Part shown: positions 1 through 64,000 of the stretch, in pieces
How positions within the stretch are numbered: position 1 is the first letter of the stretch
How the letters are laid out: the number at the start of each line of letters is the position of its first letter
NCBI GenBank assembly: GCA_033875325.1
Contig: JANRKA010000111.1
Span: 249 to 64,248, forward strand
From: Elusimicrobiota bacterium
GTDB taxonomy: Bacteria; Elusimicrobiota; Elusimicrobia; UBA1565; UBA9628
Length of the DNA: 64,000 nt
Direction: 5' to 3'
Position numbers and translations under genes: made by a program
The notes under the pieces: model-generated
Databases searched by the model: none
The model's input: only the letters and a program-made list of their open reading frames with translations
What the model was told of the DNA's origin: nothing

Positions 1-756
1 GTGGTGGACATGCGCGCGGCCTTCGAGCGCTTCTTCGACCATCCCGCCGTCGGCGACGAGGCGCGCGCCTCCTTCGAGGCGTTCATGGCCCGCGCCAGCG
101 TCTACAACACCGAGCGCCGCTCGCACACCTACCTTTATAAGACCATCCGCGACGCGATGATCAAGGCGTCGCTCCTCAAGCCCGAGGCCCTGGCTCCCTT
201 CTTCGACGGCCTGCTGCTCGAGGAGATGACGCGCGAGACCGAGGCTTTCCAGAGCCAGGGCGAGCAGAAGCGGGTCGCCGACGCCTTCCGCGCGGCCCTG
301 CTCCAGGTCCTCGACGAGGAGGACCCTCGCGACAAGAGTCGCGTCGTGGCCGCCGTCGTGCTCGGCAGCTTCGCCTCCGGCGCGGCCGGTCCGCGCAGCG
401 ACTTCGACGTCGAGGTCATCACCGCCAACGGCTCCGACCGCCGCGTGAAGGCTTTCTCCGACCGCATCGTGGCGGCATGGACCGCCGCGGGACTGCACGC
501 CACCAACCCCGTGTCGGTGCACGACCACGCCGCGCGCCCGTCTCGCGCCTACCTCGACCTCGTGCACTCCGCGGACTACTTCATCGTGGCCCGAAACCCC
601 GCTTTGGCCGCGGAGCTCTCCCGGGCCCCGGGCGAGCGACCCGCCTTCACCGTGGACCGCGTCCGTTCCGCGCGCGGCCGCGCCGGCCTCCTGCTCCAAG
701 GCGCCATCGTGCGCGGCACCATCCTCGTCGAAGAACTCAAAGCCGTCCTCCGATAA
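1..756 (+). CDS. Nucleotidyltransferase (Pol-beta-type NTase fold) domain protein; true 5' end may lie outside the window
   Basis: ORF open from base 1 to TAA 754-756. Motif GSFASGAAGPRSDFDVEV matches the G-S...D-x-D signature of minimal nucleotidyltransferases. Confidence 0.6.
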   Translation: MVDMRAAFERFFDHPAVGDEARASFEAFMARASVYNTERRSHTYLYKTIRDAMIKASLLKPEALAPFFDGLLLEEMTRETEAFQSQGEQKRVADAFRAALLQVLDEEDPRDKSRVVAAVVLGSFASGAAGPRSDFDVEVITANGSDRRVKAFSDRIVAAWTAAGLHATNPVSVHDHAARPSRAYLDLVHSADYFIVARNPALAAELSRAPGERPAFTVDRVRSARGRAGLLLQGAIVRGTILVEELKAVLR

Positions 757-758
757 CC

Positions 759-852
759 CATAACAAAGGGGACATAACAAAGGGGACAGGCACTTTTGTT
801 ATGCCCCTATACCAAAAGTGCCTGTCCCCTTTGTTATGTCCCCTTCGTTATA
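759..852. repeat. Nested palindrome built from a 14-nt unit ATAACAAAGGGGAC; candidate bidirectional terminator or REP/MITE-like element
   Basis: Direct copies at 760-773 and 774-787. Perfect 24-nt inverted repeat 774-797 vs 814-837. Outer imperfect arm 759-773 vs 838-852 (13/15). Degenerate copy in the loop (798-808). Lies between convergent stop codons (756 and 931) and is AT-richer than its flanks. Confidence 0.8.
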
Positions 853-930
853 CCTTGGCAAGAGGAGCCCCCCGGCGCCGAGTCGGGGGGCTCCGTGCGG
901 CTGCCGCGCAGGACGCGCGGGGGCGTCAGG

Positions 931-2031
931 TCACTGGGTGCCCGTCTCCGAGGTCTTGAGACCCCGGATGTGCTCCAGGCTTCCCGTCAGCTCGGCCTTC
1001 AGCACCGGCTCGGTCTCCGACTCGACGCGGCCGGCGAGCAGCGACTCGCCCTTGGCGAGATCCACGATCTTGGACGCGACCGCCTGCCGCACGGCCTGAG
1101 CGGCGACGCGGCGCGTCTCCGCGTCGGGCGCCGACAGGCCCTTCTCGAGCCCGGCGACGCCGACGCGGCTGAGCGTCGGCCGCGCCCGCAGGGCCATCAT
1201 GCCCCGGCGCAGGCGCGCGCCATCGGCGGCCTGGAGGTGCGCGTCGAGCAGCGGCGCGCTCACCCAGGGCATGGTCACGGAGGAGTCGAGCATGCCGAGC
1301 TGCTCGAGCCGCTCGAAGACGGGGCCGAGCAGCTGCGGGTCACGGTAGTCCTGCAGGGCGACCGCGCAGGCCGAGACGAGTTTCTTGCTCGTGGCCGAGG
1401 ACAGCAGCTCCAGGATGGGCTCCTTGGCCTTCACGCCGCCGGAGCGCCGCAGCGAGCCGGGCAGCAGGGCTTCGGGGACGCTCCCGGCGGCCTGCAGCTC
1501 GCGCACCTTGGCGAACAGCTCGGGGCCGCGCACGCCGCCGGGGCGGCCGAGTTGACGCAGCGCCTCGTCTCGCAAGGTCCGGGGTCCCTCCGTGAGGACC
1601 TTCAGGGCGAACTCCTTGCTCTCGGGGCCCGTGGTGCGGCCCACGACCACGGCGACGGCGCGGCGGCGCAGGTCCAGGCCCTCGGGCGACTCGTCGGGCG
1701 AGGCGGCGAGGGCGGCGATGACGGCCTTGGCGAGCGTCTCGCCGACCTCGCCGTCCACCGGCTGCGTGGAGAGCTCAGGAGTCTCGAGCGCGGTCAGCAG
1801 CGCGCCCAGGTAGGTGAGCCGGTCCGCGTCGGGCGCGCCTTCGGACTGGGTGAGGTAGGCGTGCAGCACCGTGTCCACGCTGACCACGGGGCGGCTCTCG
1901 CGGACGAGCTCCACCCCGCGTTCGGGGGAGGGGGTCTCGGCGAGGGCCTTGAGCTGGAAGTACTTGCGGCCGCCGCCCGCGGCGAGCAGGCTGAGCACGG
2001 CCAGACCGGCGACGGCTTGAGGACGGGTCAT
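931..2031 (-). CDS. Exported or membrane-anchored alpha-helical (HEAT-like) repeat protein, function unknown
   Basis: N-terminus MTRPQAVAGLAVLSLLAAGG is hydrophobic. GGAGA lies 7 nt upstream of the ATG at 2031. Repetitive helical segments (AETRRVAAQAVRQ etc.). The opposite-strand ORF 796-2154 has shadow-like composition. Confidence 0.55.
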   Translation of the reverse strand: MTRPQAVAGLAVLSLLAAGGGRKYFQLKALAETPSPERGVELVRESRPVVSVDTVLHAYLTQSEGAPDADRLTYLGALLTALETPELSTQPVDGEVGETLAKAVIAALAASPDESPEGLDLRRRAVAVVVGRTTGPESKEFALKVLTEGPRTLRDEALRQLGRPGGVRGPELFAKVRELQAAGSVPEALLPGSLRRSGGVKAKEPILELLSSATSKKLVSACAVALQDYRDPQLLGPVFERLEQLGMLDSSVTMPWVSAPLLDAHLQAADGARLRRGMMALRARPTLSRVGVAGLEKGLSAPDAETRRVAAQAVRQAVASKIVDLAKGESLLAGRVESETEPVLKAELTGSLEHIRGLKTSETGTQ

Positions 2032-2146
2032 GTCGGTTTCTCCGGACGGGTCGGGACCCTCTGCGGCCGCGGGTCCTGCGTCCGCCCTCTATACGCCGCG
2101 CGCGCCCCGGGACTTACAGCCCCGCGCGCGGTCCCGGGCGGGGGAC

Positions 2147-2175
2147 TTGATTAATCCTTCCAACGCCTCTACACT
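2147..2175 (+). promoter_or_regulatory. Sigma70-like promoter TTGATT-17-TACACT, 9 nt upstream of the receiver gene ATG
   Basis: TTGATT 2147-2152, 17-nt spacer, TACACT 2170-2175, ATG at 2185; no SD between them. Confidence 0.4.
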
Positions 2176-2184
2176 ACGGCTGGC

Positions 2185-2553
2185 ATGGCAAAGGTACTGA
2201 TCATCGATGACAACTCCGCGGTCCGGCTCATCCTCTCCGGGATGCTCGAGGAGCTCGGCCACCAGGTGGTGGGCGAGGCCGCGGACGCGGCGGCCGCGCT
2301 GAAGGCGTACCAGGCGCTCAAGCCCGACCTCGTGACGCTGGACCTCTCGCTGAGCGCGTCGGGCGAGGCGGACGGCACCACGGTGCTCGACGCCCTCATC
2401 AAGGCGGACGCCAAGGCGCGCGTCATCGTCATCTCCGGAAACGCGCAGGCCAAGCTGCGCGAGCGCCTGACCGCCGCGGGCGCCAAAGGTTTCGTGGGCA
2501 AGCCCATCCAGGAAGAAGACCTCAAGTCGGCCATCGCGGGAGCCGTCGCGTGA
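2185..2553 (+). CDS. CheY-like single-domain response regulator receiver
   Basis: MAKVLIIDDNSAVR... with acidic pair DD, phospho-acceptor context VTLDLSL and conserved Lys in GFVGKP; 122 aa. Confidence 0.9.
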   Translation: MAKVLIIDDNSAVRLILSGMLEELGHQVVGEAADAAAALKAYQALKPDLVTLDLSLSASGEADGTTVLDALIKADAKARVIVISGNAQAKLRERLTAAGAKGFVGKPIQEEDLKSAIAGAVA

Positions 2554-3131
2554 CCGACGCCGAGCAGGCCCTGCTGCGCGTCATCGAGGAAGGCGTGTCG
2601 CTGAGCGCGGACGCGCTCGCCAAGGTCTCGCGCACCGCCTGGACCACCTCCAGCGTCTCCATCGACGCCGCCGGAGTCGACAAGATGCGCGGCCGCCTGG
2701 CGGGCGACGAGGCCGAGCATTACGGCGCCCTGCTTTCGGTGCCCGGAGCGGTGTTCGCCATGCTCCTGCCCAAGGCCAGCGGCCTGGAGCTCTCCAAGGC
2801 CTTCCTGGGCGAACGCGCCATCCGCCCCGGGTTCCGGCTCCCCAAGGAGCAGGACTGCGTGGCGGAGATCGCCAACGTGGTCGTCCACACCGTCGCCAAC
2901 TCCTTGGCCGACGCCTGCGGCGACGCCTTCATGCTCTCCGCGCCGCAGATGGTGGTCGGGCGCAAGGTGGACCTGCTCGACCTGGCGCTGGCCGAACTGC
3001 GCACCACCGGCGAGAACTACGCCGTGATGAGTTACGTGCACATGTCCTCCGAGGAGCTCTCCTCGGATTGCACGGTCCTGCTCTTCATGACGCCTTCCTT
3101 CCGCGGGCGTCTGCTGAAGGCCCTGGCTTAA
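2550..3131 (+). CDS. CheC/CheX-like CheY-P phosphatase family protein
   Basis: GTGA overlap with the receiver gene (GTG 2550, TGA 2551-2553). E-x2-N motif in CVAEIANVVVHTVANS. Size (193 aa) fits CheX/CheC-like proteins. Confidence 0.6.
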   Translation: MTDAEQALLRVIEEGVSLSADALAKVSRTAWTTSSVSIDAAGVDKMRGRLAGDEAEHYGALLSVPGAVFAMLLPKASGLELSKAFLGERAIRPGFRLPKEQDCVAEIANVVVHTVANSLADACGDAFMLSAPQMVVGRKVDLLDLALAELRTTGENYAVMSYVHMSSEELSSDCTVLLFMTPSFRGRLLKALA

Positions 3132-3150
3132 GACGGGGTCCCGCCGGACA

Positions 3151-3159
3151 TGCGATAAT
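3151..3159 (+). promoter_or_regulatory. Extended -10-like element TGcGATAAT, 8 nt upstream of the ygiQ GTG
   Basis: tgcgataat at 3151-3159; GTG start at 3168. Confidence 0.3.
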
Positions 3160-3167
3160 AGACCGTC

Positions 3168-5120
3168 GTGCCTCCTTCCCTCCAGCCGCCGGCCCGTTTC
3201 CTGCCCACCACGCCCGCCGAGGTCGCCGCGCGCGGCTGGGACGCGGTGGACGTCGTCTTCGTGTCCGGCGACGCGTATATCGACCACTCCTCCTTCGCGG
3301 CGGCCATGCTCGGGCGCGTGCTCGAGGCCGCGGGCTTGCGCGTCGCGCTGTTGTGCCAGCCGGATTGGCGCTCCGCCGAGCCGTGGCGGACCTTCGGGCG
3401 GCCGCGCCTGTTCTTCGCGGTGTCCGCGGGGAACATGGACTCGATGATCAACCACTACACGGCGAACAAGAAGGTGCGCAACGACGACGCCTATTCACCG
3501 GGCGGGCAGATCGGCCTGCGACCGGACCGGGCCACCATCCCCTACAGCCAGCGCGCGCGCGAAGCCTACCCGGGCGTCCCCGTCGTGATCGGCGGCGTGG
3601 AGGCGTCCTTGCGGCGCCTGGCGCATTTCGACTACTGGTCCGAGACGGTTCGCCCCTCCATTCTTCACGACACGAAAGCGGACCTCCTCGCTTACGGCAT
3701 GGGCGAGGAGGTCATCGTCGAAATCGCGCGGCGCCTGGCGGCAGGCAAAACCCTCAAAGACTGCCGCGACCTGCGCGGCGTCGCCTATTACCTCGGCGCC
3801 TCCGAAGCGCCGCCCTCGGGGCCGGATTGGGTGACGCTGCCGAGTTTCGAGGAGGTGAAGGCCTCCAAGGACCACTTCCTGACGATGGCGCGCCTTGCCC
3901 ACCGCGAGACCAGCCCGTTCAACGCCAAGGGCTTGGTGCAGCGACACGCCGCGCGGACCGTCGTGGTCACCCCGCCGCAGCTTCCCGTGAGCCAGGAGCG
4001 GATGGACTATTACTACGGCCTGCCGTTCACGCGGCGGCCGCATCCGCGCTACCTCGACAGGCCCATCCCCGCCTGGGAGATGATCAAGGACTCGGTCACC
4101 ATCATGCGCGGCTGTTTCGGCGGCTGCACCTTCTGCTCCATCACGGCGCACCAGGGGCGCACCATCCAGTCGCGTTCGGAGGCGAGCGTGCTGAGCGAGC
4201 TCAAGCAGATGGCCGCCGACCCGCAGTTCAAAGGCGTGGTCTCCGACATCGGCGGCCCCACGGCCAACATGTACCGGATGCGCTGCACCAAGCCCGAGAT
4301 CGAGGCCATCTGCAAGCGTCAGTCCTGCGTGCACCCCACCGTCTGCAAGTGTTTGGGCACCGACCACGGGCCCGTCATCGGCTTGATGAAGAAGGCGCGC
4401 GAACTCCCGGGCATCAAGAAGGTGTTCGTGTCCTCCGGCATCCGCATGGACCTGGCCCGGCTCTCCCCGGAGTACGTCTCGGAACTGACCCGGCATCACG
4501 TCTCCGGCCGCCTCAAGATCGCGCCCGAGCACACCGACCCGGCGACGCTCGAGCTGATGAAGAAGCCGCGGCATTGGACCTTCGAGGACTTCGCCAAGCA
4601 GTTCGAGGCGGAGAGCGCGAAGGCCGGCAAGAAGCAGTTCCTCGTCCCCTATTTCATCGCTTCGCATCCCGGCTCCGGCCTCAAGGCCATGATCGACCTG
4701 GCCGTGTTCCTCAAGCGCAACGGCTACAAGCCCGACCAGGTCCAGGACTTCATTCCCGCGCCGCACGACCTGGCGACCGCGATGTACTACACCGGCAAGA
4801 ACCCCGAGACCGGCCTGCCCGTGCCCGTCGCCAAAGGCCTGCGCGACCGGCGCCTGCAGCGCGCCCTGCTGCAGTTCTTCAAGCCGGAGAACTACTTCGA
4901 GGTGCGCGAGGCCCTTCTGTCGGCCGGTCGCAAGGACCTCATCGGCGACGGCTGCGACTGCCTCATCGCGGCCCACCCTCCGAGGGAGGCCTTGATGGCC
5001 CGCCGCGAGCGCGCCAACAGGGATTTCCACGAGCACACGCATCTCAAGGACGGGCCCCGGACGCAGAAGAAGGGCTACCGGCCCGGGCGCTCCACTCACG
5101 AACGGCGGGAGCGGAAATGA
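3168..5120 (+). CDS. ygiQ: YgiQ-family (UPF0313) radical SAM protein
   Basis: N-terminal FLPTTPAEVAARGWDAVDVVFVSGDAYIDHSSF block, CFGGCTFCS (CX3CX2C) cluster motif, about 650 aa, typical basic C-terminal tail. Confidence 0.9.
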   Translation: MPPSLQPPARFLPTTPAEVAARGWDAVDVVFVSGDAYIDHSSFAAAMLGRVLEAAGLRVALLCQPDWRSAEPWRTFGRPRLFFAVSAGNMDSMINHYTANKKVRNDDAYSPGGQIGLRPDRATIPYSQRAREAYPGVPVVIGGVEASLRRLAHFDYWSETVRPSILHDTKADLLAYGMGEEVIVEIARRLAAGKTLKDCRDLRGVAYYLGASEAPPSGPDWVTLPSFEEVKASKDHFLTMARLAHRETSPFNAKGLVQRHAARTVVVTPPQLPVSQERMDYYYGLPFTRRPHPRYLDRPIPAWEMIKDSVTIMRGCFGGCTFCSITAHQGRTIQSRSEASVLSELKQMAADPQFKGVVSDIGGPTANMYRMRCTKPEIEAICKRQSCVHPTVCKCLGTDHGPVIGLMKKARELPGIKKVFVSSGIRMDLARLSPEYVSELTRHHVSGRLKIAPEHTDPATLELMKKPRHWTFEDFAKQFEAESAKAGKKQFLVPYFIASHPGSGLKAMIDLAVFLKRNGYKPDQVQDFIPAPHDLATAMYYTGKNPETGLPVPVAKGLRDRRLQRALLQFFKPENYFEVREALLSAGRKDLIGDGCDCLIAAHPPREALMARRERANRDFHEHTHLKDGPRTQKKGYRPGRSTHERRERK

Positions 5121-5809
5121 CGAGCGAGCCACAGCCCAAGCTGGTCCGGTTGGGAGGGCTGGACGCCATCGAATTAAAGAACGGATCGGCGCACGACCTG
5201 ACGGTCGTGTGCCTGCATGGCTACGGCGCGGACATGCGGGACTTGGCGCCGCTGGCGCTGGAGACGCCGGTCTCGCGTCCTTTGCGCTGGGTGTTCCCCG
5301 ACGCGCCCGGCCGTCTGGAATGGGGCGGGCGCGCGTGGTGGCCCATCGACATCGCCGCCTTCGAGGCCGCGCAGCGCGGGGGCGTGCCGCGCGACCTGTC
5401 GCGCGAGGAGCCCGCGGGCCTGTCCGCGGCGCGCGAGGCCCTCCAAGGCTTGCTCGCCGGGCTCGGGACGCCGTGGTCGAGACTCGTGCTCATGGGTTTC
5501 TCCCAAGGCTCCATGCTCGCCGTGGACCTGGCCTTGCGCGCCCCCGAGCGCCCGGCCGGTGTCGCGGTCCTGTCGGGCAGCCTCGTGGACGCGAAGTCGG
5601 TGCGCGCGCTCGCTCCGGCGAAGAAAGGACTGCCCTTCTTCCAGAGCCACGGCTCGGCGGACCCCATCCTCGGCTTCGCTCAGGCGCTGGCCCTCGAGAA
5701 GGAACTCGCGGCGGCGGGCTGGGTCGGGAGGCTCCTGCGTTTCGAAGGCGGGCACGCCATCCCGGGCGAGGCGCTCGAAGCGCTCGGCGCGTGGTTGGAC
5801 GGCCTATGA
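5117..5809 (+). CDS. Phospholipase/carboxylesterase-family alpha/beta hydrolase
   Basis: ATGA overlap with ygiQ (ATG 5117). Nucleophile elbow GFSQGS, LHGYGAD, C-terminal HGSADP...GGH triad context. Confidence 0.8.
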   Translation: MTSEPQPKLVRLGGLDAIELKNGSAHDLTVVCLHGYGADMRDLAPLALETPVSRPLRWVFPDAPGRLEWGGRAWWPIDIAAFEAAQRGGVPRDLSREEPAGLSAAREALQGLLAGLGTPWSRLVLMGFSQGSMLAVDLALRAPERPAGVAVLSGSLVDAKSVRALAPAKKGLPFFQSHGSADPILGFAQALALEKELAAAGWVGRLLRFEGGHAIPGEALEALGAWLDGL

Positions 5810-6552
5810 GCAACGGCTGGATCGAGACCTTCTTTCGCGTCCCGGTCTTCGACCCGGGCGCGCCCGAGGCCGTGGACGCGGCGGCCGGCGAGGCCGCCTT
5901 CGTCTGGAAGGCGCTCGGGCTGAAGGCGGGCGAGCGGGTGCTCGACGTGCCCTGCGGCGCGGGCCGCCACGCCTTGGAGCTGGCGCGCCGCGGCGCGCTC
6001 GTGCTCGGCGTGGACAAGACCGAGGCGTACCTGCGCGCCGCGCGCAAGGCCGGCGCGCGCCAGCCGCGCGCCCGCTTCGCGCGCGGCGACATGCGCCGCC
6101 TGCCTTTCCGCGGGGAGTTCGACGCGGCGGTCAACCTCTGGACCAGCTTCGGCTACTTCGCGCGTTACGCCGACGACCTGAAGGTCCTCAAGGGGGTCGC
6201 GCGGGCCCTGCGTCCGGGCGGACGTTTCCTCATCGACGTGCGCGACCTCGCGGCGGTGCGGCGCCAACCCACGCTCCGGCACTGGGACCGCCGCGCCGAC
6301 GGCGCCTTCGTCCTGCAGGATGCTTGGCTCGTCGAGGGACGCGACCCCAGGATCGTCAACGAATGGACCGTCCTGCATCCCGGCAAGCGCCCCATCAAGG
6401 CGCGCTTCATCCTGCGCGGCTACGACCGCGCGCGTCTCTACGCCGCGTTGCGGCGCGCCGGCCTCGAGCCGGCGCGTACCTGGCGCTCCTTCCGCGCCGA
6501 TGGGCGCCCGTCAGGGCGCCTCATCGTCCTGGCGAGAAAGCCCCGCGATTGA
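5806..6552 (+). CDS. Class I SAM-dependent methyltransferase
   Basis: ATGA overlap (ATG 5806). SAM motif I VLDVPCGAGRH; acidic loop LGVD; post-I motifs. Confidence 0.8.
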   Translation: MSNGWIETFFRVPVFDPGAPEAVDAAAGEAAFVWKALGLKAGERVLDVPCGAGRHALELARRGALVLGVDKTEAYLRAARKAGARQPRARFARGDMRRLPFRGEFDAAVNLWTSFGYFARYADDLKVLKGVARALRPGGRFLIDVRDLAAVRRQPTLRHWDRRADGAFVLQDAWLVEGRDPRIVNEWTVLHPGKRPIKARFILRGYDRARLYAALRRAGLEPARTWRSFRADGRPSGRLIVLARKPRD

Positions 6553-8148
6553 AGCGCCGCCTCCGCGAGGCAGCGGCATCCGGGCGACGATCAGGCTCGC
6601 CTGGGCGAGCATGGTGAGCGCGCTGGGGGGCAGTCCGCGGGTCAGGGCGGGGTCGCTGAACGGGTCGAGCTCGCGCAGCGAGCGGGCGTGAAGACCGCGC
6701 AGGAACCACTCGCGACGCTGGGCGGTGCTGCCGTGGGTGAAGTCGTCGGGCCGCACGGGAAGGTTCATCTCGCGGCGCAGCGTGTCGTCGCCGATGCTGG
6801 CCGTGACCTCGGCCGCGACCTCCAGGTCGCCGGGCTCGACGATGCCGACGCGCGCGGCGTGGGCGGCGAAGTAGCCTGAGAGCGCGTCGGCGTGCAGCTC
6901 GAGGATGACCTCGAGGCGTTTCTTCTCGGTCTCGGATAGCTGCGGGCGCGCCGCTTCGAGGTATCCGTGGATGCCGGTGAACACCTGCACGTGATGGCCG
7001 TATTCATGGGCGAGCATGTGCAGGCGCGCGTAGCCGCCGTCCCCGCCGAAGCGCTCGACGAGCATGTCGTAGAACTCCTGCGGGAGATAGGTCTTTTTGT
7101 TGGCGGGATGATAGATGGGTCCACCGACTCCGCTGGCCCATCCTGTCGGCGTGAGGATGCGTTTCTCGAAGAGGACCAGCACGGAGGCGTTCCGCGGCTC
7201 GGCGAGCGCGGGGTAGTGGGACGCCCAGAAATCCTCGAGCGCGCCCCACATCTGTCGCGCCTGGGTCACGATGGCGCGCGGCGCGCGGCCGCGCACGCTC
7301 CCGAAGAACAGGCGCGTCGGCTTCGTCAGCTTCATGACGTCCTTCTTGCGGTCGTGGCGCACCGGCTGCCAGGTGGCGCCGCCGTCGAGAGAGACTTCGC
7401 GGGTGGGAGCGCTTCCGGAGGCGTCCCGGCTGACGCGCAGGATGAGCCGGCCCTCGAAGCGCCGGACCTCGGCGCGCCCGTCGGTCTCGATGGTCACTTC
7501 CCTGTCGCCGTCGCTGAAAGTGCCGATGAGCGGCCGGTCTCGTGGGAAACCGAAGCGCGCTTTTTCCACCATCGTGAGGCTGCGCGGCGGCCCCGGCCGC
7601 GACGGGGGCGTCGCGCGCGGGCCGCGCGGGGAGCGCCCGAAGATGGCCGCCGCCGCGCGCGTCCCGAAGTGGCGTCGGCCCTCCTCGATGCGCGCCGCGA
7701 CGGCGGCCGCTCGCGCTCGCCAGGCGGCCGTGCCGGCGCCCGCGTCGGGCGCGACCGTCGGTCCGGCTTGCGGGGGAGCCGCGTCCACGCCCTCAGGCAA
7801 AGCCTCTTCACTCGGGCTTCGGCCCGGAGCGGGCGTCGAGCGCGGAAGGGGCAGCGGCGCTGGGAGCGGGGGCGCCATGACCGGCAGAACGCGCGGCGCG
7901 CCGCGCGACGGCTCCTGCGCGATGGCGGAGGCCGCGCGTTCGATGACCAGGTTCACCGGCGCGACGACCGGGGTTTGCGTGAGTGTTGCGGCGAAGGAGG
8001 GCGCGACGAGTCCCGCGGGGGCGGAGATGCCGGCGGGCGCTCGTCCGGCCGGGCGAGCGGCGCGTACAGGCGCCATGCCAGCGTCGGCTGAGACGACGCA
8101 GCAGAGCGTCGTGACCAACGCCGCCAGCCGACGCAGTGCGAGGCTCAT
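6511..8148 (-). CDS. Secreted YpfJ-like neutral zinc metallopeptidase with low-complexity Pro/Ala N-terminal region
   Basis: HEYGHHVQ zinc motif in the context LHMLAHEYGHHVQ...ELHADALSGYF. Start chosen at the ATG (8148) preceding signal-like MSLALRRLAALVTTLCCVVSADA. 3' end overlaps the convergent methyltransferase by 42 nt. Confidence 0.7.
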   Translation of the reverse strand: MSLALRRLAALVTTLCCVVSADAGMAPVRAARPAGRAPAGISAPAGLVAPSFAATLTQTPVVAPVNLVIERAASAIAQEPSRGAPRVLPVMAPPLPAPLPLPRSTPAPGRSPSEEALPEGVDAAPPQAGPTVAPDAGAGTAAWRARAAAVAARIEEGRRHFGTRAAAAIFGRSPRGPRATPPSRPGPPRSLTMVEKARFGFPRDRPLIGTFSDGDREVTIETDGRAEVRRFEGRLILRVSRDASGSAPTREVSLDGGATWQPVRHDRKKDVMKLTKPTRLFFGSVRGRAPRAIVTQARQMWGALEDFWASHYPALAEPRNASVLVLFEKRILTPTGWASGVGGPIYHPANKKTYLPQEFYDMLVERFGGDGGYARLHMLAHEYGHHVQVFTGIHGYLEAARPQLSETEKKRLEVILELHADALSGYFAAHAARVGIVEPGDLEVAAEVTASIGDDTLRREMNLPVRPDDFTHGSTAQRREWFLRGLHARSLRELDPFSDPALTRGLPPSALTMLAQASLIVARMPLPRGGGASIAGLSRQDDEAP

Positions 8149-8366
8149 GAGGAACAGGGTAGCCGGGCACGGCCCTCCGGCCCAGGGACGAGCGGCCCAA
8201 CGCGGGGGCGCCGACGGCACCAGAAACACCGCGGCGCGACTCGCGTCGGATTGTGAAGGAGCATTTCAACCTCGTCGTGCCCGTCTTTACCCGGCCGTCA
8301 CGCCGGGCAAACACGCCGGCGCTATCATGGACGGGTCGTCATCCCCTACACCGAGGTCTCCCCGAC

Positions 8367-8990
8367 ATGTACCTGAAGCTCGCCGCCGTTCTCGCCGTGT
8401 TGCCCGTCGCCGCATCCGCCGCTCCGCGTTCCGTGACCCTCTCGCTGCCCTCCCGCGTCCTCGGGCAGGTCGAGGTCGCCGTGACCCTCTCGCTCAACGC
8501 CCTGCCCGTCGCCGCCGTCGAGTGCGGCATGCGCGAGCTCGGCGACACCGGCGACGGCATCAGCGAGATCCGACCCGTGCGCGCCTTGTCCCAGTCCGGC
8601 GCGGGCACGCTCAGCCTGACCGTCAACGGCGACCCCGCCGTCTACCCCGTCGCGACCTCCGCCCGCATCGTGGGCGGGGAGGAGCAGACCTGCCGCGACC
8701 TGCCCGTCTTCGACGGCCCCGTCGAGTTGTGGGTCGCGCAGGAAGGCGGGCGCGGATTCGAGCGTCAGGTGCTCGTCTCCGGCGACCGCTACCTCTACGT
8801 CTCCGTGCAGCAGCCCCGGCTCGACGCGCGCGCCTCCAACGACGCCGTGGCCGCGGTCGGCGGTTTTCGCGGCGCGGTGCACGTCTCCGTCATCCGCGTC
8901 ACGCGCCACGCGGACGGCCGCAGCAGCACGCTCTTCGAGGAGCACCTGACGCCGCGCCCGTTCGTCCTCGAGGCCGGCTCCGCCCGCTGA
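8367..8990 (+). CDS. Secreted hypothetical protein
   Basis: Start at ATG 8367 gives the signal peptide MYLKLAAVLAVLPVAASAAP. Coding-like composition; no recognised motif. Confidence 0.5.
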   Translation: MYLKLAAVLAVLPVAASAAPRSVTLSLPSRVLGQVEVAVTLSLNALPVAAVECGMRELGDTGDGISEIRPVRALSQSGAGTLSLTVNGDPAVYPVATSARIVGGEEQTCRDLPVFDGPVELWVAQEGGRGFERQVLVSGDRYLYVSVQQPRLDARASNDAVAAVGGFRGAVHVSVIRVTRHADGRSSTLFEEHLTPRPFVLEAGSAR

Positions 8991-8994
8991 GCCG

Positions 8995-9993
8995 TCAGGG
9001 CGTCGTCACCATCGCCGTCAGGCGTCCGGCCAGGTCCGGGGAGACCTGCGCCGGGCGCCGGACGGCGACGGCCGCCTCGGCGGCCTCGGCCAGGACGCCT
9101 TCGCGCACGGCGCGCACCGCGGCGTCGATGCGGGCGCGTTGAGCGGTCACGGCGATCTTGCGGTCGTTGCCGATGACCGAGAAGACGATGACGCCGGCCT
9201 CGCCGGCGTCCACGAAGCCGGCCAGCGACGCCACGCCGGTGCGCGGCAGGGTCCCGGTCTTGGCGTGCACTCGTCCCGCCAGGTCGCCCAGGCGCGCGCG
9301 CAGCGTGCCGGCCTCGCCGGGCTCGGCCATGAGGGCCTTGAACTCCGCGTAGTGCTCCGAGCGCTTGATGTGCTCGAGCAAAGCGACCTCCAGGCGCGCC
9401 GAGGCGCGGTTGCGCGCGCTCAGGCCCGCGCCGTCGGCGACCACCAGCGACTCCGTGGGCAGTCCCAGTCCCGCGTAGAAACGCGTCATGGCGGCCGCGC
9501 CGCCGGAAAGGCGCAAGATGAGGTTGGCCATCGGGTTCACGCTGGCCTTGATCATGGTCGCGGCGTAGGCCAGGAAGGTGCGGAAGGGCGCCGGGTAGCG
9601 GCGACGCGCCTCCTTCTCCTTGATGAAGCCGAACCAGCCGGTGAACAGCTTCATGGTGGAGGCCGGGATCATCGCGACCTCGTTGTTGACCTGGGCCAAC
9701 GGGCGCGCGCGGCCGTCGGGCGCGACGAGCCGGAACTCGGCTCCCCAGTTGCCGCCGCCCAACGCCTGCTTGAGGGCGCGCTCATGGCGGTCCTCGGAGC
9801 CGGCCAGGCGGACCGGGGCGACGGGCTCGGGCCCGCCGTCTTCGGCCAATGCCGCGGCTTCCTCCGCGTCGTTCTCGTCGCAGAGCTCGCCTTCGCGCTC
9901 GGCGCAGGCGGCGGCGTCGTAGGCGGACGCGGAGGGAGCGAACAGGCACGGCGTGAAGAGCGCGGCGGCGAGGAGGAGGGGTCGGTGGCTCAT
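8995..9993 (-). CDS. Penicillin-binding / DD-peptidase-like serine hydrolase (compact S13/PBP4-like)
   Basis: SxxK (STMK), SxN (SVN) and KTG (HAKTGTL) motifs in order. Signal peptide MSHRPLLLAAALFTPCLFAPSASA from ATG 9993. Confidence 0.6.
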   Translation of the reverse strand: MSHRPLLLAAALFTPCLFAPSASAYDAAACAEREGELCDENDAEEAAALAEDGGPEPVAPVRLAGSEDRHERALKQALGGGNWGAEFRLVAPDGRARPLAQVNNEVAMIPASTMKLFTGWFGFIKEKEARRRYPAPFRTFLAYAATMIKASVNPMANLILRLSGGAAAMTRFYAGLGLPTESLVVADGAGLSARNRASARLEVALLEHIKRSEHYAEFKALMAEPGEAGTLRARLGDLAGRVHAKTGTLPRTGVASLAGFVDAGEAGVIVFSVIGNDRKIAVTAQRARIDAAVRAVREGVLAEAAEAAVAVRRPAQVSPDLAGRLTAMVTTP

Positions 9994-10136
9994 GCGACAG
10001 TGTGGCGTCGGCGCCGCGCGCCCTCGTGGGCCTAAAGACCCAGAGGCGGTAAAAACCGGGTAATACGGCATCTAGGACTTTCGGCCCATACCGCGGCACG
10101 CCTCCGCGAGGCATCCTACGGGAGTCGGGAGGTACC

Positions 10137-10874
10137 ATGACCACGCGAGAACCCCTCACGCTGCTCCTGCTGTTGGCCGCCTTCAACTCGCCGGCGCGCG
10201 CGGAGGACGCGACGCCGCCGACGGCGCCGCTCGTCGCGCAGATGCGAGCCGTGGGCGCGGGCGGCGCCTGTCGCCCGGTGCCGACGCGCGCGGGATTCCA
10301 ACGCCTGGACGCGTCCTGTCGCCACCGCCTCGCCTGCGAGACCATGCGCGAGCGCCTCAAGACGGCCCGGGAGCTCCTGCGCAGGCCGGCCTGCGACGCC
10401 TTGTTCCGCCGCGCGCGCGTCATCGGCATCAAGAACCACGGGCAGAGCCCGCTGTACTACTTCGACGCGCTCGACGACGCCGGCGTGTGCGCGGACAACC
10501 CGAACCTCACGCCCGAGCAGAACTTGAACCAGAGCTTCGAGAGCGCCGTCTCCAAGGTGTTCATCTCGGACTCCTGCGGCGGCGGGCTGGCCAACGGCCA
10601 GGGCCGCGGCTCGGAAGGCAAGATGTGCATCACGGCCGAGAACTTCCTCTACGGCGTCGCCGACGGCTTCGACGAGCGCACGGGGGTGTACTGGAGCCAG
10701 CTCCAGCTCATCCTGCACGAGTTCGGCCACAACCTCGACGCCATCTACGACGAGAACGGCGAAGGCTCGAGCGTGGACAACCAGCGCCTCATCGGCTGGC
10801 ACTGCATCGAGCAGTCGGGCGACCCCGCGGCGGCCGCGGCCTACCAGGGTTCCGCCGTGCCGCTGCGCCCCTAG
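10137..10874 (+). CDS. Secreted putative zinc metalloprotease (HExxH)
   Basis: GGGAGG SD 4 nt before ATG 10137. Signal peptide ...LLLLAAFNSPARAED. ILHEFGHNLD zinc-binding motif. Confidence 0.6.
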   Translation: MTTREPLTLLLLLAAFNSPARAEDATPPTAPLVAQMRAVGAGGACRPVPTRAGFQRLDASCRHRLACETMRERLKTARELLRRPACDALFRRARVIGIKNHGQSPLYYFDALDDAGVCADNPNLTPEQNLNQSFESAVSKVFISDSCGGGLANGQGRGSEGKMCITAENFLYGVADGFDERTGVYWSQLQLILHEFGHNLDAIYDENGEGSSVDNQRLIGWHCIEQSGDPAAAAAYQGSAVPLRP

Positions 10875-11536
10875 CGGGCAGACAGCGTCAAGTCCGCGTA
10901 CCAGGCCTCGGCCGTCCCGCGGGTGTCGTCGGCGTCGGTCATGACGGCGATGCCGGCGTAGGGCGGGGGCTCCTCGCCGAAGAGCCGCCGGTAATCGGCC
11001 AACACGTCGCGTTCTTCCGCGCGCCAGCTTCCGGCCTCCCCGTCGCCCGAGCGCACGGCGACCATCATGACGCGGTCGGAGTAGGCGTTGGGCACGGAGC
11101 GTCCCGCGTCGAGCTTGTTGGCCCAGATGTAGTTGATGGCCGCGTGCGGGGGGTATTCGCCGCGCAGCCGCTTGGCCAAGCCGTATTTGAAACGCATGCC
11201 GGCGCTCGCGCGGGCCGGGTCGTAGATGAAAGCCACGTAGACGCGCGCCGCGTAGTCGTCGCCCGACTTGCGGCGCTCGTCGCCTTCGGGCAAAGTCCCG
11301 GCGACCTTCCAGCGCCAACGCAGCACGGGCGTCTCGGCGACGGGCCGCTTGAAGCGGACGATGAGCCCGGAAGCCGACGCGTCGGCTTTGGCGTGCAGCG
11401 CGCGCTCGACGGGCGACCACTCGTAGGCGGTCGTCGCGCGTTTGGCGAAGGACAACGGCTCCCAGCCCGAGGGCAGGCCCGCCGGGCCCAGGAGGGGGGC
11501 CGAGGAGAGCAGGACGGTCAGGACGGCCGCGTGCAT
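10871..11536 (-). CDS. DUF3047-like secreted protein
   Basis: Signal-like N-terminus. Blocks WRWKV...DDYAARVYVAF...INYIWAN...AVMTDADDT resemble DUF3047 as I recall it. The stop overlaps the convergent gene stop (CTAG). Confidence 0.55.
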   Translation of the reverse strand: MHAAVLTVLLSSAPLLGPAGLPSGWEPLSFAKRATTAYEWSPVERALHAKADASASGLIVRFKRPVAETPVLRWRWKVAGTLPEGDERRKSGDDYAARVYVAFIYDPARASAGMRFKYGLAKRLRGEYPPHAAINYIWANKLDAGRSVPNAYSDRVMMVAVRSGDGEAGSWRAEERDVLADYRRLFGEEPPPYAGIAVMTDADDTRGTAEAWYADLTLSAR

Positions 11537-11570
11537 GGGCGAGAAGTTAGCATTCTCCTGCGCGCGGGTG

Positions 11571-11579
11571 TGCTATCGT
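11571..11579 (+). promoter_or_regulatory. Extended -10-like element TGcTATCGT, 6 nt upstream of the caspase-like gene ATG
   Basis: tgctatcgt 11571-11579; ATG 11586. The divergent partner TGcTAACTT is on the minus strand at 11552-11544, 7 nt from ATG 11536. Confidence 0.35.
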
Positions 11580-11585
11580 AATTTC

Positions 11586-13583
11586 ATGCGAATTCAATCC
11601 GTGGCCGTCATCCTGGCTGTGGCGGGGACCTTGCCGTGCGCAGCGGCGCGGCACGAGGCGCGCATGCTCGGCGAGCAGCCGGGGCAGCCTACTTTGGGCG
11701 CCTCGGCGATGTACCGAGAATCGGCGACGAGCATCGTCGTCTGGCGGCTGCCGGACGGCGAGCAGGTGGCCTTCTACCCGCGGCCGCGTCCCGCCAAAGG
11801 ACACCGCGCGGCCGGGTTCGTCGCGGCGGGCTTGCCGACCGGACAGCGGCGGTTGCTCGCGTGGACATTCGACGAGAGCCTTTCCACGGGCACGCCGCGT
11901 TCCATGCTGGCGCGGCTGCACGCGTTCGAGGCGCCGGGCGAAGAACCCGGTCGAGAGCTCTTCGCGACGCGCTTGGACGCGACGCTTCATGAAGCGGTCA
12001 ATCTCGTCCGAGCCGAGTATTCGCCGGGTGAGCGCCGCGCCGTGGTGCGGATCAAGTCGCCCGACCATGTCCGCAAGTCCTACGCCTTCCATCGCTTGAC
12101 GGTGGACCTGGAGGCGGGACGCGTCGAGGTCGCCTCGGCGACCTACGCGATGGACGCGCGTCACCACGCCGGTTACGCCTACGCATACGACGCTGAGGAC
12201 CCCATCCCGCACAGCGACCACGCCGAGGTCAAGATCGACGACGACGGCCGTCTCATCGCGCTGGAGTACGAGAACGACACGGCGATGACGGTTGACGCGC
12301 GTACCGGCAAGCGCATCGCCTTGCTTCAGGGCGTGCCCGCGAAATCCTATCGAGGAACCTGGCTCGACGGGCCCGGACACGCCTTCGAGCTCTCTGACGC
12401 GGACGCGGGGCGCGTCCGATTGATGATCTGGGATGCGATGACGGGCCGCAAGAACGTGGAGCGAGTCTTGCCCGACTCGGTCTTGAAGCAGGGCTTGGAG
12501 TTCGCGCCGCGCAAGGCGCTGTTCCTGGAGCGGGCGTCGTCTGACAGCGTTCGGGTCTGGGATCTCGCTTCGCAGGACGAGCCCGCCACCATAGGGCCCT
12601 TGTCGGAGGTGGACCGATGGGGTGGCTTCGTCCCGGGTCACGGTCGTCAGGCGCAGCTTTCAGACGACGGCTCCTATCTGGTCTATCGCTCGAGCGGGCG
12701 CTACCGCGTGGCGTCGATCGACCCGCCCATCACGCCATCGTATTCGCCCGCGGGGCATGCGTCGTCCGTGGCCGCGCTCGTCAACGTGGATGACCCGCCC
12801 GTGACGCGTACTCCTCGGGCCCCGGATGCCTATGCGGTGGTCATCGGTGTGTCGAAGTACAGGTCGAACGGCATCCCGCCGGTCTCCGACGCGCTCCGTG
12901 ACGCGCGGGCCGTGTACGCGACCTTGACGCGCTCCATGGGTTTCGACGCAGCCAACACGCTCCTACTGCTCGATGGGCAGGCCGGCCGGGCCGACCTCGA
13001 CAAGAGCCTGGGTCCGTGGCTGCGCAACCGTGTCGGGCCGCGCTCGCGCGTCTTCGTCTATTTCTCCGGTCACGGCGCGCCCAATCCCGTCTCAGGCGAG
13101 GGCTACCTCATGCCCTTCGACGGAGACCCCAACTACCTCGCCGAGACCGCTTATCCGCTGACCCGCCTCTACGCCGAGCTCGCGGCCTTGCCCACGCGAG
13201 AGGTCACCGTCGTGCTCGATTCCTGCTTCTCGGGACGCGGCGACAGATCTCTTCTGGCCGCCGGCGCCAGGCCTCTGGTCGTCTCCAAGCCGCAGGCGGC
13301 GGGCGACAATACCGTCGTCATCTCGGCCTCCGCCTCGACCCAGATCAGCTTATCGCACCGGCGCGCCCGTCATGGGCTGCTCACCTATCATCTGCTGGAG
13401 GGCTTGCGCGGTCCGGCCGACGCCGATGGGGACGGCCAGGTCACGGCGGCGGAAGCGTTCGGCTACGCGCGGCCGGCCGTTGAACGCGAAGCCCGGCTGC
13501 AGAACGCCGAGCAGACGCCGGTAGCGTCGCCTTCCCAGGAGAGGTTGGCGGCGACCGCTCCCTGGGTGCTGCTCAAAAAATAG
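11586..13583 (+). CDS. Exported caspase-family (peptidase C14) protein with N-terminal WD40-like beta-propeller region and C-terminal EF-hand-like loop
   Basis: Signal peptide MRIQSVAVILAVAGTLPCAAA. Blade-like segments (VRVWDL, MIWDAMTGR, LSDDGSYLVY). Catalytic dyad contexts YFSGHGAP and VVLDSCFSG. DADGDGQVTAAE matches a 12-residue EF-hand loop. Confidence 0.8.
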   Translation: MRIQSVAVILAVAGTLPCAAARHEARMLGEQPGQPTLGASAMYRESATSIVVWRLPDGEQVAFYPRPRPAKGHRAAGFVAAGLPTGQRRLLAWTFDESLSTGTPRSMLARLHAFEAPGEEPGRELFATRLDATLHEAVNLVRAEYSPGERRAVVRIKSPDHVRKSYAFHRLTVDLEAGRVEVASATYAMDARHHAGYAYAYDAEDPIPHSDHAEVKIDDDGRLIALEYENDTAMTVDARTGKRIALLQGVPAKSYRGTWLDGPGHAFELSDADAGRVRLMIWDAMTGRKNVERVLPDSVLKQGLEFAPRKALFLERASSDSVRVWDLASQDEPATIGPLSEVDRWGGFVPGHGRQAQLSDDGSYLVYRSSGRYRVASIDPPITPSYSPAGHASSVAALVNVDDPPVTRTPRAPDAYAVVIGVSKYRSNGIPPVSDALRDARAVYATLTRSMGFDAANTLLLLDGQAGRADLDKSLGPWLRNRVGPRSRVFVYFSGHGAPNPVSGEGYLMPFDGDPNYLAETAYPLTRLYAELAALPTREVTVVLDSCFSGRGDRSLLAAGARPLVVSKPQAAGDNTVVISASASTQISLSHRRARHGLLTYHLLEGLRGPADADGDGQVTAAEAFGYARPAVEREARLQNAEQTPVASPSQERLAATAPWVLLKK

Positions 13584-13590
13584 GCGGCGT

Positions 13591-14367
13591 TCACAGCCGA
13601 GGCGACTGGGGCTCGCCGGAGCGCCCGAGGCGCGCGTCGGAGCGGACGGGCTCGACGGGCGCGGTCGCGGCGTCTCCCGGAGCGCGCAAGAGCAGCAGCA
13701 GCGGGTCCTCGGCGCCGGCGGCTTCGGCAAGGACCTTCGCCTCTTCCGGCGTGACGGCGAGCTGCACGCTGGCCCATTCCTCCTCGCTGCGGGCCTGGTC
13801 GCGCCCGAGCACGAGCGCGTCCTGGACGGCGACGCGCGCCACGAGCTCCTCCTTGGCGCCTTTGGCGCCGGCGCGGGTGAGCACCGCGTCCACGCGTTGG
13901 CCCGGGGACAGGAACTCGACCTGGTCCGGGTGCGCGACGACGGCGGCGCCGACTCGTCCCGGTCCGAGAGCGGCGGGCGAGGCGGCGCGCGCCCGCGACA
14001 GGGCGGCGCGCGGCCGCGCGAGCTCGTGGAGCAGCAGCTTCCTCTCCAGGTCGAGCGCGAGAGCGACCCACTGCGCCTGGGCGGGGGTCAAGGCGACCTG
14101 GACGAGCGCGTTCTCCTTCGACCAGGCGGCGTCCACGCGCAGGACCTCGGCGTCCGGCGCCACGGACTCCGAGCGAGGGTCCGGCGCGCCGTCCGGCCGC
14201 GTGCCGTCCGTCAGCACGACGAGCTCGACCGTGTCGCCGGGCTGGAGGTAGCGCGCTTGTCCGGGCGCGACGGGAACGGTCACGCCGCGTTTGCCCGCGG
14301 GCGGGGCGTACCCGGGCCCCGCGGGAGAGCAGGAGGCGAGCGCGGCGACCAGGAGGAGGCGGCGCAT
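13591..14367 (-). CDS. Lipoprotein with two tandem RcpC/CpaB-like beta-clip repeats
   Basis: ATG 14367 shares one base with the SprA-like stop (TGATG). Lipobox LVAALASC. Two repeats share the pattern L-PGD-V-(L/A)V...DA-VL...V-LA(L/V)TP--A--(V/L)A-A...L-L-L typical of the RcpC C-terminal domain. Confidence 0.6.
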   Translation of the reverse strand: MRRLLLVAALASCSPAGPGYAPPAGKRGVTVPVAPGQARYLQPGDTVELVVLTDGTRPDGAPDPRSESVAPDAEVLRVDAAWSKENALVQVALTPAQAQWVALALDLERKLLLHELARPRAALSRARAASPAALGPGRVGAAVVAHPDQVEFLSPGQRVDAVLTRAGAKGAKEELVARVAVQDALVLGRDQARSEEEWASVQLAVTPEEAKVLAEAAGAEDPLLLLLRAPGDAATAPVEPVRSDARLGRSGEPQSPRL

Positions 14368-17300
14368 CAGAATTGGAAGGTGAGGGTCGTGCCGAACTGA
14401 TAGGACACGAAGTCCTCCTCCTTGAGAAATTTGTGCCACAGGCGCTGCATCGAGCCGTTGAGGGTCATGCGCAGGTTCTTGGCGATCTCGTAGTCGCCGC
14501 TGGTGTTGAAGGAGAAGAGGCGCGAGTTGTCGGCGACGGTCACCGGCGAGCGGCGCATCGCCATGGACAAGGTCGAGGTCCAGATGATGCGGTTGGTGAA
14601 CAGCAGGGGTTTGGCCGAGCCGGGCAGGCGCAGGCCCGCCGGCAGGGCCAGGTCGGCGCGGGCCAGCACGCTGGGCGTGATGACCTCGACGTCCTGGGTC
14701 TTCACGCCGGTGCCGAGCTGGTTGGAGTCCTTGGAGTAGTCGGTCTTGGGCGTGAGGCGGAACTTGCCCAGGTCGAAGGTGACCTGGACGGTGGCGTCCT
14801 CGTGTTTGGTGAGCTGGGTGTTGGCGTCCACGCGCAGGTCCTTGTTGTCGGTGCGGCGGCGGTTGTAGCTGATGAGGGTGTCGTAGCGCTTCCACGCGAT
14901 GGTGCGCAGGTCGGTGCCGAAGCTGTCCTCGGTGTTGAAAGTGGAGCCCACGTTCTCGACGGTGCGGCGCGCGAACTTGAAGTTCATCTGGGCGTTCGAC
15001 AGGAAACGCTCCGCGAACCAGAGCTGCTCGAGCTGCGCCAGGCTGATGACGGCGTCAGGCAGAGTGCGCGAGACGGTCTTCGACTGCGTGCCCGTCACCT
15101 CGGACTTCTGGACGCTGAGCACGTAGTTGTTGGACAGCGACAGCGTCTTGAAGGACGCCAGGCGCCCGCGGATGTCGTAGGCCTCCAGCGGCGACCAGCG
15201 CTGGGTCGAGCTCCAGGTGTCGCGCACCGTGAGGTTGGCTCGCTGCGCCGCGGGGTTGTTCGGGCGCAGCGGCGAGCGCACCCACAATGCGGTCTTGGTG
15301 TCGAGGTCCTTCTCCACCTGGTTCCAGACGTCGCCGTCCTGCAGCTGGTAGCCGGAGACGATGTTCATCGAGCGCAGCAGCTTCACGCGCTGGGTGATGT
15401 CGCCGATGGTCAGCGGCAGGGAGATGGAGCCGTTGGCCGAGCGGTTGACCGTCTTGATGTCGCCGACCTGGAAGACGTAGGTGGAGGTGCGCACCACGAA
15501 GGTCGAGATGTTGAGGATGTTGTTCTCGATGGTGTCCACCTGGTAGTTGACCTGCGGGTTGAGCCAGCGGGTGAGGCGGAAGTTCGACGAGAAGCCCGCG
15601 CTCTGGTTGAAGGACTTCGGGTAGCGCGAGCTGACCGGCAGGCCGGTCTGGAACTCGGTACGGTTCTCGGTCACCTTGGTCATGCTCCAGGTCGGGTTGA
15701 ACGAGGACGCCGTCCAGGGCTGGAAGGTCAGGCGCAGGCCGTAGCTGTTGGTCCGCTCCTCGGTGTTGAAGTTGCCGGGCAGAGCGCGCACGTCCGGGCG
15801 CTCGAAGCTGACGTCATAGCGGATGTGGCCGGCGGTGGCGTCCACGGTTTTGGGCAGGAAGCGGCTGTCCCACGGCACGCCGTACTGGAGCGTGCCGTTG
15901 AAGGTCTTGCGGTCGTCCAAACGGGTGAGCAGGTCGTATTCGATGCGGTTGCGCGTGTGCGACATGGAGAGGCGGGGGTAGGCGCCGTAGGCGACGTTGC
16001 CCTGGGCGCTGCCCGTCCAGGTCGTGACCTTGCCCTGCTGGAGCAGGTTCACGAGGTTGGACAGCTGCCCGGTCTGGACCGTGCTCGGCGTGTCGGTCAC
16101 CGTGCGCTGCAGGTTGAAGGTCATGGGGAACCAGGAGAGCCGCGTCCAGTTGAGGTAGGCGGAGTCGTCGCGGCGGTCCTGGTTGGAGACCACCGAGGTC
16201 GGCGTCTGGAAGTTCTTGTCCACGAAGCGGTGTTTGGCCCCGAAGGTCGCCCAACCGGGCACCTCGAAGTCGGCCGACAGTTTCTGCGCGTTGCCGACGC
16301 GCGTCACCGGCTCGGCCACGTGGATCTCGTTGAGGAAGATGGTGCCGCAGGCCGTGGTGTTGGGCGTGCAGTTGTTGTCCGTCACGGGGCCGGTCACCCG
16401 CACGCCGGCGTAGAGAGCGCCGACCTGCTGGAGCGTGGGCGCGCCGCTGGTCACGACCACGGTGCCCGGCGTCGCGGACTTCCAGACGTCGGCCACGGAG
16501 TCGGAGTTCACGTCGCTCTGCTCGATGCGAATCTTCTGCCAGCCGGTGGAGCCCAGGGGCACCTGCACCTCGAAGAAGTCGCGGTCGGAGCCGGCGCGCA
16601 GGAAGAAGACGGCGTTCGTGCTGATGGCGACTCCCGTGCCGCCGCTCGTGTTGAGCAGGAAGTTGAAGTATTTGTGCTGGCTGATGTCCACGGCGCGCGA
16701 GAACACGCGCTTGGTGTGCACGGTCGCGCTGCTCGTCATGCCGTCGAAACGCAGCTGCAGGGCCTGCTCGGACAGGTTCTTGGAGTTGGCCTGCTTCTGC
16801 AGGTTGCTCAGGCTGCCGTAGAGGTCGTTGAAGACGGAGGCCGCGTCGCCGCCGGCGTTGTAGATGGGCGTGTAGGTGGGGTTGTCCACGCTGTTGACGG
16901 GCGTGACGACGAGCGCCTCGCTCGCGACCGGCAGCGCGGTGCTCGACGGGTCGCCGGCCGCTCCGCGCAGCCAGGTGTTGCCGACGACGGCGATGCGCGC
17001 GAACTTCACGCCACCGGCGGCCGCGCCGCCGGCCGGCCGGCGGATGGTCACGCGCAGCTGCTTGACCGCCGTCCAGGCCGACGCGGTGCCCGACGAGATG
17101 TTGAGCGGTATCTGCAGCGTGTGCCAGCCGGTGTTCGCCCCGGTCGGGCCGAAGTCGATGGCCGTGCGCGTGCTGGAGGTCGTCGCGTCGAAGAGTTTGT
17201 CGGCCGTCGCGGAGGTGCAGTTGGCCCCGCCGGTGCGGCAGGCGAAGCCGAAGCTGCCGCCGGTGAAGTCCAACGGGTCGAGCTTGCCGTTGCGGTTCAA

Positions 17301-19991
17301 GTCCTCGGCGTCGAGAAGGCCGTTGCCGGCCGTATAGTTCTTCGACGCCTTGCCGGCGGGGTTGTAGGTGAAGCCGATGTCCTCGGCCGGCTGGAGGATG
17401 TTGTCGTTGTTGGCGTCCTCCGTGTCGAGCGCGCCGTCGGCATCGGCGTCCTCGGCGATGCCGCCGAGGTGGAAGTTGATCTCGTTGTTGGAGGCGTCGC
17501 CGAGCATCACGACCTCGAGGATGGTGCGCTGCGACATGTCCACGCCCGCCACGGCGAAGGGATAAACGATGGAGACCTGGTCGGTGGAGTTGGCCACCGA
17601 GAAGTCGTAGTTGAAGTTGAGGACCTTCTGCGTCTCCTGGCTGTTGGCCTGGGCGTTGGGGTTGATCTTCAGCAGCTCGACGTCCTCGTTGACCAGGCTG
17701 AACTGGTTGGGGTCGGCGGGCACGCCGCCCATGGTGCCGACCGTGGGATTGGCCGCGACCTGCCACTGCGAGAGGATGAGGGAGGCGGAGTCCTCCTGCT
17801 TGAGGCCTTCCATGTTGTCGATGAGGGCGAAGGGGTTGAGGTTGAGGTTCTGTCGGCTCTGGGCGAACTCGCCGGCCAAAGAGACGATGAGGCGATCGCC
17901 CAGCTTCAGGCGCTGCACCTTGGCGTCGAACTCGTAGACGACGAGGCTGCGGGCCAGCTCGGTGATCTGGGGGACCGTCGGGGACTTCGAGCCCGCCTGG
18001 TAGAGCAAGGTGGTGCCCACGGAGGCGACCTCGTTGAAGTCGTGCGAGACGCGCGCGCCGAGGAGGGAGTCGTTGCCCGTCGCGCCGGCGAAGGGCGCGA
18101 CCTCGTAGGTCATGTCGATGACGGAGTTCGGGCCGATGCGGTCGGGGTTGAAGAAGGTGATGAAGCCCGCCTCGTAGTCGATGAAGTAGTCGACGTTGCG
18201 GTTGAGCTTCTGGTTGTCGAGCAGCACGATCTCGGACTGCACCACGAGGTTGGGCTCGAGGAAGAAGGTCTTGAACCGGAAGTTGTACTCCACGCGGAAC
18301 AGGCGCTTGTGGATGGGCGTGGGCGCGTACACGTCGGGGTCGGGCGTCGTCGGCGAGGTGTTGGAGACCGAGAAGGGCTGCAGGAGGCGGAACACGCCGT
18401 TCTCGAAGTCCACCTCGATGGAGTCGGGATATTTCTGGACGGGGTTGAGGCCGGAGCCCACCTCGTCGCGGTTCTGGTCGAGCACGCGCAGGATGAAGTT
18501 GCCGCGGCCGTTGTCGCGCACGATCTGGTTCTGCCCGATGGAGTAGAAGGTGAGCAGCTCGCGGTTCCAGCCGGCCTCGGTGCCGCTGGAGACGATGGGC
18601 AGCTCCGAGGCCGTCTTCATGATCTTGAAGCGGTCGGGACGGGCGGGGTTGGAGGCCAGCGTCGTCGTCGAGGTCTGGAAGGCCAGGCGGTTGCCGTTGG
18701 CGTCCTCGTAGTCGATGGCGACGACGTACTGCGCCAGCAGCTGCGTGCGGAACTGGACGATGCCCTTGGCGTAGTCGATGGTGTAGTCCTGGCCCGCGAT
18801 CTGCGGCAGGAACCGGCCCGTGAAGGAGGAGGAGTTGACGCAGTTGGCGCCCACGCAGACGAGGTCGTCCACGGTGAGGGTCTGCTCGTTGACGTTGGGC
18901 AGGCCGGGGTCCTGGCGGGCGAGGAAGATGCGCTCGGTGCCGGACTTGATGGGCAGGCGCGCGTTCACGCCGAAGGCCACGTCGTAGTACTGGCGCCGGA
19001 GGTAGGAGGTGTCGAGGATGTCGGTCGTGACGAACTGGGTGTTGCCGCTGAACTGGCGCGACTTGGTCGTGCCCTTGGTGCGCGAGCCGATGAAGGTCGC
19101 CTTGAAGCCTTTGTACTTGATGTCGGCCCGGATGCCGAAGAGCTGTTTGTTGTAGGACACGAACTCGGTGGCGGGCAGCGACAGGTCGATGTCGCCGAAG
19201 GAGACGTTCTGCACCACCTCGTTGGGGTCGCCCTGATAGACGACGGAGATGTCCTGCTGGTTCTCCTTGGTGTCGTCGTAGTCCACGTTGACCGTGATCT
19301 TGGGGCCGACCTTGCCCTGCATGCGCAGCTGCAGCTGCTGGTCGATCTCGACGAGGTTGGTCGTCGCGGGGCGGCCGGTCGTCTTCTGGGCGGCGAGGAA
19401 GCGCTTCTCGGAGAAGTTGAACCCGATGACCTTGCGGCCCGTGACGGAGAGGCTGGTGCCGTAGGTGGGCAGCTCGACTTCGGGCGGCGGCGGCTTGGCC
19501 GCGGCCGTGGAGAGATCGAGGTCCTCGATGGCGATGGGGCGCCCGTCCGGGCCGGCCACGCGCTCCTCCCAGGGCTCCTCGCCGCGGTCCACCGCGTCGC
19601 GCACGCGCCGGAAGCGGTCGGCGTCGTATTCGACGGGCTTGAGTCCTTCACGGACTTGGCGCGGGTCGCGCGGAGCGCGAGAGGGCGCCGTCGAGACCGT
19701 GGGCGGCGGGGCGCCGAAGAAGCCGCCGGCGCCCCGGTCGTAGAGTTTGAAGTCGGACGCTTTGGGCGCGCCGAGCGGCTTATAACCGGGCACGGACTCG
19801 GGCGCGGCGTCCGGAGAGACGGCCGGTGCGGGAGCGGGCGCGGGCGCCGGAGCGGGAGCCGGCGCAGGCGTCGTCGGCGCGAAATCCGGGTCGTACGGCG
19901 TCTCGAACTGGGGCGACGCGGGCGCGGCGAAGCCCGCCAAGAGGGCGAGGAGAAGGGCGCCGACGCGGGTTCGTGAGCGTTGCAGGAGCAA
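14367..19991 (-). CDS. sprA: SprA/Sov-family-like giant outer-membrane beta-barrel protein (T9SS translocon family), 1874 aa
   Basis: Signal peptide (TTG start 19991), (PA)7 linker, C-terminal ...TLTFQF aromatic OMP terminus. Blocks DQQLQLRMQGKVGPKITVNVDYDDT, VQNVSFGDIDLSLP and QLFGIRADIKYKGFKATFIGSRTKGTTKSRQFSG resemble conserved N-terminal SprA blocks as I recall them. Ca-binding-like DxDxDG / EDLNRNGKLD loops. Confidence 0.7.
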   Translation of the reverse strand: MLLQRSRTRVGALLLALLAGFAAPASPQFETPYDPDFAPTTPAPAPAPAPAPAPAPAVSPDAAPESVPGYKPLGAPKASDFKLYDRGAGGFFGAPPPTVSTAPSRAPRDPRQVREGLKPVEYDADRFRRVRDAVDRGEEPWEERVAGPDGRPIAIEDLDLSTAAAKPPPPEVELPTYGTSLSVTGRKVIGFNFSEKRFLAAQKTTGRPATTNLVEIDQQLQLRMQGKVGPKITVNVDYDDTKENQQDISVVYQGDPNEVVQNVSFGDIDLSLPATEFVSYNKQLFGIRADIKYKGFKATFIGSRTKGTTKSRQFSGNTQFVTTDILDTSYLRRQYYDVAFGVNARLPIKSGTERIFLARQDPGLPNVNEQTLTVDDLVCVGANCVNSSSFTGRFLPQIAGQDYTIDYAKGIVQFRTQLLAQYVVAIDYEDANGNRLAFQTSTTTLASNPARPDRFKIMKTASELPIVSSGTEAGWNRELLTFYSIGQNQIVRDNGRGNFILRVLDQNRDEVGSGLNPVQKYPDSIEVDFENGVFRLLQPFSVSNTSPTTPDPDVYAPTPIHKRLFRVEYNFRFKTFFLEPNLVVQSEIVLLDNQKLNRNVDYFIDYEAGFITFFNPDRIGPNSVIDMTYEVAPFAGATGNDSLLGARVSHDFNEVASVGTTLLYQAGSKSPTVPQITELARSLVVYEFDAKVQRLKLGDRLIVSLAGEFAQSRQNLNLNPFALIDNMEGLKQEDSASLILSQWQVAANPTVGTMGGVPADPNQFSLVNEDVELLKINPNAQANSQETQKVLNFNYDFSVANSTDQVSIVYPFAVAGVDMSQRTILEVVMLGDASNNEINFHLGGIAEDADADGALDTEDANNDNILQPAEDIGFTYNPAGKASKNYTAGNGLLDAEDLNRNGKLDPLDFTGGSFGFACRTGGANCTSATADKLFDATTSSTRTAIDFGPTGANTGWHTLQIPLNISSGTASAWTAVKQLRVTIRRPAGGAAAGGVKFARIAVVGNTWLRGAAGDPSSTALPVASEALVVTPVNSVDNPTYTPIYNAGGDAASVFNDLYGSLSNLQKQANSKNLSEQALQLRFDGMTSSATVHTKRVFSRAVDISQHKYFNFLLNTSGGTGVAISTNAVFFLRAGSDRDFFEVQVPLGSTGWQKIRIEQSDVNSDSVADVWKSATPGTVVVTSGAPTLQQVGALYAGVRVTGPVTDNNCTPNTTACGTIFLNEIHVAEPVTRVGNAQKLSADFEVPGWATFGAKHRFVDKNFQTPTSVVSNQDRRDDSAYLNWTRLSWFPMTFNLQRTVTDTPSTVQTGQLSNLVNLLQQGKVTTWTGSAQGNVAYGAYPRLSMSHTRNRIEYDLLTRLDDRKTFNGTLQYGVPWDSRFLPKTVDATAGHIRYDVSFERPDVRALPGNFNTEERTNSYGLRLTFQPWTASSFNPTWSMTKVTENRTEFQTGLPVSSRYPKSFNQSAGFSSNFRLTRWLNPQVNYQVDTIENNILNISTFVVRTSTYVFQVGDIKTVNRSANGSISLPLTIGDITQRVKLLRSMNIVSGYQLQDGDVWNQVEKDLDTKTALWVRSPLRPNNPAAQRANLTVRDTWSSTQRWSPLEAYDIRGRLASFKTLSLSNNYVLSVQKSEVTGTQSKTVSRTLPDAVISLAQLEQLWFAERFLSNAQMNFKFARRTVENVGSTFNTEDSFGTDLRTIAWKRYDTLISYNRRRTDNKDLRVDANTQLTKHEDATVQVTFDLGKFRLTPKTDYSKDSNQLGTGVKTQDVEVITPSVLARADLALPAGLRLPGSAKPLLFTNRIIWTSTLSMAMRRSPVTVADNSRLFSFNTSGDYEIAKNLRMTLNGSMQRLWHKFLKEEDFVSYQFGTTLTFQF

Positions 19992-20149
19992 GATGCCGTC
20001 GTCCCGCCCTTCCCCGAAAAAAAAGGGAAGCGCCCGCGGATAAGGTCGGCGTTCCTTATACGCGCGCGCGAGACGCCCGGGAGTATAGCGGGGCCGTGTT
20101 ACGGCGTCAAGTCATGCCTCCGGACGCGAGCGCCCCGAGGCCTTCGCGG

Positions 20150-20416
20150 CTAGATCCCGATGGAGGCGAGGAGGCGGGAGGCGCGGTCGAGGTAGGCGGT
20201 GAGGGTCGGGTGGGAGGCTTCGAGGCCGACCGCGCTGCTCTCCAGGGCGGTGATGAGGTCGTCGAGCGGGCCGTGGTCCTCGGCGCGGATGCCCGCTTTG
20301 AGCTGCCGCAGCGACGCGATGACCTGCGCCTTCTTGGCGGGGTCGGAGGCGTGTCCGTCTTTGATCGCCGCTTCGATGGAGGTGATGAGGCGTTCCAGCT
20401 CTTTTTTATCGGCCAT
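20150..20416 (-). CDS. Small helical protein, DUF4404-like
   Basis: 88 aa, MADKKELERLITSIEAAIKDG...LLASIGI. Clean promoter immediately upstream. The longer track ORF (to 20893) runs into the amine oxidase gene region. Confidence 0.5.
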   Translation of the reverse strand: MADKKELERLITSIEAAIKDGHASDPAKKAQVIASLRQLKAGIRAEDHGPLDDLITALESSAVGLEASHPTLTAYLDRASRLLASIGI

Positions 20417-20422
20417 GGGGGT

Positions 20423-20451
20423 GTTATAGCCTCGTTTCGGGTTCCCGTCAA
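20423..20451 (-). promoter_or_regulatory. Sigma70-like promoter TTGACG-17-TATAAC, only 6 nt from the ATG (leaderless-type)
   Basis: Minus strand: TTGACG 20451-20446, 17-nt spacer, TATAAC 20428-20423, ATG 20416. Confidence 0.45.
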
Positions 20452-20498
20452 GCGGTGGCGGAGCAACGCTCCGACCTGACGAGATAATCCTTTTTATT

Positions 20499-22427
20499 TC
20501 AGCGGATATCCAGGGCCGGGTTGCGGTGGAAGAACCCGCTGGGCAGGAGCTGGAACCCGGTTTTGTGCGTGGGCATGACCGGCCAGTCCTCGGGTCGCGG
20601 GATGTGGGTGACCCCGAAGGTGTACCAGAGCACCACGTCCTCGCCGTCCAACGCCCGGTCGGCCTTCTGCCAGGCGGGCAGGCCCTGGTCCGCGGCGCCC
20701 TGGTTGGGGTAGCGGCCCGCGGCGTAGAGCTCGGCATCGTCGTGGCGCGTGACCCACAGGTGGTGCTCGATGAAGCGGCCTTTGCGGCGCACCGGGGAGT
20801 CCTCGAGCAGGTAGGGACGGCTGTTCTCGCCCGGGATGAGGACGAAGCCCGTGGGCTCGCCCAGCGCGTTTTTCGCGGTGGACGACAACACACGCCACTT
20901 GCGCGCCTTGGACAGGTCCATGTCGCGGCGCGCGGCGCTCTCGCGGGCGATGACGGTCTCGCGCATGACGATGGCGTTGGACAGCGGGTTGGCCTTGCCC
21001 TTGGGCGCGGAGAACACCTCGTGCTCGACGACGCGGTTGGCGGGGCCGTCCACGTCGAAGTCGAGCCGGAAGTTGAAGAAGTGCTGGTGGTGCGGGGCGG
21101 CCACGCCCGGCGCCACGAGGTGGGCGTGGTGGGCCGCGTGGTCGGCGCCGAGCTCCGACGCGGTCGCCGCTTTCACGCCTTTGGCGAGCATGATGCCGGT
21201 CAGGCCCGACTCCATGAGGAGCGCGCCGTCCTGCTTGAACACCCAGGAGAGCTGGTAGTCGTAGTTGGAGATGGTCGCCACGAAGGTCATCACCAGCTCG
21301 CGCCCGCGGCGCGACTCGGAGCGGCCGTTGATCATGTCGAGGTGCTTCCAGAGGATGCCGCCGTCGCGCTCGTAGAAGGCCACGGCCCGCTCGGCCTTGT
21401 AGGACTTGCCGAGGTCGTCGGCGAAGGTCGCGTCGCGGTACACGGCGTTGGCCGGCGCGTCGGCGCCGGGCACGAGCGGCCCGGCCATGCGGCCGATGCC
21501 GTATTCACCCTCGTCGAAGGCGTTGCGGAACGACCAGTTCGAGTCGGGGTCGCCGTAGGGCACGAGCATCTCGGAGAGCGAGGCGCGGTAGAGCACGGGG
21601 CGCACGACGCCGCCGTCCTCGAAGCCGACCTGGTAGAGGACCGGGCCCTCGCGCGGGTGCAGCGCCCAGCGGAAGCGCCAGCCCTGCCAGCGGACCTCGT
21701 GGCCGTCGAGCGTGAAGGAGGGGCCGTCCGGCTGGGAGACGACCAGCGGGCGCAGCCCCGGCCGAGCGGCCGGGACCGCGGACGGGTCGAAGTCGCCGGG
21801 CGCCGTCGAGACGGCGACGACGCCGGTGTCGATGAATTCCACGACCGCGCGTTTGTTGGCGTCGATGACAGCGACCACGCCTTCGACGGGATGGGCGTAG
21901 GCGTTGGTGTTGCCCTCCGTGGCGTAGGAGAGTCCGCGCAGCAGACGGGCGCCGGACTTCGCCTCGGCCGCCGACGTCGGACCGGGCGCCCACAGGTCCA
22001 CCCAGACCGCGTCCGGCTTCAAGCCGCGTTTCTCCATCGCGGCGCGCCAGCGCGGGTCGGCCTTCACCACGGCGGGGAACTTCTCGAACTCCTCGAGCAT
22101 GACGTTGGGCTGGGCGCCGGGGCGCGGGGTCCAGGAGGCGAGGGCCTTCGTCTCGAGGTCCACGACGGCCTCCGCCGTCTCGTTCTTGGCCCGGTCATAA
22201 ACGGTCACGAAGGCGCGGCGAGGGAACGGCCGGCCGGGCTTCCAGGCGAGGACCTCCTTCTTGGCGGGCTCATCGAGCGTGACGACGGGGAAGAACACGC
22301 CCTCCGGCAGGTCCTTGGCGGCGCGCACGGCCGCGACGGCGGCGGGCACCTCGTCGGCGTCGAGCGGGTCGAGGGGATGGACGGCGGCGGCGGCGACGGA
22401 GGCGAGCAGGAGGGCGAGGGCGTTCAT
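20499..22427 (-). CDS. Copper-containing primary amine oxidase (TPQ enzyme), periplasmic
   Basis: Signal peptide MNALALLLASVAAAA. TPQ consensus TISNYDY. Copper His ligands in HHQHFFNFRLD. ATGA overlap with the upstream GT4 gene. Confidence 0.9.
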   Translation of the reverse strand: MNALALLLASVAAAAVHPLDPLDADEVPAAVAAVRAAKDLPEGVFFPVVTLDEPAKKEVLAWKPGRPFPRRAFVTVYDRAKNETAEAVVDLETKALASWTPRPGAQPNVMLEEFEKFPAVVKADPRWRAAMEKRGLKPDAVWVDLWAPGPTSAAEAKSGARLLRGLSYATEGNTNAYAHPVEGVVAVIDANKRAVVEFIDTGVVAVSTAPGDFDPSAVPAARPGLRPLVVSQPDGPSFTLDGHEVRWQGWRFRWALHPREGPVLYQVGFEDGGVVRPVLYRASLSEMLVPYGDPDSNWSFRNAFDEGEYGIGRMAGPLVPGADAPANAVYRDATFADDLGKSYKAERAVAFYERDGGILWKHLDMINGRSESRRGRELVMTFVATISNYDYQLSWVFKQDGALLMESGLTGIMLAKGVKAATASELGADHAAHHAHLVAPGVAAPHHQHFFNFRLDFDVDGPANRVVEHEVFSAPKGKANPLSNAIVMRETVIARESAARRDMDLSKARKWRVLSSTAKNALGEPTGFVLIPGENSRPYLLEDSPVRRKGRFIEHHLWVTRHDDAELYAAGRYPNQGAADQGLPAWQKADRALDGEDVVLWYTFGVTHIPRPEDWPVMPTHKTGFQLLPSGFFHRNPALDIR

Positions 22428-23533
22428 GGGGCTCCAAGGACGGCGCGATAGGTCTCTTCGTATTCGGCGATCATGCGGCGCAGGGTGAACTTCTCGGCGA
22501 CGACGGCCGCGGCGGCGGGGCCGAGCCGGCCGCGCAGCGCGAAGTCGGTGACGAGCCGGCGCAGCGCGGCGCCCAGCGCCTTCGGGTCGTCGGGCGGGAC
22601 CAGCAGGCCGCTTTTCTCGTGCTCGACGGCCTCGGGCACGCCGTCCACGGCGGAGGCCACCACCGGCAGGCCCAGCGCCATGGCCTCGAGCAGGGCGTTG
22701 GGCAGCCCCTCCCAACGCGAGGGCAGGCAATACACGTCGAAAGCGGAGAGCCAGGACGGCACGTCGGCCCGCTCGCCCAGCAGCCAGACCGACTTCTCGA
22801 GCTGGTGTTTGCGCACCAGCCCCTCGAGTTTGCCGCGCGCCGGGCCTTCGCCCAGGATGACGCACTTGATGGGGAAACTCTTGAGGCCGGCCATCGCCTC
22901 GATGAGCGTGTCGAAGCCTTTCTGGTCGTCGAGCCGACCGACCGCGCCGACGAGGAGGTCGTTGGCGCCCAGGCGCAGCTCGAGGCGGTGTTTGGCGCGG
23001 TCCACCTTGGAGGCGGGCCAGCCCGCGGTCTCGATGCCGTTGCGGATGACCTTGACCCGCTCCCGCGAGTAACCCTGCCGCTTGACCAGGAAGTCGGCGC
23101 TGGCCTGGCATTCGGCGATGAGCAGGTCGTCGCGGTCCTTCTGCCAGCGGTCGATGGCCAAGGTCAAGGTCGAGCGCGTGCGGTAGTTGACGCGCGGCGA
23201 GCTCACGAGCTTGAAGGCGACGGAGGCCTGGGTTTTGGCCATGCGCGCGACCTGGATGGCGGAGAACATCAGGGCGTGCACGACGTCGGGGCGCTCGCGG
23301 TCGATGATGGCGGCCAAGGTCTTGGCGTCGCGCGGACGCGGGGAGGCCGCGCCGAGGGACTCCACCTTCACGCCCGCCTCGCGCAGGCGCCGGCCGTATT
23401 CGCCCTCGGGCTTGAGGCTGACGACCCCGGCCACCGTGAACGCCTTGTGGTCGAGCAAGGTCGCCAGGTTGAACAGCGTCTTCTCCGCGCCGCCGACCGT
23501 GGTGGAGGTCGAGACGAAGAGGACGCGGCTCAC
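22424..23533 (-). CDS. Glycosyltransferase family 4 (GT-B)
   Basis: MSRVLFVSTSTTVGGAEK N-terminus, C-terminal E-x7-E-like region PSRWEGLPNALLEAMALGLPVV. GTG start in a GTGA overlap with the aminotransferase stop. Confidence 0.85.
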   Translation of the reverse strand: MSRVLFVSTSTTVGGAEKTLFNLATLLDHKAFTVAGVVSLKPEGEYGRRLREAGVKVESLGAASPRPRDAKTLAAIIDRERPDVVHALMFSAIQVARMAKTQASVAFKLVSSPRVNYRTRSTLTLAIDRWQKDRDDLLIAECQASADFLVKRQGYSRERVKVIRNGIETAGWPASKVDRAKHRLELRLGANDLLVGAVGRLDDQKGFDTLIEAMAGLKSFPIKCVILGEGPARGKLEGLVRKHQLEKSVWLLGERADVPSWLSAFDVYCLPSRWEGLPNALLEAMALGLPVVASAVDGVPEAVEHEKSGLLVPPDDPKALGAALRRLVTDFALRGRLGPAAAAVVAEKFTLRRMIAEYEETYRAVLGAP

Positions 23534-24654
23534 GCGGCGAAGAAGCGCCGGACGGCGTCGATGACGCGGTCCTGGTCGGCCGGCGCCAGGTCCGGGAACA
23601 TGGGCAGGGCCAGCACCTCGGCGGACGCCTTCTCCGAGACGGGCAGGGGCACCGTCGTCGGCGCTTTGGCGTAGGCGGGCTGGCGGTGCACGGGCGCGGG
23701 GTAATACACGGCGGTCCCGACGCCGTGGCGCTTGAGGTGCTCGGCCAGGGCGTCGCGGCGCTCGCAGCGGATGACGAACAGGCAGAACACGGGCTGCGTC
23801 GCGCCCGCGCCCAGCGGCGGGAGCTTCACGGGCAGGTCCGCGAAAGCCTCGAGGTAGCGCTTGGCGACGGCGCGGCGCGCCTCGGTCCAGGCCTTGAGGC
23901 GGCGCAGCTTCACGCGCAGCACCGCGGCCTGGACCTCGTCGAGGCGCGCGTTGTGGCCGACGCGCACGTGATGGTAGGACTTGCCCGGGGCGCGGCCGCA
24001 GTTGCGCAGCTCCAGCAAGGCGTCCCGGAGCGCGTCGTCGTTGGTCGTCACCGCGCCGGCGTCGCCGGCCGCGCCGAGGTTCTTGGTCGGGTAGAAGCTG
24101 AAGCAGCCGGCGTCGCCGAGCGTGCCCGTGGCCTTGCCTTCGTGCGTCGCCAGGTGCGACTGGGCGCAGTCCTCGACGACGCGGATGCCCTTGGCGCGGG
24201 CGATGGGCAGGATGGCGGACATGTCGGCGGGCTGGCCGAAAAGATGAACGGGCACCACGGCTTTCGTCTTGGGCGTGACGGCCTTCTCGAAGGAACGGGC
24301 GTCCAGCGTCAGCGTGTCAGGGTCCACGTCGGCGAACACGGGTTTGGCGCCGAGCACGGACGCGGCGTCGGCCGTCGCCACGAAGGTGAACGAGGGCACG
24401 ACGACCTCGTCGCCGGGGCCCACGCCGCAGGCCTCCAGCGCGAGCTCGAGGGCGGAGGTCCCGGAATCCACGCCCATGGCGTGGCGGGCGCCCAGCGCCG
24501 CGGCGAACTCCGCGTCGAAGCCGGCGTTCTCGGGGCCCAGGATGAAGACGCCGGAGTCGAGCACGCGGCCGACGGCGGCCTTGACTTCGGCGCCGACCTC
24601 GGCGTTCTGTCCTTTGAGGGAGAAAAGCGGCACGGCGGTGACGGTCGCGGTCAA
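23530..24654 (-). CDS. DegT/DnrJ/EryC1/StrS-family sugar aminotransferase
   Basis: PLFSLKGQN..., DSGTSALELAL, FSFYPTKNLGAAGDAG (PLP Lys). No ATG near the N-terminus. TTG at 24654 (TTGA overlap, AGGGGG 4 nt upstream) chosen; GTG 24633 is the alternative. Confidence 0.8.
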   Translation of the reverse strand: MTATVTAVPLFSLKGQNAEVGAEVKAAVGRVLDSGVFILGPENAGFDAEFAAALGARHAMGVDSGTSALELALEACGVGPGDEVVVPSFTFVATADAASVLGAKPVFADVDPDTLTLDARSFEKAVTPKTKAVVPVHLFGQPADMSAILPIARAKGIRVVEDCAQSHLATHEGKATGTLGDAGCFSFYPTKNLGAAGDAGAVTTNDDALRDALLELRNCGRAPGKSYHHVRVGHNARLDEVQAAVLRVKLRRLKAWTEARRAVAKRYLEAFADLPVKLPPLGAGATQPVFCLFVIRCERRDALAEHLKRHGVGTAVYYPAPVHRQPAYAKAPTTVPLPVSEKASAEVLALPMFPDLAPADQDRVIDAVRRFFAA

Positions 24655-26120
24655 TAGGCCCCCTTGCCGAACAACATGACGCCGGGCGTCTTGAGGATGA
24701 TCTCCAGATCCAGACCCAGCGACCAGTGCTCGATGTAGAACAGGTCCAACCCGAAACGCTGCTCGCTGGAGACGTCGGAGCGCCCCGACACCTGCCAGAG
24801 GCCCGTGATGCCGGGCAGGATGTTCATGCGCTTCTTGGCGGTCTCGCCGAAGTCGCGCTGCAGGGCCTCCACCTCGCCGGTCGTCAACGCCAGCGGGCGC
24901 GGGCCCACGACGCTCATGTCGCCGAGCAGGACGTTGAGGAATTGGGGGAACTCGTCGAAGGAGAAGCGCCGCAGGTATTTGCCGACGCGCGTGACGCGCG
25001 GGTCGTCCTTGGCCTTGAAAAAAGCGCCCTGGTCGCCGCCGGCGGCCTTGACCTCGGCGATGCGTTTCTCGGCGTCGACGACCATGGTGCGGAATTTGAA
25101 GGCCTGGAAGGTGCGGCCTTTGTAGCCGTAACGCGCCTGGGTGAAGAGGATGGGGCCCTTGGAGTCGAGCTTGATGAGCAGGCAGATGACCAGCCACAGC
25201 GGCGCCGAAGCGGCCAGCAGCAGCACGGAGAAAACGAGGTCGAAGGTGCGTTTGGCGATGAAGTTCGCGCGGGTGAAGGAGGTGTGCTTGATGCGGTAGG
25301 CCGGGATGCCCAGGTGATGGTCCATCTGCACCTCGCCCATGCGGATCTCGAGGAGGTCGGGGACCATCTTGAAGCCCACGCCGCGCGCGTCGCAGGCCTC
25401 GGCGGCGGCCAGGATGCGCTCGTGGCTGTCCTTGGTGCGCAGCAGCAGGAGCTCGTACCACGGCCGCGACTCCAGCAGCCGCTCGAGCTCGGCCTGGGGC
25501 GGAAGGGCGTCGAGCTCCTCGACGGCGGCGCCGGGGTGGCGGGCGAGGATGCGCTCGCGCAGCACGGGCGCGACCGAGCCGCCGCCCACCAGCAGCACGG
25601 GTTTGGCGGCCTCCATCGAGGCCAGGAAGTCGTCGAGCTTGAGCGCCAGCCACTGGGTGAAGCTCAGCAGGAGCAGGCCGATGGGGAACACCGCGGCGAG
25701 CATCACGCGCGAGTAGGCCAGGCGCTCGTAGAGGAACGCGGCCACCAGGGTCGTTCCCGCCCCCAGGGCGCACGCCCGCACGATCTGCAGGAAGCGGTCG
25801 GCGCCCGTCATCCAGGAGGCGGTGTAGAGGCGGGCGGAATAGAGGCAGAACAGCCAGATGGGAACGGCGCCCGACAGCAGCGCCTGGTATTTCTCCCACA
25901 ACGCGGGCTCGCCCGAGGGAGGGATTTGCGCGACGAACCAGCCCCACTCGAAGCGCGCCCAGAACGCCAGGCGGTAGGCCAGGGCCACGGCGGCGGCGTC
26001 GAAGACCAGGTGCAGGGTCGTGCGCAGGGCGTGGCGCAGCCAGGGAGGCAGGCCGACGGCCGAAGACGCGGCGGGCGCCGTGGGTGCTTCGCGGCGCGGA
26101 CGGGCGGCGCGCGTGCTCAT
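24651..26120 (-). CDS. Polyprenyl-phosphate glycosyl-1-phosphate transferase (WbaP/EpsB-type priming enzyme)
   Basis: Multi-TM N-terminus, Rossmann-like middle, bacterial sugar transferase domain KRTFDLVFS...DPRVTRVGKYLRRFSFDEFPQFLNVLLGDMSVVGPRP. Confidence 0.9.
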   Translation of the reverse strand: MSTRAARPRREAPTAPAASSAVGLPPWLRHALRTTLHLVFDAAAVALAYRLAFWARFEWGWFVAQIPPSGEPALWEKYQALLSGAVPIWLFCLYSARLYTASWMTGADRFLQIVRACALGAGTTLVAAFLYERLAYSRVMLAAVFPIGLLLLSFTQWLALKLDDFLASMEAAKPVLLVGGGSVAPVLRERILARHPGAAVEELDALPPQAELERLLESRPWYELLLLRTKDSHERILAAAEACDARGVGFKMVPDLLEIRMGEVQMDHHLGIPAYRIKHTSFTRANFIAKRTFDLVFSVLLLAASAPLWLVICLLIKLDSKGPILFTQARYGYKGRTFQAFKFRTMVVDAEKRIAEVKAAGGDQGAFFKAKDDPRVTRVGKYLRRFSFDEFPQFLNVLLGDMSVVGPRPLALTTGEVEALQRDFGETAKKRMNILPGITGLWQVSGRSDVSSEQRFGLDLFYIEHWSLGLDLEIILKTPGVMLFGKGAY

Positions 26121-26130
26121 CTGGTCCCCG

Positions 26131-26139
26131 ATTATATCA
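26131..26139 (-). promoter_or_regulatory. Extended -10 TGaTATAAT, 10 nt upstream of the priming-transferase ATG; part of an 18-nt cassette repeated at 40243-40260
   Basis: Minus strand GTGAATTGATATAATCGGGGACCAGATG. The TGA is also the stop of the upstream radical SAM gene. Confidence 0.4.
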
Positions 26140-27669
26140 ATTCACCGTCGGGGCACGGGAGACGAGGCGGCGGCGCCGCACGAGGGCGAAAAGCCGCTGC
26201 TCGATGACGGTGTCCGAGCGGCCCGCCCGGAAGTTGCGCCAGGCGCGCAGGAGCGCGGCGGGGTGCAGGAGGTAGTGGAGCCCGTAGAACACGCACAGCC
26301 CCAGGACCCGGTAGAAGGCGATCTCCCGGGCGCCTACGTTCTCGCAGTAGTTGGTGGGCTGGCTGACGTCCATGAAGGTCATGAGGCTTTCGAAATAGGG
26401 GCGGTCCATGCGCGGGATGGAGCCCGTTTTGCGCAGGTAGTCGTAGAGCTCGGAGCCGTGGTAGGGCGAATAGGTATAGAGGCCGCAGTCGTCCACGCCC
26501 GACAGCGCGAAACGCGCCGCGGCCCAGACGGTCTTGAGCATGTCGGCGCGCGTTTCGCGCGGGAAGCCGATGATGAGGTTGCACTTCACGAAGATGCCCT
26601 CGCGCTTGGCGTGACGGATGGACTCGTAGAGGCGGGGCAGGTTCACCTTCTTCTTGATGTCCTCGAGCACGCGCTCCGAGCCGCTTTCGGGCGCGTAGGT
26701 CATGTTCGTGCAGCCGGTGGCCGCCATCGCGGCGAGCACCTCGGCGTCCAACGCCTCGGAACGGGTGCCGCTGGGCAGCTGCCAGGTGAAGCGCAAGCCG
26801 CGGTGCTCGATGGCGCGGCAGAAATCCATCACCCAGGACTTCTTGACGATGGCGGTGAGGTCGTAGAAGTCTATGTTGTCGGCGCGGTAGGCCTTCTGGT
26901 AATGCTCGATCTCGTCGAGCACCCGCTCGGGGTCGCGCATGACGTAGCGCGTGGTCCACATCAGCGGATTGGAGCAGAAGGTGCATTGATAGGGGCAGCC
27001 GCGCGTGGCCACCAGCGGCATGGAGCGGCCGCGTTCGACGCCGTGTCCCTCGCCCACGCGGAAGTACGGCTCCAGGTCGAAGAGGTGCCAGGCCGGCAGG
27101 GGCAGGTCGTCGGGCGCGCGCAGGCGCGCGCGCGGGGGGTTGGCGACGGGCGCTCCGCCCTCGCCGCGGTAATGCAGGCCGGCGATGGCCGCCGTCGAGC
27201 CGCGGCCGTCGAGTGCGTCCGCGAACTCCACCATCGTCCGCTCGCCCTCGCCGGATGCCACGAAGTCCACCTGCGGCGAGTCGCGCAGGATGTATTCGGC
27301 GCACGCCGTGGCGTGTTCGCCGCCGACGATGATGGGCGCGTCCGGGAAGCGGGCGCGCAGGGCGGCGATGACGCCTTCGATGTGGGGCCAATCCTGCGAG
27401 AACATCGTGGTGACCCCGATGGCGTCCGGGCGCGCCCGCGCGCGCGCCGCGATTTCTTCCGACGAAAGGCCGCGGTAGCGCACGCCCGGGCCGTAGGAGA
27501 CGCCGATGCGGTCGATGGCCTCTCCCAGGCCGTCGATGCACTCGACCTCGTGGCCCGCCGCGAGCAGGCTCGACGCGAGATAGGCGATGGACAGCGGCAT
27601 GGTCACGGGCGCGCTGCCGCTGGCGGCGGAGAAGACCGACGGAGGCCGCACGAGCAGGAGGCGGGCCAC
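26137..27669 (-). CDS. Cobalamin-binding-domain (class B type) radical SAM enzyme
   Basis: N-terminal B12-binding-like Rossmann (LLLVRPP..., DAIGVTTMF, IIVGGEHAT). RGCPYQCTFCSN CX3CX2C motif. GTG 27669 shares one base with the upstream TAG stop; ATG 27600 is the alternative. Confidence 0.8.
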   Translation of the reverse strand: MARLLLVRPPSVFSAASGSAPVTMPLSIAYLASSLLAAGHEVECIDGLGEAIDRIGVSYGPGVRYRGLSSEEIAARARARPDAIGVTTMFSQDWPHIEGVIAALRARFPDAPIIVGGEHATACAEYILRDSPQVDFVASGEGERTMVEFADALDGRGSTAAIAGLHYRGEGGAPVANPPRARLRAPDDLPLPAWHLFDLEPYFRVGEGHGVERGRSMPLVATRGCPYQCTFCSNPLMWTTRYVMRDPERVLDEIEHYQKAYRADNIDFYDLTAIVKKSWVMDFCRAIEHRGLRFTWQLPSGTRSEALDAEVLAAMAATGCTNMTYAPESGSERVLEDIKKKVNLPRLYESIRHAKREGIFVKCNLIIGFPRETRADMLKTVWAAARFALSGVDDCGLYTYSPYHGSELYDYLRKTGSIPRMDRPYFESLMTFMDVSQPTNYCENVGAREIAFYRVLGLCVFYGLHYLLHPAALLRAWRNFRAGRSDTVIEQRLFALVRRRRLVSRAPTVN

Positions 27670-28622
27670 TAGGGCTCGGAGGGGGCGGCGAGGTTGTGGC
27701 GCTTGTCCACGACGTAGAGCGGCCGAGCCTTCACCTCGGAGTGGATGCGGCCGACGTATTCGCCCAGGATGCCGATGGAGATGAGCTGGACGCCGCCCAG
27801 GAAGAACATGCCGGCGGTCAGGGTGGCCCAACCGGGGATGACGCTGCTCGAATCGGCGAACAGGCGCCAGAACACGACGTAGGCGGTCCACAAGAACGCG
27901 CCGGCCGCGATGAAGGAGCCGAAATACATGGACCACTGCAGCGGCTGCTCGCTGAAAGTGAAGATGCCGTCGAGCGCCAGGCGCATGAGCTTGGCGAGGG
28001 TGTACTGGGAGCGGCCGCTCTCGCGCGCGGCGCGTTTGTACTCATGTCCGGTCTGGCGGAAGCCGACCCAGCTGCGCAGGCCGCGCACGAAGCGGTGCCG
28101 CTCGGGCATCGCGTTCATGAGGCGCACCACGCGCGCGCTCATCACGCAGAAGTCGCCGGAATCCAAGGGGATGGGCACGGCCGCGAGCCCGCGCAGGATG
28201 CGGTAGAACGCGGCGTAGGCCGTCCTCTTGAGGAATCCTTCCTGGCGGTCGCGCCTGACGGCGTAGACGACGTCGTAGCCCTCTTGGAGCTTGGCGTACA
28301 GCTCGGCGACGAGTTCCGGCGGGTCCTGCAGGTCGCCGTCGATGACGGCGACGGCGCCGCCGCGGGCGTGCTGCAGGCCGGCCGTCACCGCGATCTGATG
28401 GCCGAAATTGCGCGAGAGCGCGAGCCCGCGCGCCCAGTCGTGTTTGCGGCAGGCGGCCTCGATGAGCGCCGGGGTGCCGTCGACGCTCCCGTCGTCGACG
28501 AACACGACTTCATGGGTCAGGCCGAGGGCGGGAAGCGCGGTCTCCAGCCGCGCCAGGAGCCGGGGGAACACCGCGCTCTCGTTGTAGAGCGGCACGACCA
28601 GCGACAGCTGCGGCGTCTTCAC
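27669..28622 (-). CDS. GT2 polyprenol-phosphate glycosyltransferase (GtrB/ArnC/DPM1-like)
   Basis: LSLVVPLYNE, VFVDDGSVDGT, IDGDLQDPPE, two C-terminal TM helices. GTG start in a GTGA overlap. Confidence 0.85.
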   Translation of the reverse strand: MKTPQLSLVVPLYNESAVFPRLLARLETALPALGLTHEVVFVDDGSVDGTPALIEAACRKHDWARGLALSRNFGHQIAVTAGLQHARGGAVAVIDGDLQDPPELVAELYAKLQEGYDVVYAVRRDRQEGFLKRTAYAAFYRILRGLAAVPIPLDSGDFCVMSARVVRLMNAMPERHRFVRGLRSWVGFRQTGHEYKRAARESGRSQYTLAKLMRLALDGIFTFSEQPLQWSMYFGSFIAAGAFLWTAYVVFWRLFADSSSVIPGWATLTAGMFFLGGVQLISIGILGEYVGRIHSEVKARPLYVVDKRHNLAAPSEP

Positions 28623-29347
28623 GCGGCCTCCGGACGGCGGGCGAGGGCGAACAAGGAGGAGCCGCAGGGGGTGCCGCCGCGGCCGGTCAGCGCCTGTTCG
28701 GCCACGCTGGCGGCGTAGAGCAGCGCGTTCACGGGGCTTGGCGGCGGCTTCACCGCGTAATCGGCGGCGCCGGAGCCGCCGACGAGCTTGCGGGCGTAGA
28801 GCGGCAGCAGCGCCCAGCCGAAGTAGTAGTTCATCCGCTCGACGGCGAGGCCGGCGGATTCGAGCGCCGCGCCCAAAGTCTCTCGCGTATAGCGCCGGAA
28901 GTGGCGGTTGGCCTCGTCATGCACGCTCCAGAGGCTCGGCAGAGCCGGCACCGTGACGAAAAGGAAGCCGCCCGGCTCCAGCAGCGCCGCCGCGCGCGCC
29001 GCCGCGGACCGGTCGTCCTCGATGTGCTCCAACGAGTCGAGCATCAAGACGAGGTCGTAGCGGCGCTCGTCGCGGAAGCCCCCGTCGAAAGCCTCCACGC
29101 GGATGCGCGACGCCCACTTGCCGTCCGGGTCCACGAGCGAGGCGTCGTTCTCCACGCCCCAGGGTTCGCCGTAGCGCGACAGGCGGTCGAAGTACAGCCC
29201 GTCGCCGCAGCCGACGTCGAGGATGCGCTTGAGCGGGCGGCGGCGCGACAGCGAATCGAGCCAGCCGTCGACGAAGCGGCGGCGGGCCTGCCACCACCAA
29301 TGCTCCTCCCAGAGACGACGGTAGTTCTCGGAATACGCCGGGAGCAT
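28619..29347 (-). CDS. Class I SAM-dependent methyltransferase
   Basis: ILDVGCGDGLYF motif I. Start placed at ATG 29347 (TACAAT 6 nt upstream) rather than 29404, which would collide with the divergent gene start. Confidence 0.7.
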   Translation of the reverse strand: MLPAYSENYRRLWEEHWWWQARRRFVDGWLDSLSRRRPLKRILDVGCGDGLYFDRLSRYGEPWGVENDASLVDPDGKWASRIRVEAFDGGFRDERRYDLVLMLDSLEHIEDDRSAAARAAALLEPGGFLFVTVPALPSLWSVHDEANRHFRRYTRETLGAALESAGLAVERMNYYFGWALLPLYARKLVGGSGAADYAVKPPPSPVNALLYAASVAEQALTGRGGTPCGSSLFALARRPEAA

Positions 29348-29388
29348 GGGTCCATTGTAGCCTTTTGCCCGGCCCGCTCGTCGGGCTT

Positions 29389-29397
29389 TGATAGAAT
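29389..29397 (+). promoter_or_regulatory. Extended -10 TGaTAGAAT, 5 nt upstream of ATG 29403
   Basis: ctttgatagaatgcgccATG. The divergent TACAAT is on the minus strand at 29359-29354. Confidence 0.4.
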
Positions 29398-29402
29398 GCG
29401 CC

Positions 29403-30908
29403 ATGAGCCCGAACGCGCGCGCCGGCGGGCGCGAGGACCTGCCGCCGCTGCTGCTTCTCCTGGCGGCCGCGTTCGTCTGCCGCGGCGGGCCGGCCGGCTT
29501 GTTCGGCCTGGGCTTCTATCTCGACGATTGGTCGCTCCTGTGCGACGCCGCTTTCCATGAGGGCGCGAGCCCGTTCCTGGACGGGTTGAAGACGCACGCC
29601 TCGCGCCCCTTCTCGTTTCTGGCCTGGACGGTGCCCTATCTCCTGTTCGGGCTGAAGGCGCCGCTGTGGCACGCGTTGATGACCGCCCTCCAATGGGCGG
29701 CGAGTTTCGCCGCTTACCGCGCCTTCCGCGGCTTCGGCGTGGGCCGCGGCGCGGCCCTGCTCGGGGCGGCGCTTTTTCTCGCGCTGCCCAACAAGGACGC
29801 GACCGTGTATTGGCCCGCGGTCTCGCTGCTCAACACCTCGGCGCTCCTGCTCTGGCTGGGCTCGTGGCTGGCTCACGCCCGCTACGCGGCCGCCGGCGGC
29901 ACGCGCTGGCTGGTCGCGGCCGCGGTCATGCTGGCGGCGTCGCTCGGCTTTTATGAGCAGGGCTTCTTCCTCCTCCCGGTCTGGCTACTCGCGCCCGGCG
30001 CCGACGCCCGCCGGCTCAAACGCAGCCTGCTCGTCTGCGGCGCGGCCTTGCTGGCGTTCGCGGCTTACAAGTTCGTCCTGCTGCCCCGATTCCTGCCCTA
30101 CACCAAGAACGTGCGGGCCTCGCCGGGCCACGCCGTGTTCGTCTATTACATGGCGGCGCGCGCCTGGCTGGACCCGCGCTGGCTGCGTTATCTCGCCGGC
30201 TGCGTCGCGGAGGCGGCCATGCGGGCGCCGCTGTTGGCCGCGGCGGCGCTCGCGCTGCCGTGGGCCGCGTGGGCCGCGACGAACCGGGACGCCGACGAGC
30301 CGGGCGAAGACGGCCCGCGGCGCCTCGTCCTCTGGGGAGCCGCCGTTTGGCTCCTCGGTTATCTGCCGTTCTGCTTCAGCGAGTACGCGCCCGCCGCTTA
30401 CGACGAGATGAACAGGCTCAACCAGCTTCCGGCTCTCGGGGCGGCGGCCGCGTTGTGCGGGCTTGCGTCGGCGACGGCGGCGCGCCGCGCGGTCCTGGCG
30501 GGACTCGCGGCCTTCGGCCTGCTCGCGCACGTCGAGTTCGCGGAGATCTGGCAGGAATCCTATCGGCGCCAGCTGCAGGTGCGCCGGCGCGTTCTCGAGG
30601 AACTGCCGAGGTGGCCGCGCGACAAGGGGCTCGTCATCCGTCTGCCCGAGGACCGCGTCGCGCGCAAGGCGCCCGTCTTCATCGCCAAATACGACGCGTC
30701 AGGCGCGATCCGGCTGTGGACGGGGGACCCGCGGCGCGAAGCGTGGCCGGTGGTGCCGCAGACGCGCTTCGAAGCGGACGCGGCCATGCTCTACGGGGAA
30801 CGCCGGGCGTACGAATCCCTCCTGCTCCTGGACATGACGACGGGCCTCTTGAGCCCTCTGTCCGACGCGGCGGCGCGGCGCTCGCTGCCGCCTCCCGGCG
30901 GAGGCTAG
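29403..30908 (+). CDS. Polytopic membrane protein, GT-C-like (ArnT/PMT/GtrC-type) putative glycosyltransferase
   Basis: About 10 or more hydrophobic segments, early loop motif FYLDDWS, soluble C-terminal domain. Divergent from the GtrB-like GT2 operon. Confidence 0.5.
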   Translation: MSPNARAGGREDLPPLLLLLAAAFVCRGGPAGLFGLGFYLDDWSLLCDAAFHEGASPFLDGLKTHASRPFSFLAWTVPYLLFGLKAPLWHALMTALQWAASFAAYRAFRGFGVGRGAALLGAALFLALPNKDATVYWPAVSLLNTSALLLWLGSWLAHARYAAAGGTRWLVAAAVMLAASLGFYEQGFFLLPVWLLAPGADARRLKRSLLVCGAALLAFAAYKFVLLPRFLPYTKNVRASPGHAVFVYYMAARAWLDPRWLRYLAGCVAEAAMRAPLLAAAALALPWAAWAATNRDADEPGEDGPRRLVLWGAAVWLLGYLPFCFSEYAPAAYDEMNRLNQLPALGAAAALCGLASATAARRAVLAGLAAFGLLAHVEFAEIWQESYRRQLQVRRRVLEELPRWPRDKGLVIRLPEDRVARKAPVFIAKYDASGAIRLWTGDPRREAWPVVPQTRFEADAAMLYGERRAYESLLLLDMTTGLLSPLSDAAARRSLPPPGGG

Positions 30909-30915
30909 CGGCGCG

Positions 30916-31470
30916 TCACGACACGCGGTAGTCGATGTTGTCGAAGTCCACGACGCTGACGAAGCGGCGGGACCCGGAGGCGGGCGGACGCTCGAGCGAG
31001 GCGTAGAACACCGTTTCGGCGCCGGCGGGCACGCCGTCGAAGCCCGCGGCGAAGGTGAAGCGCGCCCCGTCCAGGCCGTGGCCCTCCGCGGTCTCGCGCA
31101 GCAGCTCGAGCAGTTCGTGGTCGGCGACGAAGACGAAGTCGCGCCGGCCCGAGGCGTATTCGCGGTCCAGGACTGCGGCGATGTTCTCCTGGAGTTGGCG
31201 GAAGATGCGCAAGGTGTAGACGGTGTAGTGGTAGGCCTTGCGGCTCTTCTCCAGAGCGCCTTCCAGGGTGAGCAGGTAGCGCGTGCGCTTCCAGTCGAGC
31301 TGGGTGACCTTGAGCAGGCCTTTGCGGGCGAGCCGGCGGATGAGGAGGTTGGTCGTCCCCAAAGACAGGCCGAGGCTCTCCGACAGGTGCCGTTGAGTGG
31401 CCTCCGGGTTGCGGGAGATCTCCTGGATGAGCAGGAACTCCTTCTCGGCGAGACCGTCTTTGGTAGCCAT
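30916..31470 (-). CDS. Winged-helix regulator, EPS-associated MarR-like N-terminal domain plus about 85-aa C-terminal domain of unknown function
   Basis: NPEATQRHLSESLGLSLGTTNLLIRRLARKGLLKV...YLLTLEGALEKSR resembles the EPS-associated MarR family pattern. Its own promoter region carries the GTTC-N7-GAAC motif. Confidence 0.65.
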   Translation of the reverse strand: MATKDGLAEKEFLLIQEISRNPEATQRHLSESLGLSLGTTNLLIRRLARKGLLKVTQLDWKRTRYLLTLEGALEKSRKAYHYTVYTLRIFRQLQENIAAVLDREYASGRRDFVFVADHELLELLRETAEGHGLDGARFTFAAGFDGVPAGAETVFYASLERPPASGSRRFVSVVDFDNIDYRVS

Positions 31471-31472
31471 GC

Positions 31473-31489
31473 GTTCGATTATTGAACAT
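31473..31489. promoter_or_regulatory. Candidate operator site S1: GTTCG-ATTAT-TGAACAT
   Basis: 11-nt core TTATTGAACAT is identical at 31479-31489, 42919-42929 and 59979-59989. Lies between the divergent regulator (ATG 31470) and epimerase (ATG 31532) genes. Confidence 0.5.
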
Positions 31490-31531
31490 CATACCTTATT
31501 CTGTGTTCATAATTTGTACGATGGGCCGGAT

Positions 31532-32497
31532 ATGAAGCCTGGCCTCTCCGGGTCCACGGTGCTCGTCACCGGCGCGTACGGCTTTTTGGGCCAAGGGCTG
31601 GTCGCGGCACTGCTCGACGCGGGCGCCTCGGTCGCGGCCGTGGGCCGGGACGCCGGCAAGGCGCGGGAGCGTCTGGGCGAGCGCCGGGGATTGCGCTTCA
31701 TCGCCGGCGACGTCAACGAACCGCTCGCCTACGACGGCCCGGCCGACTTCGTCGTCCACGCGGCCAGCGCCGCCGCGCCGAAGCGTTTCGGCGTCGACCC
31801 CGTGGGCGTGCTCTCGCCCAACGTGTTCGGAACCCGCAACCTGCTCGAACTGGCGCGCGCCCGCAAGACGCGCAAGTTCCTTTTCGTCTCCAGCGCCGAG
31901 GTGTACGGGGTCGTGCCCGAGTCCCGCCAACCCATCCTCGAGTCGGAGCCCGGCGGCGTGGACCCCACGGCGCTGCGCTCCTGCTACGCCGAATCCAAGC
32001 GCATGGGCGAGGCCCTGTGCGCGGCCTGGCACCGACAACACGGCGTGCCCGCCGTCATCGGGCGCCTCTTCCACACCTACGGACCCGGCATGGACCCCGA
32101 CGACGGCCGCGTGTTCGCGGATTTCACGGCCGACGCGGTCGCCGGGCGGGCCATCACGGTCAAGGGCGACGGGCTCGACCGCCGCGCGTTCTGCCATCGC
32201 GACGACGCCGTGGCCGGCCTGCTGACCTTGCTCGAGCGCGGCGTCCCCGGCGAGGCCTACAACGTGGCCAACGACGAGGCCGAATGCGGCGTGTTGGAAC
32301 TCGCCGAGCGGATCCAACGCCTGTTCCCGAAGCGGGTGCCCGGCGTCATCAAGGCGCCGCGTCCCGCCGGCCCCGCCTTCGCCGCCAGCCCCGTGCGCCG
32401 CTCGCTGCCCTCCACGGCCAAGCTGCGCGCCCTGGGCTGGGCGCCGCGCATCGGCCTCGACGAGGGCTTCCGCCGCACCGTGGAGAGCTACCTATGA
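31532..32497 (+). CDS. NAD-dependent sugar-nucleotide epimerase/dehydratase (SDR)
   Basis: VLVTGAYGFLGQGL glycine motif, YAESKRMGE (YxxxK). Confidence 0.85.
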   Translation: MKPGLSGSTVLVTGAYGFLGQGLVAALLDAGASVAAVGRDAGKARERLGERRGLRFIAGDVNEPLAYDGPADFVVHAASAAAPKRFGVDPVGVLSPNVFGTRNLLELARARKTRKFLFVSSAEVYGVVPESRQPILESEPGGVDPTALRSCYAESKRMGEALCAAWHRQHGVPAVIGRLFHTYGPGMDPDDGRVFADFTADAVAGRAITVKGDGLDRRAFCHRDDAVAGLLTLLERGVPGEAYNVANDEAECGVLELAERIQRLFPKRVPGVIKAPRPAGPAFAASPVRRSLPSTAKLRALGWAPRIGLDEGFRRTVESYL

Positions 32498-33393
32498 GCG
32501 TTCTCAAGCTGCGCGAGGAGTTCCTCGCCGGCCGTCTGGACAAGCCCGCGTACATCAAGGCCATGACCGCGGAGCACGCGGCGCTGCACGAATACGCCGT
32601 CCTGCTCAAGGACTCGCAAGTCGAGCGCCTGGACATCACCGAGGACGGCGTCGTCGCCGTCACGCGCGACGGCCTGCGGCTCGTCCTGGTGTCCGGCGAC
32701 GCGCGCCTGGCGCAGGCCGAGATGCTGAACTTCGGCAGCTACGAGCAGGAGTTATGGGACACGGCCTTCGCCTTGGTCCCGAAAGGCGCGATCGTCTACG
32801 ACGTCGGCGCCAACGCCGGCGTCTTCGCCCTCGCCCTGGCGCGCCGCGTCCCCGGCGCCGTCGTGCACGCCTTCGAGCCCGTCCCGACGACCTTTGCCCT
32901 GCTCGAACGCCATCTGGCGATGAACGGCGGCGCGTCCGTGCGGCCGCACCCCTACGGCCTCTCGGACAAGACCGGGACCGTGACCTTCCACATCTCCGAC
33001 CAGGGTTCGGCCAACGCGTCGGCCGCGCAGCTGGGCAACGGGCCCACGCTGACGGCGGAGGGGAAGCTGAGGACGATGGACGGCGTCGCTGGCGAGCTCG
33101 GCGACCCCGCCTTCGTCAAATGCGACGTGGAGGGCGGCGAACTGCTCGCCTTCCGCGGCGGGCTCAAGACCTTGGAGCGCGCCAAACCCGTCGTGATGAC
33201 CGAGATGCTGCGCAAATGGGCGGCGGGCTTCGGCTACCACCCCAACGACATCATCGATTTATTCGCCGGGCTCGGCTACCGTTGCTTCGATTCCCGGCTC
33301 AAACCCTTCGGCCGCGTCGACGAGAAGACGTCGGAGACGAACTACTTCTTCCTCCACCCGGCCAAACACGCCGGGCTCATCCCCGCGGCCTGA
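32494..33393 (+). CDS. FkbM-family methyltransferase
   Basis: ATGA overlap. VYDVGANAGVFALALA..., FEPVP, DVEGGEL blocks typical of FkbM. Confidence 0.8.
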   Translation: MSVLKLREEFLAGRLDKPAYIKAMTAEHAALHEYAVLLKDSQVERLDITEDGVVAVTRDGLRLVLVSGDARLAQAEMLNFGSYEQELWDTAFALVPKGAIVYDVGANAGVFALALARRVPGAVVHAFEPVPTTFALLERHLAMNGGASVRPHPYGLSDKTGTVTFHISDQGSANASAAQLGNGPTLTAEGKLRTMDGVAGELGDPAFVKCDVEGGELLAFRGGLKTLERAKPVVMTEMLRKWAAGFGYHPNDIIDLFAGLGYRCFDSRLKPFGRVDEKTSETNYFFLHPAKHAGLIPAA

Positions 33394-33405
33394 GCCGGAA
33401 CGCGG

Positions 33406-35313
33406 TCAGCGGCCCGCGCGCAACGGCGCCATCTCGGGCGTGGCGTCGAGCTTCTCCGACGCGTCCTTCACCTGTTTGCGCAGCGACACGCCTTCCTCGA
33501 CCGGCTTCGGGGTCCACAGGGTGACCGCGTTGCGGCCGAACTTGCGCAGCTGGTAGGCGAAGTATTCCGCGAAGTTCTTCATCGCGGCCCGGAAGCCGCG
33601 GCGGCGGAATTCCTTGACGCCGATGACGAGGGGGATGAGGCGCCGCAGGTGGTAGAGCGCGATGGGGTGGCGCAGGAGGATGGGGCCGAGTTCGGTGGCG
33701 CCCTGGATCTTCCCGCTGCGGTAATCCCGATCCATCTGCCGGATGGCGGCCTTGATGTCCTCGAAAGAGCCGCTGAGGCCGGTGATGACCTTGGAGTCGG
33801 CGAAATAGGTCTTGCCGTCGCTGTCGCGCACCGATACGCCGTAGGGCTTGTAGTGGACCCGGTTCCAGAGGTCGAACTCCTTCAAGCCGAACTTCCGGAT
33901 GTAGGCGTAGTTGGCGCTGGCGCGGATCTGGTGAGCCCAGGACTTCCAGATCAGGTGCGGGACCTCGGTGTGGTTGACGGTCGAATCGATGTCGCGCGCG
34001 TTTTTGTCCGAAACGCGGAACAAGTAGGCTTCCTCGCCGTCGATGGTCGGCTCGATGTGGCCGCAGACGCGGCCGGATTCGTACAGCGGCGTGCCCGGCA
34101 GGGCCTGGGCGTAGTTGACCGAAAGCTCCGCGGGGTGGACGAAAGGGTCCTCGCTGTAGACCGCGCGCAGGAAGGCGTCGGTCTCCTCGATGGTCTCCTC
34201 GGTCTCGCCGGGCATGCCGACGACCATCTGGGGGCTGTAGTAGAGGTTGGCGGCCGGAGTGAGCTTCACGACCTTGTAGTTGTCGGCCAAGGTCAGCGCC
34301 TTCTCCATGACCGCGAGCATCTTCTCGCTGCCCGTCTCCGTGCCGTAGGCGACGCTGGTGCAGCCGGCGTCGTACATCTTCTTGAGCGACTCCGCGTTGA
34401 TGCGGTTGACCCGGATCCCGCCCACGCCCCACAACACGTCGAACTTCTTGATCATGTCGCAGAACGGATGCAGCCAGGCCGCGTGCGTGCCGAAGTTCTC
34501 GTCCGTGAAATACACGAAGCCGATGTTGTAGCGCCGGATGAGCTCTCCCAGGCGCTTCTCGATGAGCTCGACGGGCATGTAGCGGATGCCTTTCGTGAAG
34601 CGGTGGCAGAAGGTGCAGCGGGCCACGCAGCCCTTGGAGGCGTAGAAGCGGCCGAAGCGCTTGCCGCGCCGCTTGGGGTCGTAGTAGCGGATGTCCGAGA
34701 CGAAAACGCCGTGCTGGCCGAGGTCGGCGGAGAAGCAGCGCTCCACTCCGGGCGTGGCGTCGGCGATGTCCCAGTCCACGTCGAAGATCTCCGTGTCCTC
34801 GAGCTGCGGGGCGTAGGGCGTGATGACCATCTTGCGGTTCTCGTCGCGGAAGGCGATGCCCTTGATGGCGCCGAGCTCCTGAGGCGACATCGTGCCGGCG
34901 ACCCAGTGGTCGACGATCTCGCGCATGGTGACTTCGCCTTCGCCCGTGCAGCAGATGTCGATCTCGGTCTTGGCCATGAGCACGTTGACGTTGGCCACGA
35001 GGTTGCCGCCGCAGACGATGAGAAGGTCCGGGTACATCTTGCGCAGGTCGGCGGCGAGCTGCTTGACGAACGCGTAGGAGGTGGAGACCACGGCGCTCAG
35101 GCCCACGATGTCGGGTTTTTGGAGCCGGAAATACTCGAGGACTTCCTCGTATTTGGGCCGCAGGATGTTGATCTCGTAGAGCGACACGTTGTCGTAGCCG
35201 TGGCGCTTGAGGGCGGTCATGATGGCCAGCGACGCGATGGGGAGGTGGGATGACGGAGCCCGCAGCGGGATGGTGGCGAAGACGATCTTCGGGTTCTTCG
35301 TCTTGGTGGTCAT
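33406..35313 (-). CDS. Cobalamin-binding-domain (class B type) radical SAM enzyme
   Basis: N-terminal B12-binding-like domain (PDIVGLSAVVSTSY, LIVCGGNLVA). KGCVARCTFCHR CX3CX2C motif. 635 aa. Confidence 0.85.
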   Translation of the reverse strand: MTTKTKNPKIVFATIPLRAPSSHLPIASLAIMTALKRHGYDNVSLYEINILRPKYEEVLEYFRLQKPDIVGLSAVVSTSYAFVKQLAADLRKMYPDLLIVCGGNLVANVNVLMAKTEIDICCTGEGEVTMREIVDHWVAGTMSPQELGAIKGIAFRDENRKMVITPYAPQLEDTEIFDVDWDIADATPGVERCFSADLGQHGVFVSDIRYYDPKRRGKRFGRFYASKGCVARCTFCHRFTKGIRYMPVELIEKRLGELIRRYNIGFVYFTDENFGTHAAWLHPFCDMIKKFDVLWGVGGIRVNRINAESLKKMYDAGCTSVAYGTETGSEKMLAVMEKALTLADNYKVVKLTPAANLYYSPQMVVGMPGETEETIEETDAFLRAVYSEDPFVHPAELSVNYAQALPGTPLYESGRVCGHIEPTIDGEEAYLFRVSDKNARDIDSTVNHTEVPHLIWKSWAHQIRASANYAYIRKFGLKEFDLWNRVHYKPYGVSVRDSDGKTYFADSKVITGLSGSFEDIKAAIRQMDRDYRSGKIQGATELGPILLRHPIALYHLRRLIPLVIGVKEFRRRGFRAAMKNFAEYFAYQLRKFGRNAVTLWTPKPVEEGVSLRKQVKDASEKLDATPEMAPLRAGR

Positions 35314-35373
35314 GGGGGGGCCTCGGCGGGGGCGTAGTGGGGCTTCGACGGTAATTTTACTACATTGCGGCCG

Positions 35374-37089
35374 TCAGGTCCCTTCCATCTCCGTCGGTTT
35401 GACCTGGGGTTCCATGTCGGTCATGGGGCGGCCGAAGGCGATCTTGGGGTAGGCGTTGGCGGTCATCGGGACGGCCACTTCCAGCAGGAACGGCGCGGTG
35501 GGGTCCTTCCACAAGGCGGCCAGCCCCGCGGCCACGCCGGCGGGGCCCTCCACGCGCGCCGCGCCGATGCCGTAGGCCTTGGCCACCGCGACGAAGTCCG
35601 GCGCGGAGTAGCCGTCCACGGTGGAGCCGTAACGCGCGTCGAAATAGCTCTCCTGGAACTGGCGGACCATGCCGTGGCATTCGTTGTCGAGCACGACCAT
35701 CTTCACGGGCAGCTTGTGGTGGGCGATGGTCTGCAGTTCCTGGACGTTGAGCTGGAAGCCGCCGTCGCCCGCGACGGCGAGCCAGGGCTTGCCGCCGGAG
35801 GCGAACACCGCGCCCATCGCCGCGGGCAAGGCGAAGCCCATCGCGCCCATGCCGCCCGAGGTGTGGAACTCCTGGGCGGGGGTCAGGCGGGCGGACTGGG
35901 CCGCCCACATCTGGTGCTGGCCCACGTCCACGCACCAGCCCGCCGCGGCGCCGGAGGCGGCGGAGAGCTCGCGCATGAAGAGGTTGGGATTGACGCCCTG
36001 GAGGCCGGCCAGCTCGTTCTCCTCGGGCCACTGCCGCCGCAGCCCGTCGATCTCGGCCAGCCAGGCGGAGCGGTCGCGTCCGGCGCCCGCCGCGAGCGGG
36101 GCGGCCTCCTCGAGGAATGCCGCGAGGTCGGCGTGAACGGTCGTGCAGCCGGGCACCCGGTTGTTCATCTCGGACGCGTCGGCGTCGACGTGCACGATGG
36201 TCCGCCCTTTGCGCCAGGACTCCACGTCGGCGCCGGTCTGTCGGATGTCGAGGCGGCTGCCCAGGACCAGCACCGCGTCTGCGCGGCCCATGGCGAGGTT
36301 CGTCCAACGGTTGCCGTAGCTGCCGATGAGCCCGGCGCGCAGGGGATGGCCGCCCGGGAGGGCGTCCACGGCCATCAAGGAGTGGATGACGGGCGCGCCC
36401 AACGCCTCGACGAACGCGCGGAAGGCGGCGCGGGCGCGGGACGCGCGCAGGCCGCCGCCGACGAGGATGAGAGGGCGTTCGGCCTTGGCGATGACGGCCA
36501 GCGCCGCGGCGACGGAGCCCGCGGGGGCGCGGCGCCCGGGCTCGGCGACGACGCGCCTGACGGGGTCCTTGAGGTCCGCGCGCTGAAGGTCCATGGGGAT
36601 GTCCACGAGCACGGGTCCGGGGCGTCCGGACAAGGCGACGCGGAAAGCCCGCTCCAGCGTCGGGGCGATGTCCTCGGCCTTCGTGACGCGGTAGGCGGCC
36701 TTCGTCACCGGGCCGGCCATCGCGACGACGTCGGTCTCTTGGAAGCCGAGTTGGCGCACGCCGCGCGCGCCTTTCTGCTCATGGAGGTTGACCTGGCCGG
36801 TGATGAACACCGCGGGCGAGGAGTCGAAATGGCAGGAGCCCACGCCGGTGAGCAGGTTCACCGCGCCCGGCCCGCTGGTGGCCATCGCGACTCCGGGCGT
36901 GCCCGCGACGCGGCCCCAGGCGTCGGCCGCGAACGCCGCCCCCTGCTCGTGGCGGACGCTGACGAGGCCGGGCGCGCCGCGGCGGTGGAAGGAGTCCACG
37001 AGATGCGCGATCATGCCGCCGACGACCTCGAAGGCGCGGCTCGTGCCTTGCGCGGCGACGAAATCGGCGATCCAGTCGGAGGCTTTCAC
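35374..37089 (-). CDS. Thiamine-diphosphate-dependent enzyme, acetolactate-synthase-large-subunit-like (YerE-like candidate)
   Basis: GTG 37089 in a GTGA overlap with the rfbH stop. ATSGPGAVNLLTG; ThDP motif GDGGFQLNVQELQT...VVLDNE. Confidence 0.8.
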   Translation of the reverse strand: MKASDWIADFVAAQGTSRAFEVVGGMIAHLVDSFHRRGAPGLVSVRHEQGAAFAADAWGRVAGTPGVAMATSGPGAVNLLTGVGSCHFDSSPAVFITGQVNLHEQKGARGVRQLGFQETDVVAMAGPVTKAAYRVTKAEDIAPTLERAFRVALSGRPGPVLVDIPMDLQRADLKDPVRRVVAEPGRRAPAGSVAAALAVIAKAERPLILVGGGLRASRARAAFRAFVEALGAPVIHSLMAVDALPGGHPLRAGLIGSYGNRWTNLAMGRADAVLVLGSRLDIRQTGADVESWRKGRTIVHVDADASEMNNRVPGCTTVHADLAAFLEEAAPLAAGAGRDRSAWLAEIDGLRRQWPEENELAGLQGVNPNLFMRELSAASGAAAGWCVDVGQHQMWAAQSARLTPAQEFHTSGGMGAMGFALPAAMGAVFASGGKPWLAVAGDGGFQLNVQELQTIAHHKLPVKMVVLDNECHGMVRQFQESYFDARYGSTVDGYSAPDFVAVAKAYGIGAARVEGPAGVAAGLAALWKDPTAPFLLEVAVPMTANAYPKIAFGRPMTDMEPQVKPTEMEGT

Positions 37090-38411
37090 AGGGCTTTGAA
37101 GAAGGCGTCGAAGCGCTCGAGCATGTAGGCGACGCGCGCCTCGTCGATGGAGGGGTGCACGCCCACCCAGAAGGTGCCGCGCATGACTTGGTCGGCGCCG
37201 GTCAGAGAACCCACGCGGCGGTGCGCGACGCCCTTGAAGTAGGGCTGACGCAGGATGTTGCCCGCGAACAACGGGCGCGTCCCGACCATGTTGGCCTCGA
37301 GGAACGAGGTCAGCTTCTCGCGTTTGAACGGGGCGCCTTCGCGCACGGTCAAAGGCAGGCCGAACCAGGAGGGCTCGGAGTCCGCCGTGGCCTCCGGCAG
37401 GATGAGGTGCGCCTCGTGCCGCTTCAAGCCCGCCACGAGCGCGTCGAAGTTGCGCCGGCGCGCGGCGACGAACCGGTCCAGGCGCTTGAGTTGGACCGTG
37501 CCGACCGCGGCCTGCAGGTCGGTGGCCTTGAGGTTGTAGCCCGCGTTGGAGTAGGTGTACTTGTGGTCGTAGCCGTGCGGCAGTTCGCCCAGGTCCCAGT
37601 CGAAGCGTTTGCCGCAGGTGTTGTCCTGGCCGGTCGGGCACCAGCAGTCGCGGCCCCAGTCGCGGAAAGACTCGAGCGGCCGCTTGAGCGAGCTCTTGGA
37701 GGTGACGACGGCTCCGCCCTCGCCCGTGGTGATGTGATGCGCCGGGAAGAAGGAGAAGGTGCCGGCGTCGCCGAAGGTGGAGACGAGTCTGCCCCGGTGC
37801 GTCGCGCCCAGCGCGTCGCAGCAGTCCTCGATGAGCCAGAGTCCCTTCTTCTCGCAGAGCTCGGCCAGCTTCGCGGCCTCGAACGGGTTGCCCAGCGTGT
37901 GCGCGAGCATCACGGCCTTGGTCTTGGGCCCGACGGCCTCCGCCACCATGTCCGCGGTGGCGTTGTAGGTCGGGAGGTGGACGTCCACGAACACGGGCGT
38001 CAGCCCGTTCTGCAGCACGGGGTTGACCGTGGTGGGAAAGGACGCGGCGGTGACGACGACCTCGTCGCCGGGCTTGAGCGCGCGCTCCGCCAGGGAGGGC
38101 GCGGTGAGCGCGGAGAGCGCGAGCAGGTTGGCGGAGGACCCGGAATTGACGAAGAAGGCGAAACGCGCGCCCGCGGCCTTGGCCAGTTCCGCCTCGAACG
38201 CGTCGGCGTAGCGCCCCGCGGTCAGCCAGAAATCCAGGCTCGCGTCCACGAGCGCGGCGACCTCGTCCTCGTCGAACCACTTGCCCGACGGAGGGATGTA
38301 GGTTTTGCCCGGCTCGAACGCCCTCGGGGCGAAGCGCTCTCGCGCGTAGGCGCGGGCGGCGCCCAGCGCGGCGGCGCGTTTCTCGGGGTCGGGGGCGGGG
38401 CGCAGGCTCAC
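37086..38411 (-). CDS. rfbH: CDP-4-keto-6-deoxy-D-glucose 3-dehydrase (E1; RfbH/DdhC)
   Basis: FSFFPAHHITTGEGG (His replaces the PLP Lys) and the Fe-S motif DWGRDCWCPTGQDNTCGKRF. GTG 38411 in a GTGA overlap. Confidence 0.9.
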   Translation of the reverse strand: MSLRPAPDPEKRAAALGAARAYARERFAPRAFEPGKTYIPPSGKWFDEDEVAALVDASLDFWLTAGRYADAFEAELAKAAGARFAFFVNSGSSANLLALSALTAPSLAERALKPGDEVVVTAASFPTTVNPVLQNGLTPVFVDVHLPTYNATADMVAEAVGPKTKAVMLAHTLGNPFEAAKLAELCEKKGLWLIEDCCDALGATHRGRLVSTFGDAGTFSFFPAHHITTGEGGAVVTSKSSLKRPLESFRDWGRDCWCPTGQDNTCGKRFDWDLGELPHGYDHKYTYSNAGYNLKATDLQAAVGTVQLKRLDRFVAARRRNFDALVAGLKRHEAHLILPEATADSEPSWFGLPLTVREGAPFKREKLTSFLEANMVGTRPLFAGNILRQPYFKGVAHRRVGSLTGADQVMRGTFWVGVHPSIDEARVAYMLERFDAFFKAL

Positions 38412-39475
38412 GGGCGTCCCGCCGGGACGGCGGCCGCGTAGTCGGCGATCTGGCGGCGCGTATAGGCGCGCGCGTCGAAGCCGGGCGCGGAGGCGGCCTT
38501 GTACCAGACCATGGCGGCGGACACCGCGCCGCGGGCGTCCCACACCGGCGACCACTTCAAGCGCGTCCGGGCGAGCGTGGAGTCCAGGCGCAGCGCGGCG
38601 GCCTCGTGCGGGGTTTGGGCCGGCTGGGGTTTCCAGGCGGCGTCCCCGCCCCAGGCCGCGGCGGCGGCGTCGGCCACCTGGGCGACGGTGACGCCGTCTT
38701 CGGCCGGGCCGAAGTTCCAGGCGCGGGCCGCGTCCCGGTCGCCGGCGAGCAGGCGCGCGCCGAGCGTGAGGTAGCCCGACAGCGGCTCCAGCACGTGCTG
38801 CCAGGGGCGAATGGAGCTCGGATTGCGCACGAGAGCTTCGCGTCCCGCCGCGAAGGCGCGCGCGCAGTCGGGCACGAGGCGGTCGGCGGCGAAATCGCCG
38901 CCTCCGACGACGTTGCCCGCGCGGGCCGAGGCCACGGGCAGAGAGAACGAGCGGCGATAAGACGCGGCGACGACTTCGGCGCCGGCCTTGCTCGCGCTGT
39001 AGGGGTCGTGACCGCCCAAGGAGTCGGCTTCGGCTCGCGGGCGGGGGTCCTCGACGCCTTCGTAGACCTTGTCGGTGGTGACGACGACCAGCGCCTTGGC
39101 CGTCGGCGCGCGGCGCGCGGCGTCGAGCACGCGCGCGGTGCCCATGACGTTGACCTCGAAGGTGTCGAGCGGCTCCGCGTAGGAGCGCAGGACCAGGGCC
39201 TGAGCCGCCAGGTGGAACACGGCCTCCGGGCGAGCCGCGGCGAAGGCGGCGTCCACGGTTTTCTGGTCGCGGACGTCGCCGATGCGCGACTTCACCGTCG
39301 CGTCGAGGCCCAGACGGGAGTACAGAGGCGCGTCGCCCTCGGGCGGCAGCGCCAGGCCGTGCACCTCGGCGCCGAGCTCGGCCAGCCACAGCGACAGCCA
39401 GGAGCCCTTGAAGCCGGTGTGGCCGGTGACCAGGACGCGGCGGCCCTTGTAGGCGCCCCCGAAAGCCGTGTTCAC
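38408..39475 (-). CDS. rfbG: CDP-glucose 4,6-dehydratase
   Basis: VLVTGHTGFKGSWL, YSASKAGAE. GTG 39475 in a GTGA overlap with the rfbF stop. Confidence 0.9.
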   Translation of the reverse strand: MNTAFGGAYKGRRVLVTGHTGFKGSWLSLWLAELGAEVHGLALPPEGDAPLYSRLGLDATVKSRIGDVRDQKTVDAAFAAARPEAVFHLAAQALVLRSYAEPLDTFEVNVMGTARVLDAARRAPTAKALVVVTTDKVYEGVEDPRPRAEADSLGGHDPYSASKAGAEVVAASYRRSFSLPVASARAGNVVGGGDFAADRLVPDCARAFAAGREALVRNPSSIRPWQHVLEPLSGYLTLGARLLAGDRDAARAWNFGPAEDGVTVAQVADAAAAAWGGDAAWKPQPAQTPHEAAALRLDSTLARTRLKWSPVWDARGAVSAAMVWYKAASAPGFDARAYTRRQIADYAAAVPAGRP

Positions 39476-40239
39476 CAGACTTTCCACGGCGCGCGGCCGG
39501 TGGCCCACAACGACTCGAGGTTCGTTTTGTCGCGCAAGGTGTCCATCGCGCACCAGAAACCCTCGTGACGGTAGGCCCCCAGGCGTCCGCGCCGGGCGAG
39601 CTCGGTGACGGGCTCGCCCTCCCAGCGCGTGGCGTCGTCCTTGACGAGGTCGAGCGCCTTGGGTTCGACGACGAAGAAGCCGCCGTTGATCCAGGTGCCG
39701 TCGGCGTCGGCTTTCTCCCGGAACTCCTTCACCTTGGTTCCGGAGAGGTCCAAGGTCCCGAAGCGCATCGGGGCGCGCACGGCGGTGAGCGTGGCGTCGG
39801 ACTTGCCCTTCTTGTGCGCGGCCGTCAGCGCGCGCAGGTCCACGTCGGAGACGCCGTCGCCGTAGGTCATGTGGAAAGGACCGCGGTCGAGGTAGGGCCG
39901 CACGCGTTTGAGGCGGCCGCCGGTCATGGTGTCGGCGCCGGTGTCCACGAGGGTCACCTTCCACGGTTCGGCGGCGCGGTGATGGACCGTCATCTTGTTG
40001 CGCGCCATGTCGAAGGTGACGTCGGAGCTGTGCAGGAAGTAGTTGGCGAAGTACTCCTTGATGACGAACCCCTTGTAGCCCAGGCAGATGACGAAGTCGT
40101 TGACGCCGTGGGCGGAGTATATCTTGAGGATGTGCCAGAGGATGGGCTTGCCCCCGACTTCCACCATGGGTTTGGGGCGCGTGCCCGTTTCTTCGGAAAT
40201 CCGAGTCCCAAGTCCGCCGGCGAGGATGACCGCTTTCAT
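39472..40239 (-). CDS. rfbF: Glucose-1-phosphate cytidylyltransferase
   Basis: MKAVILAGGLGTRISEETGTRPKPMVEVGGKPILWHI...; 255 aa. Confidence 0.92.
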   Translation of the reverse strand: MKAVILAGGLGTRISEETGTRPKPMVEVGGKPILWHILKIYSAHGVNDFVICLGYKGFVIKEYFANYFLHSSDVTFDMARNKMTVHHRAAEPWKVTLVDTGADTMTGGRLKRVRPYLDRGPFHMTYGDGVSDVDLRALTAAHKKGKSDATLTAVRAPMRFGTLDLSGTKVKEFREKADADGTWINGGFFVVEPKALDLVKDDATRWEGEPVTELARRGRLGAYRHEGFWCAMDTLRDKTNLESLWATGRAPWKVW

Positions 40240-40249
40240 CGTTCCTCCG

Positions 40250-40258
40250 ATTTTATCA
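40250..40258 (-). promoter_or_regulatory. Extended -10 TGaTAAAAT, 10 nt upstream of the rfbF ATG; second copy of the 18-nt cassette
   Basis: Minus strand GTGAAATGATAAAATCGGAGGAACGATG. The TGA is also the stop of the upstream GT2 gene. Confidence 0.4.
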
Positions 40259-41263
40259 TTTCACGCCCGCGGCCGCCCCGAGCTTGCGGGCGGCGTAATA
40301 CAAGGGGGAGAGCCAGGCGTTGGGGTACGGCGCGGCGCTCAGGAGAATCCGGACCAGGTCGGCGTAGGCCCAACCAGAGGCGTCGCGATGGACGAACATG
40401 TTGGCGAGGTCGGGAAGCAGGTGCGCGAGCGCCCGGTTCTTGCAGCGCCGATAGCGGTCTTCGGGAAGGCCGTTTTTGCGGTACTCATCGAGGGCTTCGA
40501 TGAGGCGCACGCTGCGCAGGAACGGGTACAGCGGCGCCCATTCGCGCGCGCCGGTGAGGCAGGCGGTGAGCGGTCCCGGGTGGAAGTAGGCCGTCGAGCG
40601 CGCGAAGGCCTTGGCGAAGATCTTCAAGTGCGGGCAGGTGTTGTCGAAAGTCGAGAGATGGCGGGTGTCGGACACCGCCGCGTCGTCGAGGACGCCGGCG
40701 TTCTTCACCCAGGCTTCTCGCCGGAACACCGACAGGAAGATGCCCAGAAGGAAGTCGAAAGAAACATCAGGGTCCACGAGGTCGAAGAAGGGCAGCGGAC
40801 CTTCCTGGAGCCGGGGCGAGAAGCGCGGCAGCTCCGCGGGGAGGTTCGTCGTGTCGAAGGGCTGGGGGAAGCCCAGGACGAATTCCGCGTCCACGCGGGA
40901 GGCGTTGACGAAGAAATAATCCACGGAAGGGTTGGCGGCGAGCAGGCGCAGCGCGGTGTCCAGAGCGTCGGGGCGCAGCAGGTCGTCGTCGCCGAGAAGC
41001 CAGACGAACTCGCCGCGAGCCGGTTCGACCGCCTTCAGGTAATTCTTCGCCGCGCCGAGATTGGTCTCGTTGCGGCGATAATCCACGCTCATCTTCTTGG
41101 CCATCGCCGCAACGATCGTTGCCGTGTCGTCCGTCGACGCGTTGTCGGAGACGCACACCTGCACCTCGCCCTCGGCGCGCTCGCGCGCGATGCGGATGGA
41201 TTCGAGGCAGTTGGCGAGGTGCCCGGCCCGGTTGTAGGTCGGGACGCAGACGGACAGCTTCAT
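40256..41263 (-). CDS. Glycosyltransferase family 2
   Basis: LSVCVPTYNRAGHL, VSDNASTDDT, LLGDDD. ATGA overlap with the ABC gene stop. Confidence 0.8.
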   Translation of the reverse strand: MKLSVCVPTYNRAGHLANCLESIRIARERAEGEVQVCVSDNASTDDTATIVAAMAKKMSVDYRRNETNLGAAKNYLKAVEPARGEFVWLLGDDDLLRPDALDTALRLLAANPSVDYFFVNASRVDAEFVLGFPQPFDTTNLPAELPRFSPRLQEGPLPFFDLVDPDVSFDFLLGIFLSVFRREAWVKNAGVLDDAAVSDTRHLSTFDNTCPHLKIFAKAFARSTAYFHPGPLTACLTGAREWAPLYPFLRSVRLIEALDEYRKNGLPEDRYRRCKNRALAHLLPDLANMFVHRDASGWAYADLVRILLSAAPYPNAWLSPLYYAARKLGAAAGVK

Positions 41264-42918
41264 CGGGCCGCGGCGGCCAAGACGAAGGAGCGCGGATTCG
41301 CGGGAGCGAAGGCCGCGGCGTCGTGCGTCACGGCCACGACGGGCAGTTCTCGGGCCAGCTCCGCGATGCTCGCCACCAAAGACGCCTTGCTCGCCTCGTC
41401 GAGGCCGTTGGTGACCTCGTCGAGGGCGAGCAGGTCGGCTTCCTGGGCCAGGGCCCGGGCCACGGCGAGGCGGCGGCGTTCGCCGCCCGACAAGGAGCGC
41501 CCGGCTTCGGCGAGCGCGGCGTCCAAGCCGCCGCGGGCGCGCACGAAGTCCGCGGCGCCGGCGCGCTCGAGGCTGCGCCAAAGGGCCGCGTCATCGAGAC
41601 GCCCGGAGGCGTCGAGGTTCTCGCGCACGGTCCCGCTGAAGAGGTGGACTTCCTGCGCGACGTAAGCGATGCGCGCGCGGCGGGTCGTCGCGTCGAATTC
41701 GGCGCCGGAGGCGCCGCGGTAGACGACGCGCCCCTTCTCCGGGGCGAAAAGGCCGGCGAGCAGATTGACGAGGGTGGTTTTGCCGGCGCCCGAGGGTCCG
41801 GTGACGAGCAGGAGGCGGCCGGGTTCCACGGTCAAAGTCACCCCGTCGAGCACGCGCCGTCCGCCGTGCGAGTAGGTCACGGCGTCGAGACGCGCGGCCG
41901 CGAGGCGCTCGCCGAGCGGCGCGCGGTCGGGCCCGGCGGGCACCGTCACGAGCGCGGCGACGGGCGCGATGCTTCCCGAGAGCCGCGTGAGGTTGCCGAT
42001 GGCGTTGACGAGGCCGTTGAGTTGGGCCGCCGCGCGCGTCGCCAGGACGCCGACGCCTCCCAGCGCGGCGAGCCCGCCTTCGGAGCCCCACGCGGCGACG
42101 CCCAGCAGGATCAGGCCCATGCCCAGCGGGTTGAAGGCGGTGAGCAGTCCGAGGGTGCCCCCGAGTTGGAGCTCGCGGTTATAGATGTCGTCTTGCCGCC
42201 GCAGACCGCGCCGCGTCAAGCCGGCCTCGTCGCCGGAGGCCTTGGCTTGGAACAGGCCGCTGAGCGTCTCGGTGAGGTCCGCGGCGAGACCCTGGCGCGA
42301 CTCGGCCTGGCTGCGGGAGAGCCGCGTCTGCAGGCCGTAGACGCCCTTGAGGAAAAGCCACGCGGGCGCGCCGACGGCGACGAGGACGATGAAAAGGGAA
42401 GGCGCGAGCGCCACGGCCATGCCGGTCAACAGGCCGGCCGTGAGCACGGCGTACACGGCGGTGAAAAACGAGGTGACCAGCTTGGTCAGGGTCGCCGCCT
42501 CCTCGGTGAGCGCTCCGGTCCAGCGTCCGACCTGCTGAGAGCTGAGGGCGTCCCAACGCCCGTGAGCCAGCTTCTCGAAGCAGGCCGCTTGGATGTCGCG
42601 CCGCAGGCGGCCGCCCATCACCGTCTCGATGAAGGTCAACAGCGCCAGGAGCAGTCCTTTGGCGAGGAACAGGGCCCCGACGGCGGCGGCGGTGGGCGCG
42701 CCGAGTCTATTGAGGAGAGGCGTCAGGAAGCCGGTGTCGGGCGCCGCTCCGGCGGCGACGAGGCGCACGAGTTGGATCCAGGCCAGCCCGTCGATGGCGG
42801 CGCTGACGGGGGTGAGCACGTAATAGGATGCCAACAGGGCCCACAGCGCGCGGTCGGGGAGGCCGCAGCAGCGAAGGGTTTTCCATGCTTGCCGCAGGGC
42901 GTCGGCCAGCTTGTTCAT
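41260..42918 (-). CDS. ABC exporter, fused permease/ATPase half-transporter (MsbA/PglK-like)
   Basis: Six-TM-type N-terminal half. Walker A GPSGAGKTT, signature LSGGERRRL, Walker B LLALDE. Confidence 0.85.
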   Translation of the reverse strand: MNKLADALRQAWKTLRCCGLPDRALWALLASYYVLTPVSAAIDGLAWIQLVRLVAAGAAPDTGFLTPLLNRLGAPTAAAVGALFLAKGLLLALLTFIETVMGGRLRRDIQAACFEKLAHGRWDALSSQQVGRWTGALTEEAATLTKLVTSFFTAVYAVLTAGLLTGMAVALAPSLFIVLVAVGAPAWLFLKGVYGLQTRLSRSQAESRQGLAADLTETLSGLFQAKASGDEAGLTRRGLRRQDDIYNRELQLGGTLGLLTAFNPLGMGLILLGVAAWGSEGGLAALGGVGVLATRAAAQLNGLVNAIGNLTRLSGSIAPVAALVTVPAGPDRAPLGERLAAARLDAVTYSHGGRRVLDGVTLTVEPGRLLLVTGPSGAGKTTLVNLLAGLFAPEKGRVVYRGASGAEFDATTRRARIAYVAQEVHLFSGTVRENLDASGRLDDAALWRSLERAGAADFVRARGGLDAALAEAGRSLSGGERRRLAVARALAQEADLLALDEVTNGLDEASKASLVASIAELARELPVVAVTHDAAAFAPANPRSFVLAAAAR

Positions 42919-42956
42919 TTATTGAACATTCTACCCCCTACCGAGGGCAGGGTCAA
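42913..42956 (-). promoter_or_regulatory. Promoter TTGACC-17-TAGAAT plus candidate operator site S2 (GTTCA-TTTAT-TGAACAT, 42913-42929) overlapping the ABC gene ATG
   Basis: Minus strand: TTGACC 42956-42951, TAGAAT 42933-42928, then GTTCAATAA, then ATG 42918. Confidence 0.5.
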
Positions 42957-44791
42957 GAGCGGGGCTTGAGTCCGGCGACGGCCCGTTTCCAGGCCGCGGG
43001 CCAATCCGCGTCCGTCCAGGCGTACTCGCGGCGGAACGCCTCGATGGCGGCGCACCGCGCCGGGTCTCGCATCCAGGCATCGGGCGACGCGGAAAAGTCC
43101 TCGTAAGCGCGCAGCAGAGAGTCCACTCCGCGGTGGATGACGCCGACTTTTTCCAGGGCGTCGAAGAACCCCCGCGCGCGCGGCGCCTCGCGATAATATG
43201 TGCGGGGCCAATGGACCATGGCGGGCACGCCCGCGCCCAGGCATTCGACGAACCCGGTGCTGGGCTGGTCCCACAACACGAGACGGCATTGCCCCAACAG
43301 CTCGGCGGTCAGGCCTTTGTCGAGTTCCGGGCGGCACCGGTACAACGGGCCGGCTGTCGACTCGAGGCGCGTTATGGTCTTTCGCGTGAAGCGGCGGGAC
43401 GCGTGGTTGTAGGGCTTGTGGAGGACGCGCGCGCCGCGCGAGTTGAGCCCGGTGACCAAGGCTTCCAAGCCGAGCGCGATGTCGCGCGCGAAGTCGTTGC
43501 GGGAGATGCCCGCGCCGCTCGAAGTCGGCGGGAAGCGCTGGTATTTGTCGGAGACCAGCAGGACATCGTAGGGTTTGGCGGCGGCCGAGACCGACTGCCA
43601 GGTCCGCGCCAGGGCGGCGCGTTCTTCGCTCAACCACGGACAGGGAAGCGGCGCGGCTTTGAGGCCGCGGCAGCGCGGGTGATCGGGAAACTCCGTCCAG
43701 CCCCAGGTGATGAAGCGGTCGCATGCCGCCAGCTCGAGCTCGATGACGGCGGAGAAATCATCAGTGAACCCGTAATGCACGCCGTGCTGGCAGCCGACGA
43801 CCTCCATGCCGAGTGAGCGGGCCGCCGCCAGCATGTAGGCGGGGTATTCGCCGCCGCCGCCGGAGAACAGGAGCGGCGCCGGCGCGAAAGAGGCCAGGCG
43901 CTCGCGACAGGCGCGCAGGCGCTCGGGCGCGGCCTCGAGAAGCGACGGGGGAAGGCATTTCGTCAGGAAGCGCCTGAACACGGAGACGGCCGTCGCGCGC
44001 GCGCTCGGCTCGACGATGCCCGCCAGGGCGAGCACCCTCTCGAGAGCGGGCAGCGCCGGCGCGAGCGCCGAGTCGAGGACGCGCTCGCGCAGTTTCGCAT
44101 CGGGCGCGGCGTCCTCCCAAGCGGGCGGCCGCGACTGCTCGGAGAGGCGTCCCGGCGCGTAAAGGGCTTTGTCGCGCAGGGGGATGGCCGCGTAGGCCAT
44201 CGCCAGCGCCGGCACGGAGCCCCAACGGCGCGAGGAGACGGCGAGCAGGCGGTTGCGCACGCGCCGCAGGAGGGGCAACCGCTTGAAATTGTGATTGGGG
44301 AACGCGGCTTCCCGCGTCGCGTCAGCGAGGAGTCCGTGCGTCTCGGTTTTCAGCGACCAGCATTCCCCCAGCATGACGAGGACGGCTTGATTGAAGACGG
44401 CGCCGTCGCAGACGTGAGCGTTGAGGTCATCGAGGCGGCTGATGGCGGGGAGCGGGCCGTAGTCGGCGAGCACGATGGAGTCGCTCGATCGCGCGTCGAG
44501 CGCGCCGCGCAGGCGCAGCAGGCGGTCCCCGAAACAGTGGGTGGGGGGCACCGCGGCTTGGCGCGCGAGAACGCGGCAGGCCGCCGGATCCAGGCCGAGT
44601 TCGCGCGCCATGGCGTCTCCCAGGGCGCGAGAGAGGTCCTCGTAGAGAGGGGAGAGGGCCGCGTTGAGAGCGGACAGAGAGGCCGCGGGGAGCGGATGGC
44701 CGCCGCCATCCTCATCGGGGAAAAAGCCGGCCGACCCTGGATGGCGCTCCGGTTCGACGCTGAGGAGCGCGCGGTGCCCGTCGGACGGCAT
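42953..44791 (-). CDS. Uncharacterised protein, possibly LIC12162-family putative transferase (GT-B-like C-terminal half)
   Basis: 612-aa coding-like ORF. Its ATG directly follows the upstream TAG (TAGATG). C-terminal pattern LVLWDQPSTGFVECLGAGVPAMV resembles a nucleotide-sugar-binding Rossmann half. The family call is from memory only. Confidence 0.45.
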   Translation of the reverse strand: MPSDGHRALLSVEPERHPGSAGFFPDEDGGGHPLPAASLSALNAALSPLYEDLSRALGDAMARELGLDPAACRVLARQAAVPPTHCFGDRLLRLRGALDARSSDSIVLADYGPLPAISRLDDLNAHVCDGAVFNQAVLVMLGECWSLKTETHGLLADATREAAFPNHNFKRLPLLRRVRNRLLAVSSRRWGSVPALAMAYAAIPLRDKALYAPGRLSEQSRPPAWEDAAPDAKLRERVLDSALAPALPALERVLALAGIVEPSARATAVSVFRRFLTKCLPPSLLEAAPERLRACRERLASFAPAPLLFSGGGGEYPAYMLAAARSLGMEVVGCQHGVHYGFTDDFSAVIELELAACDRFITWGWTEFPDHPRCRGLKAAPLPCPWLSEERAALARTWQSVSAAAKPYDVLLVSDKYQRFPPTSSGAGISRNDFARDIALGLEALVTGLNSRGARVLHKPYNHASRRFTRKTITRLESTAGPLYRCRPELDKGLTAELLGQCRLVLWDQPSTGFVECLGAGVPAMVHWPRTYYREAPRARGFFDALEKVGVIHRGVDSLLRAYEDFSASPDAWMRDPARCAAIEAFRREYAWTDADWPAAWKRAVAGLKPRS

Positions 44792-45682
44792 CTAGGCTTT
44801 CTGGAACAGCACGGTCATCATGTTCCCCCAGAACGCGGGGCTGCGGGCGACCTCGTCGCGGCGGCCTTGGCGGATGAGATCGGCGTCGCGCAGGACGGTC
44901 TCATGGTCCTTCGCTGGCGAAGCGTAAGGCGTTTCGAGGTAGGGATGCGCCTGGAAGACGAGCTTGAGCCCGACGGAGGCGCACAGGCGCGACAGGGTGT
45001 CCACGCTGAAGTAGTAGATGTGCTGGATGGGGTCGAATTGGTTCCACTTCTCCCGGTAGAGGTCGGCCGAGTAGCTCGACACGTCCGGCGTCGCCGTGAT
45101 GTAGAAGCGCCCGCCCGGGCGCAGCAGCTCGGCGACGCGTTTGACCGCGGCGCGGGGGTCGGGGAGATGCTCGATGACGCCGCGCATGGTGACGACGTCG
45201 AAGGAGGCCGGGGCGAAGCCGTCCTGGCCCAACTCGCGGTTCTGGATGCGCTCCGCCAAACGCGGGTTGCGTTCCCGCGCGAGGGCGACCGCCGCCGGGT
45301 CCTTCTCCAGGCCGTTCTTGGTGAAGCGGTCGGAGAGCTTTTCCAGGAAGAAGCCCGCGCTGCAGCCGACGTCGAGCAGGTCGCCGCGGTCGACGAACTG
45401 TTCCAGGTAGGCGCGGTCGATCTCGTACATGCGCCCGCGCTGCTCCATCTTCTTGGCGTCGCTGAGCCGGAACTTGATGTAGTCGGTGTAGTACAGGTTA
45501 AAGCCGGCCTCGGTGAGAAAGGGGTCCACCCAGACCAGGCCGCACGCGCGGCAGCGCACCGCGCGGAACACGCCGACTCGCGCCCACTCCTCCTTGTCGC
45601 CGCCCCCGCAGATGAGGCAGGGGCGCGGCTGGGCGAGGTGCTTCTCGAAAGGGGAGTAGTCCACGGTCTCGATGCGGATCAT
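44792..45682 (-). CDS. SAM-dependent methyltransferase with N-terminal Cys4 zinc-ribbon
   Basis: CLICGG...CRACG, motif I LLDVGCSAGFF. Confidence 0.8.
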   Translation of the reverse strand: MIRIETVDYSPFEKHLAQPRPCLICGGGDKEEWARVGVFRAVRCRACGLVWVDPFLTEAGFNLYYTDYIKFRLSDAKKMEQRGRMYEIDRAYLEQFVDRGDLLDVGCSAGFFLEKLSDRFTKNGLEKDPAAVALARERNPRLAERIQNRELGQDGFAPASFDVVTMRGVIEHLPDPRAAVKRVAELLRPGGRFYITATPDVSSYSADLYREKWNQFDPIQHIYYFSVDTLSRLCASVGLKLVFQAHPYLETPYASPAKDHETVLRDADLIRQGRRDEVARSPAFWGNMMTVLFQKA

Positions 45683-45722
45683 GAGGTGTTCTCCTGGTGG
45701 TCGGCGGGGCGAGGGTTCCCGC

Positions 45723-46394
45723 TCAGGCGGTTTTGCGCGCGTACCAGCGCTCGAAGCTGTTGTCCTTGAGGTATTGCGGGGCGAGCGTGGGTTTGTCTTT
45801 TTTGTCCGCGAAGTACTCGTCGATGGCCTTGCGCGCGCCGGGGTATTTGATGGAGTAGTACTCGTCGAAAATCATGACGCCGCCGACGGACAAGCGTGGC
45901 CACAACTCCCTAAGGCAGATCTGGTAGGACTCATAGAAGTCGCAGTCGAGGAACGCGAGCGAGAGGCGCGCCGGCGCCTTCGAGAGCGTGTCCTGGAACC
46001 AGCCGGGCACGACGTGCACGGGACCCTCGTAAGCGACCGCCTCGAGCTTGCGGCGCACGAGCTCGATGCTGGTGTCGCCGAAGTACCCCTGCGCGGCCTT
46101 CCGGTTCTGCGCGCCGTCCACGAGTTGGGTGTCCGCCTCCTTCGGGGCCGGCAGGCCTTGGAAGCTGTCGAACGCCCAAAGCCCTTTGCGGCTGCCCAGG
46201 GAGCGGAGCTTGGCCGCGATGGCGGCCAACGAGCTGCCGCGGAAGATGCCGCATTCGGCCACGTCGCCGGGGATTTCACGGGTCGTCTCGAGCATGTCCA
46301 AGACGATGGAGATGTTGCTGGGCTTGCGCGGGTTGGTGATCTCGCGCGACTCCCAGTCGCCGTCGGTCCAGGTCGTCAAGAGGTCCGTGGTCAT
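45723..46394 (-). CDS. TylF/MycF-family (macrocin-type) O-methyltransferase
   Basis: GDVAECGIFRGSS, FDSFQGLP, FLDCDFYES, VMIFDEY blocks. Confidence 0.75.
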   Translation of the reverse strand: MTTDLLTTWTDGDWESREITNPRKPSNISIVLDMLETTREIPGDVAECGIFRGSSLAAIAAKLRSLGSRKGLWAFDSFQGLPAPKEADTQLVDGAQNRKAAQGYFGDTSIELVRRKLEAVAYEGPVHVVPGWFQDTLSKAPARLSLAFLDCDFYESYQICLRELWPRLSVGGVMIFDEYYSIKYPGARKAIDEYFADKKDKPTLAPQYLKDNSFERWYARKTA

Positions 46395-47356
46395 CGGGCG
46401 CGTCGCTCCTTGAAAAAAGATACCAGTTTGCCCGCGGCGTGCGTGAAGGCCTTCTCCTGGCCATCGTAGGACATGCCGCCGCAGTGGGGCGTAATCATGA
46501 GATTGTCGTGGGCCCGGGCGTAGCGCACGAGCGGGTGGCGGCTCATGTCGCCCTCGATCTCGCCGTCGAGCACGTCCAGGCCCGCGGCGCGGACCCGTCC
46601 CGACTTCAGCGCCGCGAGCAGGGCGCGCTCATCGACGAGGCCGCCGCGGGAGGTGTTGACGAAGAAGACCCCCGGACGCATGCGCCGGAACCAGGAGGCG
46701 TCCACCATGCCGCGCGTCTCGGGCGTCAGGTGCACGTGCAAGGTGATGATCTCGCTGCGGCGCAGGAGCGCGTCGAGGCCCACCTGCTCCACCCAGCGGT
46801 CCTTGACCTTGACGAAGGGGTCGTGGGCCAGGACCTTCATGTCGAAGCCGCGGGCGAAGCGGGAGTACATGCTTCCCAGCCGGCCGTAGCCCACGATGCC
46901 CACGGTCCTCCCCTGCAGCTCGCGACCCCGGAAACGCGTGTAGTCCCACTCGCCTTTGCGCGCCGAGTCGAAGCTCCAGGGCATGTTGCGCGCGATGTTG
47001 AGCGTGAGGCCGAACGCGTGCTCGGCCGTCGAGGTGATGGTCTTGAGCAGGGCCATGTCCTTGGTGAGGGACATGACCGTGACCCCGCGCGCGGCGCACG
47101 CGGCCTTGTCGATGTGGTCCGTGCCGGTGGACGGCGTGCAGATGACGCGCAGGCGCGGCGCGGCGTCGAGCACCTCGCGGTCGAGCATCAGCTTGGTGTT
47201 GGGGAAGATGGCGTCGGCGTCCCGCGCGAGCCGCAGGGTCTCGCGGCGCGAAGGATGGTCGGTATAGACGACGCGCCCGGCGCTTTCCAAGAGCCGGCGG
47301 GTCTCGCGCAGATGGCTTACGGGGACGGTGACGAGGATCTTAGGCTTTCTGCGCAT
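46391..47356 (-). CDS. D-isomer-specific 2-hydroxyacid dehydrogenase (PGDH-like)
   Basis: GRTVGIVGYGRLGS NAD motif, catalytic-domain blocks, PHCGG. Start overlaps the upstream gene by 17 nt. Confidence 0.85.
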   Translation of the reverse strand: MRRKPKILVTVPVSHLRETRRLLESAGRVVYTDHPSRRETLRLARDADAIFPNTKLMLDREVLDAAPRLRVICTPSTGTDHIDKAACAARGVTVMSLTKDMALLKTITSTAEHAFGLTLNIARNMPWSFDSARKGEWDYTRFRGRELQGRTVGIVGYGRLGSMYSRFARGFDMKVLAHDPFVKVKDRWVEQVGLDALLRRSEIITLHVHLTPETRGMVDASWFRRMRPGVFFVNTSRGGLVDERALLAALKSGRVRAAGLDVLDGEIEGDMSRHPLVRYARAHDNLMITPHCGGMSYDGQEKAFTHAAGKLVSFFKERRAR

Positions 47357-49145
47357 GGGGCTCCGGGGGCGCCGCGCGCCGCAGTCGCTGTTCGGCGACG
47401 AACCAGTCCTCTTCCGAGTCGATGTTGACGCTGCGCTCCGGGGGGAAGTAGTAGGGCCTCGAATCGGCGGTGCCGTAGCGCTTGTCCTGGATCATCAGGA
47501 CGTCCCGGCGCATGGCGTAGATGGAGCCGTTGCGGATGAAGGCGTCCGGCTTGAGGTCCTGGCGCCGGGCGTCGAGGGGCTCGGGCACGCAGAAGTCGGT
47601 GATGCGGTCGTCCACGATGCGCTTGATGCGCGCCGGATGATGGTCGAAGAGCTGGACGACGCCGATCACCGAATCGGCGCCCGTGGAGAGGAGTTTGTCG
47701 AGGCAGCCGTCGATGTCCGCGGCGGTCTTCAACGGATTGGTGCACATCAGCTCCACGACGTAGTCGTAGGGCTTGCCCTCCTCCTTCTCGGCGAACGCGG
47801 TGGCGTGTTGGAGGCCGTCCTTGGAGGTCGCGGTGTCGGTCGCCAGGTGCGCGGGGCGCAGGAACGGGACCTCGGCGCCGTGCTGGCGCGCGACGGCGGC
47901 GATCTCCTCGCTCTCCGTCGAGACGATGAGACGCGTGATGCGCGGGCATTTGAGCGCCTCGCGGATGGTGTAGGCGATGGTCGGCAGGCCGTTGAGCGGC
48001 CGGATGTTCTTCTTGGGCACGCTTTTGGAGCCGCCGCGCGCCAGCACGATGGCCAGCACGCGCGGCGCGGCCGGGGTCCGGGGCGCGGGCGGGGCCTCGA
48101 GCATCGCGGGCTCGAGCAGCGCGTCGGCGGGAATGTCGGTCTTGGCCTTGCAGCCGACGACCTGATCCTTCTTCCAGGCCGGGATGCCGGTGCCGGGGTT
48201 CTTGAGCGTCAACATCTCGGCGGTGACGACCGTGCCGGCCTTGATGGCGGTCTTGGACACCCAGGAGACGTGGTATTTGTCGCGTGTGATCTGCTCGACG
48301 GGCAGCAGGCGCTTGACCCCGTCGCCGAGCATGATCTCGACGGCGCGGATGTCGGCCACGACCTGCTTGAGCTGGACCGGGTCGATGGAGAGTTTGTGGT
48401 CGAAGCCCATCATCTTGGTGTCGAGCGTGATGTGCCGCTCCACCACGCAGGCGCCGCGCGAGACGGCGGCGATGGTGGCCAAGGTCCCCACCTCGTGGCC
48501 GGAGTAGCCGACGGGCAGGGCGTAACGCTGGGCGAGCGCGTCCATCACGCGCAGGTTGGCGTGCTCGTAGGGCGTGGGGTAGGAGGACACGCAATGAAGC
48601 AGGATGAGAGGGCAGCCGGCCTTCTTGAAGACGTCGACGGCGCGGTCCACCTCCTCGGGCAGGGCCATGCCCGTGGAGAGGATGCACGGCTTCTTGCGCG
48701 CGGCCGCGTGCTCGAGGAAGGGCAGGTTGGTGAGGCTGTGGCTGGCGAGCTTGTAGGCCTCCATGCCCAGGTCCTCGAGGAACTCGAAGGACGGGACGTC
48801 GAACGGCGTGCAGAAGAAGGGCAGGCCCGCGGCGCGCGCGTGCGCGATGAGCTCCTGGAACTCGGCTTTGTCGAACTCCATGTGCTCGCGGATGGCGCGG
48901 TAGGTCGCGCCGAAGGCGGGAAAACGGGAGTCGGCGGCGTCGAGGACCGAGCCGACGGCCAGGTTGGCGACGTCGCGCTTCTGGAACTTCACCGCGTCGC
49001 AGCCGGCCGCCTTGGCGGCGTCGATGAGCTTCTTGGCGATGTCGAGCTCGCCGTTGTGGTTGAGTCCGATCTCGGCGATGACGAAGACGGGCTTGCCAGG
49101 GCCGATCTCGCGGCCGAGGAAGCGGACGGGGGCGATGGGGTTCAT
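47340..49145 (-). CDS. Fusion: NeuB-type nonulosonic acid synthase (N-terminal) + NeuA-type CMP-sugar cytidylyltransferase (C-terminal)
   Basis: IAEIGLNHNGELDIAKKLIDAAKAAGCDAVKFQ...SGHE...SAF-like domain. After a Pro/Ala linker, AIVLARGGSKSVPKKNIRPLNG. Confidence 0.85.
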   Translation of the reverse strand: MNPIAPVRFLGREIGPGKPVFVIAEIGLNHNGELDIAKKLIDAAKAAGCDAVKFQKRDVANLAVGSVLDAADSRFPAFGATYRAIREHMEFDKAEFQELIAHARAAGLPFFCTPFDVPSFEFLEDLGMEAYKLASHSLTNLPFLEHAAARKKPCILSTGMALPEEVDRAVDVFKKAGCPLILLHCVSSYPTPYEHANLRVMDALAQRYALPVGYSGHEVGTLATIAAVSRGACVVERHITLDTKMMGFDHKLSIDPVQLKQVVADIRAVEIMLGDGVKRLLPVEQITRDKYHVSWVSKTAIKAGTVVTAEMLTLKNPGTGIPAWKKDQVVGCKAKTDIPADALLEPAMLEAPPAPRTPAAPRVLAIVLARGGSKSVPKKNIRPLNGLPTIAYTIREALKCPRITRLIVSTESEEIAAVARQHGAEVPFLRPAHLATDTATSKDGLQHATAFAEKEEGKPYDYVVELMCTNPLKTAADIDGCLDKLLSTGADSVIGVVQLFDHHPARIKRIVDDRITDFCVPEPLDARRQDLKPDAFIRNGSIYAMRRDVLMIQDKRYGTADSRPYYFPPERSVNIDSEEDWFVAEQRLRRAAPPEPHAQKA

Positions 49146-50488
49146 GCGAACTCCTGGGGGCCCTTCTCGAGGGCGAGCTGGATGACGGCGAGGTCGAAGG
49201 GGTCGTTGGCCTTCATGGCGTAAAGCTTGTTGTCCAGCGGGGCGAGCGCGACGTTGGCGCCCAAGAGCTGGCCTTGGCGCACGAACTCGCAGCTCGAGAC
49301 GGTGCCCAGTCCCGTGAGGCCGCGCTGCATGGGCTTCTTGAGCTCGTGGGGATGGAAGCCCGTGTCGCTGCGCACGATGCGGCCCTCGGTCTCGTTCCAA
49401 GAGGCCACGTAGTCCGGCAAAGTCGGCACCAGGCTGTCGGCCCCGCTTTGCGCGAACCGGCCGGCCAGGTCTTGGAAGAAGCGCTCGGGTCGGAACGGGA
49501 ACAGGTAATTGACGTAGAGCACGGCGTCGAAGTGCTCGTCTCCCTCTTCGGCCTTCTGCAGGGCGTGGCGCAGGACCTGCTCGATGCCGACCTCCGGGCG
49601 CAGCAGCTCGGGCGGACGCCCCAGCGCAAGCGCGCCGAGCCGGCGAGCGGTCTCCAGCGCGTCCGGGTGCTCCGCGATGACGGCGACCTTGCGGGCGACC
49701 TTGGAGGCGAGGACCTCGCGCAGGCAGCGCTCGAGCAGGTCGCGGCCCGCGACGGTCTTGACCGGGCCGAGCACGGGCAGGATGGCGAGCAAGTCGAGGT
49801 CGTTGGCGGGCGTCGTGGCCGCATCGCTCTCCGAGAGCGACTCGAGGATGCGCACCACGTTGCGGGCGCGTTCGGGGTCCCCGTCCTGGTGGATGCCGTG
49901 GTAGTGGTACACCGCGGCCTCGGGCTCGTAGACGAGCTTGAAGCCCTTCTCGATGACGGCCTTGCCCCAGATGCGGTCCTCGATGTTGGTGGCTTCGGCG
50001 TCGAAGGGGATCTGCTCCCAGACGGCGCGGCGCAGCAGGCTGTTGGCGTTGTGGAAGAAGGTGTCCTTGACCTGGATGCGGCGATCGAGCCCGAAGATGT
50101 TGAGCAGGTCGCGTTTGTCCTGAGGCGTGCTGTAGGCCATGGGCAGCTGGCGGCCGTAGACGCCGGCGACCTCCGGGTTCTCCATGTTGGCCAGGAGGCG
50201 GCTGAGCCAGTCCGCGCGCTGAGGGATGCAATGCGCCGAGACGCAGACGATGAACTCGCCGCTGGAGGCGCGGATGCCGGCGTTGAGCGCGTCGCCGGGC
50301 CGGTAGCGGTCGATGGTGACGAGCTTCACCGGGTATTTCTTGGCCACGGCCACGGTGTGGTCGGTGCTGCGGTTGTCCACCAGGATGACCTCGAAATCCT
50401 TGAAGTCCTGCTGGTAGATCATCCGCAGGCAGCGGCCGACCCAGCGTTCCTCGTTTTTGGTGCGGACGATGATGGAGATCTTGGGCAT
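49142..50488 (-). CDS. Fusion: GT2 glycosyltransferase (N-terminal) + degenerate cytidylyltransferase-like domain (C-terminal)
   Basis: ISIIVRTKNEE, VDNRSTDHT, ED motif region. The C-terminal half is AILPVLGPVKTVAGRDLL... with the NeuA-like fold pattern but without the RGGSKG loop. Confidence 0.65.
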   Translation of the reverse strand: MPKISIIVRTKNEERWVGRCLRMIYQQDFKDFEVILVDNRSTDHTVAVAKKYPVKLVTIDRYRPGDALNAGIRASSGEFIVCVSAHCIPQRADWLSRLLANMENPEVAGVYGRQLPMAYSTPQDKRDLLNIFGLDRRIQVKDTFFHNANSLLRRAVWEQIPFDAEATNIEDRIWGKAVIEKGFKLVYEPEAAVYHYHGIHQDGDPERARNVVRILESLSESDAATTPANDLDLLAILPVLGPVKTVAGRDLLERCLREVLASKVARKVAVIAEHPDALETARRLGALALGRPPELLRPEVGIEQVLRHALQKAEEGDEHFDAVLYVNYLFPFRPERFFQDLAGRFAQSGADSLVPTLPDYVASWNETEGRIVRSDTGFHPHELKKPMQRGLTGLGTVSSCEFVRQGQLLGANVALAPLDNKLYAMKANDPFDLAVIQLALEKGPQEFA

Positions 50489-50493
50489 GGTCC

Positions 50494-51324
50494 TCAGCGA
50501 GTGTACTTCTTCAAGAGCCCGGCTTCCTCGCCGAGGTCGAGGCCTTTGACCTCGGAGGGCTCCGGCGGCAGGACGGACGGGAAGACGGTGAAGTTGAGCG
50601 CCTCGCGGAAGCCCCGTGCCGGGTCCCAGGCGCGGTGCACGGCGTTGTTCTCGAAGACGATGACCGTGCCGGGTTCGCCCAGGGCGTGGACGAGCTCGAA
50701 TCGCTCCTTTACCCAGGCGTCCTCGTAGCGGTCGCCGACCTTGCCGAGCTCCGGCTTGAAGCCCTTCTGCGAGCCCTTGGCCACGGTCAGCGGGCCGTCC
50801 TCGAGCCCGCGCACGGGCGTGAGGTAGGTCATCACCTTGAGGCTGCCCGTCGGGTAGTTGTCGCGGTGCCAGGCGTAGCTTCCCTGCACGGCCGGCACGG
50901 GCTGGTTGCGGTAGCAGTAGATGTCGCGGGCCCGCCAGCGTGCGCCGTAGAAGGCGCGCAACACGGGGTCGAGCGCCTCGCCGAACACGCGGTACAAGTC
51001 GAACTTCCGCTGGTAGTTCTTCACGTGGAGGAAGTAATAGCGCTCCACCTCGGCGCGCGTCGCGCCGGCCGCCTCGAGGAGCTGCTTGCCGTCCGGGCTG
51101 AAGACGAGTTCCTCGCGATGGTCGAAGTCGAACCACTCCGCATTGGCCGCCCGGATGCGCGCCACCGTCGCGGCGTCGAGCAGGCCCGGCAGGACGACCA
51201 GGCCGTCTTCGGCGAGACGCGCGGCGCGAGCGTCCGGGGCGGGCGTCTGCGCCGTCAGCAGGCGCGCCAGGCGCGCGCGGGAGGCGTAGACGGCCTCGAC
51301 GGCCCGTCCGAGGAAGTCGCTCAC
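50494..51324 (-). CDS. PhyH-like Fe(II)/2-oxoglutarate dioxygenase
   Basis: GTG 51324 in a GTGA overlap. WHRD (HxD) and distal NNAVHRAW His. Confidence 0.65.
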   Translation of the reverse strand: MSDFLGRAVEAVYASRARLARLLTAQTPAPDARAARLAEDGLVVLPGLLDAATVARIRAANAEWFDFDHREELVFSPDGKQLLEAAGATRAEVERYYFLHVKNYQRKFDLYRVFGEALDPVLRAFYGARWRARDIYCYRNQPVPAVQGSYAWHRDNYPTGSLKVMTYLTPVRGLEDGPLTVAKGSQKGFKPELGKVGDRYEDAWVKERFELVHALGEPGTVIVFENNAVHRAWDPARGFREALNFTVFPSVLPPEPSEVKGLDLGEEAGLLKKYTR

Positions 51325-52772
51325 GCGGCTCTCCCTTCGTCGAGGGCGTTGACGAACTCCGCGACGCGGCGCTGCGCGAGGCCGTCGAAGTATGCGTGCC
51401 GCTCGCGTGCCACGGCGGGAGGCTCGGGCAGGTCCAGCTCCAGCAGTTCGAACACGCGCCGCTCGTAGCGGCCATAATCGGCGGTCTCGTCGGTCAACTG
51501 GAAGCGCTCGTCGGCGCTGTAGTTCTCGTAGGGGTTGCCCGCGTAGTTGACGAACAAGGCCTTGAGACCGCGGCGCAGGAAGAAGGCCTCGTAGCCCAAG
51601 GTCGAGTTGAAGGTGACGGCCAGCCGCGACTTGTAGAGGCTGGCGTAGCTGTCGCCGTTCTTCTCGTTGGGCAGAATCTCGACGCCGTCGGTGAGCAGGC
51701 GCGCGAGCACCGCGCGCGTGTCGCGGCCCGGGATGGAGCCCGCGCCGTAGCCGCGCAGTTGGTAGGCCACGCGCAGATGCGGGTTGCGCTTCTTGAGCTC
51801 GTTGAGGTTGCGCATCATCGTCTCGAAGGAGAGCGCCGTCTTCAAGTCCAGGCCGCAGTGCGGGTAGACGCCCTGGTCGATCATCAAGACGTCCCAGGTG
51901 ACGGGCTCCCCGGCGCGTTCGAGGGCGCGCACGCGTTCGTAGTGCTCGTTGAGGCACAGCGCCCCGACCGCGTGATGGCGTCCGACGCGCATGCGCAGCG
52001 GCCCGGCCATGGTTTTGGCGAAGTCGCCGAAGGTGAGGTAAGCGTCCATGGCGCTGTAGGCGTAGAAGGGATGCAGGCCGCGCTCGCCGTTCTGGATGAC
52101 GACCAAGGAACCCGAGCAGTTGTGCTTGAAGGCCAGCCAGCGGCAGGGGTGGTTGAGCTCGTCGGCGTAGGTGACGAAGTGGCGGCAAGGCCAGCGACGG
52201 AAATGGCCTTCGTAGACGGCGTAGGTGCCCAAGCAGCGGCGGTAGGACTTGAGCAGGTTCAGACCATAGCGGCGCGAGAGCGCCCACAGCGCCGGGATGA
52301 ACAGCGGGGCGGCGAGCAGCCAGGGCAGCGCGCGCGGCGAGATGGTGCCCTCGACCGGGCCGGTCGAAGGGTAGCCGTCGAAGTCGCCGCGCGGCGCGAC
52401 GCGTTTGCTCCCGTCGAAACCCGCGAAGGACTCCGCGAACCACTTCTCGAAGTAAGCGCGGTCGATGGTCTCGATCTGCGTCCGCACGGGCGCCTCGCGC
52501 CGCCACAGCCAGGTTTTCCTGAGCGCGTAGAAGAAGGGATGCAGCAACGAGTCCAGCGCCACGCGGGAGAGTTTCTCCGCCTGGTAGTTCACCTGCGGCT
52601 GGGCGTCGCAGAACATCTTCTTCATGACGAGCTCGAGCTCGTCCTCGCTCGCCCGGAGATAGGCGCGCAGGAAGCGGAACGCCGCGTCGCCTTTATGCGC
52701 CGCGGCGAAGGCCTCGGCCCTCGGGATGAAGGCGAGCGCGGGGTTGGCGGCGGCGGTCGCGGTCGCGCTCAT
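51321..52772 (-). CDS. Uncharacterised 483-aa protein, putative transferase (Rossmann-like C-terminal half)
   Basis: ATGA overlap on both sides. One hydrophobic segment. C-terminal pattern RLAVTFNSTLGYEAFFLRRGLKALFV resembles that of the 612-aa protein at 42953-44791. Confidence 0.5.
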   Translation of the reverse strand: MSATATAAANPALAFIPRAEAFAAAHKGDAAFRFLRAYLRASEDELELVMKKMFCDAQPQVNYQAEKLSRVALDSLLHPFFYALRKTWLWRREAPVRTQIETIDRAYFEKWFAESFAGFDGSKRVAPRGDFDGYPSTGPVEGTISPRALPWLLAAPLFIPALWALSRRYGLNLLKSYRRCLGTYAVYEGHFRRWPCRHFVTYADELNHPCRWLAFKHNCSGSLVVIQNGERGLHPFYAYSAMDAYLTFGDFAKTMAGPLRMRVGRHHAVGALCLNEHYERVRALERAGEPVTWDVLMIDQGVYPHCGLDLKTALSFETMMRNLNELKKRNPHLRVAYQLRGYGAGSIPGRDTRAVLARLLTDGVEILPNEKNGDSYASLYKSRLAVTFNSTLGYEAFFLRRGLKALFVNYAGNPYENYSADERFQLTDETADYGRYERRVFELLELDLPEPPAVARERHAYFDGLAQRRVAEFVNALDEGRAA

Positions 52773-53845
52773 TGTTTCCCGAAGTGCGCGGTGTAGTCGC
52801 TCGTGGCTCGCTCGTGGTCGGAAAGCCGCCCCACGTCGAGCCAGTATTCCTGAAGGGGGAAACAGGCGATGCTCTTGGCGCGGCGAGCGCGCAGGCGCGC
52901 GAGCAGCTCGGGCATGTCGCAGCGACGGTCTTTGGGCAGGGCTTTGAGCGCCGCGGGCTCGAGCGCGTAGATGCCCGCGTTGACGAAGCAGCGCTGCACC
53001 GGCTTCTCGACGAAGCGTTCGAGCTTGTTGTCCGCCAGCTCGATGACGCCGTAGGGGATCTGCACCTCGTGCTGCTTGATGCAGAGGGTCGCCAGGGCCT
53101 TCTCGCTCTTGTGGAAGTCGAGCAAAGCGCGGAAGTCCACCTTGGTCATGATGTCGCCGTTGACCACGAAGAATGTGTCCTCGAGGTCGCGTTTGATGAG
53201 GCCCAGCGCGCCGGCCGTGCCCAGCGGCTTGGTCTCGTGGACGTACTCGAAGCGGGCGTCCCAACGCTCGCCGTCGCCGAAGTGGTCCTTGATCTGGTTG
53301 GCGAGGTAGTTGACCGAGAAGATGAAGCGGTGGAAGCCCGCGGCGACGAGTTGGTCGATGAGGATCTCCATGATGGGCTTGCCGCCCACCTTGACCAGGG
53401 GCTTGGGGGTGTTGGCGGTCAGCGGCAGCAGGCGCTTGCCCGCGCCGCCGGCCATGATGACCACCCAGTTGGGGTGGCGCGTGGGGATGGTGACATGGTC
53501 GAGCAGCGCGGCCAGATCTTTGAGGACGCCGGCGCGATCCACGACGGGGATGTAGGCGTGCGAGGTGCGGCGGAAGGCCTCGGAAAGCGTCTCGCGCGAG
53601 GAACCCTCGGGCACGGTCACGGGCTTCTTATTCATCGCCCCGCTGACGGGCGCCTCGAGCGGGCGTTTGCTCAGCAGGGCGCGGCGGATGTCGATGTCGG
53701 TGACCACGCCGAGCAGCCGGCGGCGGCCGTCCACCACCAAGGCGATGCCCAGTCCGGTCTTGGTCATGGCCGCCACGGCGTCGCGCAGGCGCGCGCCGGG
53801 CTTGAGCAGGATGGCGGGGTGTTTCTTCAGCAGGTTCGCGGGCAT
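52769..53845 (-). CDS. CBS-pair + sugar-1-phosphate nucleotidyltransferase (PtmE-like)
   Basis: CBS-like N-terminus (ALVVDGRRRLLGVVTDIDIRR), then VIMAGGAGKRLLPLTANTPKPLVKVGGKPIME. Confidence 0.8.
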   Translation of the reverse strand: MPANLLKKHPAILLKPGARLRDAVAAMTKTGLGIALVVDGRRRLLGVVTDIDIRRALLSKRPLEAPVSGAMNKKPVTVPEGSSRETLSEAFRRTSHAYIPVVDRAGVLKDLAALLDHVTIPTRHPNWVVIMAGGAGKRLLPLTANTPKPLVKVGGKPIMEILIDQLVAAGFHRFIFSVNYLANQIKDHFGDGERWDARFEYVHETKPLGTAGALGLIKRDLEDTFFVVNGDIMTKVDFRALLDFHKSEKALATLCIKQHEVQIPYGVIELADNKLERFVEKPVQRCFVNAGIYALEPAALKALPKDRRCDMPELLARLRARRAKSIACFPLQEYWLDVGRLSDHERATSDYTAHFGKQ

Positions 53846-53846
53846 G

Positions 53847-54473
53847 TCAGGACTCCTTCGCGGGGACGCCCACGGCGGTGACACCGGGGCGGACGTCGCG
53901 CGTCGCGACCGCGCCGGCCCCGAGTCGCGCGCCTTCGCCCACGGTCACGCCGGGCAGGACCACGGCGCCGGCGCCGATGAAGGCGCGCGCGCCGATCCGC
54001 GCGCCGCCGCACACCACCGCGCCGGGGCTCACGAAGGCGTGGGCGCCGACGACGGCGTCGTGTTCGATGACGGCCGCGGTGTTGACCACCGCGTTCTCGC
54101 CGACGACCGCGCGCGGGTGGACCACGGCGCGCGTGAGCACCTGGCAGCCCGCGCCCAACGAGGCGGAGGGCGCGACCACGGCGGAGGCGGCGACGACGGG
54201 CGGGAATCGGAAGCCGCGCTCGCGCCATGTCTCGAAGAGGCGGCGGCGCGGGCCGGTGTCGCCGGTCGTGCCCAGGCCGTTGACGAGGCGTGTGGCGGAG
54301 GGCTCGAGTTCCGCCAGGAACTCGTCGCCGCCGAGCACCTTCAGGCCTTCGACCGTCGTGCCGCGCCGTTGGGGGTTCGCGTCCGTGAAACCCGCGACGC
54401 GGGTCTTGGCGGCGCGCAGCGTCTCGGCGAGCACGACGGCGTGCCCGCCCGCGGCGAGGATGACGGTCTTCAT
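53847..54473 (-). CDS. NeuD/PglD-family sugar N-acetyltransferase (left-handed beta-helix)
   Basis: N-terminal Rossmann-like MKTVILAAGGHA, then hexapeptide repeats. GGAGG SD 6 nt upstream. ATGA overlap. Confidence 0.85.
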   Translation of the reverse strand: MKTVILAAGGHAVVLAETLRAAKTRVAGFTDANPQRRGTTVEGLKVLGGDEFLAELEPSATRLVNGLGTTGDTGPRRRLFETWRERGFRFPPVVAASAVVAPSASLGAGCQVLTRAVVHPRAVVGENAVVNTAAVIEHDAVVGAHAFVSPGAVVCGGARIGARAFIGAGAVVLPGVTVGEGARLGAGAVATRDVRPGVTAVGVPAKES

Positions 54474-55606
54474 GCGCGGCCTCCGTGGAAGGTCTTGCGG
54501 GGCGCCGCGGCCAGGTCCGCGGTCGCCAGGACGGCGGCGATGCGTTCGGCGACCGCCCCGCCGCGGTAGGGGCTGCGGCCCTTGAGGCGGGAGCGGAAAG
54601 AGGGAGAGAGGACGCGGCGCAAAGCCGCGGACACGGCGGCGGCCGACGGCGCGCAATCCACGACCGAGGGGGCCTTCAGGCGCCCGTCCTGGCGCGCGCC
54701 GGCGTTGACCGTGGGCACGCGCAGCAGAGGCGCCTCGATGACCCCGCTCGACGAGTTCCCGACGCAGGCGGCGGCGCGACGCAGCAGGCTCAGCCAGCCG
54801 CGGGCTCCGAGCGAGGCGTGGACGCGGTAACGGCGCGGGTCGCGGGACGCGAAAGCTTTCAGGCGCGCGTTGACCGCGCGCCCGCCCGCGTCCGCGCCGG
54901 CGAAGGTGAACACGGCGCGGCGGCCGCTCGCCGCGACGGCTGACAGGATGCCGTCGAGTTCGCCCAGGGGGTTCTTCCCGCAGGGGTGGTAGGTCACCAC
55001 CAGCGGCGGCGGAGTCAGGGGCAGACCCACGAGTTTGGACAACTCGGCGTCAGGGAGCGGCTTGAGCCCCGCGGCGTTCTCCAGGCCCGGCGCCCCGGAG
55101 AGGAACACGCGCCGCGGGTCCTCTCCCATGGCGATCACGCGCCGGCGGTAAGGCTCGGCCGCGACGAAGTGCAGGTAGGAGAGCTTGGTCAGGGCGTGGC
55201 GCACCTGCTCGTCGATGACGCCTTCGCTGGCCTCGCCGCCGTGCAGGTGCGCGATGGGGATCTTCAGCGCCACGGCCGCGGTCGCGGGCGCGAGCAGCTC
55301 GTAGCGGTCGCCGAGCAGGACGAGGAGGTCGGGCCTCAGGCGCGCGAACGCGGCGGCGAAGGATCCCACGGCGCGTCCGACCGCCTTGGCCTGGGACGCG
55401 GCATCGTCGCCGGCGGGCATGGGGATGCGCGCGGCGATGGGAAGCCGGATGGCGCGTTCGGTACGACCGAACGCGCGACTAAGATGCGAGCCGGAGACCA
55501 CGAGCTGCAGGCGCAGGCCGCGGCGGGCCGCGATGGCGCGGGCCACGGGCTCGAGCAGCCCGTACTCCGCGCGCGAGGTGGTGACGACGCAGACCTTGCG
55601 GCTCAG
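54470..55606 (-). CDS. Hydrolysing NDP-N-acetylhexosamine 2-epimerase (NeuC/LegG-like); probable CTG start
   Basis: KVCVVTTSRAEYGLL, IAHLHGGE. No ATG/GTG/TTG in the 25 in-frame codons upstream. CTG 55606 sits in a CTGA overlap with GGGAGG (55619-55614) 7 nt upstream. Confidence 0.75.
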   Translation of the reverse strand: MSRKVCVVTTSRAEYGLLEPVARAIAARRGLRLQLVVSGSHLSRAFGRTERAIRLPIAARIPMPAGDDAASQAKAVGRAVGSFAAAFARLRPDLLVLLGDRYELLAPATAAVALKIPIAHLHGGEASEGVIDEQVRHALTKLSYLHFVAAEPYRRRVIAMGEDPRRVFLSGAPGLENAAGLKPLPDAELSKLVGLPLTPPPLVVTYHPCGKNPLGELDGILSAVAASGRRAVFTFAGADAGGRAVNARLKAFASRDPRRYRVHASLGARGWLSLLRRAAACVGNSSSGVIEAPLLRVPTVNAGARQDGRLKAPSVVDCAPSAAAVSAALRRVLSPSFRSRLKGRSPYRGGAVAERIAAVLATADLAAAPRKTFHGGRA

Positions 55607-57315
55607 GCGAGGGCCTCCCAGGTCAAGGTCTCGTCGGCCGCGACGGCCTTCTTCAGGCGACGGCCGGGCAGGCGCTCCAACTCGGCCGGCGCGATGCCGT
55701 CGCCCGGGCGCTTGAGCGCGAGGTCGGCCGCGGCGAGCGTGTGGCCCGCGGGCAGGTCGCGCGCGGCGACGACAGAGCGCCGGGCCACGGTGCGGTTGGC
55801 GGCCTCGCAGGGCGCGGCGCGCTTGATCCCGTCGCCGAGCGCGGCGGTCACGGCGCGCACGGCTTTGACCAGCGCCGCGAACTCGGCGGGGTCGAGCGAC
55901 GCCGCCTGGTCCGGGCCGGGCAGCGCCTTGTCGAGCGTGAGGTGCTTCTCGATGACGGCCGCGCCGCGCGCGGCGGCCGCGACCGACACCTCGATGCCGG
56001 GCGTGTGGTCGGAGTAGCCCACCGGCAGGCCGAAGTGCTCGCGCAAGGTGTCCATGGCGAGCAAGTTCACCTGCTCGACGGGCGCGGGGTATTCGGTGAG
56101 GCAATGCAGCAAGGTCAGCGGGGCGGAGGAGACCTCGCGCGCCCAACGCACGGCGTCGGCGACCTCGGAGAGGGTGCTCATGCCGGTGGAGACGATGAGG
56201 GGCTTGCCTTTGGACGCGACGTGTCGGATGAGGGGCTTGTTGGTGATTTCGCCGGAGGGCACTTTGAGCAAGGGCACGCCGAGCCCGTCGAGCAGGTCGG
56301 CGCTGTCGGCGTCGAAGGGGGTCGAGAGGAAGGTGATGCCGATGCTCCGGCAGTAGGCCGCGAGTTCGCGATGCGCGGCGTCGGAGAGCTGCAGGCCCTT
56401 GATCATGTCGAGCTGGCTCTGCTCGCCGCCCGTGGTCTTCTTCTGGTACTCGGCCTTGGCCGCGCGGCGCGAGACCAGGCCTTCGGCTTTGAACGACTGG
56501 TATTTGACCGCGTCGGCGCCGCAGGCTTTCGCGGCGTCGGCGAGTTTCTTGGCCGAAGCGAGGTCGCCGTTGTGGTTCACGCCGGCCTCGGCGATCACGA
56601 ATACGCGAGAAGGCGGGGTCTGCGCCCGCGCGCGTTCGGCCTGGAGACCGGAGACGACCGCCCAATCATAGGGCGTGTCCACGTCCGCGGCTTCCTCGGA
56701 CGACACGACGATGGCCCGGCGCGGTTGCGCATGGAAGGTCTTGGTCTTGCGAAGCGTGTCCACGGAGACCATGAACACGGAACCGTCGAGCGCGTAGGCT
56801 TCAGGCAATTGCTGGCGCGGCGCGGGCGTGCCGAGACCGTCGATGAAGGAGGTCAAACGCCCGTCTTTCTCGACGAGGTAGCACCAATGCGGATGGAAGC
56901 GGGACGGGGTCACGGAGACGACGGACTCGCCGGTCGACCGAAAGAGCTCCACGGCTTTGAGGATGGTCTGGGCGGAGCGGAACGGCGAAGTCGGCTGGAG
57001 CACCAGCACGGCGTCCGGCTTGTAGCCCTCGTCTTGGGCGAGCTTGTCGAGCAGATGCAGCGTCGCGTCCACGAGGGCCGAGCCGTCCTGCGCCAATTCC
57101 GGCGGACGCAGCCACGGCACCTTCACGCCGTATTCTTCGGCGACGGCCGCGATGGCCGCGTCGTCGGTGGAGACCCACAGTCGGTCGCAGACCCCGGCCT
57201 CGCGCGCGGACAGGATGGCCCGGCCCAGCAGGGGCACGCCGCCCAGCGGCTTGATGTTCTTGCCGGGTACCCCCTTGGAGCCGCCGCGCGCCGGGATGAG
57301 GCCGAGGATCTTCAC
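55603..57315 (-). CDS. Fusion: NeuA-type cytidylyltransferase (N-terminal) + NeuB-type nonulosonic acid synthase (C-terminal)
   Basis: GTG start. LGLIPARGGSKGVPGKNIKPLGG..., then IAEAGVNHNGDLASAKKLADAAKACGADAVKYQ...SDHT...SAF-like end. Confidence 0.85.
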   Translation of the reverse strand: MKILGLIPARGGSKGVPGKNIKPLGGVPLLGRAILSAREAGVCDRLWVSTDDAAIAAVAEEYGVKVPWLRPPELAQDGSALVDATLHLLDKLAQDEGYKPDAVLVLQPTSPFRSAQTILKAVELFRSTGESVVSVTPSRFHPHWCYLVEKDGRLTSFIDGLGTPAPRQQLPEAYALDGSVFMVSVDTLRKTKTFHAQPRRAIVVSSEEAADVDTPYDWAVVSGLQAERARAQTPPSRVFVIAEAGVNHNGDLASAKKLADAAKACGADAVKYQSFKAEGLVSRRAAKAEYQKKTTGGEQSQLDMIKGLQLSDAAHRELAAYCRSIGITFLSTPFDADSADLLDGLGVPLLKVPSGEITNKPLIRHVASKGKPLIVSTGMSTLSEVADAVRWAREVSSAPLTLLHCLTEYPAPVEQVNLLAMDTLREHFGLPVGYSDHTPGIEVSVAAAARGAAVIEKHLTLDKALPGPDQAASLDPAEFAALVKAVRAVTAALGDGIKRAAPCEAANRTVARRSVVAARDLPAGHTLAAADLALKRPGDGIAPAELERLPGRRLKKAVAADETLTWEALA

Positions 57316-57322
57316 GGGTCGG

Positions 57323-58555
57323 TCAGGAGACCCGGTGCTTGAGCTTCCATTCGCCGTTATGGCGCTCCCATAGATGGGGGGAGCGGAACTTGTCCACCGT
57401 GGCGTGGAACTCCTTCTCGTCCATGCCGAGGTACTCGAGGATCTCCTTGTAGTACTTCTTGGGGAACTCGCCGTCGAAGCGGTGCACGAGCGCGACGGCC
57501 TCCTCGCGGTCGATGTGGCCGGAGCGGACCTCCTGGGCGGCGTCGTAGGTGGCGCGGCCGATGCCGTATTTCACGTAGGTCGTCCAGTAATGGAAGCCGT
57601 CGATGCGGTCGTCGAGGCTGTTGTACTTGGAGTAGGTGCCCTCGGTGCGCTCGGGGTTGGCCTCGAAGCCGGTGTGCTCGACGGCGTAGTAGTAGCTCTC
57701 CTGCGGGATCCACTTGATGTAGTAGCCGAGGTAGTGCACCTTCACGCCCAGTTCCTCGAGCTGCGCGTCGTCGGCGGGCAGGTAGGGCTGCAGGTCGGCG
57801 GGCTCGAGCTTGTGTTTCTCGATGAGCTCGGTCAGCGACACGCCGCCCAGGTGGATCTTGTCCTTGCTGGCCTTGGTGAAGTAGTTCTTGGCGCGAAGAG
57901 GGCTCTTGTTGTCGGAGATGGGGTTGCCGTATTCGGCCTCGTTCTCGCCGAAGAACACGAGCGGCACCTTGTGGCGCAGCGCCATGTGCGGGGCGAGCGT
58001 CTTCTGCCCGATCATGAAGGGCTGGAAGGGGTTGAGCAGGTTCTGCACGGCCAGGCGGGTCAGCAGGCGGTGGACCTTTCCGTTGGGGGTGAAGAGGCTG
58101 TTGTCGCAGCCCCCGACGTGGATCCAGTTCTGGAAGTTCTTCCAGCCGATCTCGGTGTAGAGGTGCGGCGCCCAGGTGATGGTCAGCGGGTGCATGCCGT
58201 ACTTGTATTTGAGGACGTGCGAGGCGCGGGCGCTGTCCTTGCCGCCGGAGCCGGGCACGATGCAGTCGTAGGAGCCGTCGTGCCGGCGGTACTGGTCGCA
58301 GAGGTCCTTGAGCTCCTTCTCGCGCTGCTTCCAATCGATGACGTCGCGTTTGACCTCGGCGAAGCGGCAGGCGTCGCACACGCCTTCCTCGTCGATGCGG
58401 ATGGTCTCCTTCTTCGACTCCGCGGTGTGGTAGTACTCCACGCAGGAATTGGGGCGCTGGTTGGAGATGACGCAGCGTTTGCAGAACTTGACCTCGGCGG
58501 GGAGGCCGAAAAGGGCCTCGGCCTTGCGGGTCTTGGCGGCGGCGGGGTTGGTCAT
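57323..58555 (-). CDS. N-acetyl sugar amidotransferase (WbuX/PseA-like PP-loop enzyme)
   Basis: Zn-ribbon CKRC...CDAC; PP-loop VPGSGGKDS. ATGA overlap with the hisH-like gene. Confidence 0.85.
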   Translation of the reverse strand: MTNPAAAKTRKAEALFGLPAEVKFCKRCVISNQRPNSCVEYYHTAESKKETIRIDEEGVCDACRFAEVKRDVIDWKQREKELKDLCDQYRRHDGSYDCIVPGSGGKDSARASHVLKYKYGMHPLTITWAPHLYTEIGWKNFQNWIHVGGCDNSLFTPNGKVHRLLTRLAVQNLLNPFQPFMIGQKTLAPHMALRHKVPLVFFGENEAEYGNPISDNKSPLRAKNYFTKASKDKIHLGGVSLTELIEKHKLEPADLQPYLPADDAQLEELGVKVHYLGYYIKWIPQESYYYAVEHTGFEANPERTEGTYSKYNSLDDRIDGFHYWTTYVKYGIGRATYDAAQEVRSGHIDREEAVALVHRFDGEFPKKYYKEILEYLGMDEKEFHATVDKFRSPHLWERHNGEWKLKHRVS

Positions 58556-59187
58556 GGGTTCTCCAGGAAGCGTCTGAGTATGTCGAGTCCGGCGGGCCCG
58601 CTCTTCTCGGGGTGGAACTGGCAGCCGGTGATGTTGCCCCGGCGCAGGGCGGCGCAGAAGGAGCCGGCGCCGTAGCCGCAGTCGGCGAGGCGGTCGGCTT
58701 TCTCGGCGGGCACGGCGGCGTAAGAATGCACGAAATAGAACTCCGCTCCCTCCGCGGTGCCGGCCAGCGCGGTCTTCGGCCACGGCGAGGCCGGAGAGAG
58801 CGCGCTCCAGCCCACGTGCGGCAGCTTCACGCCGTCGGTGCCCGCGACCAGCTTCTCCACGGAGCCGGGCACCAGGCCCAGGCCCTCGTGCTCGCCGAAT
58901 TCGGAGCTGCGGTCCATGAGCAACTGCATGCCCAGGCAGATGCCCAGCAGCGGGCGCCCGGACTTGGCGTAGGCGCGCAGCGGCTCGACCAAGCCCCGCT
59001 CGCGCAGCCCCTTCATGCCGTCGCCGAAGGCGCCCACGCCGGGCAGGAGCACCCGCGGCGCGCCCACCACGTCGGCGGGGTCGGCGGAGATGTCCGGCTC
59101 GCCGCCGACGGCGCGCACGGCGCGGGCCACGCTGAGCAGGTTGCCCAGGCCGTAGTCCACGATGACGACGCGTTTGGAGCCGCTCAT
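58552..59187 (-). CDS. HisH-like glutamine amidotransferase subunit (WbuY-type)
   Basis: GVGAFG, GICLGMQLL (Cys nucleophile), HSY, QFHPEKS. Confidence 0.9.
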   Translation of the reverse strand: MSGSKRVVIVDYGLGNLLSVARAVRAVGGEPDISADPADVVGAPRVLLPGVGAFGDGMKGLRERGLVEPLRAYAKSGRPLLGICLGMQLLMDRSSEFGEHEGLGLVPGSVEKLVAGTDGVKLPHVGWSALSPASPWPKTALAGTAEGAEFYFVHSYAAVPAEKADRLADCGYGAGSFCAALRRGNITGCQFHPEKSGPAGLDILRRFLENP

Positions 59188-59972
59188 GCGAGGGGGGCGG
59201 CCGCCGGCGGGCGACGCACGGGGACGCCGGCCGACAGCAGCGTCTCCTTGAGCTCGCGCAGGCCGCATTTCTTGAAATGCAGGATGGAGGCGACCGACAC
59301 CGCGTCGGCGCGGCCTTCCTGCACCGCCGCCAGCACGTGTTCGGCCTTGCCCGCCCCGCCGCAGGCGATGACGGGGATGGAGACCGCGGTGGCGAGCTTG
59401 GCGGTCAGCTCCAGGTCGAAGCCCTTGAGCGTGCCCTCCTTGTCCACGGAGGTGACCAGGATCTCGCCCGCGCCCAGGTCGGCGGCCTTGCGCGCCCACT
59501 CGTAGGCGTCCACCCCGGTCTTCTCGCGCCCGTTGTCGGTGAGCGCCTCCCAGCGTCCGGGGCCCTGGGACTTGGCCTCGATGGAGACCACGATGCACTG
59601 GGAGCCGAAGCTGCGGGCGGCCTCGCGGATGAATTCGGGGTTGGCGATGGCGGCGGTGTTGACCGCGACCTTGTCGGCGCCGGCGCGCAGCAGCTTGTAC
59701 ACGTCGTCGAGCTTGCGCACGCCCCCGCCCACCGTCAGCGGGATGAAGATGTCGGCCGCGGCGCGCTCCACGATGTCGAGCAGGTTGTTGCGCCCGTAGA
59801 GGCTGGCCACGATGTCCATGTAGAGCAGTTCATCGGCGCCTTCTTCGTAGTAGCGCCGGGCGTGCTCCGCGGGGTCGCCCACGATGCGCAGCCCCTCCAG
59901 GTGGACCCCCTTCACGATGTTGGGGCCCTTGATGTCCAGGCGGGGGATGATGCGGATGTTGGTCCGGGACAT
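59184..59972 (-). CDS. HisF-like cyclase subunit (WbuZ-type)
   Basis: RIIPRLDIKG, TVGGGV, VAVNTAA, ACGGAG. ATG 59972 chosen; GTG 59978 is an alternative start. Confidence 0.9.
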   Translation of the reverse strand: MSRTNIRIIPRLDIKGPNIVKGVHLEGLRIVGDPAEHARRYYEEGADELLYMDIVASLYGRNNLLDIVERAAADIFIPLTVGGGVRKLDDVYKLLRAGADKVAVNTAAIANPEFIREAARSFGSQCIVVSIEAKSQGPGRWEALTDNGREKTGVDAYEWARKAADLGAGEILVTSVDKEGTLKGFDLELTAKLATAVSIPVIACGGAGKAEHVLAAVQEGRADAVSVASILHFKKCGLRELKETLLSAGVPVRRPPAAAPLA

Positions 59973-60017
59973 GTTCACTTATTGAACATCTTATCAAGTG
60001 GGGGGAGAAGGAGTCAA
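59973..60017 (-). promoter_or_regulatory. Promoter TTGACT-18-TGaTAAGAT plus candidate operator site S3 (GTTCA-CTTAT-TGAACAT, 59973-59989)
   Basis: Minus strand: TTGACT 60017-60012, TAAGAT 59993-59988, then GTTCAATAA, then GTG 59978 / ATG 59972. Confidence 0.5.
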
Positions 60018-60031
60018 ACTCATCCGGCGGC

Positions 60032-60082
60032 TTGACGGGGCCGGTACGATTTCCATATACTGTCCGTTCAGAGATTGAACAT
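60032..60082 (+). promoter_or_regulatory. Promoter TTGACG-18-TATACT plus candidate operator site S4 (GTTCA-GAGAT-TGAACAT, 60066-60082) overlapping ATG 60081
   Basis: TTGACG 60032-60037, TATACT 60056-60061. The inverted repeat covers the expected transcription start and the start codon. Confidence 0.5.
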
Positions 60083-60752
60083 GTCGTCCTCTCCTCATAT
60101 TAAGGCGTTCATCCAGGCCCGCACGTCCTCCCGGCGTTTCCCCGGCAAGGTGCTCACCCCTTTCCGTGGCCGCCCCCTCATCGACTGGGTGTGGGACGCC
60201 GCCGCGAAGGCGGTCCCCCGCTCGGCCATCGTGTTGGCCACCAGCACGGACGCCTCGGACGACGCCCTCGCCGCCCATGCCCTTTCCGCGGGCGTGACGG
60301 TGTTCCGTGGTCCCCTGGACGACGTGTTCGCCCGCTTCTCGCTTTGCCTCAAGGCACACCCCTGCGACTGGTTCTTCCGGGTCTGCGCCGATTCCCCGCT
60401 TCTGGACGGCGGCCTTCTGTCTTGGGCCGCGTCCCAGGCCGGGCCCGGCGTGGACCTCGTCACCAACGTCGCCCCGCGCTCCTTCCCGAAGGGACAGAGC
60501 GTGGAGCTGATCCGCGCCACGGCCTTCGCCGCGGTGGACGCCGCCGCGCTGACGCCGGAGCAGCGCGAGCACGCGACCTTGGCTTTCTACCAGGACGGGC
60601 GTTGGAAGGTGAAGAACCTCGACTCCGGCCGCCCCGAGTGGGCCAAGCTCTCGCTGACCGTGGACTCGCCCGAGGACCTGCGCCGCCTGGAGTCCGAGTA
60701 CCCGGCCGGCAGGCCGCTGCCGGTCTGGACTCCCGCCCGGAGCGCCGCGTGA
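60081..60752 (+). CDS. SpsF/PseF-like cytidylyltransferase-family protein
   Basis: AFIQARTSSRRFPGKVL, LATSTDASDD, ADSPLLD blocks of the SpsF-type CTP-transferase family. Confidence 0.75.
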   Translation: MSSSPHIKAFIQARTSSRRFPGKVLTPFRGRPLIDWVWDAAAKAVPRSAIVLATSTDASDDALAAHALSAGVTVFRGPLDDVFARFSLCLKAHPCDWFFRVCADSPLLDGGLLSWAASQAGPGVDLVTNVAPRSFPKGQSVELIRATAFAAVDAAALTPEQREHATLAFYQDGRWKVKNLDSGRPEWAKLSLTVDSPEDLRRLESEYPAGRPLPVWTPARSAA

Positions 60753-61762
60753 GCGCCAAGACCGCGACGCTCGGCGCCGCCGTCGTCGGCCTGGGCGTGG
60801 GCGAGGCGCATGCGAAGACTTTGGCGGCCGACCCGCGTTGCCGCCTCGTCGCCGTGTGCGACCGTGACGCGGCCCGGGCCGGCGCGGTGGGCGGCGCCCT
60901 CGGGGGCGTGAAGAACGTCGCCTTCGAGGCGATCCTCTCCGACCCCGCCATCTCCCTGGTGTCCATCGCCTCCTTCGACGACGACCACTACGCCCAGGCC
61001 TTGGCCGCGCTCAAGGCGGGCAAACACGTGTTCGTCGAGAAGCCGCTGTGCCGCTCGCTCCCGGAACTGAAGGCCCTCGCCGCCGCCCGCTCCGCCAAGG
61101 GCCTGCATCTGCGCTCCAACCTCGTGCTGCGCGCCGCGCCGTTGTGGCGTTGGCTGCTCGACGCGGTGAGGAACGGCGAGCTGGGGACCGTGTACGCCGT
61201 GGACGGCGACTATCTCTACGGCCGCCTGGAGAAGATGACCGACGGCTGGCGCAAGGACGTGCCCGATTACTCCGTGATGCAGGGCGGGGGCGTGCATCTC
61301 GTGGATCTCATGCTCGCCATCGCCGGAGAGAGACCGCTCAGCGTCTCCGCCTCCTCCTCGCGCATCGCCGCTGCCGGCACCGCCTTCCGCTACGACGACT
61401 TCCACGCCGCCGAATGGCGCTTCCCCTCCGGCCTCGTGGGCCGCGTCACCGCCAACTTCGGCTGCGTGCACCGTCACCAGCACGCCGTGCGCGTCTTCGG
61501 GACGAAGGCGACCTTCATCTACGACGATCAGGGAGCGCGGCTGCATCTCAGCCGCGACCCCGATGCCGCACCCAAACGGATCGACCTCGCGGCCAAGACG
61601 GCCGACAAGGGCGTCTTGCTGCCCGACCTCGTCACGGCCATCGCCGCCGGCGCGGATCCGGCGCCGGCGGCGAGACTTGAATACGACCTCATCGCGGCCT
61701 GTCTGGCCGCGGACGCGGCGCGCGGCCTCGACCGGCGCGTCGCCCTGGAGCCCATCGAATGA
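60749..61762 (+). CDS. Gfo/Idh/MocA-family NAD(P)-dependent oxidoreductase
   Basis: GTGA overlap. AAVVGLGVGEAH, VFVEKPL. Confidence 0.85.
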   Translation: MSAKTATLGAAVVGLGVGEAHAKTLAADPRCRLVAVCDRDAARAGAVGGALGGVKNVAFEAILSDPAISLVSIASFDDDHYAQALAALKAGKHVFVEKPLCRSLPELKALAAARSAKGLHLRSNLVLRAAPLWRWLLDAVRNGELGTVYAVDGDYLYGRLEKMTDGWRKDVPDYSVMQGGGVHLVDLMLAIAGERPLSVSASSSRIAAAGTAFRYDDFHAAEWRFPSGLVGRVTANFGCVHRHQHAVRVFGTKATFIYDDQGARLHLSRDPDAAPKRIDLAAKTADKGVLLPDLVTAIAAGADPAPAARLEYDLIAACLAADAARGLDRRVALEPIE

Positions 61763-62925
61763 GCACGACCACCGTCCGTGAAATCCCCTTCGCCCGCCCT
61801 TGGATCACCCCCGAGGACAAGCAGGCCGTTTTGAAGGTCCTCGACGGGCACGTGCTCACGCACGGCCCGGAGTGCAAGAACTTCGAGGCGGAGTTCTCGG
61901 CCTTCCTGGGCCCCGACGCCCACTCGGTGTCCATGAGCTCCTGCATGGGGGCCCTTCACGTCGCCTACCTGCACTTCGGCATCGGCAAGGGCGACGAGGT
62001 CATCGTGCCCGCGCAGACGCACGCGGCCACCGTGCACGCCGTCGAGTGGGTCGGCGCCACGCCCGTGTTCGCCGACTGCGACCCGGCCACCGGCAACATG
62101 CTGCCCGAAGCCATCGAGAAGCTGGTCACGCCGAAAACCAAGGCGATCTCCGTGGTCCACTTCGTCGGCTTCCCCTGCAAGATGGACGCCATCATGAAGA
62201 TCGCCGAGAGACACAAGCTCAAGGTCGTCGAGGACTGCGCCATCGCCCTGGGCGCGCGCCTGGACGGCCGCCACGTCGGCCTGTGGGGCGACGCCGCGAC
62301 CTTCTCGTTCTACCCGGTCAAACACATCACCACCGGCGAAGGCGGCATGTTCGTCAGCCGCCACAAGGAGGTCGCCGAGGCGGTCGCGCGCCTGCGCGCC
62401 TTCGGCGTGGACCGCACGCACACCGAGCGCGCGGTGCCCGGCTTCTACGACGTGCCCTCGTTGGGCTTGAACTACCGCATGAGCGAGATGCAGGCCGCGC
62501 TCGGCCGCTCGCAGCTCTCGCGCATCACGGAGAACCTCAAGCGCCGCAAGGACAACTTCGAGGCGCTCAAGAAGGAGTTGGCGGACTTCAAGGGGGGGCG
62601 CCTGCTCGATGAGCGCGACCCGCGCATGGTCACCAGCCCCTACTGCGGCTGCCTCATCCTCAACGGGTCGCTCGCGGCCAAGCGCAACGACTTCGTCGCC
62701 AAGCTCAACGCGTTGGGCATCGGCACCAGCATCTACTACCCGCAGCCGGTGCCGCGCATGAAGTACTATCGGACCAAATACGGCTACGACGCGGCGAAAT
62801 ACCCGCGCGCGGCCGAGATCAGCGACAACGGCGTCGCGCTGCCTTGCGGCACTCACCTCGTCCCCGCGGACATGCGGGTCGTGGCCGACGCCGTGCGCCG
62901 CGCCGCCACGGAGGTGCTCGGATGA
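61759..62925 (+). CDS. DegT/DnrJ/EryC1/StrS-family sugar aminotransferase (LegC/PseC-like)
   Basis: ATGA overlap. FSFYPVKHITTGEGG (PLP Lys), VPAQTHAAT. Confidence 0.9.
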   Translation: MSTTTVREIPFARPWITPEDKQAVLKVLDGHVLTHGPECKNFEAEFSAFLGPDAHSVSMSSCMGALHVAYLHFGIGKGDEVIVPAQTHAATVHAVEWVGATPVFADCDPATGNMLPEAIEKLVTPKTKAISVVHFVGFPCKMDAIMKIAERHKLKVVEDCAIALGARLDGRHVGLWGDAATFSFYPVKHITTGEGGMFVSRHKEVAEAVARLRAFGVDRTHTERAVPGFYDVPSLGLNYRMSEMQAALGRSQLSRITENLKRRKDNFEALKKELADFKGGRLLDERDPRMVTSPYCGCLILNGSLAAKRNDFVAKLNALGIGTSIYYPQPVPRMKYYRTKYGYDAAKYPRAAEISDNGVALPCGTHLVPADMRVVADAVRRAATEVLG

Positions 62926-63968
62926 GCCCGGTTCAGGACTTGAAAGGACGCAAGGTCGCCCTCATCGGAGGGGCCGGCTTCATCGGACACAACCTCGCGC
63001 TCAGCCTTCAGGCGCGCGGCGCGGAGGTCGAGATCGTCGACAGCCTGCAGGTCAACAACCTCCTGTCCTTCGCTTCGGAGGGCTCCGCCGCCCCCGACCG
63101 CGAGATGTACATGAAGATGCTCAACCAGCGCCTCGACCTGCTGCGCGCCGCGAAGATCAACATGCACCCCGTGGACGCGCGTGACTATCACGCGCTCTCG
63201 CGCATCCTGGTGCAGATAAAGCCGCAGGCCATCGTGCACCTGGCGGCCATCTCCCACGCGGGCAAGTCCAACAAGGACCCTTTCAGCACCTTCGACCACA
63301 GCCTGCGCACGCTGGAGAACGCGCTCGACTACGCGCGCGGCGGCGGCGTGGACCAGTTCGTGTTCCTGTCCTCGAGCATGGCCTACGGCAACTTCAAGAC
63401 CGCCGAGGTCACCGAGGAGCATCCGCTCGAGCCCATCGGCATCTACGGCGCCCTCAAGCTCGCCGGCGAGAAGATGGTCATCGCCTACAACCAGGTCTTC
63501 GGGCTGCCCTACACCATCCTGCGGCCGTCGGCCCTCTACGGACAGCGCTGCGTCAGCCGCCGCGTGGCCCAGGTCTACATCGAGACCGCGCTCAAGGGCG
63601 GGACCTTGCGCATGGACGGCGACGGCTCCGAGCGCCTGGACTTCACCTACATCGACGATCTCACCGACGGCATCGGCCTGTGCCTGGCCAACCCCAAGGC
63701 GCGCGGCGAGATCTTCAACCTGACTTACGGCGCGGCGCGCTCCATCAAGGAGCTTGGCGAGATTGTGCAGAAACACTTCCCGGGCACCAAGATCGAGAGC
63801 GTGCCTCGCGACGCGCTGATGCCGTTCCGCGGCACGCTCAACGTGGACAAGGCGCGCCGCCTCATCGGCTACGCGCCCAAGAACCCCATCGACGTCGGCA
63901 TCCCCAAATACATCGAGTGGTACCGCTCGCTGACCAACACGCCGGCCCCGAAGCCCGTCAGCGCGTGA
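62922..63968 (+). CDS. NAD-dependent sugar-nucleotide epimerase/dehydratase (SDR)
   Basis: ATGA overlap. ALIGGAGFIGHNL, YGALKLAGE (YxxxK). Confidence 0.85.
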   Translation: MSPVQDLKGRKVALIGGAGFIGHNLALSLQARGAEVEIVDSLQVNNLLSFASEGSAAPDREMYMKMLNQRLDLLRAAKINMHPVDARDYHALSRILVQIKPQAIVHLAAISHAGKSNKDPFSTFDHSLRTLENALDYARGGGVDQFVFLSSSMAYGNFKTAEVTEEHPLEPIGIYGALKLAGEKMVIAYNQVFGLPYTILRPSALYGQRCVSRRVAQVYIETALKGGTLRMDGDGSERLDFTYIDDLTDGIGLCLANPKARGEIFNLTYGAARSIKELGEIVQKHFPGTKIESVPRDALMPFRGTLNVDKARRLIGYAPKNPIDVGIPKYIEWYRSLTNTPAPKPVSA

Positions 63969-64000
63969 GCGGCGGCGTCACCGCCGACGCCTGGCTGACC
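63965..64000 (+). CDS. Possible start of a further operon gene (partial, runs off the window)
   Basis: GTG 63965 in another GTGA overlap. Only 12 codons are visible. Confidence 0.2.
   Translation, partial: MSGGVTADAWLT

Follow-up and report, generated by a model that had tools for sequence, protein, structure and literature searches.

The barrel gene, the lipoprotein gene and their flanking signals

The window, which is the whole 64-kb stretch of Elusimicrobiota DNA that was analysed, carries on its minus strand a gene for a giant predicted outer-membrane protein (the barrel), directly followed by a gene for a lipoprotein. The features of this locus are as follows:

20082..20110, minus strand: sigma-70-like promoter match (TTGACG-17-TATACT) upstream of the barrel gene
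20018..20069, minus strand: GC-rich hairpin with a U8 run behind it, lying between the barrel start and the DUF4404 gene
19991..14367, minus strand: barrel gene, 1874 aa, TTG start and TGA stop
19821..19868, minus strand: (Pro-Ala)8 run, barrel residues 42-57, within a Pro-rich linker
Barrel residues ~170-340: SprA_N-like block
Barrel residues ~845-905: Asp-rich Ca-type loops, DADADG at 848 and DLNRNG at 897
14365..14369, minus strand: TGATG stop/start overlap from barrel to lipoprotein, as read from the sequence
14367..13591, minus strand: lipoprotein gene, 258 aa, with a lipobox, two RcpC domains and a tail

The minus-strand frame of the barrel is a true gene, with a GC3 of 0.96, a GC2 of 0.45 and a protein-like translation; a plus-strand ORF of equal length (14373..19976) was rejected as its high-GC shadow. 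The N-terminus, MLLQRSRTRVGALLLALLAGFAAPASPQF, was found to be signal-peptide-like, as originally predicted, and to agree with the family consensus. An invariant PYDPDF motif is present near this end, with D34, P35, D36 and F37 fixed in the family consensus, and the Pro-rich linker between this motif and the barrel is of low complexity and poorly conserved across that consensus. The Pro-Ala run in the linker had been counted as (PA)7 and proved to be (PA)8. The Ca-binding-like Asp-rich loops and the outer-membrane-type C-terminal Phe, which had also been pointed out, were both recovered; the block holding the two loops was conserved in more distant SprA-family proteins as well, and the terminal TFQF was invariant in sets of 26 and 96 homologues, the mean column identity among barrel homologues being 59%.

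The barrel and lipoprotein genes are translationally coupled and form a two-gene operon. The predicted sharing of stop and start was exact at 14369..14365, and in relatives the gap between the two genes was 1-8 nt. Upstream, the promoter-like site agreed with the consensus at 10 of 12 positions, two such sites being found against 0.2 expected from shuffles, a figure that describes a consensus match alone. The hairpin had a predicted RNA fold of -30.3 kcal/mol (z=-3.27), and none of 200 shuffles was as stable. It is terminator-like and sets the barrel-lipoprotein pair apart from the upstream glycan genes. It stands downstream of the promoter-like site.

Kinship of the barrel with SprA/Sov

The barrel is a real but divergent member of the SprA superfamily, as revealed by HMM searches, profile-profile comparison and the predicted fold, and in this respect the original prediction of a giant SprA/Sov-like protein held. 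Against the SprA/Sov equivalog of NCBIfam (TIGR04189), it matched in four stretches with E=2.6e-47 and 160.9 bits, which is significant and falls short of the curated whole-protein cutoff of 200 bits. This cutoff was cleared by the more distant relatives P0230, P0247 and P0262 (268.8, 265.3 and 216.6 bits), and altogether 1048 representative relatives were found. No Pfam family matched the barrel of the window at E<=1, including SprA_N (PF14349), LptD (PF04453) and OstA/LptD_N (PF03968), and a search of the PDB with direct phmmer or with the profile of the barrel's family (A1) found nothing. SprA_N was matched by 6 of 26 close homologues, with a best E of 1.2e-7. The N-terminal blocks had been predicted to resemble SprA; the conserved block common to the two was confirmed, and no Pfam SprA_N match accompanied it.

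The connection with SprA was made through a profile of intermediate, more distant relatives (A3). When A1 was aligned to A3 with hhalign, a probability of 100% and E=4e-164 were obtained over 1535 aligned columns (A1 positions 167-1841), and A3 in turn matched SprA of Flavobacterium johnsoniae (6h3i_A) with E=9e-77, covering SprA residues 153-1894. Collinear full-chain homology between the barrel and SprA is thus indicated at the level of sequence profiles, via these intermediates. The AF2 model of the C-terminal 1200 aa (residues 675-1874; pLDDT 84.8) has a giant SprA-type beta-barrel fold. In Foldseek its top four matches were all SprA chains (8gl8_A 1.4e-37, 8gl6_A 5.2e-37, 6h3i_A 9.7e-33 and 6h3j_A 6.2e-30; TMq 0.51-0.54), and the best non-SprA chain had E=4e-5. 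LptD, TonB-dependent transporters and SlpA were matched at ~1e-4 or weaker, with LptD chains at E=5e-4 to 1e-3 and a TM of ~0.15.

A purely structural or passive giant outer-membrane protein, be it a major porin or a tether like SlpA of Deinococcus, with the lipoprotein either belonging to a Tad pilus or standing next to the barrel gene without any relation to it, is a very unlikely reading of the locus. SlpA-type giant barrels do stand among the weak fold matches (E ~1e-4), but the match to SprA surpassed theirs by over 30 orders of magnitude.

Despite this kinship, it would be wrong to classify the barrel as an orthologous Sov/SprA of the T9SS, because it scores below the curated cutoff and has no Pfam SprA_N match. 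Genes of the T9SS are commonly scattered over the genome, and sprA often lies apart in Bacteroidota. The barrel might accordingly be imagined as an ordinary T9SS translocon, with GldKLMN, PorV, PorU, others and CTD cargo encoded elsewhere in the genome; such dispersal, together with the significant SprA homology and fold, fits this possibility, which we consider quite unlikely. Besides the sub-cutoff score, the barrel is ~500 aa shorter than SprA. As predicted, no GldK/L/M/N, PorV or CTD-type protein was found among the ~50 ORFs of the 64-kb window with Pfam and NCBIfam, nor were PorU, PorZ, SprE, SprT or PorK/L/M/N (Pfam/NCBIfam), and no T9SS C-terminal sorting domain (TIGR04183/PF18962) was seen among the window ORFs scanned. 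T9SS families were likewise absent from the Pfam tables of the loci of 12 relatives. The T9SS has been described as unique to the Fibrobacteres-Chlorobi-Bacteroidetes (FCB) superphylum (PMC12421860), outside which the host phylum Elusimicrobiota lies, and Elusimicrobiota have been described as non-motile (PMC11257099). Our literature search found no paper tying the T9SS to Elusimicrobia.

The RcpC lipoprotein and its distribution

The lipoprotein is a tandem duplication of the RcpC beta-clip domain, as had been predicted. Pfam PF16976 (RcpC) matched it in two stretches with E=1.1e-14 (54.8 bits against a gathering score of 28.8), and its halves are 40% identical to each other (E=7e-10). An alignment of 14 homologues showed that Cys13 of its lipobox, LASC, is invariant and that a C-terminal tail (PVEP...RLG..GEP.SPRL) is conserved and predicted to be disordered. 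The AF2 model had a pLDDT of 85 and a pTM of 0.82, with the tail below a pLDDT of 50, and its best Foldseek matches were Tad RcpC chains (9gzr_A/B, E=4.5e-5 and 1.1e-4, probability 1.0). The original prediction had been staked on a SprA-family match for the large protein and on a conserved neighbour with an RcpC fold, and both were found.

Databases name the lipoprotein for the Tad pilus: NCBI and JGI both call it 'RcpC/CpaB family pilus assembly protein', which speaks for a Tad-pilus part, one half of the structural reading mentioned above. RcpC/CpaB proteins usually have a SAF domain and an N-terminal membrane anchor. The present protein, on the other hand, scored 49.3 bits against the CpaB equivalog TIGR03177, below the cutoff of 71, showed no SAF domain in Pfam and carries a lipobox in place of the membrane anchor, and neither secretin/TadZ/A/B/C nor other tad genes were seen within the window. 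An unrelated neighbour is likewise hard to reconcile with the finding that in all loci examined the lipoprotein gene adjoined the barrel gene.

Homologues of the barrel, annotated as hypothetical, were found in 174 GTDB species-representative genomes. The 80 GTDB loci listed of these all belong to Elusimicrobia or to unclassified 'bacterium' MAGs inside the same family tree, and the named homologues are all Elusimicrobia/Elusimicrobiota, bar a few unclassified 'bacterium' MAGs. The barrel is therefore a phylum-wide Elusimicrobiota gene, encoding a shorter (~1.85 kaa), divergent SprA/Sov subfamily. Of the ~80 loci listed, 13 have the lipoprotein gene immediately behind the barrel gene, as do L003, L089 and L090; 26 lipoprotein clusters lie on contigs equal in length to that of a barrel homologue. 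The lipoprotein gene is missing in the equally close relatives L009, L010, L012, L013 and L035, because of which the lipoprotein must be dispensable and a gating role not essential. The two genes had been proposed as a pair: they are coupled, lineage-specific and adjacent wherever the lipoprotein was located, but the pairing is not family-wide. The lipoprotein is an accessory of one subclade and not a core part of the barrel system.

Genomic neighbourhood, proposed mechanism and known systems

Among the clade-A loci from GTDB, a divergent lptF/lptG pair was observed upstream of the barrel in ~32 of 35, and among the metagenome loci in 42 of 49, with a median distance of 147 bp; ComF was also among the conserved neighbours of the family. 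In the clade studied here, Bac_transf-DegT-GT4 genes lie directly upstream on the same strand in place of lptF/lptG, that is, an initiating sugar transferase, an aminotransferase and a GT4, genes of the O-antigen type; lptF/lptG are not within the 64-kb window. Such a neighbourhood of lptF/lptG or glycan genes suggests that the job of the channel is tied to building the LPS- and glycan-covered surface. This phylum-wide gene with lptF/lptG or O-antigen-type neighbours is the strongest context signal, and the original prediction had missed it.

Judged by the lptFG and glycan synteny, the substrate could be LPS or glycan at least as readily as protein. The barrel could on this ground be the outer-membrane end of Lpt (an LptD substitute) or an O-antigen-like glycan exporter, with the lipoprotein taking the part of an LptE-like plug in some lineages; we regard such export as unlikely. 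It is consistent with lptF/lptG as the most conserved barrel neighbour, present also in the distant 2196-aa relative L085, with the run of glycan genes ahead of the barrel in this clade, and with a relative in a Spirochaetia MAG whose barrel gene is placed after Wzy_C and a heptosyltransferase. Phylum-wide occurrence and strong conservation would suit an envelope-biogenesis factor. Among the Endomicrobiaceae, the majority of which retain LPS synthesis, no member is reported to have LptD (PMC11257099), though that report covers one family. Against export of this kind speak the barrel's lack of an OstA/LptD or other Pfam domain, the fold match to LptD (~5e-4) when set against that to SprA (1e-37), the terminator-like hairpin that parts the barrel from the glycan cluster, and the absence of lptFG from the window. 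To our knowledge, moreover, the sole characterised member of the SprA family transports proteins. The narrower proposal, a SprA-type barrel as outer-membrane terminus of LPS/surface-glycan export in Elusimicrobiota that has, in one subclade, the RcpC lipoprotein for its LptE-like plug, seems to us rather improbable; if true, SprA-type barrels would have a role in envelope biogenesis outside, and possibly before, the T9SS.

The most likely explanation, which we favour tentatively, is a SprA-type translocon of the outer membrane that works independently of the T9SS and has a lineage-specific lipoprotein as its periplasmic collar or gate. The first gene would encode a Sec-exported giant beta-barrel inserted in the outer membrane, whose channel, by homology with SprA, would be very wide, capped and filled with water. 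Through it would pass large cargo from the periplasm, most likely surface or secreted proteins in their folded state. Export would make no use of the canonical T9SS motor and ring, for which no genes lie nearby; we infer both this cargo and the independence from the T9SS. The second gene would add an outer-membrane-anchored lipoprotein with two RcpC domains. This lipoprotein probably binds the barrel at its periplasmic mouth and serves there as a collar, gate or adaptor, with the conserved disordered tail as a possible point of contact; its topology and stoichiometry are putative. The docking is proposed by analogy with the Tad secretin, around which RcpC is arranged, and with SprA, which has Plug, PorV and SprE as its attendants.

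Among known systems, LptD-LptE is alike in combining a large outer-membrane barrel with a small lipoprotein and in the lptF/G association found in most of the family. The present barrel differs in having no LptD/OstA domain and only weak generic similarity to LptD (E ~5e-4, TM 0.15), and the RcpC lipoprotein does not resemble LptE and can be dispensed with in many lineages. In the T9SS, the periplasmic or lateral openings of SprA are bound and gated, or connected, by small proteins: Plug, PorV and, in the extended translocon, the lipoprotein SprE/PorW (6H3J, 8GL8). The RcpC lipoprotein resembles these in concept only; no kinship in sequence or fold was found, Foldseek matching RcpC only. RcpC/CpaB of the Tad/Flp system (9GZR; PF16976; TIGR03177) shares the beta-clip domain by sequence and fold and, in that system, partners a large channel of the outer membrane from the periplasmic side. 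Unlike it, the lipoprotein has two RcpC domains, a lipoprotein signal in place of a membrane anchor, a conserved disordered tail and no Pfam SAF, stays below the CpaB cutoff, and adjoins a SprA-like barrel gene rather than secretin or tad genes.

The closest system is SprA of F. johnsoniae and Sov of Porphyromonas gingivalis (PDB 6H3I, 6H3J, 8GL6, 8GL8; families TIGR04189 and PF14349). Unlike SprA, the barrel is below the curated cutoff, matches no Pfam SprA_N, belongs to a non-FCB host and has lptF/G, ComF or O-antigen-type neighbours instead of T9SS genes; it bears its own invariant PYDPDF motif and Pro-rich linker and, as predicted, is shorter, by ~530 aa (1874 vs 2403). The two are nevertheless homologous over essentially the whole mature chain, and have in common the N-terminal block VGPKITVNVDYDD...FGDI.L.LP.TEF..YNKQLFG, the Asp-rich Ca-type loops and the predicted giant-barrel fold of the C-terminal 1200 aa.

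The giant barrel protein and its homology to SprA

The G+C content of the window is about 70%, and at 14.4-20.0 kb each strand carries an ORF of about 1870 codons, the two overlapping. Coding-type composition (GC1/2/3 = 0.59/0.45/0.96) together with a protein-like translation was obtained for the minus-strand ORF only, here called the barrel gene, which encodes a protein of 1874 aa. On the plus strand, ORF 14373..19976 (1867 aa) was not accepted as a gene, being a GC3-driven shadow ORF of high-GC DNA; it stays open along the whole barrel gene because GC3 of the latter is 96%, and such a frame might mislead gene callers. The features of the locus are as follows.

19991..14367, minus strand: barrel gene, TTG start codon
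14369..14365, minus strand: TGATG overlap of the barrel stop and the lipoprotein start
14367..13591, minus strand: lipoprotein gene, 258 aa, lipobox present, Cys13 invariant
20110..20082, minus strand: promoter-like site TTGACG-17-TATACT, a consensus match upstream of the barrel gene
20069..20018, minus strand: stable terminator-like hairpin with a U8 run (-30.3 kcal/mol, z=-3.3)
11442-13583, plus strand: caspase-domain protein, 713 aa, C-terminal Pfam C14, convergent to the lipoprotein gene

The N-terminus of the barrel protein (MLLQRSRTRVGALLLALLAGFAAPASPQF...) is signal-peptide-like and agrees with the family consensus; it is followed by an invariant PYDPDF motif and a variable Pro-rich linker. 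The original prediction had counted a (Pro-Ala)7 linker; the linker is present, and the repeat number was found to be eight ((PA)8, residues 42-57). The conserved body follows, ending in a C-terminal TFQF that is invariant among homologues, and the Asp-rich loops pointed out in the same prediction fall within a block conserved in the wider SprA-type family. The protein has six cysteines in all, arranged as three close pairs (residues 379/384, CX4C; 918/925, CX6C; 1208/1215, CX6C), which may be disulfide-closed loops.

No Pfam match was obtained for the window protein at E<=1, and the NCBIfam model of the T9SS translocon Sov/SprA (TIGR04189) matched it with E=2.6e-47 and 160.9 bits, the curated cutoff of 200 bits not being reached. 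Neither phmmer with the barrel protein nor a profile built from its close family (A1) found SprA among PDB sequences, and the link was therefore reached through a profile of 14 intermediate relatives (A3). Searched exhaustively, the N-terminal 1200 aa of the barrel protein had 1048 representative relatives, 667 of which reached E<=1e-10; many relatives measured 1.9-2.2 kaa, and three of the four tested passed the TIGR04189 cutoff (216.6-268.8 bits). The A3 profile matched Flavobacterium johnsoniae SprA (6H3I_A) at E=9e-77, spanning SprA residues 153-1894, and A1 aligned with A3 at a probability of 100% (E=4e-164) over 1535 columns, from residue ~170 to the C-terminus. Pfam SprA_N was matched by 6 of 26 close homologues, the window protein not being among them.

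An AF2 model of residues 675-1874 (the C-terminal 1200 aa, 96-sequence alignment) reached a mean pLDDT of 84.8 and consisted nearly entirely of long beta-strands. Its strong PDB matches in Foldseek were four SprA chains only (TMq 0.51-0.54):

8GL8_A: SprA, E 1.4e-37
8GL6_A: SprA, E 5.2e-37
6H3I_A: SprA, E 9.7e-33
6H3J_A: SprA, E 6.2e-30

TonB-dependent transporters, SlpA and LptD ranked next, at E ~1e-4. From the TIGR04189 match, the A1 and A3 profile alignments and the fold matches, homology of the barrel protein to SprA is established, and the SprA-like identity proposed from the sequence was thus borne out.

A separate SprA-like subfamily of at least 2.0 kaa carries N-terminal fn3 domains (loci L086, L087, L088, L091-L094, L100, L101 and L150) and passes the TIGR04189 cutoff. 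Directly after each of its barrel genes comes a gene for another large protein with fn3 (975-1843 aa), a candidate partner of a different kind for such barrels; one of these relatives is labelled as a Spirochaetia MAG.

The RcpC-type lipoprotein and its occurrence beside the barrel gene

Pfam RcpC (PF16976) matched the lipoprotein twice (E=1.1e-14), and its two halves are 40% identical to each other (E=7e-10). The AF2 model (pLDDT 85, pTM 0.82) consisted of two repeated beta-rich modules and a tail that is disordered in the model yet conserved among homologues, and below 1e-3 Foldseek matched the model only to RcpC chains from the alignment complex of the Tad pilus (9GZR). The proposed duplication of an RcpC domain was therefore confirmed. 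The Tad-pilus reading was ruled out: the score against the CpaB equivalog model stayed below its cutoff (49.3 against 71), a lipobox is present, and the barrel gene is adjacent at every locus examined, with no tad genes nearby. The database name of the family, Tad pilus assembly protein, is corrected by this finding.

The shared TGATG was found where the original prediction had placed it. As the promoter-like site and the hairpin lie upstream, and the convergent caspase gene ends 8 nt beyond the lipoprotein stop, the barrel and lipoprotein genes look like a bicistronic unit of their own. The hairpin sits between the promoter-like site and the barrel start codon, which leaves two readings: a chance promoter match, or a hairpin that acts as leader or attenuator. 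The caspase-domain protein resembles the NCBIfam EACC1-associated caspase type (below cutoff); its gene looks like a recent insertion, and it is missing from the nearest barrel relative (L001, at 92% identity, on a contig of 3.1 Mb), where DUF3047 follows directly.

With each GTDB species represented by one genome, a scan gave 174 barrel loci, the best 80 of which were all from Elusimicrobia or from unclassified "bacterium" MAGs placed in the same tree; all named homologues came from Elusimicrobia/Elusimicrobiota MAGs and were labelled "hypothetical protein". When the neighbouring genes were mapped on a tree of 79 barrel sequences, two arrangements were seen:

Clade A, 44-58% identity to the window protein: lptG-lptF, divergent and usually <500 bp away, then the barrel gene, followed by a ComF-like gene
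Clade B, which contains the window protein, up to 92% identity: Bac_transf-DegT-GT4 ahead of the barrel gene, then the RcpC lipoprotein, DUF3047 or ComF

Among the best 80 of the 174 loci, the lipoprotein gene was found in 13, which all fall within or close to a single part of clade B, and it invariably shares the strand of the barrel gene, lying 1-8 nt 3' of it. It likewise follows a 1859-1870-aa gene by 5-8 nt at two further loci, L089 and L090. A profile search returned 144 lipoprotein clusters, the named ones all from Elusimicrobia, and 26 of them lie on contigs of exactly the same size as that of a barrel homologue. The predicted coupling thus stood in that the two genes are adjacent wherever the lipoprotein was located; the equally close loci L009, L010, L012, L013 and L035 lack the lipoprotein gene. 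The pair as a family-wide unit was ruled out, since most of the family has a ComF-like phosphoribosyltransferase, DUF3047 or a Pro-rich protein downstream, not RcpC. From the 13 loci, L089/L090 and these absences it follows that the lipoprotein implies the barrel and not the other way round; the lipoprotein is a dedicated but dispensable accessory. We find it very improbable that the barrel is a giant outer-membrane protein of passive or structural kind next to an unrelated neighbour.

Two further observations were made at these loci. An ORF of 292-297 aa with no Pfam match lies ~25 nt after the lipoprotein gene on the same strand in L089 (9839-10732) and L090 (9842-10720) and perhaps belongs to the operon as its third gene in these lineages; the window has no counterpart. 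In L001 (15274-16060) the lipoprotein reading frame is apparently broken close to its 3' end; as the gene called publicly at this place is an ORF of 185 aa on the opposite strand, this genome has no annotation of the lipoprotein.

Conserved lptF/lptG synteny and the surface-glycan surroundings

The barrel gene is divergent from an lptF/lptG pair in about 32 of 35 clade-A loci (L021-L080). A locus search with A7 gave the same picture for the 1.7-1.9 kaa subfamily in metagenomes (L104-L170, GC 28-68%): of 49 loci with sufficient upstream DNA, 42 carry a divergent lptF/G no more than 1.5 kb away, the median distance being 147 bp. Downstream of these lptF/G-linked barrel genes there is often a ComF-like gene (DZR_2 + Pribosyltran). 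The lptF/G link reaches deeper still: a 2196-aa intermediate that passes the SprA cutoff (L085) has the same arrangement, with lptG-lptF-PMT divergent from the barrel gene and ComF after it. The clade of the window has lost the divergent lptF/lptG arrangement. GT4 lies ~150-230 bp from the barrel gene in other clade-B loci; in the window and L001 only, copper amine oxidase and small DUF4404 genes (20150-22451, minus strand) are inserted between them. In a Spirochaetia-MAG relative, genes for Wzy_C and a heptosyltransferase precede the barrel gene. A single large surface-glycan island fills the window between 20.5 and 64 kb (20499-64000, ~44 kb), with the following contents.

20499-64000: two NeuB + cytidylyltransferase (CMP-transferase) fusions (nonulosonic acids)
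20499-64000: WbuX amidotransferase with HisH/HisF-like genes; LIC12162-type transferase
20499-64000: many glycosyl- and methyltransferases, including TylF-type; two B12-radical SAM enzymes
20499-64000: PhyH dioxygenase, TPP enzyme, MsbA/PglK-like ABC exporter

In Endomicrobiaceae, LptD, BamBCD and FadL are reportedly absent from all members and key LPS synthesis genes are kept in most genera (2024 study, PMC11257099). An LPS or glycan translocon replacing LptD, a reading we regard as unlikely, would fit this report and the lptF/lptG synteny; the fold ranking, where LptD came after the SprA chains, speaks against it.

A SprA-type barrel in Elusimicrobiota

Pfam and NCBIfam scans detected no T9SS components in the rest of the 64 kb window, in agreement with the absence of partners reported at first reading. 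The literature describes T9SS as confined to the FCB superphylum (PMC12421860), and our literature search found no paper linking SprA or T9SS with Elusimicrobia. That the barrel belongs to a canonical T9SS, with its remaining genes in other parts of the genome, we consider quite unlikely. The identity of the barrel protein is secure; as to its function, we infer, tentatively and at somewhat less than even confidence, a T9SS-independent SprA-type outer-membrane translocon, the best-supported reading. Such a translocon would probably be tied to the assembly of an LPS- and glycan-covered surface, and in the subclade of the window the RcpC lipoprotein may serve as its periplasmic collar, gate or adaptor.

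The conserved barrel of Elusimicrobiota is unannotated in databases, has no visible T9SS partners and has its own lipoprotein in one clade. Two questions thereby become testable, namely what a SprA-type giant channel does without the GldLM/PorKN machinery, and how LPS export is completed in Elusimicrobiota, one family of which reportedly lacks LptD. The back-to-back synteny of a SprA-type barrel with the LPS extractor genes lptF/lptG is deeply conserved and previously unreported. Also new is the dedicated partner of such a barrel, an RcpC-type lipoprotein; it differs from canonical CpaB/RcpC in its lipoprotein signal, the lack of a SAF domain by Pfam and the lack of tad genes nearby. Compared with the SprA/Sov translocon of T9SS, the window barrel is shorter, scores below the TIGR04189 cutoff and has no SprA_N match, and orthology to that translocon is therefore not established; it represents a new, divergent and shorter SprA subfamily in a phylum without a described T9SS. 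T9SS and its SprA/Sov translocon have been treated as a hallmark of Bacteroidota and the FCB superphylum, and a barrel of the SprA superfamily is now seen to be conserved across a different phylum.

Follow-up and report, generated by a model that had tools for sequence, protein, structure and literature searches.

The protein O-glycan of Tannerella forsythia contains a dideoxyhexose together with Pse5Am7Gra (PMC5420450), and YerE-like branching modules are recognised as a class, with over 200 members predicted (PMC12247030). Here, we analysed a window of 64,000 nucleotides from a high-GC, free-living, uncultured Elusimicrobiota bacterium, in which gene calling and HMM searches bore out a contiguous region for surface glycan biosynthesis that exceeds 43 kb (positions 20499 to 64000). 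The original prediction held that this region combines pathways not usually found together. This was overstated, given the T. forsythia glycan, the YerE-like module class and a widespread type of NeuB fusion. The locus is not a new kind of system: each of its pathways has precedents, and so does its combination of an amidinated nonulosonic acid and a dideoxyhexose, for which the T. forsythia O-glycan is a precedent (PMC5420450). Its modules are a start core (g18 to g20), an accessory cassette (g21 to g24), a regulator and tailoring block (g25 to g28), a CDP-3,6-dideoxyhexose and YerE-like branching module with an exporter (g29 to g34), a legionaminic-acid-like and acetamidino module (g43 to g49) and a divergent cassette (from g50).

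A codon-usage gene call gave 37 complete genes (g17 to g53) and one cut gene (g54), with neighbours mostly overlapping by 4 nt, as g17/g18 and g29/g30 do, or lying less than 60 nt apart. The 22 genes from g49 to g28 run on one strand with every gap at most 60 nt, the 7 genes from g23 to g17 likewise share a strand with no gap above 60 nt, and the locus as a whole is divided into five or more transcription units that run in both directions. Its left coordinate, 20499, falls on the stop codon of g17, the gene for the amine oxidase; on the right, the locus is cut off by the window edge and continues past it. In the closest relative, NI882, which shares 92% identity with the host in the neighbouring large protein, the island extends at least 8 kb beyond the equivalent of the window end, with a GNAT acetyltransferase gene at the position of g54, followed by a third NeuB gene, and with genes for an AAC(3)-like acetyltransferase, an ACP and an AMP-binding enzyme. 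The GC3 value is 0.926 for the locus versus 0.918 for the flanks, and a search for a tRNA gene at the locus found none; the locus is therefore regarded as native. An adjoining gene of 1874 amino acids encodes a homolog of SprA, the type IX secretion translocon, and a CpaB/RcpC-like gene (g14) is located near the locus.

Table 1. Features of the locus, with positions in the window and the matches on which each assignment is based.
Feature	Position	Strand	Evidence
g17 primary-amine (copper) oxidase, hydrophobic N-terminus	20499..22427	-	Pfam Cu_amine_oxid 462 bits; NCBIfam primary-amine oxidase 789 bits, cutoff 651
g18 GT4 glycosyltransferase, conserved start core	22424..23533	-	Pfam Glyco_trans_1_4, Glycos_transf_1
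g19 DegT-family sugar aminotransferase, conserved start core	23530..24654	-	Pfam DegT 405 bits; under every NCBIfam equivalog cutoff
g20 large WbaP-type polyprenyl-phosphate hexose-1-phosphate transferase (priming)	24651..26120	-	Pfam Bac_transf 214 bits; TIGR03025 348 bits, cutoff 296
TTGATATAAT candidate promoter-like element	26131..26140	-	10 nt 5' of g20 ATG; read directly
g21 B12-binding radical SAM enzyme, putative methylase	26137..27669	-	Pfam B12-binding, Radical_SAM; under all NCBIfam cutoffs
g22 GtrB/ArnC-type polyprenyl-phosphate glycosyltransferase	27669..28622	-	Pfam GT2; C-terminal membrane segment
g23 SAM methyltransferase	28619..29347	-	Pfam Methyltransf_23
g24 polytopic membrane protein, GT-C fold (predicted), Elusimicrobia-restricted family	29403..30908	+	AlphaFold/Foldseek
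g25 MarR-type regulator	30916..31470	-	Pfam HTH_24, MarR; TIGR04176 MarR_EPS 53 bits, under cutoff 88
g26 SDR sugar epimerase, dehydratase or reductase	31514..32497	+	Pfam Epimerase 174 bits
g27 FkbM-family methyltransferase	32494..33393	+	Pfam Methyltransf_21; TIGR01444 88 bits, cutoff 38
g28 second B12-binding radical SAM enzyme	33406..35313	-	Pfam matches
g29 ThDP enzyme, YerE-like branching carboligase	35374..37089	-	three TPP domains (Pfam)
g30 RfbH/DdhC CDP-6-deoxy-4-hexulose 3-dehydrase	37086..38411	-	NCBIfam RfbH 658 bits, cutoff 423
g31 CDP-glucose 4,6-dehydratase	38408..39508	-	TIGR02622 424 bits, cutoff 278
g32 glucose-1-phosphate cytidylyltransferase	39472..40239	-	TIGR02623 424 bits, cutoff 300
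g33 GT2 glycosyltransferase	40256..41263	-	Pfam Glycos_transf_2
g34 fused TMD-NBD ABC exporter, ABCB/MsbA/PglK type	41260..42918	-	Pfam ABC_membrane, ABC_tran
g35 LIC12162-like putative transferase	42953..44791	-	TIGR04331 E 1.6e-30, 106 bits, under cutoff 225
g36 SAM methyltransferase	44792..45682	-	Pfam Methyltransf_23, Methyltransf_11
g37 TylF-type O-methyltransferase	45723..46394	-	Pfam TylF 102 bits
g38 D-2-hydroxyacid dehydrogenase, phosphoglycerate dehydrogenase-like	46391..47356	-	Pfam 2-Hacid_dh_C 175 bits; under all NCBIfam cutoffs
g39 NeuB-family synthase with C-terminal cytidylyltransferase (fusion)	47340..49145	-	Pfam NeuB, SAF, CTP_transf_3
g40 GT2 fused to MobA-like nucleotidyltransferase domain	49142..50488	-	Pfam matches
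g41 PhyH-family Fe(II)/2-oxoglutarate dioxygenase	50494..51324	-	Pfam PhyH 42 bits, cutoff 22
g42 uncharacterised family, GT-B fold, putative transferase	51321..52772	-	AlphaFold pLDDT 94
g43 CBS and sugar-1-phosphate nucleotidyltransferase, PtmE-like architecture	52769..53845	-	Pfam CBS, NTP_transferase
g44 NeuD/PglD-type N-acetyltransferase	53847..54473	-	TIGR03570 212 bits, cutoff 161
g45 NeuC-type hydrolysing 2-epimerase	54470..55546	-	TIGR03568 326 bits, cutoff 236
g46 cytidylyltransferase fused to NeuB/LegI-type synthase	55603..57315	-	NeuB_NnaB 449 bits, cutoff 400
g47 WbuX/PseA-type N-acetyl sugar amidotransferase	57323..58555	-	TIGR03573 383 bits, cutoff 203
g48 HisH-like glutamine amidotransferase subunit	58552..59187	-	Pfam GATase
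g49 HisF-like cyclase subunit	59184..59978	-	Pfam His_biosynth 243 bits
Divergent intergenic region, 96 nt, between g49 and g50 operons	59979..60074	.	candidate TTGACG-18 nt-TATACT motif facing g50; read directly
g50 CTP_transf_3 cytidylyltransferase	60075..60752	+	Pfam match; under all NCBIfam cutoffs
g51 Gfo/Idh/MocA sugar dehydrogenase	60749..61762	+	Pfam matches
g52 DegT aminotransferase	61759..62925	+	Pfam 366 bits; PseC 286 and LegC 206 bits, both under cutoff
g53 SDR dehydratase or epimerase	62922..63968	+	Pfam Epimerase
g54 first 12 codons of next gene, cut by window edge	63965..64000	+	gene call

Family calls were tested with Pfam and NCBIfam HMMs, and NCBIfam scores were judged against equivalog cutoffs (Table 1). 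Almost all of the families originally named passed this verification, among them the priming phosphotransferase, the GT4 enzyme, the three DegT enzymes (g19, g30 and g52), the ABC exporter, the two B12-type radical SAM enzymes (g21 and g28), the dioxygenase, the 2-hydroxyacid dehydrogenase, the copper amine oxidase and two NeuB/CTP_transf_3 fusions, which have opposite domain orders (g39 and g46). A methylated, amidinated and branched-chain glycan is, as proposed, what the gene content predicts. Some counts had been set too high: three GT2 genes were found instead of four (g22, g33 and g40) and four class-I SAM methyltransferases instead of five (g23, g27, g36 and g37), and the GT-C-like transferases, given in the plural, came down to one protein, g24, assigned by its fold. 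As had been noted, no window gene matched a family for Wzx (Polysacc_synt), Wzy_C or Wzz, and no ligase, oligosaccharyltransferase or polymerase is encoded within the window, which contains a single polyprenyl-phosphate priming enzyme (g20) and a single exporter (g34). The equivalent variable sites of relatives hold Wzy_C, Wzx-like or PMT_2 genes.

All three enzymes of the predicted CDP-3,6-dideoxyhexose trio (g32, g31 and g30) scored above equivalog cutoffs. The E3 reductase (DdhD) normally required by RfbH is absent. The accompanying ThDP enzyme, g29, was likewise confirmed; it scores far under all NCBIfam acetolactate synthase cutoffs, and its top PDB match is 5ahk (431 bits; runner-up, 297). 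PDB matches of the exporter g34 are ABCB/ABCC exporters. The legionaminic-acid-like set with an amidotransferase corresponds to g43 to g49, in which NeuC, NeuD, NeuB_NnaB and WbuX exceed their cutoffs. No LegB- or LegC-type enzyme is encoded in this operon, and these functions must be borrowed from g53, g52, g26 or g19, all of which are under equivalog cutoffs. Fusions of the g46 type occur in about 50 of the 150 best cluster representatives; the g39 type, with a NeuB_NnaB score of 330 bits, under the cutoff of 400, was found only in NI882 and the MAG LC012, two other relatives having NeuB alone. The module from g48 to g39 is kept in four relatives, as is g41, and the g50 to g53 cassette in 57 to 67 of 73 loci from many phyla. 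No Pfam match was obtained for g35. For g42, Pfam and NCBIfam scans gave no match, and its 55 homologs are all unnamed or labelled hypothetical; Foldseek matched its model to UDP-GlcNAc 2-epimerases and OGT-like proteins (E 1e-8).

WbaP structures are the top PDB matches of g20, and the order g20-g19-g18 with g15 is syntenic in about 25 Elusimicrobiota MAGs. Next to this core, g22 matches GtrB over its full length (5ekp; 266 bits) and ArnC with 176 bits. No sequence match to g24 was found in Pfam, NCBIfam or the PDB. Its AlphaFold model (pLDDT 86) has top Foldseek matches that are all GT-C proteins (ArnT, Pmt4, PglB, STT3 and AftB; E >=1e-3, TM 0.34 to 0.41), and at such weak scores (E 1e-3, TM about 0.4) g24 may be a new GT-C-fold protein. 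D41-D42-W43 is near-invariant in the family, for which only 21 homologs were found; g24 homologs recur beside a B12-radical SAM gene, a GT2 gene and a methyltransferase gene (as in L240). There is no GtrA-like flippase beside g22/g24. NI882 lacks g21 to g24 and has a clean junction at the site; the cassette is an indel between close relatives. An amine oxidase occupies the position of g17 only in L084, L150, L137 and L241, and g17 is a clade-specific insertion flanked by the GT4 gene and a large outer-membrane protein gene. Since, in addition, its homologs elsewhere are mostly without adjacent glycan genes, a role for g17 in glycan synthesis is doubtful.

We favour, with a probability of roughly 0.65, a native hypervariable island, comprising positions 20499 to 64000 and at least 8 kb more, which serves cell-surface glycan synthesis, consists of evolutionarily separable modules and works as proposed below. 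A tentative alternative is that independent loci merely adjoin here, with g20 to g18 making a lineage-wide glycolipid or anchor and the nonulosonic-acid and dideoxyhexose modules serving another glycoconjugate, for example, protein O-glycosylation or a capsule. In the about 25 MAGs the core lies beside g15 with the other modules absent within 10 kb; g20 has a candidate promoter-like element of its own, which is kept in NI882 directly 3' of the g25 ortholog; and on the complete 3.8-Mb chromosome CP096137.1, from a more distant relative, about 1 Mb separates the nonulosonic-acid module (at about 0.38 Mb) from the start core (at about 3.2 Mb), a distance that would be compatible with modules serving different glycoconjugates. 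However, g20 is the sole polyprenyl-phosphate priming enzyme of the window, no initiating enzyme would then be left here for the nonulosonic-acid and CDP-sugar modules, and the exporter g34 is located among the variable modules. It is unlikely, on the other hand, that about 40 genes form one integrated pathway to a single, extremely tailored glycan, the indivisible "super-locus" of the original prediction. NI882 is near-perfectly collinear over g53 to g30 and g28 to g15, and the genes are tightly packed around one priming enzyme and one exporter, but g21 to g24 are missing there, the modules are split in CP096137.1 and rearranged in LC012, transcription runs in both orientations, and the presence of three NeuB synthases and three cytidylyltransferases speaks for multiple products. 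Instead, the locus is a mosaic. With the separation or rearrangement of its sub-clusters in relatives, half of what would have told against the original reading was observed. The radical SAM gene g28 is kept in NI882, LC012 and CP096137.1.

It is very improbable that the locus is an island for the glycosylation of flagellin or pilin like those of the Campylobacter/Aeromonas type. The several NeuB paralogs, the PseA/WbuX-type amidotransferase, the PtmE-like enzyme and the many methyltransferases form a set that we take to resemble the Campylobacter flagellin glycosylation island, and g14 lies nearby; however, no window gene matched the Maf, flagellin, pilin or Wzy_C family, and the WbaP-type priming enzyme, the GtrB/GT-C pair and the ABC flippase indicate that the glycan is assembled on a lipid, unlike in Maf-type flagellin glycosylation. 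Antibiotic sugar pathways commonly contain B12-radical SAM, TylF, YerE-like, DegT, AAC(3)-like, ACP and AMP-binding enzymes, all of which occur in the window or in the NI882 extension, but it is hardly credible that the locus makes a natural product, glycosylated or aminoglycoside-like, instead of a surface glycan, as PKS, NRPS and cyclitol core enzymes are absent from the window, which bears the hallmarks of envelope glycans (the priming enzyme, the GtrB/GT-C pair, the nonulosonic-acid pathway, the MarR_EPS-like regulator and the LIC12162-like transferase).

For the modular island, we infer the order of the pathway from the gene identities above. In the cytoplasm, g32, g31 and g30 would produce a CDP-4-keto-3,6-dideoxyhexose, which the YerE-like g29 would turn into a yersiniose-type sugar by adding a C-acyl branch. 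A CMP-legionaminic-acid-like nonulosonic acid would be made by g43 to g46, and g47 to g49 would convert one of its N-acetyl groups to acetamidino; g39 may supply more CMP-activated acidic sugars, as may g50 to g53 together with the third NeuB, which lies downstream in the relative. The methyltransferases, B12-radical SAM enzymes, dioxygenase and 2-hydroxyacid dehydrogenase would tailor the activated sugars. Undecaprenyl phosphate would be primed by g20, the lipid-linked oligosaccharide extended by g18, g33, g40, g35 and g42, and the product flipped to the periplasmic face by the PglK/MsbA-type g34 in place of Wzx. There, the accessory cassette may decorate it, with g22 loading a sugar on undecaprenyl phosphate and g24 transferring it, before a ligase or oligosaccharyltransferase whose gene lies outside the window would carry out the final transfer to lipid A-core or protein.

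In summary, this bacterium has a real island of more than 43 kb for heavily decorated cell-surface sugars, a patchwork whose pathway modules are known and separable.

The surface-glycan region of the Elusimicrobiota contig is a mosaic glycan island that, although well populated, is conventional. Raw ORF lists were useless because the window has a G+C content of about 70%, and genes were instead called from codon usage, learned on long ORFs that were clearly coding, which gave 54 genes across the window (g1 to g54). Twenty-two of them, g49 to g28, form a minus-strand run in which gaps never exceed 60 nt, and seven more, g23 to g17, lie closely packed on the same strand; g26-g27, g25 and g24 make up small units. 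A 96-nt spacer containing a TTGACG-18 nt-TATACT motif separates g49 from the divergent genes that begin with g50. Between positions 19500 and 36000, a scan returned a single promoter-like match, upstream of g15, and terminator-like sites were not enriched (13 found versus 8.7 +/- 4 expected).

Coordinates of the features discussed in the text (positions in the window)
Feature	Positions	Strand	Description
g13	11601-13583	+	660 aa, C-terminal caspase (Peptidase_C14) domain
g14	13591-14367	-	CpaB/RcpC-like (Pfam RcpC, 55 bits); start overlaps the g15 stop by one base
g15	14367-19991	-	1874 aa, secreted, Pro/Ala-rich linker, C-terminal ...TLTFQF; SprA homolog
Glycan region	20499-64000		37 complete genes (g17 to g53) and the first 12 codons of g54
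g39	47340-49145	-	NeuB/cytidylyltransferase fusion
g50-g53	60075-63968	+	Cytidylyltransferase, Gfo/Idh/MocA dehydrogenase, DegT, SDR

When the family calls were checked with Pfam and NCBIfam, nearly all of the families named in the original prediction were confirmed. The priming phosphotransferase is g20, of the WbaP type (TIGR03025, 348 bits, cutoff 296; WbaP structures are the top PDB matches), and it is accompanied by three DegT enzymes (g19, g30 and g52), one GT4 transferase (g18), an ABC exporter (g34), the CDP-dideoxyhexose trio (g32, g31 and g30, each above its equivalog cutoff), a ThDP enzyme (g29), two NeuB/cytidylyltransferase fusions with opposite domain order (g39 and g46), a legionaminic-acid-like set (g43 to g49), two B12-binding radical SAM enzymes (g21 and g28), a PhyH dioxygenase (g41), a 2-hydroxyacid dehydrogenase (g38) and the copper amine oxidase g17, a primary-amine oxidase (789 bits, cutoff 651). 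Two counts had been set too high, as three GT2 transferases (g22, g33 and g40) were found instead of four and four class I methyltransferases (g23, g27, g36 and g37) instead of five. The reported absence of Wzx, Wzy and Wzz also held, with none of the 37 genes matching Polysacc_synt, Wzy_C or Wzz in Pfam. The reading as a glycan region therefore stood, whereas that as a single unit did not, as tblastn against relatives pointed to a mosaic. A secondary-metabolite cluster was dismissed, core synthase genes being absent from the window, and so was a Maf-type flagellin glycosylation island, with no Maf (MAF_flag10) or flagellin Pfam match among the window genes scanned.

The mosaic structure was apparent when all window proteins were compared by tblastn with the loci fetched from relatives. 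Judged by g15, whose relatives were found only in Elusimicrobiota MAGs, the closest of these are NI882, at 92% identity and with a 3.1-Mb contig (CBDIQC010000001.1), and, at 77%, the complete genome CP096137.1. Genes identical to those of the locus are present in sequencing run DRR729081. A start core of g20-g19-g18 precedes g15 in about 25 such MAGs. NI882 lacks the accessory cassette g21-g24, the g25 ortholog being followed there by a conserved TTGnTATAAT element and then the g20 start codon, but is otherwise collinear from g53 to g15 in three overlapping loci on one contig. Homologs of g24 are found elsewhere beside a B12-radical SAM gene, a GT2 and a methyltransferase (L240) or adjoining the conserved core (L241). 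The nonulosonic-acid module g48-g39 is kept in four relatives; in CP096137.1 it is located at 375890-396933, whereas the core lies near 3.2 Mb on a chromosome of 3.8 Mb. In the rearranged MAG LC012, the modules are spread over three contigs in changed order and the CDP-sugar module is a different one (56-58% identity). The g50-g53 genes recur in 57 to 67 of 73 loci (L167 to L239) from many phyla, including Myxococcota, Chloroflexota, Alphaproteobacteria, Planctomycetota and Bacteroidota, with 57-70% identity for the SDR g53, and in these loci they are often followed by a WbuX-like gene and rarely by NeuB. Functions missing here occur at variable sites of the relatives, namely, Wzy_C proteins in L241 and L166, a 950-aa Polysacc_synt (Wzx-like) protein in L166 and a PMT_2 GT-C protein in L150. 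The right-hand extension was read from NI882, where g53 is followed by genes for a GNAT protein, a third NeuB, a methyltransferase, an ACP, a second methyltransferase, an AAC(3)-like/DUF4910 protein and a 579-aa GT-B-like protein with a weak match to the BFO_1060 family (E 2e-4). The island therefore runs at least 8 kb past the window. As a separate observation, many genes of CP096137.1 (L150 and L162), including the SprA homolog, are broken into several ORFs, which suggests uncorrected indel errors in this assembly; truncated genes there need caution.

Per-gene GC3 does not differ between the locus (0.926) and its flanks (0.918), neither a tRNA gene nor an Rfam element was found when sought as a sign of a foreign island, and no meaningful repeats flank the g21-g24 indel. 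The island is therefore native rather than of recent import. Membership of the amine oxidase g17 in the pathway is doubtful. Its position between g18 and g15 is shared by no genomes other than the closest ones (L084, L150, L137 and L241), and across 80 homologous loci its homologs are almost never beside glycan genes, so that it is most likely hitch-hiking. A methyltransferase-GT2-oxidase trio does occur in three distant loci, with identities of about 30%. At positions of approximately 7800-11900 in L010, L014 and L050, a g23-like methyltransferase, a g22-like GT2 and a copper amine oxidase stand in the same order and orientation, and the oxidases are 50-53% identical to g17; one of these distant MAGs has Blastocatellales in its title and two have Heliomicrobium/Heliobacteriaceae. 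This hints at a recurrent association of GtrB-type GT2 and amine oxidase genes.

Within the CDP-sugar module, g32 is DdhA, the glucose-1-phosphate cytidylyltransferase (TIGR02623, 424 bits, cutoff 300), g31 is DdhB, the CDP-glucose 4,6-dehydratase (TIGR02622, 424 bits, cutoff 278), and g30 is the E1 3-dehydrase DdhC/RfbH (NF011936, 658 bits, cutoff 423). No window gene scanned matched Fer2, FAD_binding_6 or NAD_binding_1, the Pfam domains searched for the E3 reductase DdhD, which could be encoded elsewhere in the genome. The ThDP enzyme g29 belongs to one operon with g30, their genes sharing 4 nt, and has the N, M and C domains of TPP enzymes (Pfam), but on acetolactate synthase models its best scores are 380-430 bits versus cutoffs of 538-1084. 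Its best PDB match is 5ahk (431 bits; next match, 297 bits), an entry titled "acetolactate synthase II" that we take to be the Pseudomonas protegens YerE homolog, and from these matches we infer that g29 is a YerE-like branching carboligase. The genomic association relied on here, a ThDP gene adjacent to CDP-4-keto-3,6-dideoxyhexose genes, was taken from PMC12247030, in which YerE-like enzymes beside CDP-deoxy-keto sugar genes are an established class. Similar to the yersiniose A genes of Yersinia pseudotuberculosis (ddhA-D with YerE/YerF), the three Ddh enzymes are present at the equivalog level with the ThDP enzyme directly after them; however, the locus described here lacks DdhD/E3 and a clear YerF reductase, and its module is set inside a nonulosonic-acid-rich island.

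The legionaminic-acid-like set is composed of g43, with the PtmE-like CBS plus NTP_transferase architecture in Pfam (no equivalog model for the PtmE type exists), the NeuD/LegH-like N-acetyltransferase g44 (212 bits, cutoff 161), the NeuC/LegG-like hydrolysing 2-epimerase g45 (326 bits, cutoff 236) and the LegI-like synthase g46 (NeuB_NnaB, 449 bits, cutoff 400), although the NeuD, NeuC and NeuB_NnaB models are unable to tell Leg from Neu. Next to these, g47 is the WbuX amidotransferase (TIGR03573, 383 bits, cutoff 203), g48 a HisH-like GATase and g49 HisF-like (His_biosynth, 243 bits); the three are adjacent with 4-nt overlaps and make up a WbuX/WbuY/WbuZ acetamidino system. The CTP_transf_3 domains of g46, g39 and g50 are above the Pfam cutoff but reach only 26-140 bits on the PseF equivalog (cutoff 206). 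Neither the 4,6-dehydratase LegB nor the aminotransferase LegC is found within the g43-g49 operon; the LegB model gives g53 92 bits (cutoff 475), and the LegC model gives g52 206 bits (cutoff 420). In LC012, an additional DegT gene sits between the g44 and g43 orthologs.

Fusion of NeuB to a cytidylyltransferase was rejected as a rarity, the same CTP_transf_3-NeuB fusion being present in about 50 of the best 150 cluster representatives. The g39 fusion is restricted to the two closest relatives. In CP096137.1 and one other MAG, its counterpart is a plain NeuB without the cytidylyltransferase and gene order changes exactly at the junction; in L162 (CP096137.1; 10001-11050) and L163 (10001-11014), NeuB stops at residue 349 and gene order switches at that very point, which places the fusion at a recombination breakpoint between modules. 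The enzymes resembling PtmE, NeuD/LegH, NeuC/LegG and NeuB/LegI, a putative CMP-synthetase domain and the WbuX/HisH/HisF acetamidino system are shared with the legionaminic acid pathways of Campylobacter jejuni (Ptm/Leg) and Legionella pneumophila (Leg5Am7Ac O-antigen). In contrast to those pathways, synthase and CMP-synthetase are fused here, LegB and LegC equivalents are missing from the operon, which has as insertions a PhyH dioxygenase, a GT2-nucleotidyltransferase fusion and the new g42 GT-B family, and Maf proteins and a Wzm/Wzt transporter are lacking. In the literature searched, no paper ties Elusimicrobia to nonulosonic acids.

With regard to export, g34 is a fused ABC_membrane plus ABC_tran half-transporter of the ABCB/MsbA/PglK type (Pfam), with PDB matches to ABCB exporters. 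It is not an exporter of the Wzm/Wzt or KpsMT kind, in which ABC-2 permease and ATPase are separate proteins. ABC flippases of the PglK/Wzk type serve N-glycosylation in Campylobacter and O-antigen synthesis in Helicobacter, and the exporter and the priming phosphotransferase that such a route requires are both present, together with cytoplasmic glycosyltransferases and without Wzx or Wzy, as in those systems. However, the window contains no PglB or WaaL, a search for an oligosaccharyltransferase or ligase gave no Pfam match to STT3 or Wzy_C, and g34 resembles ABCB exporters generally and not PglK specifically.

A second set of genes may serve periplasmic modification. The GT2 g22 is a GtrB homolog over its full length (5ekp, 266 bits, residues 3-307) and also matched ArnC. 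The AlphaFold model of g24 (pLDDT 86) gave 15 top Foldseek matches that are all GT-C enzymes, albeit weak ones (E 1e-3 to 6e-2, TM 0.25-0.41), the best being ArnT, Pmt4, PglB, STT3 and AftB (E 1e-3, TM 0.34-0.41), and a near-invariant DDW motif is located near the N terminus. Only 21 homologs of g24 are detectable, and the sole organism name among them is Elusimicrobia. Single-sequence PDB searches with g24 and g15 returned nothing useful; the fold of the former comes from structure prediction and the identity of the latter from a family profile. The locus resembles the GtrA/GtrB/GT-C and ArnC/ArnT systems in its GtrB/ArnC homolog g22, accompanied by g24 with its putative GT-C fold and N-terminal DD motif. 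The locus differs from them in lacking a GtrA-like flippase (the gene map has no small four-helix membrane protein), in having an extra B12-radical SAM enzyme and methyltransferase, a mix that recurs in L240, and in that the g24 family is so far known only from Elusimicrobia. Two further putative transferases are g35, which matches the LIC12162 transferase family below cutoff (E 1.6e-30), and g42, for which each of 55 homologs is unnamed or labelled hypothetical and whose AlphaFold model (pLDDT 94) has a GT-B fold, with UDP-GlcNAc 2-epimerases and OGT-like enzymes as the best Foldseek matches (E 1e-8). By BLASTP, g35 and g42 show no similarity and were rejected as paralogs, and g42 likewise shows none to the 579-aa protein of NI882.

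Using the gene identities shown, we infer the following order of steps. In the cytoplasm, g32, g31 and g30 would produce a CDP-4-keto-3,6-dideoxyhexose, to which the YerE-like g29 would add a C-branch. g43-g46 would yield a CMP-legionaminic-acid-like sugar, with the LegB and LegC functions having to be borrowed, and g47-g49 would turn one N-acetyl into an acetamidino group; g39 and the g50-g53 cassette may supply further CMP-activated acidic sugars. Tailoring would consist of methylation by g27, g36 and g37 and possibly by g21 and g28, hydroxylation by g41 and perhaps provision of a glycerate-type acyl group by g38. Following priming of undecaprenyl phosphate by g20, the chain would be lengthened by g18, g33, g40, g35 and g42, the lipid-linked glycan flipped by g34 and periplasmic decoration added by g22 and g24, and a ligase or oligosaccharyltransferase encoded elsewhere would carry out the last step. 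The product would be one or several glycoconjugates.

The original prediction had described pathways not usually found together, but in the O-glycan of Tannerella forsythia a dideoxyhexose already occurs together with an amidinated, glyceroyl-type nonulosonic acid in terminal position (PMC5420450). The likeness to T. forsythia O-glycosylation (Pse5Am7Gra or a Leg derivative) extends to an amidotransferase (g47-g49), a 2-hydroxyacid dehydrogenase (g38) and methyltransferases beside NeuB genes, to the weak BFO_1060-type match in NI882 and to the SprA homolog that adjoins the locus. Tannerella glycoproteins are secreted by a type IX system that contains SprA. On the other hand, the phylum differs, an ABC exporter takes the place of Wzx, and the dideoxyhexose would come from the CDP 3,6-dideoxy route with a ThDP branching enzyme instead of being digitoxose.

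The adjoining gene, g15, is a SprA homolog whose family is spread throughout Elusimicrobiota MAGs. A profile built from 15 orthologs matches only the Flavobacterium johnsoniae type IX translocon SprA (6h3i and 6h3j, E 1e-26), and the score on TIGR04189 is below cutoff (E 2.6e-47, 161 bits, cutoff 200). The reviews consulted confine type IX secretion to the Bacteroidota or the FCB group, and we found no paper tying Elusimicrobia to it; among the flanking genes in the window, PorV, PorU, GldKLMN and CTD-bearing cargo were not found. The g14-g15 pair is kept in many relatives. Between this operon and a DUF-type secreted protein lies g13, which scores 88 bits on the NCBIfam EACC1-associated caspase model (cutoff 140) and is not conserved in relatives.

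In Porphyromonas, A-LPS genes are needed for cargo anchoring, and the position of g15 beside a priming transferase, a DegT enzyme and a GT4 recalls them. It is conceivable that the start-core trio and the attached nonulosonic-acid/dideoxyhexose island are functionally coupled to g15, with the glycan decorating or anchoring its cargo, but we regard this as quite improbable. Synteny also reaches the unrelated housekeeping genes g7-g5 on the other side, so the adjacency of g15 and the core may be incidental. Were the coupling real, it would place a type-IX-like outer-membrane translocon in Elusimicrobiota, outside the group thought to hold type IX secretion, and would parallel the A-LPS anchoring and O-glycosylated type IX cargo of Porphyromonas and Tannerella.

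Taken together, every module of the island has a precedent, in YerE clusters, Leg pathways, WbuXYZ, GtrB/GT-C or PglK/Wzk, and the locus is therefore of a known kind; current understanding of such loci is unchanged. What is new is the phylum, the unannotated families of g24 and g42 and the presence of B12-radical SAM enzymes in a glycan cassette. For an uncultured, free-living lineage of Elusimicrobiota, our analysis offers a first view at the gene level of how surface glycans may be built, resting on an acetamidino system, a route to a branched 3,6-dideoxyhexose and three nonulosonic-acid synthases. The analysis also exposes two protein families without annotation, a predicted GT-C-fold membrane protein and a GT-B-fold protein, and points to candidate catalysts of sugar C-branching and C-methylation in the YerE-like enzyme and the pair of B12-radical SAM enzymes set in a glycan context. 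The relatives show a stable core and swapped parts, which is the pattern expected under phage or predator pressure on the surface.

Follow-up and report, generated by a model that had tools for sequence, protein, structure and literature searches.

Five copies of a 17-bp palindrome lie in the window (the whole stretch of 64,000 nucleotides analyzed here), and they are most likely operators of the adjacent 184-aa winged helix-turn-helix (wHTH) protein, which would repress its own gene and a surface glycan cluster by promoter occlusion. Based on sequence comparisons, the probability of this reading was estimated at about 0.8.

A palindromic box at five positions in the window

The true repeat unit was found to be a 17-bp palindrome, TGTTCAAnnnTTGAACA, with the symmetric form TGTTCA-N5-TGAACA. 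The initial annotation had described the unit as GTTCR-N5-TGAACAT; the inverted repeat in that description stands, but the trailing AT is the end of the -10 hexamer at S1, S2, and S3, or the start of an ATG at S4. All four sequences listed in that annotation were confirmed at their positions: S1 at 31472..31488 (CGTTCGATTATTGAACA), whose position is shared with 27 orthologous loci; S2 at 42912..42928 (TGTTCATTTATTGAACA); S3 at 59972..59988 (TGTTCACTTATTGAACA), which heads the long minus-strand cluster; and S4 at 60065..60081 (CGTTCAGAGATTGAACA), which serves a plus-strand operon. A weaker fifth site, S5 at 31504..31520 (TGTTCATAATTTGTACG), had been missed. This site is 12 nt ahead of the epimerase start at 31532, and its centre is 32 bp from that of S1.

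The GTTC-N7-GAAC dyad, said to be kept in all four listed sites, matched the 64-kb window exactly four times, at S1 to S4. In shuffled windows this pattern was found 0.86 times on average, and since 1 of 100 shuffles reached four matches, the count alone is modestly unusual. The longer pattern GTTCANTTATTGAACAT, allowing at most three mismatches, matched only S1 to S4 in the window, compared with 0.01 matches expected. The GC content of the window is about 70%, which makes an AT-rich palindrome conspicuous.

A symmetrised weight matrix (consensus TGTTCAATAATTGAACA) was then built from 27 foreign sites, with the window sites left out. The window scores were 27.2 bits for S1, 32.3 bits for S2, 29.6 bits for S3, 23.8 bits for S4, and 18.4 bits for S5, and no other site exceeded 8 bits. 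The best score among 50 shuffles of the window was 17.9 bits, which S5 barely exceeds; the S5 17-mer is identical in the closest relative, L002 (at 9950). Departures from the consensus were seen at the outer bases of S1, and in S4 and S5.

Paired boxes were observed at several loci. The centre-to-centre distance was 32 bp at 31472-31520 of the window, 33 bp in L002 (9950-9999), 32 bp in L022 (8329-8377), 28 bp in L023 (9931-9975), 21 bp in L029 (4154-4191), and 93 bp for S3 and S4 (59972-60081). As several of these spacings are close to whole numbers of helical turns, the protein might bind cooperatively or form higher-order assemblies where promoters diverge.

Genes next to the boxes

Genes were called with a codon-usage model and annotated with Pfam, which upheld the earlier assignments of a wHTH/MarR-like regulator, an ABC exporter, a HisF-like protein, and a cytidylyltransferase. 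The regulator gene (30916..31470, minus strand) is monocistronic and is the sole copy in the window. It is flanked by genes for NeuB, NeuC-like, PglD-like, DegT, GT2, and ABC-exporter proteins, a surface-glycan locus. Divergent from it is a two-gene operon (31532..33393, plus strand) encoding an NAD-dependent epimerase/dehydratase and an FkbM-type methyltransferase.

The minus strand carries a run of 24 co-directional genes from 59978 down to 33406. Nine of them are downstream of S2 (33406..42918) and encode an ABC exporter, a GT2 enzyme, a nucleotidyltransferase, a dehydratase, a DegT aminotransferase, a TPP enzyme, a B12 radical-SAM enzyme, and others. The fifteen downstream of S3 (42953..59978) encode HisF/HisH paralogues, two NeuB-cytidylyltransferase fusions, a NeuC-like 2-epimerase, a PglD-like acetyltransferase, a CBS-nucleotidyltransferase, methyltransferases, and others; the HisH/HisF paralogues adjoin a 410-aa protein without a Pfam match. 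On the plus strand, the S4 operon (60075..63968) has at least four genes, for a cytidylyltransferase, a GFO/IDH/MocA oxidoreductase, a DegT aminotransferase, and an epimerase/dehydratase, a count that is a lower bound as the window ends shortly after 63968. In total the cluster includes two DegT aminotransferases, plus dehydratases, methyltransferases, and GT2 enzymes. The predicted targets are a cluster for synthesis and export of a nonulosonic-acid-type (pseudaminic/legionaminic-like) glycan.

The two NeuB/cytidylyltransferase fusions, at 47340-49145 and 55603-57315 on the minus strand, have opposite domain orders, NeuB-SAF-CTP_transf_3 and CTP_transf_3-NeuB-SAF. This opposite order suggests that two different nonulosonic acids may be made and activated in one cluster. 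No homolog of a 592-aa protein encoded downstream of the L003 and L005 sites was found in the window.

The regulator protein

The HTH region of the regulator scored above the Pfam gathering thresholds of MarR (PF01047; 26.6 bits, cutoff 24.6) and MarR_2 (PF12802; 29.8 bits, cutoff 27), and the match to HTH_24 was 36.9 bits (cutoff 21.9). The best NCBIfam match was TIGR04176 (MarR_EPS), over residues 9-100, at 53.2 bits against a curated cutoff of 88. In the AlphaFold model (pLDDT 82), a wHTH at residues 5-66 is followed by a long helix at 69-106 and a small β-α-β-β-β domain at 111-172, and in this model the regulator is without the canonical MarR dimer architecture. The initial annotation had named the protein an EPS-type MarR-like regulator; the MarR-like part agrees with the Pfam thresholds passed, but the model does not show the canonical MarR fold and the TIGR04176 cutoff was missed.

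A search with the regulator retrieved 182 homologs at E <= 1e-5, nearly all of about 184 aa and from Elusimicrobiota MAGs, with an invariant recognition helix SLG[T/M]TNLLI (in its longer form SLG[T/M]TNLLIRRL). Five distant long-form relatives were tested against TIGR04176 and scored 48-66 bits, all under the cutoff of 88. A profile search of PDB sequences gave only weak matches limited to the HTH, the best being FabT (E = 0.005), and Foldseek with the regulator model found nothing in PDB at E <= 0.001.

The C-terminal 80 aa gave no Pfam match even at E <= 10. Among 1.8 billion representative proteins, the same segment matched its own family and a few long proteins over short stretches, which are presumed to be spurious. 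Pfam, Foldseek, and the protein search revealed no ligand-binding fold or family in residues 105-184. The 30 proteins scanned from 28.6 to 64 kb of the window, five of which have no Pfam match, included no further HTH protein.

Conservation of the box with the regulator gene

The initial annotation had proposed the motif as a candidate operator of the adjacent regulator, and this was supported by comparison across genomes. One genome per species was scanned, which gave 28 loci encoding relatives of the regulator, from 92% down to 34% identity. The loci are from Elusimicrobiota, Omnitrophica, Spirochaetia, Leptospirales, and Planctomycetota (counted as five phyla). The search of these loci used GTTC-N7-GAAC only, with no promoter term. 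In all 28 genomes with a regulator homolog, the box heads the transcription unit of the regulator. In 27 of the 28 loci, GTTCA-N5-TGAAC is 17-132 bp upstream of the regulator gene itself; in the remaining locus, L022, the dyad precedes a radical-SAM gene, and the regulator gene follows 5 nt after the end of that gene.

When these sites were aligned, 26-27 of the 27 agreed at each half-site base, the spacer was variable, and the outer flanks were T in 27/27 and A in 25/27. The nine bases before the box read TGnTAnaAT, an extended -10 element, in most loci; the -35 was not conserved. At a threshold of at least 17 bits, the matrix matched 41 times in 437 kb of orthologous loci, whereas shuffles of the window gave 0.36 matches even at the laxer threshold of 8 bits. 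The further high-scoring boxes elsewhere precede genes for a PseB-like dehydratase, DegT, NeuB, an ABC exporter, radical-SAM enzymes, and a CBS-nucleotidyltransferase, and another box-headed gene encodes a protein that is N-acetyl sugar amidotransferase-like by eye.

Metagenome contigs were also searched with the DNA pattern TANNATGTTCAANNNTTGAACA alone, which includes the -10 element and is biased to AT-rich DNA, and at least 120 loci were obtained. A regulator homolog was encoded in 62 of 120 loci among the matches listed, at GC contents from 22% to 70%. In at least 43 of these 62, the homolog was directly downstream in the same orientation, beginning -25 to +330 nt after the box and in most cases within 30 nt of it. 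In about 10 more loci among the matches listed, the palindrome abuts the regulator gene and the -10 element used in the search faces the divergent neighbour. Homologs of proteins of the window's cluster were encoded in 59 of the 120 loci among the matches listed (NeuB in 29 and DegT in 22), and the regulator, a cluster gene, or both were present in 80 of them. The remaining loci with neither, about 40, are short contigs, or probably chance matches in very AT-rich DNA as estimated from base composition.

The homologs from the motif-selected loci were of two sizes, about 100 aa and 172-221 aa. Six short homologs were tested against TIGR04176 and scored 92-132 bits, which makes them bona fide members, while the two long ones tested were under the cutoff. 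In these members, TAnnAT-GTTCAAnnnTTGAACA precedes the start codon by 0-25 nt. Since the short TIGR04176 members and the long forms carry the box, it would be common to the whole superfamily. The recognition helix is SLGTTNLLIRRL in the window protein as against SLGKLNYCLK in the short forms. On these sequence grounds, the window protein is a long-form relative of TIGR04176 with an added C-terminal α/β domain as modelled. By curated score it is not a member of TIGR04176, and by model it does not have the canonical MarR fold, yet it would work like both.

Among the low-GC loci L043-L148 (22-29% GC), many marine contigs have a bona fide MarR_EPS gene of about 100 aa with the box 0-25 nt upstream, and NeuB or DegT genes often come directly after it. 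A search of plasmids with a short-form protein gave no match.

The box always abuts a -10 element, as might be expected if another factor read it. Such a factor could be a global regulator encoded elsewhere, or RNA polymerase/sigma itself with the box as a discriminator or initially transcribed element, and the wHTH gene would then be nearby only incidentally. This explanation was judged quite unlikely. The box and the regulator gene occur together in 28/28 genomes of five phyla and in the 62 metagenome loci from 22% to 70% GC described above, and the dyad symmetry is perfect out to the outer A (25/27), a position that the -10 element does not constrain. In addition, other promoters in the window, such as TGATAGAAT before ATG 29403, are without the dyad; the dyad is therefore specific to the regulon, and the idea that it is a general feature of the promoters of this organism was rejected. 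An operator of the linked wHTH protein fits these data better than a site for an unlinked factor.

Position of the boxes relative to promoters and start codons

At S1, S2, and S3, the first T of the palindrome is the last T of the -10 hexamer on the transcribed strand, and the minus-strand hexamers are TATGAT (S1), TAGAAT (S2), and TAAGAT (S3). S1, read on the minus strand, comes after its -10 hexamer (31493..31488) and ends 1 nt before the regulator ATG at 31470. A consensus promoter scan gave TTGACC-17-TAGAAT for S2 (minus strand, 42956..42928), TTGACT-18-TAAGAT with an upstream TG for S3 (60017..59988), and TTGACG-18-TATACT for S4 (60032-60061), where the box starts 4 nt past the -10 hexamer. 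S5 starts about 1 nt past a tentative -10; the same scan called no sigma-70-type promoter in the S1/S5 region.

The four listed sites had been placed at operon heads, which is right for S1, S3, and S4. The case of S2 is different: the 34-bp gap that holds it is flanked on both sides by genes of the 24-gene co-directional run, and the promoter it marks is therefore internal to that run. S3 and S4 share a 96-bp divergent gap (59979-60074).

Candidate start codons were found in the right half-site at S2 (ATG 42918) and S3 (GTG 59978), and at S4 either TTG 60075 or ATG 60081 is in or at the box. With start codons inside or just past the right half-site, the leaders would be only a few nt long. This arrangement suggests very short or absent leaders and an operator that overlaps the coding sequence. 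With the candidate starts at 42916-42918, 59976-59978, and 60075-60077, three target proteins would begin with Met-Asn (NTG AAC). A similar overlap of operator and start, TTG AAC, was seen in L003, L005, and L010.

A dyad so close to start codons might also act as RNA: in a 5' leader or a read-through transcript it could form a small hairpin and hide the start codon. The 31-nt segments at S1, S2, and S3 folded at -6.3 to -8.1 kcal/mol (z -2.3 to -3.8 in comparison with shuffles), the right arm holds the start codons at S2, S3, and S4, and, as S2 is within a co-directional array, read-through RNA would hold both of its arms. However, because the -10 element abuts the box, the left arm is at -6 to -2 and would be untranscribed from the adjacent promoter. 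The arm sequence is invariant across phyla with no compensatory changes, the box is fixed to the -10 element and not to the start codon (at a distance of 17 to 132 nt), and S4 folds no better than shuffles. A scan of the whole window with Rfam gave no match, so the dyad is not explained by a known RNA family. The hairpin explanation was considered very improbable, and a DNA operator is preferred.

The register between box and promoter bears on the sign of regulation. In about 34 of the 41 high-scoring sites, the first T of the box is the last T of the -10 hexamer. A register as fixed as this is seen more typically with activators or promoter elements than with repressors, and the lack of a conserved -35 also favours a regulator that binds the box but activates, or acts dually, rather than simply repressing. 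On the other hand, a site at -7 to +10 occupies the place of RNA polymerase itself. Activators are known to bind in the -35/-10 spacer or upstream of it. Near-consensus extended -10 elements generally need no activator, and the register is not absolute, being offset by 4 nt at S4 and by 1 nt in the distant phyla. Activation or dual action is therefore unlikely, and repression remains the preferred reading.

The promoter without the dyad at 29389-29405 has its extended -10 (TGATAGAAT) 5 nt before ATG 29403 of a 501-aa protein without a Pfam match, whose gene adjoins the regulator gene. This promoter looks like a leaderless type.

Proposed mechanism of repression

In the proposed mechanism, a dimer of the regulator, assumed from the dyad symmetry, would set one recognition helix on each GTTCA half-site. 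With 10 bp from centre to centre, the two half-sites lie on one face of the DNA, which fits a dimer in successive major grooves. At S1, S2, and S3 the box would span about -7 to +10 of a near-consensus, often extended -10 promoter, including the start site, and by this promoter geometry the bound protein would repress by blocking RNA polymerase. The boxes at S4 (4 nt later) and S5 (about 1 nt past a tentative -10) would still cover the start region. Negative autoregulation would follow from the box that precedes the regulator gene itself. In all, the regulator is predicted to repress its own gene and four more transcription units, comprising at least 31 genes and about 32 kb.

Release would probably follow a signal, possibly sensed by the extra C-terminal α/β domain. 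Physical binding, the dimer stoichiometry, the repressor sign, and the transcription start positions are what we infer from sequence; the steps of the mechanism lean on established bacterial promoter geometry and not on data from this organism.

A further idea, which is possible but tentative, is that about 22 bp (the -10 end, the operator, the start site, and often the start codon) together with the wHTH gene form a portable control module that moves horizontally with islands of nonulosonic-acid and surface-glycan genes. In this idea, the long forms would have gained a new, unrecognised sensor domain; its ligand is perhaps a nucleotide-activated sugar, in which case the end product would exert feedback. 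A portable module would explain an identical box in genomes from marine ones of 22% GC to Elusimicrobiota of 70% GC.

Relation to known systems

In kind, the proposed system is an ordinary autoregulated winged-helix repressor/operator system. Classical MarR autorepressors, such as E. coli MarR and S. aureus MepR, are winged-helix proteins that bind a palindromic operator over their own promoter and control divergent genes, and a small ligand or oxidation releases them from the DNA. The window system resembles them, in silico, in its winged-helix protein, the palindrome overlapping the regulator's own promoter, and the divergent neighbours. The canonical MarR fold has about 140-160 aa with a central wHTH between N- and C-terminal dimerisation helices. 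In contrast, the wHTH of the window protein is modelled at the extreme N-terminus (5-66), with no flanking dimerisation helices.

The 'MarR family EPS-associated transcriptional regulator' TIGR04176, an equivalog of about 105 aa, shares the HTH match, the polysaccharide-cluster setting, and the upstream box with the window protein. The difference is in size: the window protein has 184 aa with a long helix and an α/β domain, whereas members of that family have a single domain of about 100-105 residues.

Rex and CggR/SorC proteins also have an N-terminal wHTH followed by an α/β domain, and CggR and Rex-family chains were present in the Foldseek list. However, the TM scores were 0.2-0.3, with none at E <= 0.001, and the C-terminal domain of the window protein has only about 65 residues. 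A Rex-like redox repressor, which would have a C-terminal Rossmann domain resembling NAD(H)-binding domains, was rejected, as Rex/RSP chains were found at E 0.36 or worse with a probability of 0.1-0.2, and a Rex/CggR/O-methyltransferase-like layout was likewise not significant by Foldseek against PDB.

The operator of B. subtilis DeoR, a SorC-family protein, is ATTGAACAAAATTTCAAT, located at -60 to -21 and bound by a tetramer (PMC11229326). It shares the heptamer TTGAACA with the box, and the DeoR DNA-binding domain was among the structural matches limited to the HTH. Its half-sites are reversed (TTGAA-N-TTCAA), though, and the protein belongs to another family. The DeoR operator was rejected as the same box on its arrangement and promoter position. 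The 'Cheo box' of Gram-positive LexA, GAAC-N4-GTTC, shares the tetranucleotides GAAC and GTTC with the window box, but it has them in the opposite order and with another spacing, and it serves an unrelated regulon.

No operator or regulon of TIGR04176 was found in the searchable literature. Likewise, neither the box nor the regulon was described in the literature on MarR_EPS, on MarR with pseudaminic/legionaminic acid, on Elusimicrobia with nonulosonic acid, or on the motif. The box and the regulon of this regulator family therefore appear to be undescribed.

To our knowledge, the transcriptional control of clusters for nonulosonic acids and surface glycans is known mainly from a few pathogens. 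For TIGR04176 and its long-form relatives, a widespread family of regulators, the present data give a first candidate operator with its regulon, and they tie this family to nonulosonic-acid and surface-glycan biosynthesis clusters. Because it is short, varies hardly at all, and is joined to a sigma-70-type -10 element, the box lends itself to assays in E. coli or in vitro even where the source organism cannot be cultured. The box could also mark such glycan islands in metagenomes, and if the C-terminal domain of the long forms senses a pathway product, the protein might be developed into a biosensor.

Other features of the window

Upstream of the glycan region, an ORF of about 1808 aa at 14367-19793 (minus strand) has a third-position GC of 0.96; that its product could be a large surface protein is only speculation. 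At 7498-8366, 869 bp of 75% GC between divergent genes carry no gene call from the codon-usage model. An inverted repeat at 760-851, within the convergent intergenic gap 757-930, has 43-nt arms that are 95% complementary, a 6-nt loop, and tandem 14-mers (CATAACAAAGGGGA, twice), and it may represent a strong terminator that acts in both directions, or else a small repeat element.
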